Source: Amoebophrya sp. A120
Lineage: Eukaryota; Protista; Dinoflagellata
Direction: 5' to 3'
Assembly: GCA_905178155.1 (NCBI GenBank)
Contig: CAJINV010000004.1
Span: forward strand, 4,768,518 to 4,832,517
DNA length: 64,000 nt
Shown here: in pieces, positions 1 to 64,000 of the stretch
How the letters are laid out: each line of letters starts with the position of its first letter
Numbering within the stretch: position 1 is the stretch's first letter
Position numbers and translations under genes: made by a program
The notes under the pieces: model-generated
Databases searched by the model: none
Told to the model about the DNA's origin: nothing
The model's input: only the letters and a program-made list of their open reading frames with translations

Positions 1-186
1 CTGTGACGATTTTGGAAGATCTGCGTCACAAGTTTGTTACACATGACAGAGGAAACTTGTCATGCGTGCTTCCTAAGGGAAAACACAGCCAAAAATCCAA
101 TGTCTTGCATGTGTAGCAAGACAAACACATTTGCGTTCCGTTCTATGCATCACAAGTTCACAGCGACACAGTTTTTTCTTGTGATG
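1..186. mobile_element. Introner-like element, family E (partial, left end outside the window)
   Basis: Aligns with 54165-54376 (CCTAAGGGAAAACACAGC..AAAAATCCA.TGTCTTGCATGTGTAGCAAGA..ACAGTTTTTTCTTG). Confidence 0.8.
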
Positions 187-3100
187 AGTGGCGCTACCGT
201 TTCAATGTTGCGACCTGCCGGAAGAAAACCCGCGGAACATGGATACAGGTACCTATCTTGACGTGGAAGAGCCCAACTCGTTCGGTCATGTTCTTGGCTC
301 TTCCTGCATATAAAAATGTGATTGACTTACTTCACACTCACGCACTCTTCTTCCGCTTCCGCATCTAATTTTAAGTTTAGCTCTTTCGCCCCCTGGCCCT
401 GCAAGAAGATCATCATGATATTATTTTGCTTGCCATGTTGACTCGGACTCCTGAACCTGATGTCATTCTCATTTTCAACAGTCGAACGCGGCGGTATTCT
501 GTACATGCGGAACCTGCACCGGGAGGAGCACCTGAGCAGCCTGTTGAAGGTGGAACTTTCGGAGCAGCTTTCCTGCTCCGTCGGCGGCAATCCGGGGAAT
601 GACTTGGTGCTCTGCGGCCTACCGGCTTTTTTGTATCGCATCCGGTTTCTGGCGAAACAGGCTGCGGTAGAACTGGACCCACTGGCCACGGACTCGCACA
701 AGTACCTGCGCGTCAACGGCATGAAGCAAGCGGGAGTGGGACAAGAACCCATTCTGGTCTATGTTGGGGACCAAATTCAGCTGGCGGAAACGTATTTGCG
801 GCGCTTAAGCTCAATAAAAAAGAAATTCAATTTATGTAGCTCTCTCAGCTAATTATTTAGTGCAACAAAAGCTATGAATTGTGCATCTACTTCTTGTCTT
901 TGTTCCGGTCGATGTTATTTCGTTCAAAAATTGCGCACCTGGAGGTGATTTTTATCCACCTGACGAACTAATTAGTAATTCCTCGTTGCAGGAGTTACAA
1001 CGTATCAACAACATCAACATCTATCAAGTATCTGTCTAGGTACTTTTTCGAGTTTTATTTTGGGCAAGAGCGCGGGAAGGACGTGATATTACAGCCGGCC
1101 CACGCCGAAGATCCGGATAGCATCGGGGAGAAAATTGAGCTGCTGAACTTGATGCAAAGCAAGGAAACCTTCGAGCTGGCCCCGGGTGGTCGCGTGCGCG
1201 TCTTTCCGCACAGTCCGGGGGAACACAAGGCCAAATCGGGTGGAGGTCCACCCACCGTCGCGGGAGTCACGAAGAACACACTCGGCAGAAGCGAGTTCTT
1301 GGCAAAGTGAGATTTTTTATGGACGAATTCTACGATGCCGATCATACGTAAATTAAGTTTAAGAAGAAAAGATTGTATAATATTTGATTTTCCGTGTTGA
1401 CCTTGTATCAGTAGTGATTTTTTCTGCTCGCGTCGTGGCAGGACAAGGGCACTTGATAGTGTGAAATTGAATTTGAAAGTTTTCTGTAAAATACAGGTAC
1501 TACACAATCTGCGACGGGCTGTATTCCGATTCGAACGCGACGGTATCCAAAGTGATCGCCGACGAGACGCTCATTTCCTCAACGTACTCCCACGGAGGAG
1601 GTGTTCTTGCAACGTCCTCGCTCCACGGCGGACCGCCTCCGAAACACCGGCCCGGCGCAGCTCCGACCAGTACCTTCTTACCCACGTCCCGACTGACGAG
1701 TCCCAGTCCGCTATCCTGAGTAAAAACGTACCCACACCATAGTTAGTTGTCATGCAAATCTGCATGCTTAAAATGTTTGTCATGCGGAGCCCTATGAGAA
1801 GCATTTTCTAAGGGTGTTTTGAAATTTGTCATGCTCCAATCAGCATGAGAGACTAGGTCTGTAATGCTGCTGAACTAGCTCAAACAGCACTACACTACGC
1901 GTCCAAATTTGTCATGCGAAACAAGCAAAGTTGGCCGATTTGTCTAGCAGATTTTCCATCTTGACTCTGGTGTGGGGACGTTTTCACTCAGGATATCCGC
2001 ACCCCCAGCCACCGGTGAACTTCATTCAGTCGGAGCAGCTGTTATCCAGGAAAAAACACCCATCCACATCCAATTTGTCATGCAAAACATACATAAAGTT
2101 CTGTGCTTGTCATGCAGAAATTGGATGTGGATTGGATTGGTTTTTTTCTGGGGATAGCTGTTATCCCAGTCATCCACCTCGTTATCTGTCTCACGATCAA
2201 GGAATCCTCGCAAAGGCGCGAAGCGCGTCAGCCCGGCGGACGAACCGCCACTCAACGCCTTGCAGAGTCCCTTCCACACACACAACGCCGTTTTGGTACC
2301 GACGCTGTCGCCAGGACGGGAGAAATTGTTCCGAGCAACTTCTTCTACGTCGGTGCAGCCTGTTGCAATATTAAATGCGGGGGGCGGTGGGTCCTCGTCC
2401 TCGTCGAATTATGCAAATTCGTCTGGGAAGAGCGTGATCCAGACCGTTATTCATCCGCCGTCTGCGATGGTGGTACAACAACCGCAGCTGCATCAGAGGA
2501 TTCCGAGCCCCAGAGGCGGGGGAATCGATTTGGTGAACGGAGAAGTGTGTAGCTTCAGGGAACAAGGTGGAACCTCTGGGCAACAGAAACTGCTGCCCCA
2601 ATACAATCAAAACTTTCTCCACCATAATTCCACCACCAGCAGTGTCGCCAGTTCATCGACGTCGCGAGGAGCGCGACACCACCCGCCCCCGAAGCTGGCG
2701 CTGACGCAGCCGAATCTGACTTTGTCGTGCAGTCAGTCTGCAAAGCTGGATACCAGTGGCTTGCTGTCGGAGACCAATACCTCCGAAAATAACCCGCAAA
2801 ACCGCTCCGCCATCACGGACGGCGGGGCTGGGATCGCGTTCGGCAGCGCGGCGGCCACGGGGTTAGTAGTTGGTGCAGGTGGAAACAAGTTTGTGTTTGG
2901 TGGTCACAAGGCAGGTCTGTTAGCGGCCGCATCGGGAGGGAACAAGAAGCAAGCAGGATCATCCTCCTCGAAAGTTAAGTCGGCTTCCTGGTTCACGCCG
3001 AAATTCGGAGGCGGAGTGGCGGCGACAGGATCGTCTTCGTCTTCGTCTTGTTCAGCGGCAGGCGGATTGCCGCCCGAAGTTGTAATGAAAGCGGCCAAGA

Positions 3101-6100
3101 ATGCGGAAGGTACGTGAAGCTAGATATTAGGCAGTTTTTTTTTCGTCGTTTTTTTTTTGGCGGTGGGCTGCTAGTCAAGGATAGTGCCACCTGGAACTTA
3201 GATTTGTCACTTGGAGTTGTGGTAACCCTAAGGGAATCCATGTTGACGAGCACTATTCATCGATAAACGAGCGAACGAAATTTTCAGTAGGTCTGTAGAA
3301 AAATAAAATAAGAATAACCACCTGCTGCACTACTTCTTTTTTCGCGCTAGCCACAGAATAGGCCGGGGGCTTGCTCGTTCTGGTGTGCGAGCTTCCGTAC
3401 TTAATCTGTGGTAAAGTAAATTAGGCAACTACCTCGCTATGCGGACTCGGAATGGCATCTACTGCCAGAGTGCGCACACTGGCGTTGCACAGTACCAGTA
3501 GATCCTGTCATCAACAAATTACCTTCGCTGGTGTAGCGCCGGACACATTGGCTATTGTAGTAAAAGCACGTACTACTTCGGACTTGCTGAGGCAGCATTG
3601 CCATTGGTTGGCATCAGGAGACGCGTCCGTATGTCGACGCTTCATTCAACCTGAAACCACGCGCCTCTTGGCGTCTCAAGAAAATGAATGCGAAATATTG
3701 AGCTACGCCTAATGACACCAGGTACCAATGCGGAGGAGCGAGACGCAGATACGTCCGCACCCGCTCCCGACCCGCCGATCGACAACTCCTCGGCTAGGCC
3801 CAAGAGTTCCACCACACTAACAAAAAGCGGCTCCAGTCGGTCGCTGAAATCCAAACCCGATATTCCGAAGCCGTACCCGAAATGCAGCTTCGAGCAAGCC
3901 TACCAGATCATCAAGCAGAACTACCAGACCGCGATCGACGCGAACGCGATGACGAAACCAAGTCGTGGGGTCGTAACTGCCGGCACTGGAGGTGCAGCAT
4001 CTACTTCCTCTTCGTCCAGTGCCTTTACCAACAGCAACACGGGTGGTGGAAGAATGCCTCCCGCAGAGAAGCTCCTCAGAAACTTGAAGCGCGCGACGGC
4101 TGCAAAACCCATGGCCGCGAATAGTAAAGCCATGGGAGCTCGTCCTGCAGCTGCACCTGCAAGTAGAACCAGCGCTGGTGCATCAAGTTCGTTGCTACCA
4201 GGTGGAGGAGGTGGCAACTGCACCACAGCGATTGCATCAACTCGGCGGGTCACTGGGAAGGCGAGTAGCGTCCAGCCCGTCGTCTCGAATGCTGGGGGAG
4301 ATCGACGTGACCCGATCACCGGCGTTTCCATAGGGGCTATGAATCTGTCAGGATTGAAATCGTCAAAGTTGAAATGGTTTGTCATGCATAAAATGCAAGG
4401 CATGACTGAAGTGCCTGTCTTGCTGGGATGGCAAGTGAGGCAGATTGTGAGCCTATTTAGGGTTTGGGATAGAGCTGCTAAAGGAGCATGACAAAAGCAC
4501 TCTTGTGTGCCCAAACAGCATGACAAATTGGACTTCGGTGCTCCGAAAATTTGTAATGCGCCGCTTGAAAATTGGTCTTCCAACTGGTATCCATTTCATG
4601 CATGACAAATTATTTCAACTTTGCCGATTTCAAACCTGACGCTTCTATAGGGGCTGGCACAGCTGTAAATTCCACACTGAATCGGCGGTCGTTGTTGAAC
4701 AGCAAAGCAGCGGGCCACGCAGTTGCAAAGTCCAAAGCATTTGGAGGTCCTGCAAGTACTAGTCATGCTGTGCCTAACCGCGGGCGATCCACTTCGTCTT
4801 CAAGAAAAAGCTTGTCGAATAGAAGTGGTCGCCTTGGAGCGGCTGCTACTGGCGGAGGTCCTCGTAGCACTACACCAGGAGGACAGGAAGTACTAGAGGC
4901 TGCACATCACGACATGCGGGGCGAAGGGAAGATGAAAAAACTGCAGACGCAAGTCAGCAACAGAGGTCCACCACATGGAGACAACTTCGAGCTGTCCTCG
5001 CAAGAAGGTGGAATTGAAGCGAGTGGCAGCACCAGCACCAACGTCGTCTCGCACGTCAACTCGGGGGCAGGGGGGCGTATTCATGTGGAACAGCTTGCAA
5101 TGGGCAAGGACGTCGTCGGGGAGGTAAATGGAGGCACCATGGCCGATGTTGAGGAATCGCTAGTCAATAAAGATGCCACGACGAGGACAAGAAGGACCCC
5201 CAGTGCCAGTGGGAGGACCTATCGCCCCCAAATATCACAATTGCAACAAATACCAGCGAAAAACTCATTCTCCCTGCAGCTTAACCGTGCGGAAACGGTG
5301 CCGGTGCTTCCCAAACGTGCGTCCCTGGTCGCAAACTCGCTTCTACCGCAATTTGCGTTCGGCGCAACTGGCACGCTTGTTGATCCTACTACAGGCACAC
5401 CAGCTGCACGACCGACTGGTGGCGTTGCAGGAACGATGTCGACAAACGACGACGACCAACCAAGGCAGAGGGTGCCCGCGCCCGCGTTTCTGAAATACAC
5501 ACCGAGGCTGAATTACGTTGCGGGAAAGAAGGTAAAGGCAACAACGGCTGGCGCTCCAGATCCTGACAGTGGAATAAACGCACGGCCTCCGCAACAAGCG
5601 GTGCCCGCGCGTGCGAGTTTTTTCGCTAGCAGTACTTCTGCGTCGCACGACGAAAAATCCCCAGGCACAACGAAGAATCGTTTCTATTCTGGTCTCGTGC
5701 TTGGCCGCTTGCAGATGTTCAACGGAGCGTCTTCTGCGAGGCTACTGCGTGTCCCCTCGCAAAGTCCGCCCCCGCCCTTCACCGCTCTTTCGCTGGGACA
5801 CGTGCAGAGCATGAAGCGACTCGGAGGTGGGCCGGGAGGAGTTGCTGGTGATGGTAAAAAAGGAGGAGCGGGCTGTTCTGCTGCAGACAACGCTTGTAGT
5901 TTCTCCACAGGCGCAAGCAACTCGGTTACCAGCGACGTATTCCACCGCGTCAGTGCGCAGAAGGCCGCCGGGGGTCATCTCATGTCCTCCCGGAGTCTGT
6001 CGCCCCAGAGGCTCCTGCATGGTGGACAATTTGGTGGGCAAAAAGAGGTTGCAGCTCATCTTCCCCAAGTACAACTGGGTGCGAGAGCTCACGCAACGAT

Positions 6101-9100
6101 TTCTGTTCAAAAACAGCTGAAGAAAGACTTGTCTTCCGTTTTGGAAGAGCAGGAAGAATCCACACAGTATGACGAGAAAAAAGTGTTACAATTAGTTACA
6201 CATTTGTTGGGGTTTCTGCATCACAACTTTTCTCTGTGTGGCAGAAAAAACCGATAATGCGAAGATCATAAGGGAAAACGAGGCTCCCAAGCATTTCCTG
6301 CATGAGAGAGGTTGTCTGTGTTGCCGTTCGTGCAACACAATGTGTAACTGTAGCACTTTTTTCTTGCGATATGCAGTCGCGCCTAGGCAGTAAATCTCTG
6401 CTCTCCACCTCGAGTCGGTCGCGGTCGGTCGCGCCCCGAGCGGCAGCTCCGGTTTATTTGATAGGTAGTCATTCTGCTTCGAGCTATTCGAAGGTTCTTG
6501 TCACCTCGTCTGATGCCACCGCAGGAGTGCCGGTCGTCCAGGAGCCTGAAGACAGCAGGAGGGTTGTTAAGAGCTCTTCTACAGGAGGTGCAGCTCCTGC
6601 GGCGAAGAGGGCAACACAGAAATTGAAGAAACGCGCTTCTTCTACTTCCAGAGCTCCTGCTGCCAACCCGCAGTCCGCGCGAGCCGCAGTTTCATCGTCT
6701 GACGCACCTGCGGGGGAAAAGCACACAAATGCCTTTGCTCGTGAACAAGATCCAGAGGTTCTCACGTCTAAGCAGTTGTTTGAGCAGGTCGACGAATTTA
6801 TGCGGAGCGCCAGCCACCTGCACTCCTCGACCACCGAGCCCTTTTCTACGGCCAAGGCCGCCGCGGCCTCCATTCAGAGCTTGCAGTCCTCCAGCCACGC
6901 CCGGTCGCAGTCGGTGCCGCACCCCAACCTTTGCTTCCCGTCGCATTTTCTCGGCCGCCCGACGGAGGTGCACCGCTTCGAGCGCACTTTATCGCCGTTC
7001 CAACCGAGAAGTTGGTCGGTAGAGCCGCCGAGTGTCGGTGTGGCCGGCTTCGGGTCGGCCGTACGGGTGGTTCTGCAGGGCGATATTAATGCAGGTGGGG
7101 GACGAGATGGAGATGTTGTTACAACTTTTTTGCAGAACAACCTGAACCGAAACATAGCAATGAATCAGGAAGGGTTGCTGCAGCTACAGGGCATCAACAA
7201 GCAAGGCGCAATAGGCCGTGAATTTGAAGGAGAGAACCAGCAGCAAGACGCAGGAACAATTCATCTTGCTGGCGGTGAAGATTTTTCCGCAAGCACGAGT
7301 AACACAGGATCAGGACGAGCCAGCGCTGCCTTGAAAAAAGTGCCTCCGCTTGTTCCGCCGCTTCAGCAGCACCCCGGACTTCTTTTGCTGCCCTCCGCGG
7401 TTTGCAGCGCGCGAGCGGCGACTGCGAGTAATTCCGCGGCGCAACTCCTGAAGAAAACCCCGCGGGGGATGAACATTCACAGCTCATTTAACAATTCCTC
7501 GAAAGAGTCCTCGCGAAACGAAGCCAACATCATTTCGACGTCTTGTTCCGCGGCTGAAAATAGTAACCACGCCATGCTCGTCACTGATAAAAACGAAGCC
7601 TCTGCGTATTCATCGGTGGAGCAGGACTTCTCCTCTTGTTCTGCTCAGGTTCATCTCCACGGTGGCGGGCAAGATCAAAATGAGTCACAAAGCGTCAGGA
7701 CGCTATCGAGAAAAGAACAAGAATGGTCGGCCTCGGATGAATCCTCTTCGGCGACTACGTTCAACCTCGCACAGAGTTTCATCCTGCCCTCGACCTCCGG
7801 GACCGGTGCATCCGATAACTTCAGCTCGTTGCGACCGCAGCTCATGCCGGCGCGGATTGGCGTCGGAGCAAATGGGATTACCACGCCGACCATTCCCGCA
7901 AGAGCAGTAGGAATTGCTTCTACCACACAGCAAGCACATGGTGCTGCGAGTGACAAGGCCGGGCTGGTGCAGACGGGCGGACCGAGTTCATCTGGCAACT
8001 ACGTGCCTGATATCTTAGCTACCGCTGGGATCGATATCAAAAACCTCGGTGCATTTCCTGTGTCGACAAGAACTGCCATGACTACAGGCGGTGTCGTGAA
8101 CCACTCCGAGCAGAGAGTAGCAGGCGACGAATCCTTAGAGAAAAAGGCCGCTGAAGACGAGGAAGGCAAATGCGGTGCTGTCGATCATGAGCAGCAAATT
8201 GAGGGGGCAGAGCAAATTGAGGGGGCGAGCCACCAAGCGCAAGCCCCTCCCGACGTAGTCCTCGAAGAAGAGCACGACAATATCACCGTGAATAATGCCT
8301 CTACATACCGCACGGACACGCAGCCGACGAGTCGCAGGCACAGTCAGATGGACCTTGTAAACGCGCAGCTGCAAGGCGAAATGAGCCGCGTCCAGGACCT
8401 TGGCATGTTGAACAAAATGCAGGAAGAGCGACCTGGTGACCACGACCCTGCCGCGGCCAACTTTGCTGCAAAAGCGCCGACTAACATACCCGCATTCGGG
8501 ACCGGTGCTCTCTGGGGACCGCTGCCGGAACTAGCAGCCGTGAAAAACAAGCCCAAGACGCTTCTTCCGGAAAGCGCGCGCGCCGGTCTTTCTCCGGCAG
8601 CCAAAAGAGCAGGACCTGGTGCTTACAGTAATGTTCTGGCCGCGTCTCCGTCCCCGGACAGACGAGCGGTTTTTCAATTGCAAGCAGCGGGAGGGGCTGC
8701 CGCCGCGCAGATTGCACCTCCAGCACCTCCGCGAGGTGTTGAGTTCGTGAAAAAGACCAAAGGCAGCAGCATCAGCAGTTTCGCCGCGAAACTTACCCAA
8801 GACAAGCTCGGAACACTTCGGTCGGTTTCGGCCGAACGGGTGCTGGAGCAGCCGAATTTCAGTTTCGATTTGAACAAGAATTCGCTCTACACGCCACGCA
8901 TCGAGAACAGAACTGCAGGTCGTGGACCACCGCCGCGCTTTCTTCCAGGTGGAGAACAAATACTTCCCCAGGCCGCGATAATTGCAACGTCATCTGCGTC
9001 ACCTCAGAGGAATAAAATCGACCCGGCTGCTGGTGCAGTCCCGCGTCCCCGCTTCACACATTTTGTCTCTTCAAATTTGGTGTTGCAGCACATCCGCTCT

Positions 9101-12100
9101 GGTGGAAGTAAGAACACCAAAACAGGTGGAGCGACTGCCGCCATAAACCTCGGCCCGATGAACACGTCCAGTTCGTCCTCTTCTTCTTCTTCTTCCGACC
9201 AAAGTGTGAACACGGGGAAGCAGATATCACAGGAAAAAGTGTTAACGTTAACGGAATTTGTAATGCAGCAATGCATCACAAAGCGTGCCTAAATTTGTCA
9301 ATGTCATGCATAGCATGCACATTGGGCTACATTTGTGATGCATGACTGCAATCTGTGAAAACCGTTAACGTTAACACTTTTTCTTGTGATAGCAGACTGT
9401 CATTGACGAAAATGTCAACGTTCCGGTTGTGTTTGTGCCGCCAGCCTCTTATTCCCTGAAAATTAACCATCCCCATCCAATTTGTCATGCAAAACATGCA
9501 GCAAAAAGTGTGTTTGTCATGCAAAAAGTGGATGGGGATGGTTAATTTTCAGGGAATACTTCTTCGTCTGAGGGGAGTGTGTTCCACCGAGCTACTACCG
9601 GTATTAGACCGCAGACCGGCCTCATCGTCCCGACCACTACATCCACACGACCACCAGCTCCGGGCGCGAAAGCGGAGTGCGGCCACGAGGTGCCGGTGCA
9701 AGTTTTGGGTGCAGCTGCTGGTGGAGATCAACATCAGCAGCATATCACGCCGACGAGCGATCTCACGGTGGACATGCAGTTGCTGGAAAATGATTTTCAT
9801 TCTGAAGAACCCAGAGGAGGACCACACCAAGGTAAAGCGAGCGGTCATCTTGATCTTCCCGACGACGACGACGATTCCGACGAGATAGGAACCAAAGCGC
9901 GACGAGATTCCGGCCCCGGCGCGGTCTTGAACAGTCAGGTGATCGAGGATGACGACGAGGAGATGTTCAAAATCATTGACGTCATGAACGGGCGCAACAG
10001 ACTGCAGCCTCTACGCACCTCCGGATCATCATCTTCCGACAAAACCAAGAGCAGGCTCAGCAGCGAAAATAACCAACAGGCGGTCTCCGGGGCAGCTTCG
10101 AGCTCCTCCTCGGCATCAAGGCGAATCACTGAGCAAGATGCTGAAAATACAGAAGACGGACCATCGCATCAAGGTCTTCCGGCTGGGGGCGCCGACGGCG
10201 GCATCGAAATCGATCGTTCCGCAGAGCTGCAGGATATGGGCCGTGGGCGGTCGGCGCTCTTGCGCAGACTGGTCAACGAGCCGGCGCCGCATGGACGAAA
10301 CGCCGCGGCGGCTCTGAGCCCGCGAATGCAGCAGGAGGGGCCGTTGACCAATGCCGTGGCACAGTCGGGGAGCGGCGGTGTCGGATCTTCAATTGTGGCG
10401 GCGAACATCAACAACAACCCAACGCACCCCCAAGCTGGAGCTGTTACTACAGCCGCGTCGGGGTCATCTAACAGCAATCTAGGTCCGAGCTACCACCGGT
10501 TGAGCTCGATAACAGAGGAGCGATCGGGGAATACGAGCCGGGCGCAGTCTTCGGGCGTCAACAGTAAGGACGGATCGCCTGCGACGCAGCCCCGACAGCC
10601 GGTGTTGTTGAATAGAGCTGGTGGTGGGACGATGGGAGGTGCACCGGGCGGAGCAGTCGTCGTTCCGGGTCTTCAGCCTGCTCTATCAGCCCGGATGCAG
10701 TTGAAAATGCTGAACATTGGTTTGGACTACACAAACAACAAGAACGGCGTTTGGACTGGTGGTGCGCCGAGCGGGAATAGTATGCCGCGGGTTGGTGGGG
10801 CTGCGATCCATGCTTCAGCAGCAGTTGCGTCTTCATCATCGAGCCCTACAGGAGATACAGGAGCAGGGGGATCTACAGTCTATCCGTCTGCAAGCGGGGG
10901 AGAGAACACATACAAAATGCAACCACACCTGCGACCGGACAAAACTCAAGTGGTGAATATGCAGATCATGCAGCCCTCGCCCGTAGCGCCAACATCAGAG
11001 TCGCAAGCTACGCAAGAAGAGCTCCACGTTGATCCAGGTGCAGGGGCTGAAAGCATTGCAAACGCTGCAAACGGGATAAATAACCATGGCAGCGCAGCTT
11101 GCTCCCCAGCGGGGACCGTGGTGTCAAACGGGAATGGACAGCAACCCAGCCCGTTCTCAATCAGCACCCGAACGATCGACCTGTACCAGCAGGGCAGATT
11201 GCCGAGCAAGAACGCATCTGGGCCACGTGTGCTGAACAATAACGGTGCAGAGCCAGCGAGAGGCAGCGAAGACATCAATACGGGTACTGGTGAGAAGTCT
11301 GGAAATAAAGCACCAACATCAAACGGAGTAGTCGTCCCACAAGGTCAAGGTCCACCAGCACCAGGACCTGCACCCACCACAACAACCAACTTCGGTCATA
11401 TTCTCACGCGGGGCAACATTCGTCCCGCCGGTGGAATGTTGACCTCAGCACGGGGAACAAGTGGCAGCTCATCATCTTCTGGTGGTTTGATGAATAATGC
11501 TGGCGAAAGTAGTTCTTTACTGGCCCAGAACATCAATCGATTTCCTCCTCTATCCACAGAAAAAAACCCATCCACATCCATTTTTTGCATGACAGACGCG
11601 TGATCTTATACGTGTTTTGCATGACAAATTGAATGTGGCTGGGTTTTTTTCTGTGGATATCCTCTTTCTGTCTTCCATTCCAACACGAGCAGTCCGGTGG
11701 ACAGCTATCCAAGAAAAAAACTGTGTTAGTGTAACTTTCTTTGGCTGGCAGCATGACAGATTTGCTCTACATGAGAGAGAAAACCTGTCATGCGTGGCTT
11801 GCAAGGGAAAACACAGACACACATGGAAAGAGGACTTCGTGGTTGTCTGGCATGACAGGTGTAACTCTCTTGCATATTCTGCATTACAGAGTTACACTTT
11901 GCACAGTTTTTTTCTTGCATAACAGCGAAGTGGAATTCAAAGCAGGCAGCGCCGTGAGCAGCAACGTCTGGCAGTCCTCCGTGAATACAGAACTAGCTCT
12001 GAATCAAGCGAGCCGCCGGGCCGAGATCATGAAAACCATTTCCCGTGAGGCAACGATGATCAAAGAAAATGCGATGCGGGAGGAGGAGCAGCGCCTTGCA

Positions 12101-13848
12101 GGAGCTTCCTCGGCGGATGAAACGAGTGGTGCAGCAGCGACAGCTGTGGCACGACGAGCAGAAGGTGACCACAACGTCGTCGCAGCTGCTACCGAGCAGC
12201 AACGCCCGCACAGCCGGCCGCCGTCGAATGCGCTGCTGCAGGACGACAACGAACTCAGTCGGATTTCGGTGCTGGAAGAGGTACTTGTGATTCATGTCTT
12301 TGAGGAAGGCTTGCAATGGACAGAAGCAGAACGACTGTGAAAGGAAAAAAAATGTTGACATGCTACTAACTTAACAAGCAAGTTGTAGAGAAACAGAAAA
12401 ACAAAAACTTTCATTTGTTCCATCATTGATTCGTTGGTGCTTAGTACGTTTAAGTTGTGGCTCGACATAAAAACCCAACTCGCAAACAATCCTCCTTCAC
12501 ATGGTAATGGTTCATCTCCCGGACCACAGGTATCTGTTGACCAAGGACGGGCGGACCGGGCTCAATTCCCACTGTCCGACTACCTGCGCACTCCGGTGCA
12601 AACGGGTGTAGACCCGGATAGCAGTTTTTTCTCTACTGCGGAAAACAACAAGCGCCATGAGAGCCGGATATTCAGCACGCGGCGACGAAATAGCTCGAGA
12701 AACACAAACAGCCAGCGTTTAGTAGCCACCGGCGCGTCGGGAAGTAGAGTATCGGCAGGAGCTGGGGCAGCAACAGCGCGAATTTCCACTGGAGGTGGTC
12801 CCCCTGGTGTACTAGATGAAAACGAGAGCAGCAGCCGGTTGAACACTAGTACGACCAGTCCGCCGCCTATGCGCAAGCCCAGCGCGCTGCACAATTCGTC
12901 TTCCTCCAAGAGCCTGATGCCGCCGCCGCCGAAGCGCAAGCCGGAAAGTTTGCAGCTCGTGCCGGGCAGCGAAGAAAAGCTGAACCGCACCGGTGGCGAG
13001 GATATTCCCTGAAAATTAATCACTCCCATCCAATTTGTCATGCAAAACATGTAGCAAAAGCTGTGGCTGTCTTGCAAAAAGTGTAAGGGGATGGCTAATT
13101 TAGAGGGAATAGAGGACATCCGGCAAATAGCGGATGCGGTGCTCCGCGAACATGGTATGCTTGGAGGAGCAAATAGTACGAATCAGGAAAACCAATACCA
13201 AAACAACGGTAAAAATATTTCTTCTAGGCTGTCGTCCTCCTCCAGCCGGCAGAGCGGTAATTACATGATCAAAAACCGCGTTTCAACCTCTTCAACTGGC
13301 GGCGGACCAGCTGGTTTTCCACAACATCTCACGAGCGGACCACCACCCGCGGGTCCGCCGCGTTTGAGCACACGTAGTTCCGCGAGTTTGCACCGAAAAA
13401 GCGTGAACACACCCAATTCGAAATCGATGAACAGAAACAAATCGATTTCCTCTGGCTCCCCAGGACGGGGTGGGGCACTTTCTGACAACTCCTCCGCAAC
13501 TACGCCCGATCTGGAGAGAGGGGCAAACTTTTCCTCGAGAAGAAAGGCCCCTTTGGACACGGGACTGAACAAACGGATGACGGTGACATCGCAGGATGGA
13601 AGTTGTCCGGATGAAAATGCAGCGGGTTTTTGTGAGGAGGAATTTGGTGAGTCCGAAATTCTAGGCGGCAGAAACCACATCAACCACGTGCCGAGGCAGC
13701 GGATACCAACGACAGTACTTTTGTTTTTAGGCTTGTTGCTTTTTCTTTTCATTGGGAAAAATTGAAAGTGCGGGACTGTTTTGGTTTTACAAAACTGCAT
13801 TAAGTTTTGTTGTAGCCACCTGCAAGTTCTTTCATCAGTCGAGATTGA
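187..13848 (+). CDS. Giant multi-exon protein (5' end outside the window, ~3,400 aa here): FHA-like domain resembling the kinesin-3 (KIF1/13/28-type) FHA region, then a long low-complexity tail
   Basis: ORF pieces 460, 1083, 2260, 3688, 4572, 6302, 9579, 11741, 12434 and 13091 join in frame using GT-AG introns (249-481, 792-1039, 1307-1496, 3110-3721, 12281-12529, probably 13715-13815) and 9 TIR inserts. LYMRNLHREEHLSSLL..SVGG..NDLVLCG..VNG..EPILVYVGDQIQL..YFFEF resembles kinesin-3 FHA by eye. The last exon is uncertain. Confidence 0.6.
1712..1995. mobile_element. Introner-like element, family H (284 bp), TSD TCCGC
   Basis: TIR TATCCTGAGTAAAAACGTACCCACACCA / TGGTGTGGGGACGTTTTCACTCAGGATA. Removing 289 bp restores frame. 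Confidence 0.9.
2043..2156. mobile_element. Introner-like element, family A (114 bp), TSD GCTGT
   Basis: TIR TATCCAGGAAAAAA..ATCCACATCCAATTT / AAATTGGATGTGGAT..TTTTTTCTGGGGATA. Removing 119 bp restores frame. Confidence 0.9.
4338..4649. mobile_element. Introner-like element, family B (312 bp), TSD GGGGC
   Basis: ~55-bp imperfect TIR (GTCAGGATTGAAATCGTCAAAGTTGAAAT). Removing 317 bp joins ..VSIGA|GTAVNS. Homologous to 49673-49984. Confidence 0.92.
6168..6371. mobile_element. Introner-like element, family E (204 bp), TSD CACAG/TGCAG
   Basis: TIR TATGACGAGAAAAAAGTGTTACA..AGTTACACATT / AATGTGTAACTGTAGCACTTTTTTCTTGCGATA. Removing 209 bp restores frame. Confidence 0.85.
9225..9391. mobile_element. 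Introner-like element, family D (167 bp), TSD GCAGA
   Basis: 30-bp TIR TATCACAGGAAAAAGTGTTAACGTTAACGG with 1 mismatch. Close copy at 27383-27555. Confidence 0.95.
9450..9558. mobile_element. Introner-like element, family A (109 bp), TSD CCTCT/CTTCT
   Basis: Perfect 30-bp TIR TATTCCCTGAAAATTAACCATCCCCATCCA. Close copy at 13003-13111. Confidence 0.95.
11551..11659. mobile_element. Introner-like element, family A (109 bp), opposite orientation, TSD TCCTC
   Basis: TIR TATCCACAGAAAAAAACCCA / TGGGTTTTTTTCTGTGGATA. The interior is reverse-complementary to that of 2043-2156. Confidence 0.93.
11706..11921. mobile_element. Introner-like element, family E (216 bp), TSD ACAGC
   Basis: TIR TATCCAAGAAAAAAACTGTG..AGTGTAACT / AGTTACACT..CACAGTTTTTTTCTTGCATA. 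Frame restored. Confidence 0.92.
13003..13111. mobile_element. Introner-like element, family A (109 bp), TSD GAGGA
   Basis: Starts TATTCCCTGAAAATTAA, ends TAATTTAGAGGGAATA. Removing 114 bp joins TGGED|IRQIA. Confidence 0.93.
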
Positions 13849-15286
13849 AAGAGGTGAAATAACGCTGCATCAAATGATTAACTCTAATATCACCAGCCAC
13901 CGAACGAAGAAGACATCAGGCCGGACGGGGCCGCTCCTGGCTCCCCCGAGCATTCGCATGATGATGGGCGGCCTTTCAGCAGTGTCCGGACGAGTATGGG
14001 GACCTTCTCACTAACGAAGTACAACCAACAGAACCTCCGCGGTAACTTCACGACGCATCATTTGTGAGCACAAGTACCGCGAAACGACCTCCTCCAAAGT
14101 CCTTGCTTTTCAGCGTTATGCAAAATGTAAATGTATGTATGAAGATCTAGATCTTTTTCTTTTTCAGGTAGCAATGTATACCTTCTTCGCTTATTTAGAA
14201 CTTCATGTCCAGTTGTCCCTTTGCGCAAATTTTCAATGCCACACCGCTAGATCCAATCGAGCTGACGTTATCGATGTCGCCTCACGACACCGAAGGCGCA
14301 TCAGCGTCTCACGATGGTTCATTCAAAATTAAAATTTTATTTCTCTTAGCTCTACCTCCACGGTTGCTAGCTTCATCGGAGCTTACTACATAATGGTATG
14401 CGACGGGTTTTCGCCCGCTCACCGTCACCTTCAAACACAGGCGGGTGTGCAAGTCTCATCGTCTTTCACATTCTTGCAGAACTACAAGAAGTTGCACGCG
14501 ATCTGGATCTCTGTAACTTTAGGGCATGGATCCTCGTCCAGGGCACGGAAACAGAAGCGCTATATTTTCCGACATGCGTGCTTCACGTGTCCAAGGCCCG
14601 GAAGAAGTCCTTTTTCGTCTAGCTTCACCTTTTTGAGCAACATCACTTGTGCTGTAGTATGTGCTGAACATCATCAATGCAAATGCATGATTGAAATGAA
14701 AGTTTTCAGAATGAACGTTGAAGCGGAAAACTGACCTGCTACTTCGGCACTACATTGTCTGCTGCAGTCCTCATCCTAAAAGGTACATTGCCTTGGAGGC
14801 GAAGCAGGCACGCTGTAGTGTATTCTACGTCGGTTTTGTTTCCTTCGTCTTCTATCTTGGTGAATGTGAAAAAGTAGACCTCGTGTGGAATACTTCACCT
14901 CCTAAAGAAGCACTACAGTCGGGCACAACAATGTTTTGGCTCGTAACAATTCTGGCGCCCGCACGGGAGAACGGCTGTGGGATCAAGGTCAAGGAGATCT
15001 TCAATTGAGGGCTTGAAGAGTGAGAGACCACGATACGGATGTCTACTTCTTGAGCGAGCTGGCGGAGCGGATAGGCACTCAAGACTGCGGTAATCCACGA
15101 CGAGCACCATATCCATAACGTATAATTTCACAACTAGCACTAGCAATTCGGCGAAGGCCGACGTGGCCGCCACCGTGGGCAAGAATTGGATAGTGTGAAT
15201 TTTCCAAGAATTATTGCAATTGAGTCTTTTGCGCGCCTGGCACATCTTCGAGCGTTTTATTCACCTTTGAAGTTGTTGTGACCACC

Positions 15287-18200
15287 ATGTCACAGCCGCC
15301 CGACGATGTCCCCGACTTTTTCGGTAGCGGTGGTGCCGATCCTTTCGCCCAGAACAATCCAAGCGCCGCCCCGGCTGCAGCTCAACAGCCCTCTTCCTCT
15401 CCGTTCGGAGCAGCCCCTGCACCAGACGCGGCACCACCCGCGCCCACGCCCTTCGGGCAACTACCCCAGCAGGGTGGCTCTGCACCATCTTCGGGGGCAC
15501 CACCCGCGCCCACGCCCTTCGGTCAGCAGCAACCAGCACCGGCTAGTACCCCCTTCGGCCAGCAACCACCAGATCCGAATAATTATGCAGGAACGCCGTT
15601 TGGCCAAGGTACTACTACCGGCGGCGGCTCGATGCCGTCTTCAACACAAGCCGGAGGTCCAACATCTGGCGAGCCAGGTGGTTTTCCAGCGAGCAGCATT
15701 ATGCAGTCGGACGACCCGGTGTTTGCTGGTTCGGGGATCGGATCCGGCTCGTGGACAGATTCGGCTAGTCAAAACCAAGCGACCAAACCGCCGGTGATCG
15801 AACACGGGCACCTGTCCGCGGACGACGGCTCTGGACAGGACATACTGGCGCAGAAACCCAGGCTCTCGCTCTACACTAGATTCCAAATGTTCTGGGACCC
15901 TCTACTCGTGTTCAAAAGAATACTCTACACCAAACCGAGTTTCCGGAACCCGCAAGCGCTGCCGAACGACTTCTTGCAGACGAAAATGGTGAAGTTGCGG
16001 CTGCATCGGGTCGACAAGGTGCAAGAGTCCAAAACCGCTCAGCAGGCGAAGCAGTCCACCAGGCCCTTCATCCGGGTGCACGTTTTGGACCTGCAAAACG
16101 GCGGGAAGTGGTTGCAAAAGCCCCCGGGCATGGAGGTCTTCACCTACCCCTGCAGACAAGTCTCTAGTGGCGCTGGTGGATCCTCCTCTTCGGGCAGCGC
16201 GGTGAAGCCCCGACCGCAAAGAACAACACCAGCAGCGTCCCCGGCAGGGACGGCAGAATCAGGTGGAGGAGGGGACTTGAAAGACGGTGGTCCACCAGTG
16301 CCGCCGCCAGACCTGTATTTCTACTTGTTTTTGCGTAGAATGAAGTGATGATGATCCACCATCCATCGGAAATAGTACTACACATGATGCATAGCGCCGC
16401 AGGAGGAGCATGATGTTGGTGCAACGCCACACGATCACTCAGATAGAAGCCTCACTCAGGAATTCAGCTTATTTCATGTATTTCATCTGTATCACCCTGA
16501 TCTCAACAGGTACCTCCCCGCGAATGACGAGCAGCCGCTGTCTGCTGCCAGTCAGCGACAAGTGACTTTCGTGCGCCCCTTCGACACGCCCGACTGTCCG
16601 GGGATCCAGTATGGCGTTCTCAAACGTTACATTGTCAACCGGCGTTAAATGAGTTAGAGTTTGTAATGCAAGAATGGCAAAAATGCAATGGTGAAGATGG
16701 CGCCTTTTGCATTACAGCTTCGGCACAGATTTTGATGCTGTTTAGCCCTTTGGAAATTTGTCATGCGAAGCAGGTTGATGATAGTGATACTGATGAGAGT
16801 TTTGCATGGCAAATCATGTAACAGCTGGGAGTGTAACAGTTGAGAACGCCATATCCAGTCGCGCAGCAAGAAGAACGCCTTCAATTTCAACAACAAGCGG
16901 TCCTGGGATTTTGTCTTCCAGTGTCCCGCGAACTATTTGGTAAATCCCAACGTCCTGATCGTCTTGGAGATCCTCGAGAAACCCAAAACGAGTAGCAAAG
17001 CCGGCGGTGCGTCCCGAGGGCCGGTAACGAAGATGAGCTGGGGCTATTTGCGGTTGGACCAGTTGTACGCGAATGGGGTGGATTTACCCTGGGAACTGAA
17101 CACCAGCCCCTTCACGGCCACGGGGGCGAGCGGGTTGGGCGTGTTTTCGCAAATCACCAGTCCGGTGAACCCGCGGTTTAATGGCGTGTGGCTACAATTG
17201 CACGAGTACAAGTACACGAAAGAGAAGGCGCACGTGTGCGAGGACTTGCAGACGCCCATGGTGTTTCACGAGCTGCAGGATCTGCGGAAGATAAAAAGAA
17301 GTTGTTTGCTGGTGTCCGCGCAGTTGATCCCCGCCGTGCAGAGTTCCTTCTTCCAGCAGGTGATCTCCGATTCGAGGTCAGCCCGGGCGGATCTTGCCGC
17401 TGGCTACGGAACCGCAGTGGTATAGGAAAGATTTTACTGATGCAGAGCTCGAGGTCTGATTCGACAGTTACAGAAGTTTCGTCTACTGATTCTCTGATTC
17501 ATTCAGTTTGGAATTGCATAATTTGCAAGTGTTGTAAGTAGTTGTCAGCTCCCAAAACCCTAATTGGTGACATGAGTGAACGTATGTTGTAGATGAATGA
17601 GTAATTGTTCTCGTCCCCAGGAGCGCAGCGCGGTGGACCAGGACGAGATGGCCAGCGAGGCGGAGGAGATGACCCTCTACCGCCAGAGCCAAATTCTCCA
17701 GTCCCAGCGCACGAAGATTCCGCTCCCGGAAGACTTCGCCTACCAACTCCCCTCCGACGGCCGGGGGTGCCACCGGGTGTGCTTTTCGCCCAAAACCTCG
17801 AGGTTTCTTGCCTGTGCAGTGGAGCTCAACGACGAAACCTTCGAGCTCCGCGTCTTCGACCTGGCGAAAGCGCAAGTGCACTGCGTGTGCCAGGGACACC
17901 GCGAGTTGGTGTACGACTTGTCCTGGGTCACGCTACCCTCAACTTCTGGCGGGGCCTCAGCAGGAGGAGGTCCGTCGCAAGGAGGAGACGGAGGGGCAGG
18001 TGGTGGTGCGCAGCCAGGATCAACGTCAAATTTACCCGGCCAGCAAGACAGCGGGGGTCCATCCTCGCGGGCGTCTTTGAAGGCGCCGGCGCCCGACCAG
18101 AATACGGACGACCTTCCCGGGCAACTGGTGTCCGCCAGCAGCGATGGCACGGTGATGGTGTTCGAGATCCCGGAGGAGCGGGAGTGGCGCACCGCCATCG

Positions 18201-20567
18201 CGGCCTCGGAAACGCTGTACCATCCAAGTTACTGCTACACGGTGCGGCCCTTCGACACCGCGAGTACGGTCGACCGGTTCTTCCTGCTAGTCGGGGGGCA
18301 CACGTTCGGTCTGAAGGTCTGGAAGATCGACCGGAGGAACTTGAACCAGCCCATCGGGGACGGAGGTCGGGAAACCGTGCAGAGTACTACCGAAGAGGGT
18401 GGAGGGCAAGGCGGCGATCAAGAACCGGTGCCGGAGGACTGGCGCATTACGCATTGCAAATACGTCTCGGTCTGGAAATTTGTGATGCTAAAATATGCAT
18501 GATGAAAACGCTCCCTTATGCAGGAATAAAGCATGACATGTTTGCAGCACGCTTTCTCATACGAACTCCGCATGAGAAGCTGCGTTTTTGTCTGACATGA
18601 GAGGCTGCCACTTTTGTTCGGTGATGCAATAGAGATTTCACAGGAATGCAAGACCAGCATTACATACAAGTTTCAACTTTCCAGAACGAGACACATTTGC
18701 GTTCGATACTCATTGTGCAGAGCCAAATCGTAGGGGAGTTCGTCATGGACGATCGAAGTCACATCACCTGCTTGAGGTAAGGAAAAGGTTCACCATTGTC
18801 GTAAATGACAAAAATGATGAACGTTGCCAAGTAGAACCTTCACTGACACCAGCACAAGTTTCTCACCTATGTTACTTAGGCGCGCTGCACCCCCTCGTTA
18901 GTTTGGTGACTAAGTAGTAACGTACTGCGTCGAAGAGCAGAGGGATAGATGGTGTTTCGGTTTCGCACCTAGAGCTGACGAAGACCTGTGTAGTTTCCAT
19001 TCAATGACAATAGCAATACATTACTCAGGTTTAGCCAGGGCAGTAAGCAAGACTTGGTCTACACCGCCCACAGCGTGGGGTACATAACCGCATGGAGGTG
19101 CTCAGTTGGAGGCGGAGGTACTTGTTATACTACAGTGAAATACGCTCCAACATGTACATGTTGCTATTTCTCGTTTTTGCGTTTCTAGCCTTGCGGCGCT
19201 GATTCAAAGTTATCCTCATTTTGACAACCATTATCGGAACGTGTACGTCGTGACAAATGATATTAGGACTCAAACTCGAATTTTACACAGCCGGCCCCGC
19301 CTCCGCCGGCGGTCCCGGTGGCGAGGGTATCAGATTGGAAAAAGTGGGGATCTACAAGTCGAGCGAAATGCTCGGTCTTTTCTTCTACAACATCGAGATA
19401 GTCACCGAGCAACTGCAGATCGGCAAGGTTTTTGGCGGCGCGACGCTCACGAACGCGGACGACTGGGTCGTGCTGAATGCGAAAGATAACTTGATTCGTA
19501 TTGATATAGTAGAGAGGGATTCTGGCTACTTTCATTTCAAAGACAAAATGCGACGGCTTGGTCATGTCCGCAGCATTTGACTCTTCCAAGCGCCGCCGCG
19601 CCCTACTTTGCTTGACGAGACTACTTCTACGGTACCGTCATGTTGAGAATGAAACTTAAAATCAGGTCTGTGCGCCCTGCAGAACAACTCGGTGCGCGTG
19701 TTCACGGAGATCAGTGGAACCAGCAACAGCAAGTTTCCGATCCGCTCCACGATCGCCCCGGACGGGAAGACGATCGTTAGTGGGTGCGAATCCGGCCGGC
19801 TGTTTTTCTTCAACACCGCTTCGGGCAAGCACGTGGTGGACTGGGAGGCGCAGATTCCCGTGCAACTCTCGAGCCCCATTGTGGACGTCCAGTGGTCGCG
19901 GACGCACCATTTGCTGGCGTTCTCGGCATTCGGAGACGAGGAACCACCGATACTGGTATAGTTGAAGGGGATCTTTTCTGATTGTGTGATGAAAAGAATA
20001 CGGAGAAGATTGTTTTTTTGCAATGTCTAGTAGTACCTGCTGCTTTTCATTGCGCAACATCAAGAAGACTGACAACCACGTAAGTAGAGATGAACTCTGA
20101 TGAGCGAACACGAATGCATCTACTTCCTTCCAGGTGTATCGCCACGTGAACGCGGCTGGAGCCGGCACTTCCGGCGGCGGTGGCGGTCAAGCGCAGCTCA
20201 AAGCGCCTATGTCCACCCACCACCACGACATGCACAACGCCAGCCTGGGCGACTGGTCTTCCAAGTGGATGTCGCACGGACACCCGACCGGCGGTGTCCT
20301 CGGCCACGACAAGAAGGGCGATATGCTGTGCAAAAGTATCGTACTCGTAGTAATCGCAGTCTTGCATTACAAATCTGATTCCCAAGAAGGTAAATCAGTA
20401 TCAGAAATTCCATTTCTCATGCTGAGGACGTTTCTCATGCGATTTCTACTAGTACGATGCTGTTGCAATGCATAGGCGATTTGAAGATGCAAATCCTGGC
20501 CCAGGTCATGGACTCTCGGAAACACGCACAGATTTTGGAGGGCGTGGAAAAATCCAAAAACGGATGA
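15287..20567 (+). CDS. AHI1: Jouberin/AHI1-like ciliary transition-zone protein (C2-like domain + WD40 repeats)
   Basis: Motifs match AHI1 in order: LRLHRVD..RPFIRVHVLDLQNG, VLIVLEILE..KMSWGYLRL, GRGCHRVCFS, GHRELVYDLSW, LVSASSDGT, LYHPSYCY, IRSTIAPDGKTIVSGCESG, LLAFSAFGDEEPPILVY. GT-AG introns at 16315-16509, 17420-17620, 18777-19028, 19118-19290, 19498-19665 and 19956-20133, plus 3 TIR inserts. Confidence 0.85.
16610..16853. mobile_element. Introner-like element, family F (244 bp), TSD TCCAG
   Basis: TIR TATGGCGTTCTCAAACGTTACA / TGTAACAGTTGAGAACGCCATA. Inside AHI1. Homologous to 51468-51731. Confidence 0.93.
18448..18708. mobile_element. Introner-like element, family G (261 bp), TSD CGCAT/CTCAT
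   Basis: TIR TACGCATTGCAAATACGTCTCGGTCTGGAAA / TTTCCAGAACGAGACACATTTGCGTTCGATA. Joins EDWRI|VQSQ. Confidence 0.82.
20322..20474. mobile_element. Introner-like element, family C (153 bp), TSD GGCGA
   Basis: TIR TATGCTGTGCAAAAGTATCGTACTCGTAG / CTACTAGTACGATGCTGTTGCAATGCATA. Confidence 0.92.
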
Positions 20568-21039
20568 GAGAGGTGCGGTGGCGCTTGCGGTGCAAGTCTT
20601 CGTCCTTACTGAAGGTTTTGCAATGTTGTGCGGAGTGTAGAAGTATCTATGATAAAGAAAAGTACATTATTTTGCGTATCGAACATTTTTCTTTACCACT
20701 TGCGGTTCCAATCGAAATAAGCGTGACTTATCCTTCAAGATTTTGCGTGCAGCTACAGCCACAGCGTAGCTTCGAAAAGGGAATGGAGTACTTGATGAAT
20801 CAAAGATATAGCACTTGCGCTGGACGACCTATTGCTCTTTTACAGCGCCAGGATCTCGAATTTTAACATCAGGAGTCGGTCGATAACTCGCGCGCACTCC
20901 TTTCGTGAGGAGCCCGGACTCTGCAGCCTTTTCAGACTCGACACGGTAAGGCTGCGAAAGAACGAGGAAGATTTCTTGACTCAAAAAATTGAATGAGACG
21001 TGTTCATCTACAGAAAATCCCTCAGCGTTCAGGCTGACT

Positions 21040-22560
21040 CGCCCAAAGCACGCCCCGACACATTGGCGACCGGCCTAGCGTTTATGCTTGCCGCGATAAA
21101 TTTTGCGAGCCAGAGGCCCGGGCGCGCTGGCTTTCAGCGGATGGGGCGGAGGCAGGGAGCTGCTTGGCTTTACGCCGGCCGTGGCAAGTTCGATCAGTGC
21201 GGCGGCTGCCGTGTGCTTACATACTCGGGGGACGGTTCTGCTGGTTGGTGGAGGGTGGGCAGCCCGGAACCCGGAAGACGGCGGGGCCGGCTTCCATCTG
21301 CCTCCCAGGGCGACCCGCGCCCGATTTGGGCCGGATCAGATCGGTTGCAGCGCCGCCCCCGCCGCGGGCGCTTCTCCTACTTCCTCTCTCCTGGCCCTTG
21401 CCGTTAGAACTGTATTGGGCGGCGAAAGGTCGATCGCCGATCGGGGCGGACGCAGTCGCAGGATGTTGCCGGTGGGGTGTTGGACGGGCGCCCCCTGCTT
21501 GTCGACGGTTCGCAGAGGGGCGATGCGCCGGGGGATTGGGGCCTCGCTCGCCCTGGAGCGAGTGAGTGTGGTGGGCCTGGCAGGCGTGCCAAGTGTGTGT
21601 GGGCGGCCTGGTGCATTGTTGATTGGGACCGGCCTCGGCCCGGGGCGGGGGGGATGGAACCTTGCCCCCCCGGCCCGCGCGCCCGACCGGGCGGGGATTT
21701 CCAAGCGGGGCCGTTCTGTCTTGCGCCGGGCGGCCGGCGCGCCCGCGCCCCGGGCCCGCCGCCCGGGGGGCGGGACTCTGCCTGCCGGGCCGGCATTTGC
21801 CGGGCGACCTCGCTGCCGGGCGCGCGATGGGGCGCCGGCTGGCGGGAGCCATGCGCGCACTGTCTCGCAGAGCGCCCCTGCGCTTCGGCGCCCGCGGCGC
21901 ATGGATGTTCGCAGCCCCCGCGCCCGGCCAAGGCCCTCGCCAGCACGCAGTCGCGGCCGGCGGGCGCCCCCCGCGACCCCGCCCCCGGCTGGGTTGATTT
22001 CGTTCGGATGGGGGGCTCGGGGGGCGTCGGGGCCCGGGCCCAATTTCGCGGCGGAATCGGTCGCGACATGTTCACGCTCCCCCAAGAGTGTGGTCGCCTG
22101 ATGGGCCCAGAGTCCTCCGGGCGTCGGGGTTGAGGTGTTCGATGGATTTCTTCCGGGCCCCCGCGCGCTCTTTCACCTGCAGGAACCAGCCCCCCCCCGC
22201 CCCCCGCCCGGTTGCAAGGCGCCCGGGCCCCCTCGCGCGTGGGGTAGTCTCGGGGCCGCCGCAGTTCCTGGCAAGCAACCAGGCGCGTTCTGCTGGCCGC
22301 CCCCCTATTTTCGGACGAACGCGCCTTCGTCCCGCCCGCCGGCCTTGTCTGTGGTCGTGCCGGCCCCTTCTCTGCTTGCTCCGCACGCACGCACGCACGC
22401 CCCCGGAGGTGCCCCTCCGTCCCCGAGCGCGGACTCTGTAGCCCAGTGAAGGAGGCTGCGCGACCTGCCGGCGCCGCGGTGTGGGCCGGCGCCGGGCGTC
22501 CGGGATGTATGTTTCTTCAATGTCTGTGGCGCGCCATGGGGTTATGCGCCGCCGGCCCGG
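21040..22560. other. Extremely GC-rich intergenic island, non-coding or a decayed element
   Basis: Visually ~75-85% GC against ~40-60% in the flanks. Only overlapping Arg/Pro/Gly/Ala junk ORFs. Boundaries approximate. Confidence 0.7.
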
Positions 22561-23211
22561 AATGTTTGTTGCGATTCTTTCTAGACATTGACATACTAGA
22601 TTGATAGCGTATCTAGTGTTGGACGCTTCTAGGTCCGAGAAAGTTTCGGCCGCTCGTGTTGCGGTCTGTCGCCGTCCTCATGGGGAGGTGCAACTAAGCC
22701 TCGGCAGTGCCATGCTTGCCCTCCTTTGGCGTGGCGATCGCGTGCGCCTAGTCGGCCCATGGCGACTCTACTTGAATGAGCCGGCTTTTAGACGGGCATG
22801 GACGCAGCGGAAGCACAAGGAGACAGCATGCAGAAGTGCTCCGGCTCGGCTCAGGGTCAATTGTTCTTGTGGGAGGGGTGCGCATTTTGACGGGTGTCTC
22901 TCTTGTGCCTGAGATTGTTGGTTGGTACGATAAGCAAGAGTGAGTGAGAGCCCGACGCTTCGCTCCTGATGATGAGCGTCAAACTTGCTGGGTCGGCCAA
23001 AGTGTTGCAATTTTGTCCTTTCTTGCCGGGCATAGGAATGATTCTGGCAAGTGTGGTAGACCAAACCGTCAAAGGCAGAGCAGGTTGTCTCTGAACGTCT
23101 TGCGAACTGTGTAGTGTGAAGTGTTTCCGTTTTGGTGAAGCAGATGGAGGTATACTCCCACAAGGAGACTGTTGTCACAAGGTAATAAAGTTGGAGCAGA
23201 CGGCGCAAAAA

Positions 23212-26200
23212 ATGACATCATTCGTAAACTCCACCCGCATGCAGCAGCAGCGACCGCGGCGCACCCGCATGGCGGTGCCGATTCCGCTGGCCGTGGAGCG
23301 CTTCGGTGGCGACGTGGACATGGCAGGGGAGGATGATGATCTACCGGGAGATGAAAATCCACCCGTTGACACAGCACAAAACCCCGCGATCAACGAGTCG
23401 GTGGATACGGTTTTTGCCTCTACTGAGAAGGAAAAACTCCGTTTGTCTTCCGCTGCAGCGGCAGGCTTTGGAGAAGGACTGTTGAAACAAGCGGGAGCAG
23501 CAGCACCGTCATCGTCATCGCGCCAGTTCTTTCTCAGCAACAGCCTGACTCCCGGAGCTCCGCATCAATCAGCACAACAACAACAGCTCCTGAAGGATTC
23601 GACGCGCATGCACCAGTACAACCGGGGATCGCTGAGTGCCACGGTGCTGATGGGATCGACCGCGATCCAGCCTTCCACCATCACTTCCGGAGGGGGAAGT
23701 AACTTTCCGATGAAAAATTCTGACTCAGGCCTCCCTGCTGCAACCGACTTCTTCAGTCCAGACGGCCGGGTGAACAATTTGAACAACCGGGCAGATGACA
23801 ATTTTCTGAGCCGCCAGGTGGATCACCTGCTGGCAGAGCTGTTTACCCGCAACGCAGAGCTGGAGAACTTGAAGAAAAAACTTTACGGTGGGGGATCTTC
23901 CGGGGCAGGTGGTGGCCCAGCAGGTCAACCCGACACCCGAACTTCGACTAAGACGAGCCAGGTGGGTGCTACAGCCGCAGGCGTGCCGATCGGGAAAGAC
24001 CAGCAAGTTGCTGAAGAAGATGAGGAAATTCCCGAGGAACTGTCGTACCAACACCTGCTCCCAATGTCGCCAGAGAATGTCGCAAGAAGTCCTCGCGGCG
24101 CAGCAGGGCGGGACAGCAAATCGAATTCGCCTGGTGACGAGAAAGAAAACACCAAACCACTGTCCGTCTCCGAGCGGGTCGCGGCCTTGGAAGCGAGGCG
24201 GTTACTGAATAAAGACGAGGTAAACCCTGTTGACGGCACGAATTTCACGAAGCTCCAGGCCGTGAAAGCCGAGTCGGAGATGCTGGAGAAATTGAAGATG
24301 AAAAGCCAGATCGAAACCCTGCAGAAGCAAAAGGACGAGATCGCGGCGGAGATGCAGAAAAAAGTTTGTGACACCGAGGACGCAACTAGGACCGCGTTGC
24401 GGGAGCAGCATGAGAAACAGGTGAAGAATTTGCAGGAACGGGCGGAAGAGCAGGAGGGGCAGTGGAAAGTCGAAGAGAAAAACTTGCGGGAAGAGAAATT
24501 GCAATTGCTGGAGAAGGTACATATAGTGTTACTGATGAAGACACTTGCAAACTTGCAAAATTATGCAGCAGCACTTTAACAGTAGCGATATGTTGACGCA
24601 GAGGCCAAGTGGTCTCTTGTTCAACGATAAATCTCCTATTATGTTGCAATTTTACCAACTATCAGGTCACCCTCCTGCAGCAGGAGAAAGACTGGGTGGA
24701 GAAACGACGAGACGCGATCGAGGAAGAAAAAACGGAACTGCATCAGAAATGGCTCCTTGCCGTGAAGGAGGCGGAGGACGCGGAACGCCGGCTGGCGGAC
24801 AGGATCACGAACCACGGGAAGGAGATCCAGGAGTTGGAAGCGGTAAGGAAAGCGGATTTGATGCAGTTTGAGAAACAGATGGAGCAGCACGTGGACAGCG
24901 AGGTGGAAAAATTGACCAATTTCTTCGCAACAGCGGAGAAGAAGAAGTTTCTTGGAACAGAAGGAGGACTACGTGATCCCCTGCGCTTGCTGCACTCAAG
25001 CAGCTTCGAGAAGATTGGAGGAACAACGTCTAGCGGGGCCGGCACTTCAAAGAGGAGCACTGCGGGCCATCATCTTCGAGAAGATGTTGTTGAAAACAAC
25101 AAGCAGAAGACTTCATCTGCCACCTCCGCGAAGAAAAAAGAGATGAGAAGCAGCGATGATAAAAATCCGCTTGCTTCCTCCATCGAGGGCGCGCCCACCG
25201 AGTTGTCCAGCGACTCATCCATGCGATTCAGCTTGGACGCAGACAGCGGTTGTATGGTGGCCAAGTCAGCAAAAAACTCGCACGTCATCTCCACGGGGCA
25301 CACGCAGTGGAGGCCGAAGATGAGAAGTGGAACTAGTAAAAACTCGCAAGCGGAAGATCATTATGAGGAAGCACCAGGGGAGCCAACGCTAGTCAAGGTC
25401 TTCAGCCCCCGTGGTACTTCTGGAGCTGCTGCTGCGTCAACTACATCTCCTGACGAAGATATCGGTGTCGCGACCGAATCACGACTTAATGCCGGCGGCC
25501 CGGGTCTGCAGGTTCAGATCAAACCCGGGGACAAAGTCATCAACCTGAACATTCGAACAACAGGTTCTCAACCAATCCCCGAACCCGTCCTACAACCCCT
25601 GTCCGCAGCCGAGGAGATTGATCTCATCGGGACGAACGGCACTTCGTCGAACACCCTGTTCGGGGAATTTTCCAACAAGGTGCGGTATTTGAGCTCGGGG
25701 CTCGAAGCCTCGGCGGCGACCAAGCGGAATTTCGCGGGCAATTTGGAGCGGAATTTTTATCCTGGGGCAGGGCCGGGTGGTCTTTTGGGTGTCGGCGATC
25801 CAGATGGGGGCATGGAGGAGGAAGTGATCGGCGGAAGTAGTGCAGACGAGGATCCTGAAAATAACAAAGGAATAACGACCTCGGGCACAACTGCACAGCC
25901 ACAGTTTCTCTTCGCGTCAGATGCCGCAGCAGGAGGCTGGCCCAGCAGGCCAGAATTCGTTTCGTCGTCATTTTCGGCGTCTTCATCGAGACCCAGGCCG
26001 GCGCAAATACATGGTCAATCAGTGACGAAGCAAGAGGTGGATGATTTTTTGGGAAAGATAAACCAAGCGAGCCCGATCAAAAAGTTTTCCGACAGCGACG
26101 ATTTCTACCGGCGAAGAGCAGATCCCGTGTCCAACTCGTGGTTGCCGAATAAACATCAAACTACCGCTGGCGCTCAACATCTAACTCCGAAGCAGTTTTT

Positions 26201-27657
26201 AGACGAGTTTCTGAACAACAAGCAGGAAAGCAAGAATTCGTCCGCGAGTATGTCGGCGTCTGAATTGGAGGAAGAGCTGACGTTTGAAAAGTACAAACTG
26301 AAAAAGGAACAGGCGGAGAGAAAACAGAAACACACAACTACAGCAGCACATAGTGCAGCCACATCATCCTCCGCTGGAGTTGTTGTTCCTGATGCATACC
26401 GCCTTTCCGGGTCATACGAGCTCCCGTCTAGCTCGCGACACGTTTCTTTAACGGAGAATTACAACAGCAGGGGTGTGTTCGCGACGACAACAGCGACGAC
26501 TCTAGAAGAAGACGTGAAGAGCTGCTTCTTGGCGAGAAAAAACAAGCAAGCCACAGCAAAAACATCAACCGGAGGACAGACTACAAGCGGCACCACTCCC
26601 ACGACGTCAGCAACTACACGCACAACAACTACAACTTCCGGCGGGGGCTTGAAGACCCGAGAGCCCGGGTTTGTTGTCACTCGCACGACACAGCACCATC
26701 GTCCCGATTCGCCGTCTCTGAAACAACGAGCCGCCGCTGCGGCTGCTAGTCAACACGCTTCATCTGCTGGCGCGAGTAACAACAAGTCCACGAATGAGGC
26801 GCGCATTGAAAAATTGAGGCAGGAGCTGGAAGAGGACATTGCGAGGATAAGGTCCACCACGAACGTCTCCCAGGATTGCGATTCGAGCAATGTACAGAGT
26901 CTGATGCGGGAGATCGACGCGGATGTCGCGCGGCTGCGGACGGAGCGGGGGGAAGGGAGTGTTGGGAGCGGCATAATTGGACCACAGACGGCGGGAAGTG
27001 CGGCGGTAATATTTCAAGAACATCAACATCGCAACTCGAACTCCACACAGCATAACAAAGCAGCTGCTGGACATACATCTTCCGCATCTTCCAGTGCGGT
27101 ACTCGCGTCGAACAAGCAGACTTCTGTCACCGTCGCCACGGTGGAACTCCAGGAGCCGTCGACGTCCCACCTGTCTAGCGGGTTGGGGACTATACCGGAC
27201 GAACCTGCGCAAGCAGCGTCAGCTTCTTCCGGTGGCGGCGCCGCGACAACTAGTACACAACAGCACCATCACGGCTTCACGTTTGGGAACGACTTAGTCG
27301 GTGTGGACAATTTGAGTGTCTCCTCCATCGGGCATATCTCGCAGGAGATTTCGGACGTTCTTCCGGATGACATCTCGGGCGATATCACAGCAAAAAGTGT
27401 TAACGTTAACGGAATTTGTGATGCAGCAATGCATCGCAAGGCATAAAGATAAACATGCCAAAACTTGTAATGCATAGCATGCATATTGGGCTACATTTGT
27501 GATGCATGACTGCAATCTGTGAAAAGCGTTAACGTTAAGACTTTTCCTTGTGATAGGCGACCTCGTCCCGGAAGAGGACAGTGGGCAGGGGGCAACGCGG
27601 AGTCGCGTGGCGGCGTTGGAGAGAGAACTGGACAAAATTCTCACGGAAAAGGTTTGA
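23212..27657 (+). CDS. Large coiled-coil / low-complexity protein of unknown function
   Basis: ORFs 23116 and 24609 are joined by GT-AG intron 24517-24665. E/K/Q heptad-rich segments. TIR insert 27383-27555 precedes the last exon (..DISGD|LVPEEDS..KV*). Confidence 0.7.
27383..27555. mobile_element. Introner-like element, family D (173 bp), TSD GGCGA
   Basis: Close copy of 9225-9391, sharing ATTGGGCTACATTTGTGATGCATGACTGCAATCTGTGAAAA. Confidence 0.95.
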
Positions 27658-28949
27658 GATAGAATGTTGACATGGGTTTTCACCTGTTGCTCATGGAGTT
27701 GATGTAGAGGAAGGGCGTTGTACTACGCGCAAACAGTACATCAAGATCATCTCGTATAGTGGACTCCTCCTCCACCTCGGCTCTCTATAGTGGAAGATCC
27801 GAGCGGACACGATGAGGAACCACCTCTCAAGATCTTCACCAGGCTCAGGAGTGTTGCTAAAATGTCAGTGCGGTAGTTGTATGTCCGGAGATTTCCGCTC
27901 CTGGTTCTTTTCCTGCGCCAGCTCGTTCTAACTAAAGTAGATCGCAAAAACTAAGACGAGCCAAACCGGAAACACATTCCTCATTCGCAGTTGCTTGTGG
28001 AGGACAGCACATTCGTCACGCGAGATCTTCCACGATCACTATTTGAAGTATGAGGGGTAGATGTAGCGAACAAAGACAAACGATGAAGTCGAAAGATATT
28101 TGAATGAAAAACACGAGCAAAGACCTTGGTAAGTAGCCGACGCGCACACGCGTTTTATTTGCGATTTGCGCTCATGATGATGAGGTGCTATTCGCTGACG
28201 ATCAAGATATAAACTTTTATTGTCCAACAGCTTACATGAAGTAGCTGGAATGAACAAGAACACGGAAAACGAAAAGCAAATTCCAGCACACTTACCTGCT
28301 GGAACTGTTCTCGCCTTGCTGCACTGTGAGATTGATTGTTTCCTTCCCACCAAATGAAAAATTATTCTCCACAGTCGAAAAGGAAAAGCTATAAAGAAAA
28401 ATGAAAATTCTTGCAATTGTGCACGTTTTTTTTCAAGAAACCAATATAAGATCTTCACACAGACCAAATTGATGAGTTGCGCTTAAGCTTCAACACGCAT
28501 CTTTTTATTTTGACGCACATCTATAGCACTAGCAGCGCAGCAGACAGCACTATCTAAGTATCTACTAGCGCAGCTATAGAATATCTTTATGGATGAACAC
28601 GACAAATAGCATTAACAGAGTGGAAAGCGATTTCTTTATCTAGGTTACTAGCGGTATCGTCTTCAGCATCTGACTCTTACGACAAGCGATGAAAATACGA
28701 TTTCAAGAATGAGTAAACGAATAGAAATGCCCTAAAGAACCTAAGTAACCTAACCAACGCTAAGTCATCAACAGAACGATAATATTTATTTCGGACACGA
28801 TATCGATATGCACCGCCACCGCCGGTGAATCAATCAAAAAGAAGGCAAATCAGTTGATATTTACGCCAGGAGGTTTTCTCCAATTTTTTGTCTCAAAAAA
28901 CCACAAAATGACCGAACAGCGATTGCATTTGTACTCTGGCGCGCCAAAA

Positions 28950-31900
28950 ATGAGAATTGTAGCGTTCGCACTGGTGTTCGCCCACTCCGCCGCGATCGCC
29001 GGAGGATTATCACTCAGAAGGACCGTAGGAGTTCCCTCCACGCGCGGAGATGGGAGTGTGGGCACCGCAGCGAGTGCAGATAAGAGAAAAAATCCCATTA
29101 CAAGCACAACGTCTCCTTTGAGAACTTCCGTCGACCCGCTTTCACTAGCAGGCTCTAGCACGACCGGCGGTTCGGCGGTACAGTCCTTGCACGACGTTTC
29201 CGCACCCTCCCGACCACCGGACAACAACATCACAGCGCAGCCTTCTTTTGTGAGATCCCCCACCAGCAGAGGAACTTCCAGCACAAACCCGCTGCAACTC
29301 CAACTGCAGGATCAGCCGGCGTCGACCCAGTTCCAGTCGCCGGATCATGCAGCACAACAACTGGCAGCCGTGTGCAGCAGTGCCGGAGCAATTGCAACCG
29401 CAGAGGCGAATCCGAATCCCAGCGCCAGCGGGGGCCAACACAGCTTCACCCTGATGGCGAGCCTCTTTGAAACTGTGCTCGCCCAGGCCGGTAGCGCACG
29501 AATGCCGCAAATCCCAACGATGAGCGTGAAACAGATGCAGCGGCTAGTGACGCACAGCTGCTACACACTTCTACGCCGAATGCAGCACCAACAGAGCGCC
29601 GGCTCGTCTTCCCCAGGAGCTGCACCTGGACATCAACAAGCAGAAGAGCCTTCAAGTGATCATTCCGAACAGCAGCGCACGCCTGTAGTCGGCGGCACCA
29701 CGACGACAGCTGCGACCGATGGAGCATCAAGCTTCGCAGGTGGAGCTGCAGCATCTGCTTCCGCATCTTCCCCACGTCGTGTTTCTGCCAGTGCCTTCGG
29801 GTCTGCGTCTTCATCAGGAGGTAGTTCTTCCGCGTCGTCCGACCGAAGCCCCACGTCTAGTACCCCCACACCTGCAGGCGTTGGCGCCGCGTTGCAGTTC
29901 CTTCTCGGTGTGGCGCAGGGTCTGCGTGGCGGAGGTGCCCCACCTAAGCCTTCCAAATCCTCCTCGTCCCGTCGGTCCGGCAAGAGAAGTAGTAGACCAC
30001 GCGTGCCTTCCCCGCCGGACGGGGGACCCTTGAAGCGCGTAGAACAAGTGGACGGGGGTCTGGCGAGCTTGGGGCCGTACGCAGCTCGGGCCGAAGAACC
30101 GGAACTCCTGAAGGGCGCCAGCAGTAGTGGTCTTTCCAGGGCGGGCAAGGGGATGCACAAGTCAAAGTCTTCCAGTAGTGTGAGTTGTAATCTGGCTGGT
30201 TTAGCTACAACTAGCGACGATGAGGAACAGTGTGGCAGCCGCGGCAGGCACCACCGGATGAACTCACCACCTGGACGAGGGACTAGCGCTGGCGGCAGCG
30301 GCGCGGCCGAAGTGGAGCCTCGCCCTCACTTCTCACCGCCTGACCGGTCTCGCAGTTCGTCTAGCACAAGCTTTGGAAGCGGAGTTTCCTCCCCGACGAG
30401 AGGCTCAAGCTCGCCTTTGACCGCATCCCCCTTGCGACAGTTTTCGGGTGGCAGCGGGGATAGGGGTACTGCGTCGGGATTTTCACCTCAGGGGTTGGGA
30501 CCAACAAGGTAGTATACTGCGCTTCGGCTATGAAAGATGGAGCGCAACTTTAGTGTTAGGCAAAATACAACTCAGGCGCATCGATCTTAAAACGCTCTAT
30601 GATGATCGTCTTCGTTGTTCCGTCATGTTGATGTAGTTGGTCGTGGTTTCAATTTTATCAAATTTTGATCTTCCCCCGAATAGTGATCACATGACAAGAT
30701 GGATATCACGATATGGTTATCTCAACGACAAAATTACATCACAGCGGCAGTGCGGCCAAGGACGATGAGCACTTGCTTCGAGACTTTGTTCTTCAGCCCG
30801 CTTCCGCCGACCCAAAAATGCAAGAGGAGGATCTGAAGATATTGCAGAACGAGATTGAGGCGGCGCTGCACGAGTCGCTTTTGGCAGTTACACAGTCTCC
30901 AGTCGAAGGACTAGGAAGCCCGGCGGGCGGTGCTGCACCCACATCTTCTCCGACTGCGGCATCGTTCAGCGACTCCTCGTCCGGCGATCCGGATAGCTTT
31001 CGCAGACGCGGTAGTTTGAATCAATTCTCCACCCTACAACGGTCCTTCTCTTCCGGACATGAGCTATTCAGGATTGAAGAAGAGGGGGCGCACTGCAGTT
31101 CCACATCCGCGTTCGCTTCTGAAGGTGATGCCTTTCAGCATCCCAGTGGGGAACTTGTTGGAGGCGGAGGTGCAACTAGTCCTAGTACTAGTGGGAATTG
31201 TGCTAGTACTTCTGCCTCGCGGGTCGTGGATGATGTTGTTCAGGACGTGAAAATGCTAGGATTACCAGTGCTGCCGGGAGACGGAGATCATGTTAAGGGA
31301 GATTTTCGCGACGGTTCCGAAGATGACGGCTCGTTCTTCTCCGAGGATGACAGAAGTAGAGCCGCTTCTCCTTGTTCAGCGGTTCAAGCTCCAGGTTTTT
31401 GGTACAATAATTACCGTGGAGGTCCTGGCGGAAGTACTTCTAGATCCAGGGGCCATGGGAGTACAACTTCGAAATCACGACTCGCCGAACACAGACGCAT
31501 GCGCAAGATCCCGCCGTCCTCGCAAAAGATTTCTGAAAGTACTAGCGACGAAGACTGCGAAGAAGAACTACAGGTGGAACAAGACGGAGGACAAGTGCGG
31601 CGCACCATCCGTGAAGTAGAAGACCCCGGGGCGATTTTTGTGTGCCAGACACCCATGCCGGACGTGCTTGACCACGCGCCGGGGAAGGTTCTTGGGCAGA
31701 TGTCGTTTCTGCACCGAGGAGGAGATCCACTTCCGCAGCGAAAACCATCTTCCTCTTCCCTCGCCACGACGACAACACTATTTCATCGCGAGAACAGCAC
31801 TCTTTCAAGAACGGGCAGCACCGGAAGTGCTGCCAGTGGCAGTCACACTGGACTGTCGGATCTCGTCTCGATTGCCAATGACGCGAGTATAGGACCGCCG

Positions 31901-32020
31901 CACGAGGAGGACGTGCCACCGTTCTACTTTTCTACAGGAGCAGCTGCGTCAGAGCACCAGGGGCCGTATGTGAAACAGGAGGTGCGTGGCGAAGGGACCA
32001 TTTCCAGTGGTCCGCAATAA
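28950..32020 (+). CDS. Ser/Gly-rich protein with putative signal peptide, unknown function
   Basis: Hydrophobic N-terminus MRIVAFALVFAHSAAIAGG. ORFs 28854 and 30713 are joined in frame by GT-AG intron 30509-30744. Confidence 0.65.
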
Positions 32021-34930
32021 AAATGATAGATTTATTTCTCAGATCATGATCAGCAAATAAGAATAACACAAAATTAAAAAGAAAAAGTGAGAGTGGTACT
32101 AGAACCCTCTGTGTGCGGCCGTCTCTGGATAAAGTCTTGGAACGTTACGCGGTGGCAAGGCGGGTCTGTCTACTTATTGTTTCACATGCTACAAACCACA
32201 CCAGCGGGACGACTTTCCTAGACCAAGAACGGCGACACGCATGAACAAAATAATGATTCCATGGAACTATAATAGAACGAAACCTCAGCGCCACATTGGG
32301 ATTCATTATTACCAGGAACAAGTACTAGCATTATAGTTTTTGAAGGTTCTTCTACAAATATGAAATCAAATATCCTGATGCAGAGCAGGCGGCGGCTGCA
32401 TTTACATATACATAGTACTCGAGCATAATTGCGGAGCAGTCTTTTGTTTCTGTATACCATGGTGATCAGTTGAACTTGCTTCGGGTTCTGATCGCGTCGA
32501 CAGTCGGCCAGAGGCGGACGGCTGGCGTAAGTATCCGTGTGATATTTTTACACATCAATTCACTAGAAGTAGAGCAGGCGGCCTCTTCTTTGTTGTATAT
32601 TTTTACATAAAAATTCGATGACACTCAGAAAGTCGCTTGCAATCGATCGACTAAAAAACGTGACAGATGAGGACTAGGAAGTAAGCAGCGGAAGAAACAC
32701 TACATCTAGAATGCGAGCCCGAGCGCGAATTCGTGTATGATCTTGTAGCGTTCAGGTGAATAAGTAGGAATACTCAGGCAGCAAGAACCCAAAAATGAGA
32801 AATGACACAATTAGCGCAAATACCATTCGCGGCAGTACTTTATTTCTGGATACGAACTGACGCCGACAAGCCGCGCGCTTTGGTTCTATCTTAGAGGCAG
32901 GAAAGCAGCTTACTTCTCTGACGTGGTCTTCGTTTTAGCTCTCTTTTCTTTAATAAAACTTGATAGTTGATACGAGTTTTTGTTTTGGTCTTCCTTCTCT
33001 GGTGCGTAGAGTTACGGGAGTACTGTATCTGTGCCTGTTATTGACATTTTCTTCGGTAGTTTTCGACGTGTGATCTCGGCTAAAAAAAGAAAAAGGCTAA
33101 AAACCAGTCCAAATGAGAATTCCGTAAGATCTTTATATTTGCGGCGTGGATGCAGCAGCAAATGCTCATTCTCGGCCGTTCTAAACAATAAAAATTGTAA
33201 AGTAAGTATTCCATCGTTCTTTGCTTTTTCTTTTCTTTCTGACTGACTTTTCTTGTGCGTCTACAGTAATAACTTGATGGAACTTTTCCAATAAAAAAGT
33301 TCAAAGTATTTGGTTACTTTGTCCTTAGAATTTTCCCGAGGTCTCGTTGCGCAAGTTCCTTCTAGTGAGTCTTTCACCAATTAGTACAGTCTGCATGTGC
33401 TAGCTGACGGCGACGCCGGATGTAGCTCTACTTCATAATTGCTTTAGCGTAGCTACACCAACATCAACATGACCATTGTCATGTCTTGATATCATGTGAA
33501 GGTATCGTTCTCGCTTTTCCTTTTACCATCGACATTGCTTGCTCCTGCCCTCTTGCTCTTGCGAAAACGAATTGTTCGTAATTATAATTTTCATCATACC
33601 GCGTCTATTTCTAAAACTAAAAGAAGTTTTGACCACGCTTCGCGAATGTTTTGACTTCTTGAGCGAACAAAAGTGGTGGTCCCTTTGAAGAAAATACTTA
33701 CTTATTTGATTTCTCCGCCATCTTTCAAAAAGCCAATAGGCATCCAGTTCCAGGCATCTTATGAAAATTGTGTGTAGATGTAGATCCTACTTTCAAGCTC
33801 CCCGCCAGTGCGGGAATTATTTTTTCAAAGCGATGCTTTTGCGCCTTGACAGCGTGTTATTGCACGTTCCTCTTCGGCGTTTCAATTCCACTCGTTCCGT
33901 AGCTCTTTTGAAAAGAAGACCGACGAAAGCTAGAAAGTCTATGCGTTTCATTTTTCAAAATCGGTTTCAGTTTATTCTTGTTTAAAGAAGAAAAAAATGT
34001 CACGATATTGTTAGGTTTTGCAAGTGACAACAGCGCGCACGACTCCACAGGCCCTAATTTTTTGAAATATTCTAGCACCGACTAACGCAAGAAAAGGACA
34101 TGCTCCTCACTGTACAAAGTCTGAACAACTTTCGACTTCTTTTTACTTAAAGAATATAGCCACCGCCACCTCCGCTATTAACTAAGCGATTGCATTTGCT
34201 CCGACGTGCTTACCCCATTGAGAACAAAGAACCTTTCCGCTTACACTGCTAGATCTTGTGCGTCAACGTCTTCCTCTCGCCGGACAGAAACTACTCGTAA
34301 AAATCGTGGTCTAGACACGATGAAGCAAAAATTTTCCCGGGGGAACGCGCTCGACGAGGACTCGCAAATAAACGAATGGAATACAACATCGAAATAATCT
34401 TCCTAATAAATGAACCAATACAAATCGTTTTCAACTTTTTTTCTCTTCTGCTGAAAAAGACATACAATAGAATCTCAAAACTTACCAAGGAACAACTCGA
34501 CGGACGACGAAATGATGACAGAGTAGAAGGGAGGTTCGCCGTGTTTTGTCTTTGCTTGTTGCTGAAGTGCGGCTTGCTTTCGCTCGTATTTGTCGTGTCT
34601 GATCTCCTTGCTTCGCAACCGCGATAGCGCGTACTAGCATCCGTCTTCACTGATGCTGATTGTCGCATTTACCACAAAAGAGATCTGCACTGTTGCCCGC
34701 TCCGCTCTATCAAACAAGTATGGATTTATTTTTCTGCTGGTGGTCAACAATACAACGTCGCTGCGCTACTTTTTTAAATCAATGCGTTTCTTGTACTTAC
34801 TCGAAGATCAGATATTGCTGTAGCGGCTGCGACCTATGCGAATTGATCAGAGTTGAAAATTGGGTTTCGTCGTCTCAACCCGACACAATTGCTTTTTCAA
34901 AGCCACTCTTCTTCCCTCCGATAAAAATGA

Positions 34931-36343
34931 ATGATGCCACCTCCAGTTGTCTCTCCTCCTCCTCCTCCTCCCACTCGTCTCTTGCTTTTCACGCGAACGG
35001 AAAGCGAGATTTTGTCCCGACTGCTGGTCTGGATTCAGCATTACAAGGCGGCGGTGGTGCCGGGTCTGGAAGTTTTGGTCCTGACCGCGGGCGATGTGCC
35101 AGTGAGAAATGCAGACAACACTTTGTTCCAGGAGACTCAAGGACAAAGAACACAAGCAGGAACTTCTACACGACAGGCGGTACCAGTAGAGGCAGCGGCT
35201 CTTACGACCGCGCATACCGGTGTAGTAGAAGAAGTGGACCAGAACAGACATGCAACTACTTCTTCTCAGGAGCATCAAATAACGTCGTCTTCTGGCAGCG
35301 GCTGCATGAGCGCCGCGGCCTCGGTGTCCACGCCGAAAAATCTCCTTGCGGCGAACCAAGATTTTCTCTTCGACGGCTGGTTAGTGCAGGAGCAAGCGGC
35401 GGTAAAGCGCAAAGACGTGGCGACGCGGTGCGCAGAATTCCAGCCCGACTTTATCGTGTCCGTCTTGTATCCGAAGAAAATTCAACTTGAGGTACCACTT
35501 ACTACGTACAAAATTTGTTTGCCGGAAAAATCTTACTTAATTTGTCACGCAAAATTTGTAAATAAGACTAGATCGTCTAGTACGCCGCAGCACTTGACGT
35601 TGATGCACAGTCATGTGCTCTACTATTCCTCTCAGGTCCTCCAGCTCGTTCCGGAAGGGCTCGCGGTCAACCTGCACCCGTCCCTCCTTCCAAAGCACCG
35701 GGGCAGCCTGTGCCAGTTCTGGCCGATATTCGAAGGCGACAAGGAATCTGGCGTGACCGTGCACGAGATGCTGGAGCGGTTCGACAGCGGCCCCATTTAC
35801 CACCAGCACGCAATCCCGATATCGGAGGGGATCGAGACGGCGCTCTCCCTGAACCGGAAAATTCTCCACGCACTGGAGCTCTGTTTCGATTGGACGCTGC
35901 AACTATTTTTCGCGGAGGAGGTGGGGGGCAGGATACGGGGGGCTGCAGCAGGTGACGAGGAAGTACAAGGAGATAGAGAAACCGTTGGTCTACAAGTTGA
36001 AGTTGATATTAGGAATCAAGTTAAAGCAGAGAAAGTCGCGAGGATACAGCAGGCACGGACCGCGACGGTGGAGCTAGATGAGCAGAAGTACCCGTACCAC
36101 TACAAGCGCTTTCCAGAGGACGGGATCGTCAACGAAAAGTGGGACCGGCGTCAGAAAGACCGCTTCATCCGGGCCATGTACTTTCCGCCAAAACCCCCGG
36201 CGAGGGTGCGCATAGTGGTGTCTGGGAATAAAGTTGAGGCGGGAGAGGTGGTGACCACGTTGCGCGGTGTAGATTCGCTAAGCGAGTATGATCAGTTGCG
36301 AAGAGCAGGCGGCGTTCCTGGACTGGTGGGCGCAGGAAGTTGA
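34931..36343 (+). CDS. Formyltransferase (Formyl_trans_N; FMT / sugar N-formyltransferase-like)
   Basis: PDFIVSVLYPKKI..AVNLHPSLLPKHRG..WPIFEGDKESGVTVHEMLERFDSGPI catalytic motifs and C-terminal DRFIRAMYFPP. Probable in-frame GT-AG intron 35492-35635. Confidence 0.85.
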   Translation: MMPPPVVSPPPPPPTRLLLFTRTESEILSRLLVWIQHYKAAVVPGLEVLVLTAGDVPVRNADNTLFQETQGQRTQAGTSTRQAVPVEAAALTTAHTGVVEEVDQNRHATTSSQEHQITSSSGSGCMSAAASVSTPKNLLAANQDFLFDGWLVQEQAAVKRKDVATRCAEFQPDFIVSVLYPKKIQLEVPLTTYKICLPEKSYLICHAKFVNKTRSSSTPQHLTLMHSHVLYYSSQVLQLVPEGLAVNLHPSLLPKHRGSLCQFWPIFEGDKESGVTVHEMLERFDSGPIYHQHAIPISEGIETALSLNRKILHALELCFDWTLQLFFAEEVGGRIRGAAAGDEEVQGDRETVGLQVEVDIRNQVKAEKVARIQQARTATVELDEQKYPYHYKRFPEDGIVNEKWDRRQKDRFIRAMYFPPKPPARVRIVVSGNKVEAGEVVTTLRGVDSLSEYDQLRRAGGVPGLVGAGS

Positions 36344-36749
36344 TAACGAGGGGCTGCGCCGGCGCACCAAACGTGATTCGGCTTCCAACCCAAAGCGCGT
36401 TCCACTTTCGATGTGTTGCAATATGAGTCCGAAGAGAAGATTGCAAGACCCATGTCGATGCATCGAGGACTCACACACAAGGCTTGGCACCTTCTGGAAC
36501 TGAGAAGTGTAGAGATGTGTGCTCTCGTAAAAAAATGACGAACTTCAAGAAATCGAAGGTGCCAGCAGAAGTACGTAGTTGTAGACAGGCATGCCATGAT
36601 CTTGTCTTGGCTTCGGCTTGCTCTTGCGTGTCGCGTAAAGTTGAGTTGTTCGTCAGCCGATCAACCAGGCGCTACCAGCGGGAACAAAAAAATAAAATCG
36701 ATCGTGTTGTGGAAATACATCGCGCGAAGACTAGAATGCGTGCGCAGCT

Positions 36750-38240
36750 TCATTCCCAGCAGGGCCGTCCTGTTTCGGGTCCCTTTGGGTCCGGGACGCC
36801 AGGCCAGCCAGCCTGTTCCGCTCAGCAATCACGCGGAACATAGACGCCCACCGGCCGCCGTTCTCGTGCGAGCGGGGCGCCCTGCAGGACCGGCACAAGG
36901 GCGCCGCGTGCCCGCCGAGCTTTGGCGCGCTTCCTTCGATTGGCTACAGCCAAGCACCCGACTGAGCGACATCAGGCGCGGCCCCCGCGGCCGAAACTGG
37001 CGACGGAGTGAGATAGAGGGGACAGCGCGCCAGCTGTGTACTTCTGCGCGGCGTTGTTAGATTGGTGATCGGCGCCGCCGTCGTGGATATGAATGAGATG
37101 ACGCCCGGACAGGTTGCGCCAATGACGGCCGGGCATACATTCCGCCGTCGGCCAGGCACTGGGCCAACTAGGCAGCGCCCTCGATTGGGCAAGGCCTGCC
37201 AGCGCGCATAGCGCCGACGACCTGCCTACCCGCGCCGCCAGCCCCGGGGAAGTGTATGAGCCAAGGGTCGGCGTTTCAAAGTGGAAAACCGCCATCAGCA
37301 TCAAAAGCATCGGCGGCATTGTTTTGGTGAAGTTCTGCGCTTGCCCACCCAGCATGTGGAGCGGCTTCGCCGGCTGCCGGCATTGCGAGCAGGTGGGGCG
37401 CCGGTCGGGGTTCCTGCCGCCCCTCGTTCCGTGCCCCTTCACCCGGCGCGTGGCCGGGTGGGCGCGGTGTTTCTAGGGCCGCGGCTGTGGGGGACCTGCC
37501 TGCGCCTTTCCCTCTGGGTGGGCCGCGACGAGATGTGGACGCCAACCGCTACACGGGCGGAAGTTGCGTAGGCAAAGCAACCGAGTCGCCCGGCGGGGGC
37601 GCGGCCGTTTCATTCTTTGCCGGATTCGATTGGCCGCGTCTTACTTTGCCGGGGCAGAAAATTGCTTCTCCGAGGGCGCGCCCTTGGCGTCGAGAGAACG
37701 ATGGGGACGAATCGCGTGCGGTAACATATGCCACTACGCGCGAAGCCTGCCGGGGGACACCGCGGGCAGACGCTGCGCCCCGACGCCCCCGGCGCTCGCT
37801 GTTGTTATCTATGTCAAAGCCAGGGCCGGGGCGCGCGCCCAATCCGATCCCCGGCCGGCCGCAGCCCTTCGCTCGCACGGGGGGGGCGGGCGTGAGTCCG
37901 CCGGGCGGCAGCGAGCGCGCCCCCGTGCGTTCGTTGCAGGCACCCGCGGGGGCGCGCCGCCGCAATTCGCGCCGCAAGCTTCCCCCCCGCCCCTCCCAGG
38001 CCGGCGGGCTTCTAGGCGGGGGGGCGATTGGCACCCAGACACAGGGCGAGGGCGCGCGCCCATGTTGCGTGTTTGGGTTTTCGCCGTGTTTTGTTTTCTT
38101 TATTTTTGAAGGGGCCGAGCGCGAGCGGGGGCGGTGGGTGGCCCGTCGTGTAGTGCCCCGCCCTATGTCTCCTCTGGTAGGGTGGCCAGTGTTTTCCGGG
38201 CGCCCGCGAAGTGGGTTCTAATTCTAACCGGCCGGCCGCC
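36750..38240. other. Second extremely GC-rich intergenic island, possibly a decayed transposon
   Basis: Same composition as 21040-22560, with faint transposase-like motifs on the - strand. Boundaries approximate. Confidence 0.6.
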
Positions 38241-38782
38241 TTTCTATCTATCTTGCGTTGCTTCAATCGAAAACAGAACAAAATGAAAAATCAATGCAAG
38301 GGGAGCTCGCACGCCCAGAGGTCTGACTCGGCGGCGGCCACCAACGTCGTCGGTGGGTGCGTGGCGTCTGCGCTTCTCTTCGAACCTGTGTTGGTGGAGT
38401 CATTGTGTTTGGCATTTCTTGTTTCGTTGCAGTCTACAGCATGATCTGTTTCTGTTGTAGTGTAGCGCAAGTTCTTTATTTTGAGCGCGCTTTCCATCTG
38501 AAGATCCTCTTGCTTCTCGACATTTTGGTTGCCAGTGGACGAGGAAGATGCCTTTTATGGGTTCATCACTGTAAAAATGGTATTTCAGAACCACACGCAC
38601 GCCGCTCAAGAAACATAAATGTTGCAACAGATTTGACGCTAACCCTGACCAGTCGTAGACGCATTATTGAAGTTTTCTTGGATTTGTAAACCACCAGCCG
38701 AATAACGCAGGCACCGTGAGTGCTGGAGCTCTTCTTAAGACCACAAAGAACACGGAGGAAGCACAAAACCTGCTCCGTCAAC

Positions 38783-41700
38783 ATGCAGTCTGGCGTGAGT
38801 CCGTTGCACGGCCGCGCCGTGGACTTCATCCGCGGCATTATGTCGGGACAGATGGTTGGAGCCGAGAATTACGGCGTGGTCCGCGGGGACTACAATTACG
38901 ACTTCTCGGTTCGCCTGGAGGGCGGGGCCGCGTTTTCGAACACCGGCATCCTGGTCGCGTCCGCCAACGAGCGCAAGGCCGAGTCCGGGTCCGAACTCCC
39001 ACTCGGGATCAAGTGCACCTGGAAGCGGAGGTATCATCTTCCGGTATTTTTTCTACTTGTTTTGTTTCTTTTTACGTTTCAGTTTCTACTTTCTGTTTTT
39101 ACAGGCGAACTACATGGTTACGGTTCATCTTCATACGCTTGTTATTTTGCAGAAGTGGTGCCAGAAGACTGTTGTTTGCTTCTGGGAGACGCATCATGAC
39201 AGTTGTAGCTCCTCCCATGGATCAACAACATGCTGCATCTGTTTCGTGCTGCACATTCAAACTCACTCAAGAACCCTCCTTTCTCTACAACAAACCCCCA
39301 GGATCCTAGACGCCTCCTCCAGCTCTTCCTCTAGCTCCTCCCTCGCGGCCGAGGGCCTCCTGGTCGAGATCGCCGGCATCTCGACCAATATGTACCAGAT
39401 TTCGGCGGACGACATTGGGTGCAAAATCGTCGTGGAGGCCCGGCTCGCCGACCCGAACCACCTGCACTACCGGGGCGTGGCCATCGGGGAGATTGGCCCC
39501 TTTCAGCTGGACCCCAGCACGAGGCGCAGTCTGGACAACAGCATCGGCGCGGGAGGAAGCCGGTTTCCGGTGACGTTTTACAAGAAGGAGAACGAGCCGA
39601 AGCAGAACTACATGCTGCATGTGACCTCGGACGAAATCAAAGTGATTCAGCCAGGGATGACGGAGAGGTGCATAGTACTAGTAGTAACGGCTCTGGTGCC
39701 ATAAGGAGCGACGTCTTATTTCTGCTTAGCTTCCATTTCCAACTCCAAGAGCATGGCGCTGAACTTCTTGTGTTTGCCTTGCAGGCCTATATTTTTCAGG
39801 GTGCTCACTCCTTGGATTTGTATTGCACAGAACGCCCATACAACATCAGGTTTGACCGCGAAATCTCCATTACCTACTCCGGCGACTACCCGCGGGTGCT
39901 GATTCACCCCTTGGATACGCTGAAATTCAAGCTCCTGGTAGACTCCAGCACGGAGATGCATTTCGGCTCCCTGAGTCGCCAGTCCCGGGACTTGATCGCG
40001 CTCACCATTCGCTGCTTCCATTCCAGAAGGTATCAAGTCTCTCATGATTGCTGAAGTCAAATCCACCTTCTACGACTGGATCCTCGTCGACGGCATTGAT
40101 TTATTTCATCTCTTCGTCCTGCTCATCAAGGCGGGACACATCTTCCGAAAAGTTTCAGTGGTTCCCTGTAGTTTCTGCTCATCTTCCAAAAATTTCAGGC
40201 ACATCGCCACCGCGGCCCTTCTGGAACAGGTTTTTTCGAACCCAATCAACCACGGCGGCATGCTGAACACCGAGGACTACCAAGCCGCGCAGCTGGATCT
40301 CTGTCTCTACACCGACCGGCTGCGGGGCGAGTTAATCCGGCAGCTGGAAACCCGAATAGCCATCGAGAAGCAGTACCACAAAATTGCCAACGAGAAGACC
40401 TTTCTCGACGATCAGCTCCACGACACAATTACCAGTTTCACGGGCATGATACAGGATCTGCAGGATCAGGTAGAAGAAGAAGAAACCTGTCATGCACGAA
40501 CAGAGAAAAAAATGCAGGTTGATGAAGTAAGATTAGCCCTCTTCCCCTGAAAAAGTTCGCTATCGGTAGCGGTATGTCGGTTCTATGGTTTTTGGTCATG
40601 TAAGTACTTTTATTTCGTTTGGCCAAGTGCTACTTTCATTCACACCTACAGGTCACCACCAACGAGTCTGCTCAGGGTGGTCCCGGCGTTCCGACAGACC
40701 ACACCAGTGCCAGTCGACTGAACCCGGATCCGTTTTTCCATGCCGCGACCAGCGTCCCGCTGAAAAAGTACGAGAACCTGCAGCAAGAAAACACGCACCT
40801 CAAGATTGAGCTGGAGGAGCAAAGGAGACAAATTCTGCAGGAGAAGCACAAGGCCAAGCTCGCCGGGAACCCGTTTGGGGATATGGGTTTTGGAAGCAAC
40901 AGCTCTGGTGGCGCCGGAACTTCGAAGATCGAGCAGGAACTGCAAAGGCTGAAAGAAGAAAACCGGCGACTTCTCCGGAGCCAAGAGCCGTCCAACGCGG
41001 AAATGAGGCGGTTGCGCATAGACAACGACCAGATTCTGCAGGAGAGGGAAGAGTTAGTGCGCAGGCTGGAGCGGGCGGACCGGGAGAAGGCGGAGCTTAG
41101 TAGCAACTTTGTATACGTGAAGGGGGAATATGACAAGTTGCAAAACCGCATGTCATCTCCTTCTGGCGGTGGTAGTGGGATGAACAATTTCACCGTCGGC
41201 GGGTCTGCAAGTTCATCGACCTCACCGTTTGGGGACCCGTTTAGTATTTCCGCGGGTGTTTCACCCGGGCTCGGAGGCGGGGAGCAGTATTCATTGATAT
41301 ATTTTTTCATGTCGTCGTAATTTTTTCTTGTGGTAGTTGTGCTGAGAAGTAGATCAAGGTAGAAGTAGAATTTTCTGTGACAAACATGCTGTTCCAAAAT
41401 GTTCGTGTTTCGACTAGATTGGTCGCACTGAAGATTCTTTTCCACTTTTCAACGAACCACTCCCGCTCAGCTCATCTTCCGCCGGTGGCCGCAGCTACCG
41501 TGCACTGCAAGAGGAGCGCAACCGCCTGGCGCAGCGGGTCGAGCAACTTACCCAGGACGCGGAGAAGGCGAAGACCAGTCAGGATCAGGGCATGGAGCGG
41601 GTCATGACGAGCAACGCGAGACTCTTGGAGGAGAAGGATCGACTGCAGCGGGAGGTGGAGCGCGTGTCGCGACTGTACGCTGACGCGGTAAACCACGCCG

Positions 41701-41867
41701 CAGCCACGTCCGCGGGTATGGGCGGCTACGGGAGCAGTGACGAGTTGCAGCAGCAGGTGCGGACCTTGCAGGTCGACAGTCTGAAGAAAGACGAAAAAAT
41801 CCGGGTGCTGGAATCGGAAAACGCGAGCTTGAAAACCAGAATACGCAAGCTGGCGTCAGTCACATGA
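38783..41867 (+). CDS. Ig-like + PH-like domain protein with C-terminal coiled coil (SCAB Ig-PH / AIR9 A9-repeat-like)
   Basis: KCTWKR..EIAGISTNMYQISADDIGCKIVVE..GPFQLDP..YMLHVTSDEIKV..SRQSRDLIALTIRCF. Several GT-AG introns and heptad-rich 3' exons (ORFs 40619, 41592). Confidence 0.6.
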
Positions 41868-42610
41868 TGTTCTTGACCGGGCGGGTTTCATGAAGATGGT
41901 TTTCTTCTGATTTAATAGCTCCTGGCTTTTGATCATATTCTGCTACGCCCTGCTTCCATGAGAAGATAGCGCTCATGCTCATCTGCCACAAGAAGATAGA
42001 TGATGACGCCGTGGCACCACGATGTTGTCTACAGATGCGGCAAGCGTGTAGCTGATTCTACCCACTGCCACTCAAACAACGCCTGCGTCTGGAAAGAATT
42101 TACAGCGTCCGGCTGCACAGGAAGCCCTTATTCCGTCTCTGATGTGACAGTGACAAAACAAACATCTATGTCGTTTAAACGTATGGTGTGGGCGATGTCG
42201 TTTTTCTTGTCTAATATAGCGAGCTGCGATGGGAAGAACGAAGAAGTAAGAGAAAAAGAGCGAATGGTTGGAGAGAGTTCTAGTACTTGAGACGAGACTC
42301 GTAACATCGCTGACTAGCACTCGTAGACCTCACGCAGGAACAATATGGTTACAACGGGTGCGCATTCTGTTTATCTTCTTCTTGCGCTCGACCAGTTGTA
42401 TGAATCGAATGTGGGACCGCCACGCACGGTAATCGAATCAAACCGCGTTGCCGCTCGGGAGTCGTGGATGTAGATCTACACGAGCACACGACTCATCGCA
42501 TCAAGCAAGGTATGTTAGACGAGGTGTGTTGAGCAACAAGCCTGTATGATTTAAGTACTCATTTTTCTCATACAACATCAAGAAGAAGATAGCAACAGAG
42601 ACAGAAGACG

Positions 42611-45147
42611 ATGTCATTGTCACGACCCCATCACGGGCGTCCGAGCGGACGACGGCATGCAGCCTTGGGCAGTGGCGCGGCCACTGGGCTTCGTAGTTCT
42701 TGCTGCGGGACAAAATGTGGTAAAAACTCCCGGGGACCGCGCTTCCCCGTCCTTTTCCAGCTCGTCCGCGCAGTCGTGGCAAGGATCCATGACGCAGCCA
42801 GCAACAACCCAGGCAGCGTCGACGTGCTGAGATCCAGTTCATCAACTGCCAGCAGTGCCAGTGTCGAGTTTGAATTGGACCCGGACGCAGACACTTCCGA
42901 ATTTTTTCCCCATGTCGACGTTTTTTCGCCGGGGGCCGCGACAGCGCCACTAGAAGAAGCTACTTCAAGGAGCACAAGACGTCGTGGCACTACTGCTCCC
43001 CCGGAGGTGGACCTAGACCACCCTGTCTTCCTTGACGATCAGCCTACCACGAGCAGCGCCACGTCGAGAGCTGCGCAACCACAGCAGTTGAGATCGGAGC
43101 AACGAGGCGGGAGCAGCAGCAGCTCGTCTTCAAGGAAGACAGGACAGGGCACCGAGACGTCGGCCGACCTGCGAGACGAAAAAAGGGCTGGAAGCCGCCC
43201 GGTGCACCGTTCTGCACGTAGCCGGGAGACTAGTAGAAGAAGTTCCATGACGGGGTCAAGCGAAAATGAAGCTGGGTCTTCGTCGTCCTCTTCTTCGTCC
43301 CTCATAGAGCTGAACATTACCGGTCGAGAACACGACCATCCCAATCATCTTGTCCAACAAAGCAGACACCAGCAGCAACATCCCGGTTTTTACCACCACG
43401 AGGACCTGTCTACCACTTCTGACGAAGTAGCCCGAGTCGCGAACAAGCTCGTGCGGAAAGAGCACGGGGGCGGCAGCATGCTGGAGATTGATGGTCGTGC
43501 AACTTCTACTCTCGCAGCGATGAAATCCAAATCGTCATGGCAGTCCGGGAGTGCAGCTGCCGGCACCACGCCGAGCAGCAGCAGCAGCTCATCCTCTGCC
43601 CTTGGTGGAGGTACAGGTGGTCCCAGTCCCACCCAGCAGGCGTCTTTCTCGCAGGCGCAAGCCGAGTCTCAATCTTCAACGACCACGAAGACGGGAAACA
43701 CAACGGTCGAGGCCCCAGACATGATTCTCGCTGGAATGTCCTTTGTGGGGGTCGGCCTGGTCGCCGCGGTGTCCTACCAATTGGGATTTTCTAAAGGAAA
43801 ACTTGCGGTAAACTTTCTTCACTTGTTGTTCAACTATTACTTTAGATTAAGATTTGCTGATCATGGATTGTACCTCTACCTTTATTTCGTAGTCCCGCAT
43901 CATGATACGCATCATGTTTTTCATCGTGTGAACAATTTTTTTTTTAATGACAGAGTGGCGGCGGCGAGAAGGGTGCTGCCGACCTTCTCGCCCTTCTTCA
44001 AGCCGGCGGCGTCGGAAATCTTGCCAGTATGAGCACCAGCTCCTTCCAAGCGGAGGCGCCAGCTGTTATGCATACTACAAAAGTATGATCGTAGTGGTAG
44101 AAGTCGACGTACAACGAAAAACAACTCATTGCAGTGAAGCATTACAGATTTGGATTTGCATTTTTGCTAGATCAGCATGTTGACAAAACCCTGCACTCTC
44201 GTACAAGCATACTTTTCCAAGGCATAGCTCCACCGTCGCCCCCGAGACCACCGAAAGCGAAGGCCCCCGCCGCGAAAGCGAAGTCCGGCAGCGGCGGGTC
44301 GCTCACGATCGCCACTGGGAGCACGGCCTTTGGGAAGTCTTCCACAGACGTGGCTTCCGTCGCGAAAGCTGCCCCGAAGGCCAAAGCCACTGCAAGTTCG
44401 CCGTCTCCCCGTGGTTCTTCCGGAGGTTCACCCAAGAAAGGTGGCCCCGACCGGTCCTCTGGGCAGACGCTGGTTATCGACGGTCTCGGGGTGAAGAACA
44501 TCAACTTAAAGGCCAAGGCGGGCAAGCGGATCATCAAAAAAGACGGGGATCCGCCCAGCCCGAAGAAGCATCTGACGTGGCGAGACGAAACGAGTCCGAA
44601 AAACCGGGAGTCGGTGATATGAACTGCAAAAGCATCGTACTCGTATAAATGCATTACAAATTTTCTCAGCATGAAAAATAAAATTTGTAATGCGGATTTA
44701 CCTTAAGACAAAGATTTGTAATGCTAGACTTGCATTTATACGAGTACGATACTTTTGCACGGGATAGGTGAACTTTATCAGCGACCGAGGGGAGGACCAG
44801 GTATCATCTGTAAAAGTGTCTGGGTCTGGAAGAATGCATGTTTGTCATGCTTGTTTGGCATAACTCTGAAATCTGTCATGCACGTTACCCAAGAGCTCCA
44901 CTTTTCTGTGATGCAGAAACGCAGTTTGTCATGCAGAATAGGCAACACCTAGAAGCTCAGAAACTTGTCATGCTGAGCCAGCATTTGTGGCTTCATCATG
45001 AGACGCCACCCAGCATCACAAGTTTCCAGACCCAGACATTTTTACAATCCATACCAGGCGGCGTTGATGCAGTTTGCAGCCCAGATGGCGGCCGTGGAAG
45101 CAGCGAAGGAAGATCGGGGGGTCGACGACGACGACGGGGAGTACTAG
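42611..45147 (+). CDS. Low-complexity single-pass membrane protein, unknown function
   Basis: TM-like MILAGMSFVGVGLVAAVSYQLGF. GT-AG intron 43808-43953 and three TIR inserts give a continuous frame ending ..GVDDDDGEY*. Start codon uncertain. Confidence 0.6.
44067..44226. mobile_element. Degenerate introner-like element, family C-like (160 bp), TSD GCTGT/GCTCC
   Basis: TATGCATACTACAAAAGTATG / CATACTTTTCCAAGGCATA. Removing 165 bp keeps frame (QAEAPA|PPSPP). Confidence 0.6.
44618..44766. mobile_element. Introner-like element, family C (149 bp), TSD GGTGA
   Basis: TIR TGCAAAAGCATCGTACTCGTATAAATGCA / TGCATTTATACGAGTACGATACTTTTGCA. Orientation opposite to 20322 and 50994. Confidence 0.93.
44802..45053. 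mobile_element. Introner-like element, family G (252 bp), TSD CCAGG
   Basis: TIR TGTAAAAGTGTCTGGGTCTGGAA / TTCCAGACCCAGACATTTTTACA. Five TGT(C/G)ATGC motifs inside. Confidence 0.92.
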
Positions 45148-46182
45148 TAGGGCGGACGAGAAAAGCAAGGAAGTTGTAGCATGTCAGTAGAGCAGCTGGT
45201 GGAGGTCGTGTGCCAACAACAACGGCGACATCCAACAACAGGAGCTACAGCTATGAAATGGTTTGAAGTACGGAGCTGAAAATCAGAATGAGCCAGCAAC
45301 AACGTCGGACCAAGACGAACGACGCACACGACGCACTGTTGAAAATTTTCCAAGAAACAAAAAGCTATCACTTGTACAATATCACAGGGCAGAACCCAGC
45401 AGCACAGTTTCAACAGTGACAAAAAAAACAGACACGAGGGGACTGCAAACATGTACATGCATCGGAGTCGGTGCTGCTCTACTAGCTTTGCCATTTTCAA
45501 GTTAAGCGGAGTTCTGGCAACCTCAACTAGGTGAAGGCGCGCGCGCGTTGTCGCGTTACCGCGATGTCATCAATTTCTGGAGGTTCAGGCTCGCTCCTCC
45601 TCCTTCGCTCTTTCTTCTAAGTATTTTGTGCGAACACGTGGTCGTCGTGGTTTCTAGCACTATGCATGCCACAATGAGTGCAAGATCAAGCAGTGAGTCC
45701 GAGTCAAAGGTCAGTGTATTGAGTGCACCAGCAGAGGAGGTTACGTAGGCACTTTAGAGAGGGCTGTGGTTTGTTGCGGCACAAATGATGAATGAGAGAC
45801 GCAAAGGGCAGCAAACGAAGGCGGCAAAGAGGTCTCACAAAACACGTACGGGGAACAAACTTTTTTCAGCATAATTGTTTTGGGCGCTTCCACTGGCTTT
45901 TGCGCTTGCGGCCACCGCTGCACCTACGCCTACCACGGGAGGTGGACGAAATAATAGCTACTAGCAAGTCTATAGATCATATACACTTTTTTTCAGAGAG
46001 AGTATCTATTTTGTTCGTTTTTCGCCCTGTGAGCAATTGCAATCCACCCGCCTGCCTCGCTGCGACAAGGGAGGTGCTGGACGAGATTCTGATTCGCTTC
46101 GACACAACATCGACTACATTCATTTTTTTGTTTCATACTTTTTTCAAAAGCAGTATATTCTAGTTGTTAAACAGAGAAAGAC

Positions 46183-48661
46183 ATGCCAAACGCACTTCAA
46201 AGTCTCCGCAGCACCTTATCGGAACTCACCGCGCAGGCTCGGAGACGCTCCTCCTTGCTGAAATCGAAACAGAAACAGGACAAGGACAAACAAATAAACT
46301 CTACCACTACCTCACGACGCCCCAGTGCTGAATCCTTGGCTCAGGCCTCGTCGAATAAGGACCTGGATAAAAAGTCTGAGGTTGTTCCTTCCACCTTCCT
46401 CCAGGACTTCTACGAAACGGGCGACGCAGTTTTGGGCTCTGTGGACGAAGCAGCGTTGCAACAGAACATCATGGAGACCATCACCTGCGGCAGCTGTTTC
46501 ACGAAAAACCGGGTACCGGCCGGTACCGTGCACTTCAAATGCTTCCGCTGCGGGGCATTGGCGAAAGTGGAGCGCAATCCGAAAATTGTGGCGGACCGCA
46601 ACCAGGAAGCGGAGATGCGGAACCGGGAAGACGAGGAACTGATGCAGGCGATAATCGAGAGTGAAGTCTCACACGTATTTACCACACAATAATAATTCTA
46701 CATGCAAAAATCATAAAAATTTGCATTCGAATGATTTTTTTACCGCCTTGCTGCATAAACACATTCTTCACAGCCGTACCCTTGATCTCGAAAAATCCCA
46801 TTCGTCCCCGAAAGAAATGGAAGATGAAATAAAACGAGCAATCTATCACAACAGGGCCGCATGTTAGCCGGGAAAAACTCCGTCTCTCCGGACCAAGTCG
46901 AACAGGACAGGATAAGAAGCACCAGCACAAGCTCTTCTGGCCTTTTAGACTCAACGCCCCCCGCCAGGCCGCAGCCCGTGTCTGCGTCTGCTCTGTCGCA
47001 GAAGTTGTTCCAGCCTGAGGAACGGGGTAAAACTACGGCGGCGACTACGGGTCCTCGTGGGCTCTTTGACGACAAGAACATCTCTACCTCCCTGTTGACC
47101 CGCGACAAACAGGAGCAGCAGGAGCAGAGATCCACAGCCGGCGGTAGTAGTGGTGCCTACAACGCCCAGAATTATTCCCCCTCCCGACCTACCGCTGCAT
47201 CGCAATCTCAGGCAAGGGAGGCCCGGGGCCTCTTTCCATCGGCCACCACCAGTGCAACTGCAGCGTCGGCAGCTGGAACGACAAGGGGGACGCCAGACAG
47301 GCAGGATATGCATTGCAAAAGTATCGTACTAGTATAAATTGCATCACAAAAAATTTTGGCAAGAAGAAAAGAGGAATTTGTAATGCTGTCTCACCTTAGG
47401 AAGGAGATTTGTCGTGCATATTTGCAATTAGTACGACTACGATACTTTTGCACAGGATACCGGATACGACACACCAAAGTAGTTCTGCAACGAGAACGAA
47501 CGCGAACACAAAGCACATTATCCTGTACAAAAGTATCGCGCGACCCGTTCTCATCGTAATTACCGCATGACAAATGCCATTCCTGAGCAAAAGCTGCACG
47601 ACACGCTCCGTTACCGTTTTCCGTGTTGCAGCAAAAATGAAAGTCTGTCAACATGTAGCACCTAGTTGCAGATAGTAACAGGGCGAAATGTTGCGTAGCC
47701 CGTGGGAGTATAAGAATTAAGAACATAAGCCTAGCCGCACTGGCGGCAAGCCTCACGTGCACCATCAGAAGTGCAGTATTGGCCGTTCTTTGCGGTGTCT
47801 CACCATCAGAAGTGCGAGCTGCGAGGAGCGGGGCGCACCGCCTAAAGTTCTAAAAAGTTCCCAACCGCCCGATAGATAGATAGATAGATAGATAGATTCA
47901 CGATACTTTTGCAATGCATACGGATGAGCCCGTTACTTCGACCGGAGAATTTGGCCGACGACCGTGTGTACATCGAGGCTCTGGAACAGAAAATTAAAAC
48001 ATTGGAAGTGAACTCGAAATTTTTGGAAAAAGAACTCGCGCAGCAGGACAAGAATACCGAGGACGTATTTTTTTTTTTCGGAGCATGTGACTTCGATGTT
48101 GTTGTGCAGCATAATTTTTTATGAAAATGCATGCTACGACATCCAGTGACATTGTGAGTCGTGCTATGAGCTTGTGTGTGAAAAAGAGCGCGCTTATTCC
48201 ATGTCAAACTTCACCACAGGCCGTCGCCGAACGCGACGTGGCTACGAAAGAGCTGAGCGCGGCCGTTGCGGAGATTGAGAAGCTGCTGAAGCAGAACCAC
48301 GAGAAAGACATTGTGATCAAAAAACTGACGAAGCAATTGCAGCAAAACGAAACCGTTTCCGACGCGGAGATCTTGGTCACGCAATTGCAGGATCGAGTGG
48401 AGGAACTGGAGGCGCAGTATCCAGGAAAATAAAACACCCCTCCCCATCCAATTTGTCATGCAAAACATGCATATTATGCATGTTTTGCATGACAAATTGC
48501 ATGTTTTGCATGACAAATCCATTTTTTGCATGACAAACACTGCAGTTTATGCCATAAACTGCAGTGTTTGTCATGCAAAAAATGGATGGGGGTGGCGTAA
48601 GTGTTTTTTCCTGGATACGCAGCTGCAGAGCTTGGGCATCGACCCCGTGGACAAGGACTGA
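46183..48661 (+). CDS. Protein with C4 zinc finger (LSD1-like), UIM-like motif and coiled coil
   Basis: ITCGSCFTKNRVPAGTVHFKCFRCG and EDEELMQAIIE. GT-AG introns at 46661-46867 and ~48066-48219. Removal of three TIR inserts restores frame. Confidence 0.65.
47307..47459. mobile_element. Introner-like element, family C (153 bp), TSD CAGGA/CCGGA
   Basis: TIR TATGCATTGCAAAAGTATCGTA / TACGATACTTTTGCACAGGATA. Confidence 0.9.
47519..47920. mobile_element. Expanded introner-like element with family C ends (402 bp), TSD CACAT/CGGAT
   Basis: TATCCTGTACAAAAGTATCG / CGATACTTTTGCAATGCATA. Removing 407 bp restores frame into MSPLLRPENL. Confidence 0.78.
47871..47897. repeat. (GATA)n microsatellite inside the 402-bp element
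   Basis: GATA x6 + GAT. Confidence 0.9.
48418..48617. mobile_element. Introner-like element, family A with internal fold-back duplications (200 bp), TSD CGCAG
   Basis: TATCCAGGAAAA / TTTTCCTGGATA. Removing 205 bp joins ELEAQ|LQSLG. Two internal perfect palindromes. Confidence 0.92.
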
Positions 48662-49314
48662 CGAGGAAGTTGAACACAGACGATGTAAGGAAGCGACACA
48701 TCCTGGGCGTACTAGTCCCTGAAACCTAACGATGTATCCAGCTACTTCTGTAGAATTTCACCTCCCAGTAACTAAAACTACCAACCGCGGACCGAAAGCC
48801 AATAACTTTTTATCGATTCCATATATAATGTTGAAAAAGTTTCTTTTGAAAATCTTGCCATGATATTTGTCGTGGTCTACTTGTAACCATCACCCGACGC
48901 TATTCTTGTCGCAGATTTCCGAGTCTTCACATAACAGCTGGATTGTGCCATGTTGAAGAGCTGATCAATTTATCCTCATTCCCTTTCTGAACGAGGTTGG
49001 GCGTTGAGTTGTACTTATTCGCCTGCTCTTGTGGCAAGAACACCTCTTGTTCTTCACTGCGCGGTACTCAGTCGCGGCAAAAGACAGCAACATCAAAGAG
49101 CGAGCGATAGAGAAAAGGGCACGCAGCAGGCAGATGAAATGGGCTCGTCCCTGCTCCCTTGCAGTTCTTGTATCGGAGCAAAAAGGCCTAGACCTCTTAG
49201 CGCTAATATCGCTTGCTCTTCTAGTGACGAATCTGACGAGTAGAGGATTGAGTTCTACTGTTGCGCTGCCCAGCGAGGACTCGTGGTCCCCTACCACCGC
49301 CACCGTTCGCAACG

Positions 49315-52300
49315 ATGAGCGAGGACGCCGCAGTACCGCCGCCAGCAGCAGCTGCGGCAATCGCGGATGCGGATATGACTCCCCCACAACAAACCGAAGA
49401 CGAGCCGACCAAACCAAAGCAGTCGATCGACGAACAGATAGCCGCGCAGGTGCCCTTATCCTTTGCGAAAGTATTCTTTGTACAACTCGAAAACGGACGT
49501 CTATACCCTATCTGACATGACAAACTCGTCCGCTTTTGATCTACTTACTTGGTAAAAATTGTGATGCGAAGATTTCTAATAGTAGTATGAACAAGATCAT
49601 ACAACTTTTGCAATGCATAGCGCCTGCGGCCGGTGACCGAGATCGCGGCACTGCTCAACATTCCGCACGAGTTATGGAAGCGTCAGGATTGAAATCGTCA
49701 AAGTTGAAATCTTTTCTCATGCATAAACTCCAAGGCATCAAGTGCCTCTCTTGCAGGGACGGCAAGCGAGGCCCACTGTCAGCCTGTTTGGGGTCTGCGG
49801 TAGAGCTGCTACAGAAGCATCACACAAGGCGCCTTCTGTCCCGCAACAGCATGACAAACTGGATTTAGACGGTCCCGAAATTTGTCATGCACCGCTTGAA
49901 AAATGGGGCGGGGGTCCAACTGGTACCGATTTTATGCTTCACAAGTTTTTCAACTTTGTCGATTTCAAACCTGGCACTCCCATACGAGTTTGTCGATCCG
50001 TATGGAAAGTTCAAGGCGAAAATCGATGCGCAGAGGTACTACGCGAGTATTTGGGAAAAGGGGTCTCTGTCCTCCGCTTCGTCTACTTCTTCCCGATCAT
50101 CTATCCACAGTAACTAAACTTCCCGCACACGTACAAATGCCGTGTCTGCATGACAAAACTTGGCCCCGATCTTAGTTTAGCATGACAAGCATCACGACAC
50201 GCCAAAGAAATTGAAATCTGTGATGCATTTTGTACATGTGCGCGAAATTTGTATTGCATATCATCTTCACGCCTCGTACTCGTTACTGGTATGACCCCCA
50301 CGAAAGCCGGAGAGGGAAAAACCACGACCACGGTGGGGCTGACCGACGCCTTGCGGCTCCTCGGGAAAAAAAGCATCGCGTGTCTGCGGGAGCCGAGTCT
50401 AGGGCCGGTGTTTGGGATGAAAGGAGGGGCTGCGGGGGGAGGTTGGTCGCAGGTATGAAATTACTTATATTTTCTTGTGGTTGTGCTTGTGTCATCATGA
50501 GGCACGACAAAGGAAAACTTCTGTAGTAGTACTTTCCATGCAACACAAGTCTCGCTCCTGCTGTCCTTCACCTACTTCAACTTCCGCATCATAACATTCA
50601 AAACCACTCCCAGACAACATAATTTCAATGCACAACGGCCAGGTAGTCCCGATGGATGAAATAAACCTCCACTTCACGGGCGATTTCCACGCGATCACGA
50701 GCGCGCTATGAGGGTGCGCAACTTCTACTCCCACTCCCTTTCCTTTGCAGGGTACAGACGACGTCCTCGAAAACGATGTATTACTAGCGTCTGTGTGACA
50801 AATCTTCCACGCAAGACGAGTAGTGCTAGAAGATGAGGGCGTGTGTGATTGAGCTGTGCTTTTGCCTGACAAAAGAGAGGGGGCAGGGGTACGACGAGTT
50901 CTTCACTGTTATATGCACACAACCTGCTGTCTGCCATGGTGGACAACCACATCTACTGGAAAAAGCAGCCCGAGATCGACGTGCGCCGCATTATATCCCC
51001 TGCAAAAGTATCGTACTCGTACTAATCGCATCCATGCATTACATTTTTCTTTCTCAAGTTAAATCCGCATTACTTTTTTCTTTCTCATGCTGAGGAAATT
51101 TGTCATGCGATTTATTTTTATAGGATACTTCTAGTACGATGCTTTTGCATTTCATACATCACTTGGAAGCGCGTGCTCGACATGAACGACCGGGCACTGC
51201 GAAAATTGACGGTTGCACTCGGCGGTCCGGGGAACGGCTACCCGCGCGAGGACGGCTTCGACATCACCGTGGCGTCCGAGGTCATGGCGATTCTTTGCCT
51301 CGCGACCGATTTCCCCGATTTGGAGCGACGGCTGGGCAACATTGTCGTCGGCCACACGCGGAAACGAGACATGGTAACCGCCCGGGACTTGAAGGCCCAC
51401 GGTGCGATGGCGGCCTTGCTAAAGGACGCGTTTAAGCCGAATTTGGTCCAAACCCTCGGCGGCTCCCTATGGCGTTCTCAAACGTTACATTCTCAACTCG
51501 AACTCGAATTTGTATTGCATGAATTTGCAAGGACTTGTATTGCGAGGACAGCAAGAGTGAAGGTGGCAAGCTTGCTGCTTTTGCATCACAGATTTGGCAC
51601 AGATTCAGATGTTGGCGGGCCCTTCGGAGATTTGTCATGCGACGTAGCTTGATCATCTGGCGGTTTATGGTAGTTTCGCATGACAAATCCAGGCAACAGG
51701 AGTTGAGAGTGGACCAGTTGAGAGCCCCATACCCCCCTGCGTTGATCCACGGGGGCCCCTTCGCGAACATCGCGCACGGCTGCAACTCCGTGCAGGCGAC
51801 CAAACTCGGGTTGGAGCTTGGTGACATCGTCGTGACGGAAGCCGGATTTGGTGCCGACCTCGGGGCGGAAAAGTTCATTGACATCAAGTGCCGAGCCGCG
51901 GGGTTGATCCCCGACGTTGTGGCGATGGTGGTCTCCTGCCGGGCACTGAAAATGCACGGCGGGGTCGGTGAGAAGGAGCTGAAAACAGAAAACTTAGCGG
52001 CAATCAAAACTGGTTTGGCCAACGTGGAGCGGCACTGCGAAAACCTGGCGAAGTTCGGGCTGCCGATCGTCATTTCGGTGAACAAGTTCCCAACGGTATC
52101 CTGAGCAAAAACGTGGCCGTGGTCCCCGGTCCCCATGTCATTAGTCATATTAGTCTTGATGCACGACAGGATTTTATTTGCATTAGCTGCTCTTGCTCAC
52201 GTGTTTCTTATCGATAAAGCTGAAGCTCTGCATGAGAGCCTTGTTAGGCTCTTTTCTGCACTTGGGACGACGTGACTAGTTTTTGCACTGGATAAACGGA

Positions 52301-53040
52301 TACGGACGCGGAGTTGAGCCTCGCGTGTGAAACCTGTGCGACTTTTCCGAACGTTCAAGCGGCCTTGGTGGGGGACCACTGGGCGCACGGCGGGGCGGGC
52401 ATTCAGGGCGTGGCGGAAGCGGTTCTCAAGTGCGTGGAGGATAGTGGAACAGGCACAACAACTACGTTGAAAACCCTGTACCCATCGGACCTGCCGCTGG
52501 CACAGAAAATCGAGGCCATCGCGCAGAATATTTATCGGGCAAAGGGTGTCATTTTCGCCGATGAAGCCAGGACCGCGCTGAAGGGAATGCAGGAGAAGGG
52601 GTGAGCGCAGCCATATTTAGAGTAGATGGGTGTTCATCTGTTCATTTCATCGAATACACAAGCTGCATGTTGGACAATGATGAATCCTGATGTTGATTAG
52701 CTTGATCACGATCAGTAACAGTTGTATCTGCTTTCGCTCCTGCGAACTACACTTCATCGCACCGTTCTACCTTTTATACGAGTTCACGCACATCATCAAC
52801 CTCAGATTTGGCCATCTCCCCGTCTGTATCGCGAAAACCCAGTACAGCTTCAGTGACGACGCGAAGAAGGTAAATGCGGCAATAGACCACGAGCTGCACG
52901 TCTCCGAGGTCAGGCTGAACGCCGGGGCAGAGTTTGTCGTGGCGATCTGCGGCGCCATTATGACGATGCCCGGCTTACCGGAAACACCCGCGGCGGAAAA
53001 CATTGGGCTAGTGGATGGGCAAGTGCACGGGCTGTTCTAG
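49315..53040 (+). CDS. fhs: Formate--tetrahydrofolate ligase (FTHFS), monofunctional
   Basis: [147 protein letters not shown] introns 50453-50642 and 52601-52805, plus 7 TIR inserts. Confidence 0.95.
49457..49619. mobile_element. Degenerate family C-like element, also removable as GT-AG intron 49450-49620
   Basis: TATCCTTTGCGAAAGT / ACTTTTGCAATGCATA. Flanks GCCCT/GCGCC are poorly matched. Both the 168-bp and 171-bp removals keep frame. Confidence 0.6.
49673..49984. mobile_element. Introner-like element, family B (312 bp), TSD CGAGT
   Basis: Same length as, and alignable with, 4338-4649. Joins NIPHE|[11 protein letters not shown] in FTHFS. Confidence 0.93.
50102..50260. mobile_element. Introner-like element (159 bp), TSD TCATC
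   Basis: Imperfect TIR (CGCACACGTACAAATGC / GCATTTTGTACATGTGCG). Removing 164 bp restores frame. Confidence 0.85.
50707..50913. mobile_element. Diverged introner-like element (207 bp), TSD CGCGC/TGCAC
   Basis: TAT..ATA ends and a weak TIR. Removing 212 bp reconstitutes conserved HAITSA|HNLL. Confidence 0.8.
50994..51156. mobile_element. Introner-like element, family C (163 bp), TSD CATTA/CATCA
   Basis: TGCAAAAGTATCGTACT / AGTACGATGCTTTTGCA. Removal gives conserved IDVRRI|[11 protein letters not shown]. Confidence 0.92.
51468..51731. mobile_element. Introner-like element, family F (264 bp), TSD CTCCC/CCCCC
   Basis: Starts TATGGCGTTCTCAAACGTTACATT, as does 16610. Removal gives [10 protein letters not shown]|[10 protein letters not shown]. 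Confidence 0.92.
52097..52294. mobile_element. Introner-like element, family H-like (198 bp), TSD AACGG
   Basis: TATCCTGAGCAAAAAC / GTTTTTGCACTGGATA. Removal gives VNKFPT|DTDAEL. Confidence 0.9.
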
Positions 53041-53704
53041 CTGGCATTTCCAAAGTGGTGCGAGGCTGCGAGTCAAAAATGCAGACGATTTATGTGTATG
53101 AAGGAGAAAGTGGATTTAGAGTTTGTTGTCCATTGATGTGAGCTCCTCACTTTTTGCATTTCTGGACGAAACGAATACCCCACTGTGAGCAAGTCGACGC
53201 CTCCTGATGTCGATTGTCCGCGCGTCGTGTAAGATAGTGAGACTCGTCACGTCGTCGAAGTAAAACAAATGCACATCAGTAGTTGTAGTTGAAGACACAT
53301 GAAATTAAAAACGAAACAAACGCTCCCAGCTGGGCCTGTTTGACATCAGCGCCGACGATAACCACTAACGTTCGGCGTACATCTCCTGGTAGTACTCTGA
53401 CTCTCTTCGGCCGTGGCATTTCGGATTCAGGAGTACCAGAGAAAAAACACTCGTCACGCTGGTGGAGTGAATCGAGCGAGCTACTAAAAAACTGCAATGA
53501 AGAAGACTACGGGGAGATGTTGTAGCCCTGTGCTTGTTTCTGGAGGAACCCCCGGAAGATGAAATAGGCCGCTTCTTAGCACAGAAAGACCACCGCGGTC
53601 ACAACGTCAAGAATGCACTTGCTCGTCAAATCCCCCACAGCAACTGGATCGAAAACTAGTAATGTAGTACTACAGTGAGTCCACAGACCTATCTTTGTCT
53701 TTCT

Positions 53705-55439
53705 ATGCTTCACCACAATGCCAAGCCCTCTTCTCTCTCCCCGCCGCGGCGCAACGTCATCCGTTGCCGGTTGTGTGGCGGTGAGTTTCTCCGGGACGGA
53801 TTTCCTTTTCACGCGAAGAAATGCGCGAAGAAGTTCTTTGTCGACCTGGATCCGGGCGATCCAACAGCCTGGAAAAAGTGCGCCGTTCTAGTAAACAACA
53901 GCAGCACTGAGACTTTGCCGATCCATCGGCATAGAGGAAGAAATTCTTCTAATGGAGAAGCAGCTGCGTTTTCGCCAAGTGCGGGTACTAGAGATGGTTG
54001 TAGCTTCTCGCCGGAGGTGGAAGAGCATGTTGGTGAAGCAGGGGGTGATGGTGCGCAGCTGCCAGACCTCCTCCAGCACCGCCCAGATCTTCATGCCGGC
54101 GGTGGACTACAAATTGACTGTCAGGGAGCTGCAACAGCAACTGGTGAATCAAATACCGGTATTGTATCATACGAAAAAAGTGTTTCACTGTAAGGATTTT
54201 GCAAGTTGTGCATCACAAGTTCGTTCTACATCACAGGGAAAATTTGCCATGCGAGATTCCTAAGGGAAAACACAGCTAAAAATCCACTGTCTTGCATGTG
54301 TAGCAAGAGAAACATTTCTCGGATACATTTTCATCTGCATTACAAGTTTACAGTGAAACAGTTTTTTCTTGCGATATATTGAACCTCTGGAGCAGTGCAG
54401 CATTTGCGGTCGGTCCTTCTTCGCGTCACGATTGAAAAAACACGAGGATATTTGTCGCAGGAATCAAGAAAGGCGGCTGCATCACCAGAACGAGTCATTG
54501 CCTCTGGAATCTTCAGGCAGACGGACGGGAGCAGGACTGCACTTCAATAAAAGTAGAAATTCTGCTGGTACTGCACGACCTTCAGCGCAACAGATAAAAC
54601 ATTCGCAAAGTGCGGGAAGCCTGCGGGAAAATGTTGACTCACGGCCACCCGGTGGTGGTGCTCCTGGAAAGGATATACATCAACCGCGCCCAAATAGAGA
54701 CCAGGACCGCACGCACACGACCCATACTTCGAACAACCAGGACCATCGGGAAGATGCTGGGGGCGGCGCTGGGGTACTAGAACAAGCCCAACTTCTGTCA
54801 CTACAAGAAGAACGGAACACGCACCAGGCCGAACCACGGCAAAAAGACCACTTGGAACAACGCCAGCACTTGTCTGCTTCGAGCTCGTCCACCAGGTCTC
54901 TGCATCTGGACTACTACAACCAACTCGCGGAACCACATCAAGTACAACTGCCTACTGCCCGTAGAACCGCTTTCAGCACCACCAAATTTGGCGCGTTCAG
55001 TCCAACTGCGAAGACAAGTACTAAAAGCCTCAATTTCGTCACACGGAGCAGCGCATCCCTGCACGCCAAAGTGGACTTCGATGGACGAGCGAGACCAAGA
55101 CGCAGTATTTTGTCCTCAGGCACCAAGGCGGCGCAGCAGCACGCGGCGGAATGGGGGAGAAACGCAGCGGCAATGCAGGAGGGACTGGGGGGGCGAGGTG
55201 GAGGAAATTATGGGTCCTCGTCCATGCTCGGGGGCCCAGGCGGAGGAGGAGGTACTATGAAGACGGAGAAAAGTAGCTGGTGGAGCGGGAATCCTGTACA
55301 GACGTGTTACAAGACCAATTCCTTTCTCACTCAAGGTGCTAGCTTTTTCGCGGAATCCGCTGCAACGGCGCGTTTGAACCAGACGAGTCGTGGCACGATA
55401 GCACTGCCGGCACGAGTGCCAAATATGAACAAGTCGTGA
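53705..55439 (+). CDS. C2HC-type zinc-finger protein (zf-C2HC_2; ZC2HC1/ZNF474-like)
   Basis: CRLCGGEF..FHAKKC and CSICGRSFFASRLKKHEDIC are joined in frame after removing 217 bp (element 54165-54376 + TSD). Start uncertain. Confidence 0.7.
54165..54376. mobile_element. Introner-like element, family E (212 bp), TSD TATTG
   Basis: TATCATACGAAAAAAGTGTTTCACTGTAA / TTACAGTGAAACAGTTTTTTCTTGCGATA. Frame restored. Confidence 0.93.
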
Positions 55440-56292
55440 AGTACTAGTACTAGAAGGTCGATATTGTAATTGCCCTTACAACTAGTACGCAGGCGACAAC
55501 TGCAGGCGCCAAAGAAAGATGTTCTGGCAGATTCGTTCTTCATTCTTCGTCGTGCGGAAAATAAGTCCTCAAGAAAAAGATCTAGCCATCATCATCGAGG
55601 TCTAGCAGACGGAAGCAGCGCCGCGGCTCCCTGTCCCTCCATGTCGTGTCAAATCATGACTATCAAGGAAAGAAAGGTGTGTCGTATGCGGTTTTGCACC
55701 TTTCTGGGCTCACGTCTTGAGCAAAACCAAAAGCGACACAATCAAAGAACGACGAGCGTGCTTAATATCTTGATCTACAGAACGCGCTCTCTCCTATACC
55801 TTGATCATGCTCCTTAGTGAGGAACTGGCTGCGCGCTTATCTTGCAATCGCGAGAAAAATATACGGGAGTGCTAATCAACAAGATCAAAACTCTACTACA
55901 CCGTAGAAAAACCGCTCCCTTCATGATCATCGATGCACCAGTAGATCGTCCTGGGAGTGGGATCTAACTCTTTCTCAGAGTCAACCGATTGTGATCCCAG
56001 CTGATATCTTTTGATTTGGATCTCCGAGCTGTTCTGTTGGTTTGACGTTATATATTTTTTGTCACAGGAGCGTATATATGTTGATAGGCGGCACCATTAT
56101 ATGATTATCGATTTCGCTCGTACAAAATGAAAATATGAGCTTTCGCTTTTATTCTGATACCGATACCCACAAAACCTAGTTATAGTTTTCGTTCCCACCT
56201 CGATCTCAGCCGTAGCAGCCATCAAAAATTTTGCGCACGACCTTTCTATCTTTTGAAGATTTGTTTCATCCAGACTCACTATATTTTTCAGC

Positions 56293-59200
56293 ATGGGCAG
56301 CAATTCGTCGCCACCTTCAGGTGCCGCGGACGGGGTGTTATCGTCGAAACTCGATGACGCCGTGCCCATGCATTTTCCGTTGACAAAGACCACCCTCCTC
56401 AAGCGGCGCAAGTTCTTTATTTACGCCATCGGCAACACGCGCGCGACCAACATTCTCATACGCCATGCGAACCTGCAGAAGTGCGCGACCTTTGAAACGG
56501 GCGCTTGGTGCACGGGAAAGGACGTCACCAGCGAATCTGAAATCGCAACAACAGGCGTGAACACCCGACTGGACCTGGACGTGTTATGCCTCGGCTGCGG
56601 GGATCTTCGCAATGTACTGTTCTCGCTGGTTGACGCAGATCCCACCAACACCACCCTACGGCTTACCATTAACGACTTCGATCCCCACGTTCTGGCACGC
56701 AACATCCTCATACTCGATTGCATTTACAACGGCATCAACAGTGCGACTGCGCCTGCGGACGAAAGAACCACCGAAAAGGAAAACAAGAACAGCAAAACCA
56801 CAACAAAAATGAAGAGCAGCACGCTGTCGGTCGAAGAGCTGCGTACGATCTTTGCGATATGGTTTTCCTTGGGCCTTACAGCGACCCAGCGCCGCGCACT
56901 GAACAGCAAACTACGGCACCTCATCAAAGAATGGGAAGCGACGGGCTCCTGCGACCACGAGGCTTCCAAAGTAGTACATCCAGAAGGTGCCAAGGAAGGA
57001 GAAGGGCCTCGTGATTCGTGTGCAATGCAGGAGGGAGAGCCAGCGCCTAGTCCTTGTGGTGTGAAGACCTCGACCAGTTCGAGTTTCCGTTGGAAAAGAC
57101 GGGTTACCGGCGGACGCGATGAGAAGGTGCGCATTGTCGAAATCTGGAAGAAATGGTTGCGCTTTTTCAACTGTTGAAAAAGCGCAACCATTTCTTCCAG
57201 ATTTCGACAACGACGAAAAATAACTCAAAACACCAAGGGCGTACACGAAAATAACTCAAACACCAAGGGCGTACACTCCACGTGGACAAACATTCAACAG
57301 ATGCGCGAAGCCGCTGTGTTGAAAGGCCTAGGTCGGGTGAATGCGGAAGTCCGTAACTTCGCACACAACGCGCCGCAAGGCTCAGCCCTGAAAACCTTCT
57401 TCCGTGGGCGACCTTCTGGTGGTATGCTCAGCGCCTTCCACGTTTTCTCTCTCTCCTCCGGTCTAAAAAGAGTTACCGAATCGCTTCTCGACGAAAACAC
57501 GGACTATTTGTGCACAGGCGTCTTTAACCCAAGTTCACTGATCGAAAAGATCGACACGACCACAACTGCCTGGCACGTGAACCCGACGCTCTTTTGGCGC
57601 GAGAGCGCGTTCGATTTGCACTACGGAACAAACCCGATTGACGCCTTCTCGATGGTGAAGCCTGACGGCCGGAGCCAGCTCACGCAATGCTTCGACGAGT
57701 TCCAGACCTGGGTGACGGCAACGCGGGCTCACCGATTAAACGTTGAATGGACGTTCGACTGCCAGAACGCTGTGAATTTTTGCAGCAGTGTGGGTTTGAA
57801 GCGACTGGAAAATTCAATTTCTCCTGGCAGCAATCTAGGAAGAAATTCTGAAGCGGACTCGAAAGAAGCGGAACTCGCGGACGAACTAGCAGATGCTCGA
57901 AAAATGGAATCAATCCAGCGGGGATCTCTGGTGAAAATTTCTGGGTTGGTTTCCCAGGCTCAACACAATGGTTGCGTCGGTGTGGTCACCACTGAATTTG
58001 ACGCTGACAGGGGTCGTATCGGAGTCCGTGTTCTCGAGAAGGATGAACTTTGTGACGCAGCAAACCACGACGCAGGATTATATTCTTCAGCTGCCATCGA
58101 AGCTGGTAAGAGTAGCACATCGGAGTCCTCCTCTTCCAAAATCAAAACCCGGCTGCTCCTTCGTCCTGTCAATCTTGCGCCCTTTTTGAATTCTTCTGAC
58201 CAAGCTGACAAAGATTGCGTGCCTGCTTCTCGTTTCGACGTCATTACGAGCTCGAATCTGGCTGATCACATCGGGTTGCTCACGGTTGTACTCATGACGC
58301 GTCCGCTACTCCGCGACTACGGCGTCTTGCTGACCAGCACCTTCGTGCACCGGAGCCAAGGCATGAGCCAGCCAGTGATTGGATCAGGGACCTACAGAGA
58401 ATTTTTCGATGACATGTTACTGAAGATCGATCCGTGCCACTGGGAGAGCATTTTCGGGTTCCGGGCGGTGGGGTTCGAGCCCGATGTACTCGCTCCACCC
58501 CTAGACAAGACAAATTCCGAGCTGGATGTACCCACCATTACGAGAGGTGTTCAGCCGGAAGAGATGCAGAGTGACAGGCAGGACGCTCATGTAACGTGGA
58601 TCGCGTGCCCGCGAGCCAACATTCGACATGCAGTGGCCGCGGAGGGCGGTACTCGTGGAGCAGCACTGACAGACAAGATTTTTGGGTGTGAAAGTGACAC
58701 CCTACTTCACCCGGTGCGAGCCTCGGTCACGGTTTTGCTCTCTGGTCGCTTCGCGCTGGACAAAACGGCACTGGAAGCTGCTCTGCGCAAAAACCCACAC
58801 TGCACCGAAGTCAAAACTCTTTTCGGGCTCTTGTCGAATCCGTCTAGCCTCTCGTCCCTGAGCCGTGCAGAAGACAAAAGCGAGGAAGACGAAGTCGTTT
58901 TGTGCAAAGTTGCATTGACCACAACAGAGATGAAGCAACATTTCGGGGAAGATAACATCACTCCAACCTTTGGCGTTCAACTTGGGACATCCAAGATTTT
59001 CGGAACATGGGCAGATACCGACGACTCACAGGTGCCGCTGTCAAACATTTTCTTCTTCGCAAGCCGTAGCGACGTCAAAAAAGCCGGCGGAAACTGCAAG
59101 CTATTTTCGATCGCACAACAGAACTTGCTGTTCTTTTCCTTGTTTGGCCAATCGGGATTTTCTGAGCTTCGCTCCGTATCCCGGACCGTAGAAATAATCG

Positions 59201-60933
59201 GCGCGCCCTCGGAGCGCGATGTAGCCACCCTTCGGAAGCACTACGGTCTAGAACCTACACTGGCGGGCTTGACACCGAATAATTCCTGTACGGCCAGTAC
59301 TACTCCCGGTCTGTTCACGTTCACCATCGCAGAAGAAACTACGAAAAGCCTCCACTTGCGCTATTGTGCACAATGTCCGCAGGTCTTTCGCGAGGCCCTT
59401 GTCGTAAAAGTAGCAGCACTAAGTTCTACTCGGCTTCAAGTGAAGGTGCGCATTCATCCCACGATGAATGGGGCTGCAGGTGAAACAGTAGAAGCAGCCG
59501 AGATCAACCACGATGTGCAGTTTGCCTGCCCCGTGTCCGCGGACGGTTGGTGGTCGGCCAAGGACGGCACATTTATTGTGAAGAAGGTTCCGCATTCGTT
59601 CTTTTCGTCCGCGCGACGGATCTTTACGGCGAACATGTTTGTCCCCGAAGACGGTAGAGTTTTTTGTGCCTCCATGTTGCGATGCGTGGGCGGTATGCTG
59701 TTCTCGACGACGGAAAGGGCGCAGCGGGAGGACTTCGAACAGCAGCGTACTAGAAGTGCGATAACGAGTCCGCGCAAGAAAAAGCCGGTTCTGCTGCGCA
59801 TGAAAGACGTCTGCATGACTTTGCTACAGTTCTCGGACGAAAAGGTCCACGCGATCTTCGACCACGCGGGTTGCGTTTGCATCGTCTTCCACCACGGCCT
59901 CGTGATGAATCGGCAGTCGGGACTGCCCTTTGTCGATGTTTCTGTCTGCATGCTCCGCCAATCCTGGGCTACTGTAGCAGTTACCGCTGTCCGTCCGGAA
60001 CTGATGCACGGTTGCCCTCAGCACACACTGTCCGAAGAGGAGTATGCCTTCTTCTGTAACTGGTGTCGGTATTCCATCGCGTCTTGCACACCTTCCATGG
60101 CCGCCGAGCACCCGGAGCTGCGCAGCCTCGTCAGCTGTGGCAAAAAGGCCGCCTGGGTCCGCCAGCGTTGCGTGCGCGTCCTTCTCGGTCCCCTGTTTCC
60201 CTCCATGAACTCAATCGACTCGTCGCGCGACCACCTCGACATGGATGCTCCTCACCGCGAACTTCCACAGGAACAAGACGACAGCTTTGCAAAATTCGCG
60301 AGCAAGCTGATAGGCAACAGCAAAAAGAAGCCGGCGGACATCAAGGCTGCAGCACCAAGCGGATCCTCTGTGGCCGATTTCAAAGCGAAGGGCAACCACT
60401 TTTACCAGAAGTCGTACTTCACCGACGCGGCGGACCAGTTTCACGCGGGGGAGGAGTGCTTCTCCAAAATTGCCAATCCTACCTTTGCGGAGGTCTTCGA
60501 TGGAGTTGCGTGCTCTGCGAACGCCGCCAGCGCTTACCTCCGGGGCAACGCTTACATCGGGAAGAGCGAAGTGAAGCCGAGCACCACGACACTGGGAACT
60601 ACAACCGGATCGGGAACTAAGCCGCCCCCGAGAATGAATATTACGATGTTCGACATGAAGGCCCACACAGCGGCAACCACGGCAATCGACACCGCCGACA
60701 AGTACTTGAAACTCTGGGCCGCGAACTCGCCAGCGACTTCGCCGGCGCAAAAGGATGTTCTCCGGCTCGAAGCTCTCAAAATCAAAGCACTGTTCCGCCG
60801 AGGGCAGGCGACGCTCGGAATGAAAGAAGCCGTGACCGATTTAACGCTGGCCAATGAGCTTGGGCACGGGGAGGACGCGAAGGTCCGGGACATGCTCCGG
60901 CTCGCCGAAGAAATGCTGGAGGTCAAGAAGTAA
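56293..60933 (+). CDS. DUF4470-domain protein with C-terminal TPR, interrupted at ~57172-57246 by a palindromic insertion containing an in-frame stop
   Basis: IYAIGNTRATNIL, DVLCLGCGDLRNVLFSL, INDFDPHVLARNILIL (DUF4470), FDVITSSNLADHIG, TPR-like KAKGNHFY..KALFRRGQA. ORFs 56293 and 57301 are in the same frame. Confidence 0.75.
57134..57276. repeat. Perfect 38-bp-arm palindrome (57134-57210, 1-nt loop) followed by a ~31-bp tandem duplication
   Basis: TTGTCGAAATCTGGAAGAAATGGTTGCGCTTTTTCAAC-T-exact reverse complement, then GAAAA(A)TAACTCAAA(A)CACCAAGGGCGTACAC twice. Confidence 0.95.
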
Positions 60934-61210
60934 ACGACGCTCACACAGACGCAGACTGCAACGCTCAACACTAATCCCACTGGCTCCTGAAGCAACACTT
61001 TGCAACTACTTATCAGGAATGGTTCTATCAATCTCAGGTTCATTCAACATTTAGTCAATACCTCCATGATGATCACATCATGGAGGATCCATGTACATTC
61101 TTTTGGACCGACCCCCATTCGTTTATGATATTTCTTTCGACAAGAGCCGAGCGCCACTTTGCTTCTACCTTCCTATCTCAGATGCGGAAAAGTACAAGTA
61201 CGTACCGAAT

Positions 61211-61523
61211 CTACTAATTGTACCTGGCACAACTCATCCTCATTCTCACTAAAAAAGTACGACTCTTCGATAAAACGTTCAAATTTTTGAGCCTCATTCT
61301 CACATTCATCTCATTTTGATATTAAAATTAACAGACCTATTCTGTTTATGGTCGGCATCAAGAATAACACCCTTTCGTTTCTGCCTCCCGCACTCATTTT
61401 TCATAGGGAAAGTACTAGGACATGCAGTATCTACTACCGGGCACAACTGATCATGATGATGATCCTCATTCTTACAAAAACCGATTTCGAACTGTTCAAA
61501 TTGTTGAGCCTCATTCTTATATT
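61211..61523. repeat. Degenerate ~90-bp direct repeat (two copies ~215 bp apart)
   Basis: GGCACAACT..ATCCTCATTCT..AAAAA..TTCGA..GTTCAAATT.TTGAGCCTCATTCT at ~61211-61306 and ~61431-61523. Confidence 0.6.
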
Positions 61524-62028
61524 AGGGAAGGTGGAAATAATGTGGTATTTCAGGAAGATTAAGATACAATTTTCTGTAATGACCGAACAACAAGAATGTA
61601 GGTCATCTAGTAGCTGTTTTGTCTGTTCTCTTTTGCAACATTAATGTACAGCAAGCGAGTGGTTGTTGCTCCATGACCATGTTCCCAAAGGATGGATGAG
61701 CAAGATCAATTGCAATGCAAAGCCTATGAGAAATCTTTTGCTGGTTACGAAGAAGTTCTCCTTGTGTCATAGTCATTTTTGACACCAGCATCGGACCACC
61801 GACTGACAGGGGTACCACCTTTGTGCCAGGAGAAATAATTTTACAAGTACAACACAGATGATCATTTATCCAGTAGGTACTACCTTTTTACCGGTCATAA
61901 TCTGTTGCGCATTGTCGTTGTCCTTTTTCGCTACGTTGTTGTCTTTTAGTTATTGGTTGTCCTACAAGCTTCATCTTTACTCTGCTTCGTCGTAGCTTCG
62001 TCTTTTCTATTTGAAAAGCTTCGATAAA

Positions 62029-64000
62029 ATGGAGGGTTTTTTCCGGCAGAATCCCAAGAAGCGCAAGTCCGCCGCCGCGGATGTGGAGGCCGTGTTGAAG
62101 CAGTTTTGCTGCGAAGAAGTCCAAAAAGAGTACCGCATGTGCAGGAACGAGCTGGAGAAGGAAGCCTTTCGCGAGGGGTTTCTGGGGTCCCTCGAGGGCT
62201 CGCTGACGACGATCATGCCCCAGTTACTGGACGAGGCACGAGTCCACGGAGAGAAGCACATGGGGAAATTGCTGGCCAAGAGCGAGCAAGTCCTGCAAAG
62301 TGACGCGCTGCTCGCGAAGTTATTTCAAGACCGAGGGCTGGCAGACTTGCGGGGTACGCGATTCTGGGAGGAAAAAATAAAGCCCGGCGTGGTCCGGTGG
62401 GGCCTGTCCAACCTCGGAATGAGTCCCTTGATGGTGCACAATTTCTTTATGCAGCACCAGTTCTTGCCCGGTTTGGAGCAGCACCGGCCCGACAAGAACG
62501 ATGGCACGATGTTCGAGTACCAGGCCTCCAGCAGCACGGTCAAGAAGAAGGACGCCGATAACGGTTCGACCGCACTCCTGGACTGGGTGAGTTTGGAGCC
62601 GATGCCAATCAAGGAGCTGCGGCTGTTTCAAACCCACACGGGCTATTTTCTTAACGTGACCATTGTCGGGCAACCGGCATTGGAAACGGCCGTGCGCACC
62701 GTGATCCAGGACGACGCCGGCGGGCAGGCGACGACGGTGTTCTACAACTGCATGGGTGGTGCCATCACGCCTTCCACCTCCAAGTGGGACGGACAGAAAA
62801 TGGTGGAGCAGCGGTTTGCGGTGGGCACGAAGCTCCAGATCGCCAACCCGTTCTACAAGATCGGTGCCGGGGGTGCGCGGGCCATCCGGGTCGACGACCC
62901 CCGGGAGGTGAAGTTCCTCTCCAGTGCCGTGAATCCCTCCTCCATCCGCGTGGACGCCGAGAAAGCGAGAGGAAACGCCGAGTTCGCGAAGGGCGCCTTT
63001 GACGCCGCACGGGAAATCTACCAGAACGCGCTCGCAGCGACGGAGCTGGATCTGCAAGTCAGTCTTCTGAACAACCGGGCTTTCATGTTTCTCAACGAGC
63101 AAAACTTCGGTAACGCGCTACTCGATGCGGCAGCCGTGATGTACCTGCGCCCGGACAACGAGAAGGCGTGGCACCGCTACATTTCTGCACTCGAGGGACT
63201 GCAGAAGGGGGCGTCGCATCTGGTAGAGCAAGTGACTCTGGCGCGCGACGCGGCCTTCGCGGAAGTCAAGAAACCGAAGAACGCCGGCGCTCATAAAGAA
63301 GCGAAGCAATTCGCTCCTGAAAGTAGGGCGGCCGAGCCAGCAGCTGCGTCGTCTACGTCCGCATCAACTGCCTCTTCGCACTGCCGTCTCCGGCTTTTCT
63401 CGCAAGAGCAGCGCGCGATTTATGAACAGCTTTTGACAGAAGTTGTTGTTCCGGCGCTGCTGAGCAGCACAACTACATCAGGTTCAGAGGCTGCAAAAGA
63501 GACCGTCACCTTTTCTCTTGATCGTGGAAACAAGTGCAACGAGCAAGGGAAATCGCTCTTCCGTGAGAAGAAGTGGGCCGCTGCACGAACCATGTTCACC
63601 GAAGGCCTACTGGTACTGAACGCTGACGGCTCCTCGCAACCTCTGGCTGCGATTCTCGGCAACTTGACGACTTGCGCACTGCGTACGGGCCGCAGCGCAG
63701 AGGGTCTCGCGCTTTCGCTCATCACGCTGAGGCTCTTTGGCGCGGCGGCGCACTGTGCTCCGGAGGGCAAGCAGTGCGCCATACGCAACAAGGCACTGAT
63801 GCGCGTTGTGTCCTCCCTTGTGAACCTCGGCGAGGAGGAGTGGGTAGCCGCGTTCTGGAGTCAGGTGGAGCCAAACATAACCTCCTTTGGCGGAGAGGAG
63901 GGGTTCTTGAAGAAGGCCTACCAGGAGGAGACCCAATTCCTCCGCTGTTTGAACACCTTCGATGACCGTCCGCTGGCCGCGAAGAGACTGACAACCACCG
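62029..64000 (+). CDS. TPR protein of the fungal/protist TPR-SET-like family (3' end outside the window)
   Basis: Open frame from ATG 62029 to the window end (absent from the ORF track because there is no stop): LEPMPIKELRLFQTHTGYFL..VIQDDAG..IANPFYK..IRVDDPREV, then TPRs (KARGNAEFAKG..LNNRA..NEKAWHR). No SET domain is visible in the window. Confidence 0.7.
   Translation, partial: MEGFFRQNPKKRKSAAADVEAVLKQFCCEEVQKEYRMCRNELEKEAFREGFLGSLEGSLTTIMPQLLDEARVHGEKHMGKLLAKSEQVLQSDALLAKLFQDRGLADLRGTRFWEEKIKPGVVRWGLSNLGMSPLMVHNFFMQHQFLPGLEQHRPDKNDGTMFEYQASSSTVKKKDADNGSTALLDWVSLEPMPIKELRLFQTHTGYFLNVTIVGQPALETAVRTVIQDDAGGQATTVFYNCMGGAITPSTSKWDGQKMVEQRFAVGTKLQIANPFYKIGAGGARAIRVDDPREVKFLSSAVNPSSIRVDAEKARGNAEFAKGAFDAAREIYQNALAATELDLQVSLLNNRAFMFLNEQNFGNALLDAAAVMYLRPDNEKAWHRYISALEGLQKGASHLVEQVTLARDAAFAEVKKPKNAGAHKEAKQFAPESRAAEPAAASSTSASTASSHCRLRLFSQEQRAIYEQLLTEVVVPALLSSTTTSGSEAAKETVTFSLDRGNKCNEQGKSLFREKKWAAARTMFTEGLLVLNADGSSQPLAAILGNLTTCALRTGRSAEGLALSLITLRLFGAAAHCAPEGKQCAIRNKALMRVVSSLVNLGEEEWVAAFWSQVEPNITSFGGEEGFLKKAYQEETQFLRCLNTFDDRPLAAKRLTTT

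Follow-up and report, generated by a model that had tools for sequence, protein, structure and literature searches.

Introner elements of Amoebophrya sp. A120 stay in the DNA, leave RNA-type contigs with one repeat copy and are likely cut at one fixed position

Amoebophrya is a marine parasite whose genes carry many short inserts. In strain A120 the system to which such inserts belong is already published: Farhat et al. (2021; PMC7789003) describe introner elements with an inverted repeat formed by TAT, seven variable bases and an A-run, with direct repeats of 3–5 nt at the exon border (a 5-bp example is given in their Fig. S19), a mean length of about 240 nt and many families, which are removed in RNA and contain no internal transposase. 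The available text of that study gives the position of the border as unknown or variable, and mentions neither a shared interior motif nor a test of orientation.

Elements of similar build are described from other lineages. The spliceosomal introners of Micromonas, Aureococcus and Polarella are MITE-like and, as in A120, are removed with one copy of the target duplication, but they either bring GT/GC and AG ends with them or recruit existing ones (PMC11282704), which only 4 of the 27 complete elements analysed here and 19 of 271 in a second assembly can do. The nonconventional introns of euglenids resemble the A120 elements in having TIR- and TSD-like ends, no GT-AG and a likely MITE origin (PMC12501133, PMC11282704), together with a paired triplet near both ends and an asymmetric overhang (PMC12501133). 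They differ in the position of the triplet (CAG/CTG at +4 to +6 with a 3' spacer of 5–6 nt, against TAT/ATA likely at +2 to +4 with a 4-nt spacer in A120), in the purine that follows the cut and in their unrelated lineage; moreover, circles have been shown for euglenids, whereas the A120 elements are known from assembled contigs. The euglenid CDG/CH'G triplet at +4 to +6 does not occur in the elements studied here, whose TAT/ATA lies at the termini. Transposons of the IS3EU/GingerRoot type share TA..TA termini with inverted repeats, and are mobilised by an integrase-like DDE enzyme, but usually duplicate 6 bp of target (PMC10045372), against strictly 5 bp here.

The window analysed here is a stretch of 64,000 nt of the A120 genome, in which a script search found 27 complete TAT…ATA elements of 104–402 bp with 5-bp direct repeats, all of them (27/27) in coding regions, and a 28th copy truncated by the window start. 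A preliminary description, made from the letters of the sequence, had counted about 28 inserts of one architecture in at least eight families, and this count holds: interior BLAST and TIR likeness give eight groups and one unplaced copy, as follows (window coordinates; left/right repeat).

1..186, element of group D cut by the window start, right end (at 186) ATG, not ATA; 87% identical over 99 nt to the interior of 54165
1712..1995, group H, TCCGC/TCCGC, removal opens the frame
2043..2156, group A, GCTGT/GCTGT
4338..4649, group B, GGGGC/GGGGC
6168..6371, group D by TIR only, CACAG/TGCAG
9225..9391, group C, GCAGA/GCAGA
9450..9558, group A, CCTCT/CTTCT
11551..11659, group A in opposite orientation, TCCTC/TCCTC, minus-strand interior match to 2043, 9450 and 13003
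11706..11921, group D, ACAGC/ACAGC
13003..13111, group A, GAGGA/GAGGA
16610..16853, group E, TCCAG/TCCAG
18448..18708, group G, starts TAC, CGCAT/CTCAT, annotated protein places the cut after base 2 at least
20322..20474, group F, GGCGA/GGCGA, GC-AG reachable
27383..27555, group C, GGCGA/GGCGA, GC-AG reachable
44067..44226, degenerate TIR like group F, GCTGT/GCTCC, no cut other than after base 4 agrees with the annotated protein
44618..44766, group F, GGTGA/GGTGA, GT-AG reachable
44802..45053, group G, CCAGG/CCAGG, GT-AG at cut 4
47307..47459, group F, CAGGA/CCGGA, RNA piece end at 47303 places the cut after base 2 at least
47519..47920, TIR like group F, CACAT/CGGAT, annotated protein places the cut after base 3 at least
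48418..48617, related to group A, CGCAG/CGCAG
49457..49619, TIR like group F, GCCCT/GCGCC, RNA piece end at 49454 places the cut after base 3 or 4
49673..49984, group B, CGAGT/CGAGT
50102..50260, weak TIR, unplaced, TCATC/TCATC
50707..50913, left end like group E, CGCGC/TGCAC
50994..51156, group F, orientation opposite to 44618, CATTA/CATCA
51468..51731, group E, CTCCC/CCCCC
52097..52294, group H by TIR, AACGG/AACGG
54165..54376, group D, TATTG/TATTG, 54159 joined directly to 54377 in one RNA contig

The longer interior of element 47519 includes a GATA microsatellite. Three proteins of the window match annotated proteins of Amoebophrya sp. A120 at 100% identity, and its elements therefore belong to the same organism's introner set; in the comparison with the available text of Farhat et al. 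(PMC7789003) they share all five defining features and do not differ in kind. The preliminary description was right that introner elements had been reported from Amoebophrya, although it underrated this earlier work, in which the A120 set was already validated by RNA-seq genome-wide (PMC7789003).

The direct repeat is perfect in 17 elements and carries one or two mismatches in ten. Across the 54 element ends the first three bases are T in 54, A in 54 and T in 53, and A occupies positions 11–14 in 42–49. When TIR pairs were chosen without any repeat condition, 16 of 23 were flanked by an identical 5-bp repeat (20 of 23 with at most one mismatch) and none of the 23 by an identical repeat of 4, 6, 7 or 8 bp; 30 Markov shuffles of the window gave four TIR pairs in total, none with a repeat. 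Likewise, among 465 TIR pairs of up to 500 bp in the second assembly, 238 had perfect 5-bp repeats and none had 6-bp repeats. The families are repeated, with interiors that match one another within the window, and over elements the summed depth of the DNA run X1 rises as high as 2e5, compared with about 25 elsewhere, a figure that is not a copy number. The elements thus present the features of MITEs: they are short and non-coding, have a TIR and a constant target duplication, and exist in many copies.

Two of the host genes could be named:

49315..53040, + strand, FTHFS gene, 609 aa after removal of seven elements and two GT-AG introns
15287..20567, + strand, WD40 gene (P0002, 1146 aa), likely AHI1/jouberin

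The preliminary description had seen inserts in both FTHFS and AHI1. The first identity is confirmed by Pfam PF01268 on the two last exons; the second is likely, judging from WD40 matches under the cut-off and a jouberin cluster assigned by features at 0.94. Three elements in P0002 interrupt stretches that are unbroken in its ortholog P0003. As had been claimed, removal of the element with one repeat copy restores the frame: the FTHFS frame extends to 609 aa with elements removed against 156 aa with elements kept, and segment 3722–12281 has no stops after such removal against 59 with elements kept. Element 27383 is an exception in that its frame is also open with both repeats kept. Annotated proteins P0001 and P0004 equal the spliced products without a single difference, and the tiling of P0002 runs across all three of its elements.

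The elements stay in the DNA and are precisely removed in RNA-type contigs. All 14 covered elements (13 of the 27 have no RNA cover) are missing from such contigs together with exactly one repeat copy, and the removed lengths of 722, 925, 1896 and 217 nt, which include ordinary introns in the same intervals, equal the predictions exactly, the FTHFS joints being compared as a sum and not joint by joint. The raw-read RNA run X9 contributed 41 reads that matched the window, all partial and at 90–95% identity. It is barely credible that the inserts are retained, that the host genes are pseudogenes or that nearby GT-AG sites are used, the outcome which the preliminary description had set against its own reading: the RNA nature of runs X3 and X5 is a guess, no run listed as containing this DNA being recorded as RNA, but the 14 covered elements match in exact length, and the products of 604, 457, 609 and 1146 aa are intact.

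That description had also allowed for IES-like elimination at the DNA level, which would take place in expressed nuclei or life stages. Ciliate IESs have TA-starting inverted ends and are removed precisely with one repeat copy, a resemblance that favours this option, as does the fact that rare variants are dropped from Logan contigs and that the DNA evidence is one run, X1, possibly the window's own source. It is nonetheless very improbable. Contigs of X1 contain elements 44067, 49457, 50102, 50707 and 52097 in full and reach 24–53 nt into seven further elements, retaining them at flank depth with junctions crossed unbroken, so that in this one run the elements are not absent from the DNA as a ciliate-type IES would be. 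The element-free contigs also lack ordinary GT-AG introns (e.g. 46675–46854) and are therefore cDNA; together with the DNA contigs that keep the elements, they indicate removal at the RNA level. In the work of Farhat et al. the introns were validated by comparing RNA-seq with genomic DNA (PMC7789003).

Exact removal does not depend on conventional splice ends. Sliding within the repeat gives GT-AG at 44618 and 44802 and GC-AG at 20322 and 27383, exactly the four sites listed beforehand, and the remaining 23 of the 27 elements cannot reach the GT/GC donor and AG acceptor of U2 spliceosomal introns, which bears out their description as mostly non-canonical introns. In the second assembly GT-AG is reachable in 14 of 271 sense-oriented elements and in 10 of 271 antisense, and GT/GC-AG in 19 against 11 in the antisense control; the base composition of sense-oriented repeats in this assembly has GT or AG enrichment at no cut position. 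GT/AG is under no selection in the elements. The ordinary donors of the window start with GTAT in 9 of 17 and with GTA in 15 of 17 (17 readable donors; 20 were listed, and three with mis-set coordinates were left out).

Imperfect repeats can reveal where the cut falls. Five sites are informative: 44067 gives base 4; 49457, base 3 or 4; 47519, at least 3; and 47307 and 18448, at least 2. They intersect at a single value, a cut after repeat base 4, and five independent random cuts would prove compatible 10.5% of the time. Two of the five sites are read from RNA pieces, and the sole site exact for 4 (44067) is read from a gene model based on transcripts, for which the transcriptome behind the RNA contigs may also have been the source. 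At 50707 and 50994 the repeat mismatches would distinguish cut 3 from cut 4, the two outcomes being synonymous in the protein and so visible in RNA alone. A single fixed cut after repeat base 4 is likely, with the intron as N-TAT…ATA-N4, and at this cut TAT falls where ordinary introns have GTAT. According to Table S4 of Farhat et al., T is the second base in all nine of the commonest non-canonical classes of A120, and acceptors are mostly AN, which aligner preference or an unresolved strand would also produce (PMC7789003). The listed cases did not bear out a drift of right-hand repeats towards CAG, an idea that was rejected, and in none of 46 framed imperfect repeats did a stop codon fix the cut.

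The cut could instead slide freely within the 5-bp repeat, guided by hairpin and repeat. Farhat et al. describe splice sites whose position varies with respect to the hairpin, and a figure legend suggests as much (PMC7789003); at four of the five informative sites more than one cut is possible, and repeat mismatches in the second assembly, although asymmetric (28:12 at positions 1–3 vs 12:15 at positions 4–5, Fisher p=0.045), do not single out base 4 cleanly, as the flip would also fit a cut after base 3. This alternative appears quite unlikely, given that one value is common to all five sites, and that sliding at imperfect repeats would give mixed transcripts. With perfect repeats, variable borders would be reported by any aligner.

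Elements with two repeat mismatches are also removed exactly, and repeats in the second assembly have 6.3% mismatches; recognition of the repeat pair itself is therefore probably not needed. The signal may lie in the ends of the element. Groups F and A occur in both orientations in the window (50994 vs 44618; 11551), one family is removed in either orientation, and in the second assembly the orientations number 102:94 with 75 undecided (n=271); such indifference to orientation is consistent with a signal in the symmetric ends. In predicted folds the terminal TAT/ATA pairs with a probability of at least 0.5 in 19 of the 27 elements, such pairing being absent in the other 8, and element 44067 folds no better than its shuffles (z -0.45). 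At unselected ends of two families the terminal TAT is 92–98% conserved, a level similar to that of the repeats (94%), which does not demonstrate additional selection on TAT. The earlier proposal that excision reads the geometry of TIR plus TSD in place of dinucleotides is supported as regards independence from GT/AG and fits the symmetric ends, but its reading of the repeat pair, where mismatches are tolerated, is probably not required.

Which machinery acts on these ends admits two answers. Removal by a separate pathway, in which a hairpin guides cutting and joining as in euglenids and circles are released rather than lariats, would suit the lack of an acceptor signal at any cut position and the symmetric ends that work both ways. 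The same shape is found in the Euglena code, N3CDG…CH'GN5-6, which has a paired triplet and an overhang that is short on the 5' side and longer on the 3' side (PMC12501133). Nonconventional introns of euglenids leave as circles (PMC11282704), and U1 snRNA was undetected in A120 (PMC7789003). Such a pathway is unlikely, if a serious candidate, since A120 possesses 83 of 89 spliceosomal proteins as well as U2, U4, U5 and U6 (PMC7789003), the element TAT at cut 4 coincides with the GTAT consensus of ordinary donors, and the spliceosome of Fritillaria has adapted to non-canonical ends (PMC11282704).

The reading judged somewhat probable as a whole is that the A120 introners are DNA-resident elements removed from RNA with one repeat copy, likely non-autonomous DNA transposons, likely cut at a fixed position, and excised by what may be a divergent spliceosome. 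A putative DDE transposase would make 5-bp staggered cuts on insertion, and the elements, short and non-coding, likely spread as non-autonomous DNA transposons. In the transcript the two ends of the element would pair; the divergent spliceosome would read N-TAT as a relaxed form of the genome's GTAT donor, and would locate the 3' cut by a constant distance to the paired ATA end and not by CAG. The left cut likely falls a single base ahead of TAT, and the right cut four bases beyond ATA.

A shared interior motif bears on the mobilising enzyme. TGT[ACG]ATGC has 68 matches in the 5,449 nt that elements occupy and 4 in the 58,551 nt outside (about 180-fold enrichment in elements), is present in nearly all inserts with copies spaced 31–35 bp, and occurs in 315 of 321 high-scoring elements of the second assembly with spacing peaks at 31 and 35. 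This spacing is close to three helical turns. The repeated sites may be bound by the putative transposase. Among seven long candidates in 394 kb of second-assembly loci, four of them inspected by sequence or open reading frames, no transposase-coding element was found; none of these loci matched the unique DNA of the window. The perfect-repeat TAT..ATA candidate of 4.2 kb in L042 consists of two short elements that flank host exons and were paired by chance; the 1.36-kb element in L072 contains a nested insert that has inverted ends of its own, and L024 (815 bp) and L071 (753 bp) are copies that have grown longer, all three without sign of a transposase gene by eye. Viral contigs gave no matches to the TIR pattern, and the sole match outside JACKZZ01 contigs, L121, falls by chance in a gene of bacterial appearance. 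Farhat et al. likewise found no transposase in A120 elements (PMC7789003). Gozashti 2025 reports a TIR-flanked A120 introner family with homology to an integrase region (PMC12130899).

Beyond the available text of Farhat et al. go the fixed-cut hypothesis, the shared TGT[ACG]ATGC motif and removal in either orientation. The motif offers a handle on the mobilising protein and the autonomous element. A fixed cut register bears on the means by which A120 excises introns that lack GT-AG ends, tens of thousands in number; it predicts base pairs of a divergent U6 or of a replacement for U1, and could be tested with existing RNA-seq, since imperfect repeats read out the cut. More tentatively, and with a probability short of even, A120 may possess a second, fixed code, N|TAT…ATA-N4|, which needs no exon or repeat sequence, with one enzyme driving all TGT[ACG]ATGC families. 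If so, any transposon with TAT ends would be a perfect intron in either orientation and at any site, and the code would be a convergent counterpart of that of Euglena, possibly run by a spliceosome without U1.

A scan for TAT..ATA pairs with inverted ends (terminal inverted repeats, TIRs) gave 27 complete elements of 104-402 bp in the window, each named here by its start coordinate, and a 28th is truncated by the start of the window. By their interiors and ends they form eight groups plus one unplaced copy, which bears out the preliminary description of about 28 inserts in at least eight families with one architecture. The flanking 5-bp direct repeat is perfect in 17 of the 27 and carries one or two mismatches in the other 10. 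When TIR pairs were chosen with no condition on their flanks, 16 of the 23 proved to be bordered by an identical 5-bp repeat, and identical repeats of 4 or 6 bp were absent; the four TIR pairs obtained from 30 shuffles all lacked a repeat. The consensus of the 54 element ends is T-A-T, seven variable bases and an A-rich run. All 27 elements lie in coding regions, which, as roughly mapped, occupy some 65% of the remaining window. The interior of the longest, 47519-47920, looks foreign and ends in a GATA microsatellite; since part of it is matched by reads of the raw-read RNA run X9 and by loose ends in the runs X3 and X5, it may carry a nested repeat. Sliding within the repeat reaches GT-AG at just two elements, 44618 and 44802, and GC-AG at just two others, 20322 and 27383, the same four sites as first proposed. 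The ordinary introns are uniform, mostly 146-272 nt long, and mostly start with GTA and end with CAG; examples are:

43808-43953, ordinary intron
46675-46854, ordinary intron
48065-48219, ordinary intron
50453-50642, ordinary intron
52601-52805, ordinary intron

Searches with exons retrieved proteins that match the window at 100% identity and are annotated as Amoebophrya sp. A120. The gene at 49315-53040 has a Pfam FTHFS match on its last two exons, and the stretches split by its elements are presumably conserved motifs; its product is 609 aa with the elements spliced out versus 156 aa with them retained. The annotated proteins P0001 (604 aa) and P0004 (457 aa) show zero differences from the predicted spliced products, and P0002 tiles over its three elements; these gene models are transcript-based and may share their source with the RNA-type runs. 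The claim that removing an element plus one repeat copy restores the frame is sustained by the FTHFS lengths. For the ten complete elements covered by neither RNA nor annotation, removal likewise opens the frame, with 27383 non-discriminating in that its frame is also open with both repeats kept. The gene at 15287-20567 encodes a WD40 protein close by its features to jouberin clusters, and is therefore likely AHI1; the ortholog P0003 is uninterrupted at all three element sites. Elsewhere, two long open frames of a DUF4470 gene are parted by an in-frame TGA (57175-57177) that falls within a perfect palindrome (57135-57207; arms of about 36 bp, 1-nt loop). A tandem duplication of about 28 bp, nearly perfect, comes after it (57218-57276); the whole could be an unusual intron, an inverted duplication or an artefact of the assembly.

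The elements are removed at the RNA level. Four of 11 listed runs were compared with 38501-55500; the raw-read run X9 gave no coverage of the locus. The contigs of X3 and X5, both only guessed to be RNA, behave as cDNA in that ordinary GT-AG introns are absent from them. In one X3 record 54159 is directly followed by 54377, with the element and one repeat missing; in two other records the gaps between pieces (722, 925 and 1896 nt) each equal the predicted removal. Removal is exact for 14 of the 14 elements inside these spliced records; summed lengths between pieces could mask compensating errors, but P0001, P0004 and P0002 agree with the predicted splicing. In the DNA run X1 the elements are kept, five being spanned whole and seven more entered by 24-53 nt. 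The IES-like DNA elimination once considered thus loses ground; rare or stage-specific DNA excision is unlikely, a judgement tempered because rare variants are lost from contigs and the window itself may derive from X1. One X3 contig (48618-49454) links the 3' end of the gene at 46183 to FTHFS without a break in the spacer; this may reflect overlapping UTRs or read-through, a contig being no proof of a single transcript. The gene at 38501-42469 has depth 0 in X3 and 13-31 in X5, its neighbours being covered in both, possibly through stage-specific expression.

Imperfect repeats give a readout of which repeat copy enters the mRNA. As pieces were placed leftmost, a piece end at 49454 means that 49457 was cut after base 3 or 4 of the repeat; a piece end at 47303 puts the cut at 47307 after base 2 or later. 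At 44067, P0001 is compatible only with a cut after base 4. The earliest cut that P0004 allows at 47519 follows base 3, and the earliest that P0002 allows at 18448 follows base 2. The common value of these five informative sites is 4, giving an intron N-TAT…ATA-NNNN; because random independent cuts would agree at five sites 10.5% of the time, a single fixed cut is only suggested. A cut that slides within the repeat is a main rival. With the cut after base 4, the element's TAT occupies intron +2 to +4, and ordinary donors in the window start with GTAT in 9 of 17 cases and GTA in 15 of 17 (17 readable of 20 rows, three dropped for mis-set coordinates). The nine top A120 intron classes in Table S4 of Farhat et al. 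all have T second (PMC7789003, consulted in part), which fits this cut but could reflect aligner preference. Against it, the mismatch asymmetry among the loci listed for a second assembly (JACKZZ01) switches on passing from repeat position 3 to 4, a pattern that would be in keeping with a cut after base 3. In imperfect repeats of the stored metagenome loci (L001-L143), positions 1-3 are more often A/T in the upstream copy and G/C in the downstream one (28:12, p=0.017), possibly a mutation bias in the intronic copy.

The TIR pattern occurs at 143 or more loci of the metagenome collection; 142 of the 143 matches listed lie on JACKZZ01 contigs, and no match was found in viral contigs. The JACKZZ01 loci listed carry the same element families (best identity 72-95%); of their 465 TIR pairs of at most 500 bp, 238 are flanked by a perfect 5-bp repeat and not one by a perfect 6-bp repeat, many pairs beyond the 238 being sub-pairs within TIRs. 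Their repeats have diverged by 6.3% per base, and the two copies therefore do not seem to be kept identical. With a coding model that had been trained on the window, 271 of 361 elements in these loci were assigned an orientation. Removal is independent of orientation, and GT/AG ends are not selected: GT-AG is reachable in 14 sense versus 10 antisense cases, base composition is the same at both ends, interiors are oriented 102:94 (75 undecided), and in the window 44618 and 50994, one family in opposite orientations, are both removed, which together place the removal signal in the symmetric ends. Two GC-rich intergenic stretches of the window with several CCAAT/ATTGG words (21000-22600 and 36700-38200) resemble neither each other nor the retrieved metagenome loci.

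The motif TGT[ACG]ATGC or its complement has 68 copies in 5,449 nt of elements, in 25 of the 27, versus four in the 58,551 nt outside complete elements, two of these in the truncated one; the window's ordinary introns hold no full copy except one at 40488. Among the second-assembly loci listed, 315 of 321 high-scoring elements contain it; its commonest distances from an element end are 33-35 and 41-44 nt, and its spacing peaks at 31 and at 35 nt. Its occurrence in both orientations and near-helical spacing suggest that it may be where a shared mobiliser binds the DNA. Seven long candidates in these loci yielded no element that encodes a transposase. In L072, positions 1669-3024 are a TAT..ATA element, flanked by a 5-bp repeat, within which a further insert of about 1.2 kb is nested. 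This insert has long inverted ends of its own, seems to occupy a TA site and resembles a Tc1/mariner-type MITE.

A putative DDE enzyme would insert the elements by 5-bp staggered cuts; the known IS3EU/GingerRoot elements have TA..TA ends but 6-bp duplications (PMC10045372, in the part consulted). In the transcript the element ends would pair: predicted terminal pairs reach a probability of 0.5 in 19 of 27 elements, and the folding z is -4.4 at 54165 versus -0.45 at 44067. A spliceosome would take N-TAT as donor and place the 3' cut by its distance from the paired end. The other main rival is removal by a euglenid-like hairpin pathway (for the Euglena intron code, see parts of PMC12501133 and PMC11282704).

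The sections consulted of Farhat et al. 2021 (PMC7789003) describe the same A120 elements, as 29,850 repeated introns in 1,954 families, with a TAT start, a 5-bp example repeat and borders variable or unknown, and report U1 undetected and no transposase found; their figures S19-S25 may show the cut register or the motif. From the accessible parts of other papers, A120 introners have been assigned to a variety of TE classes, and one TIR family among them shows integrase-region homology (Gozashti 2025, PMC12130899), and introns of other Amoebophrya strains are mostly GT-AG (PMC12005148, PMC11453091). Later work on the A120 splicing mechanism was not found in the literature searched, in which subscription journals are little covered. 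The system is real and striking, but already described; what is added here is a concrete splice-code hypothesis, the shared motif and the orientation result.
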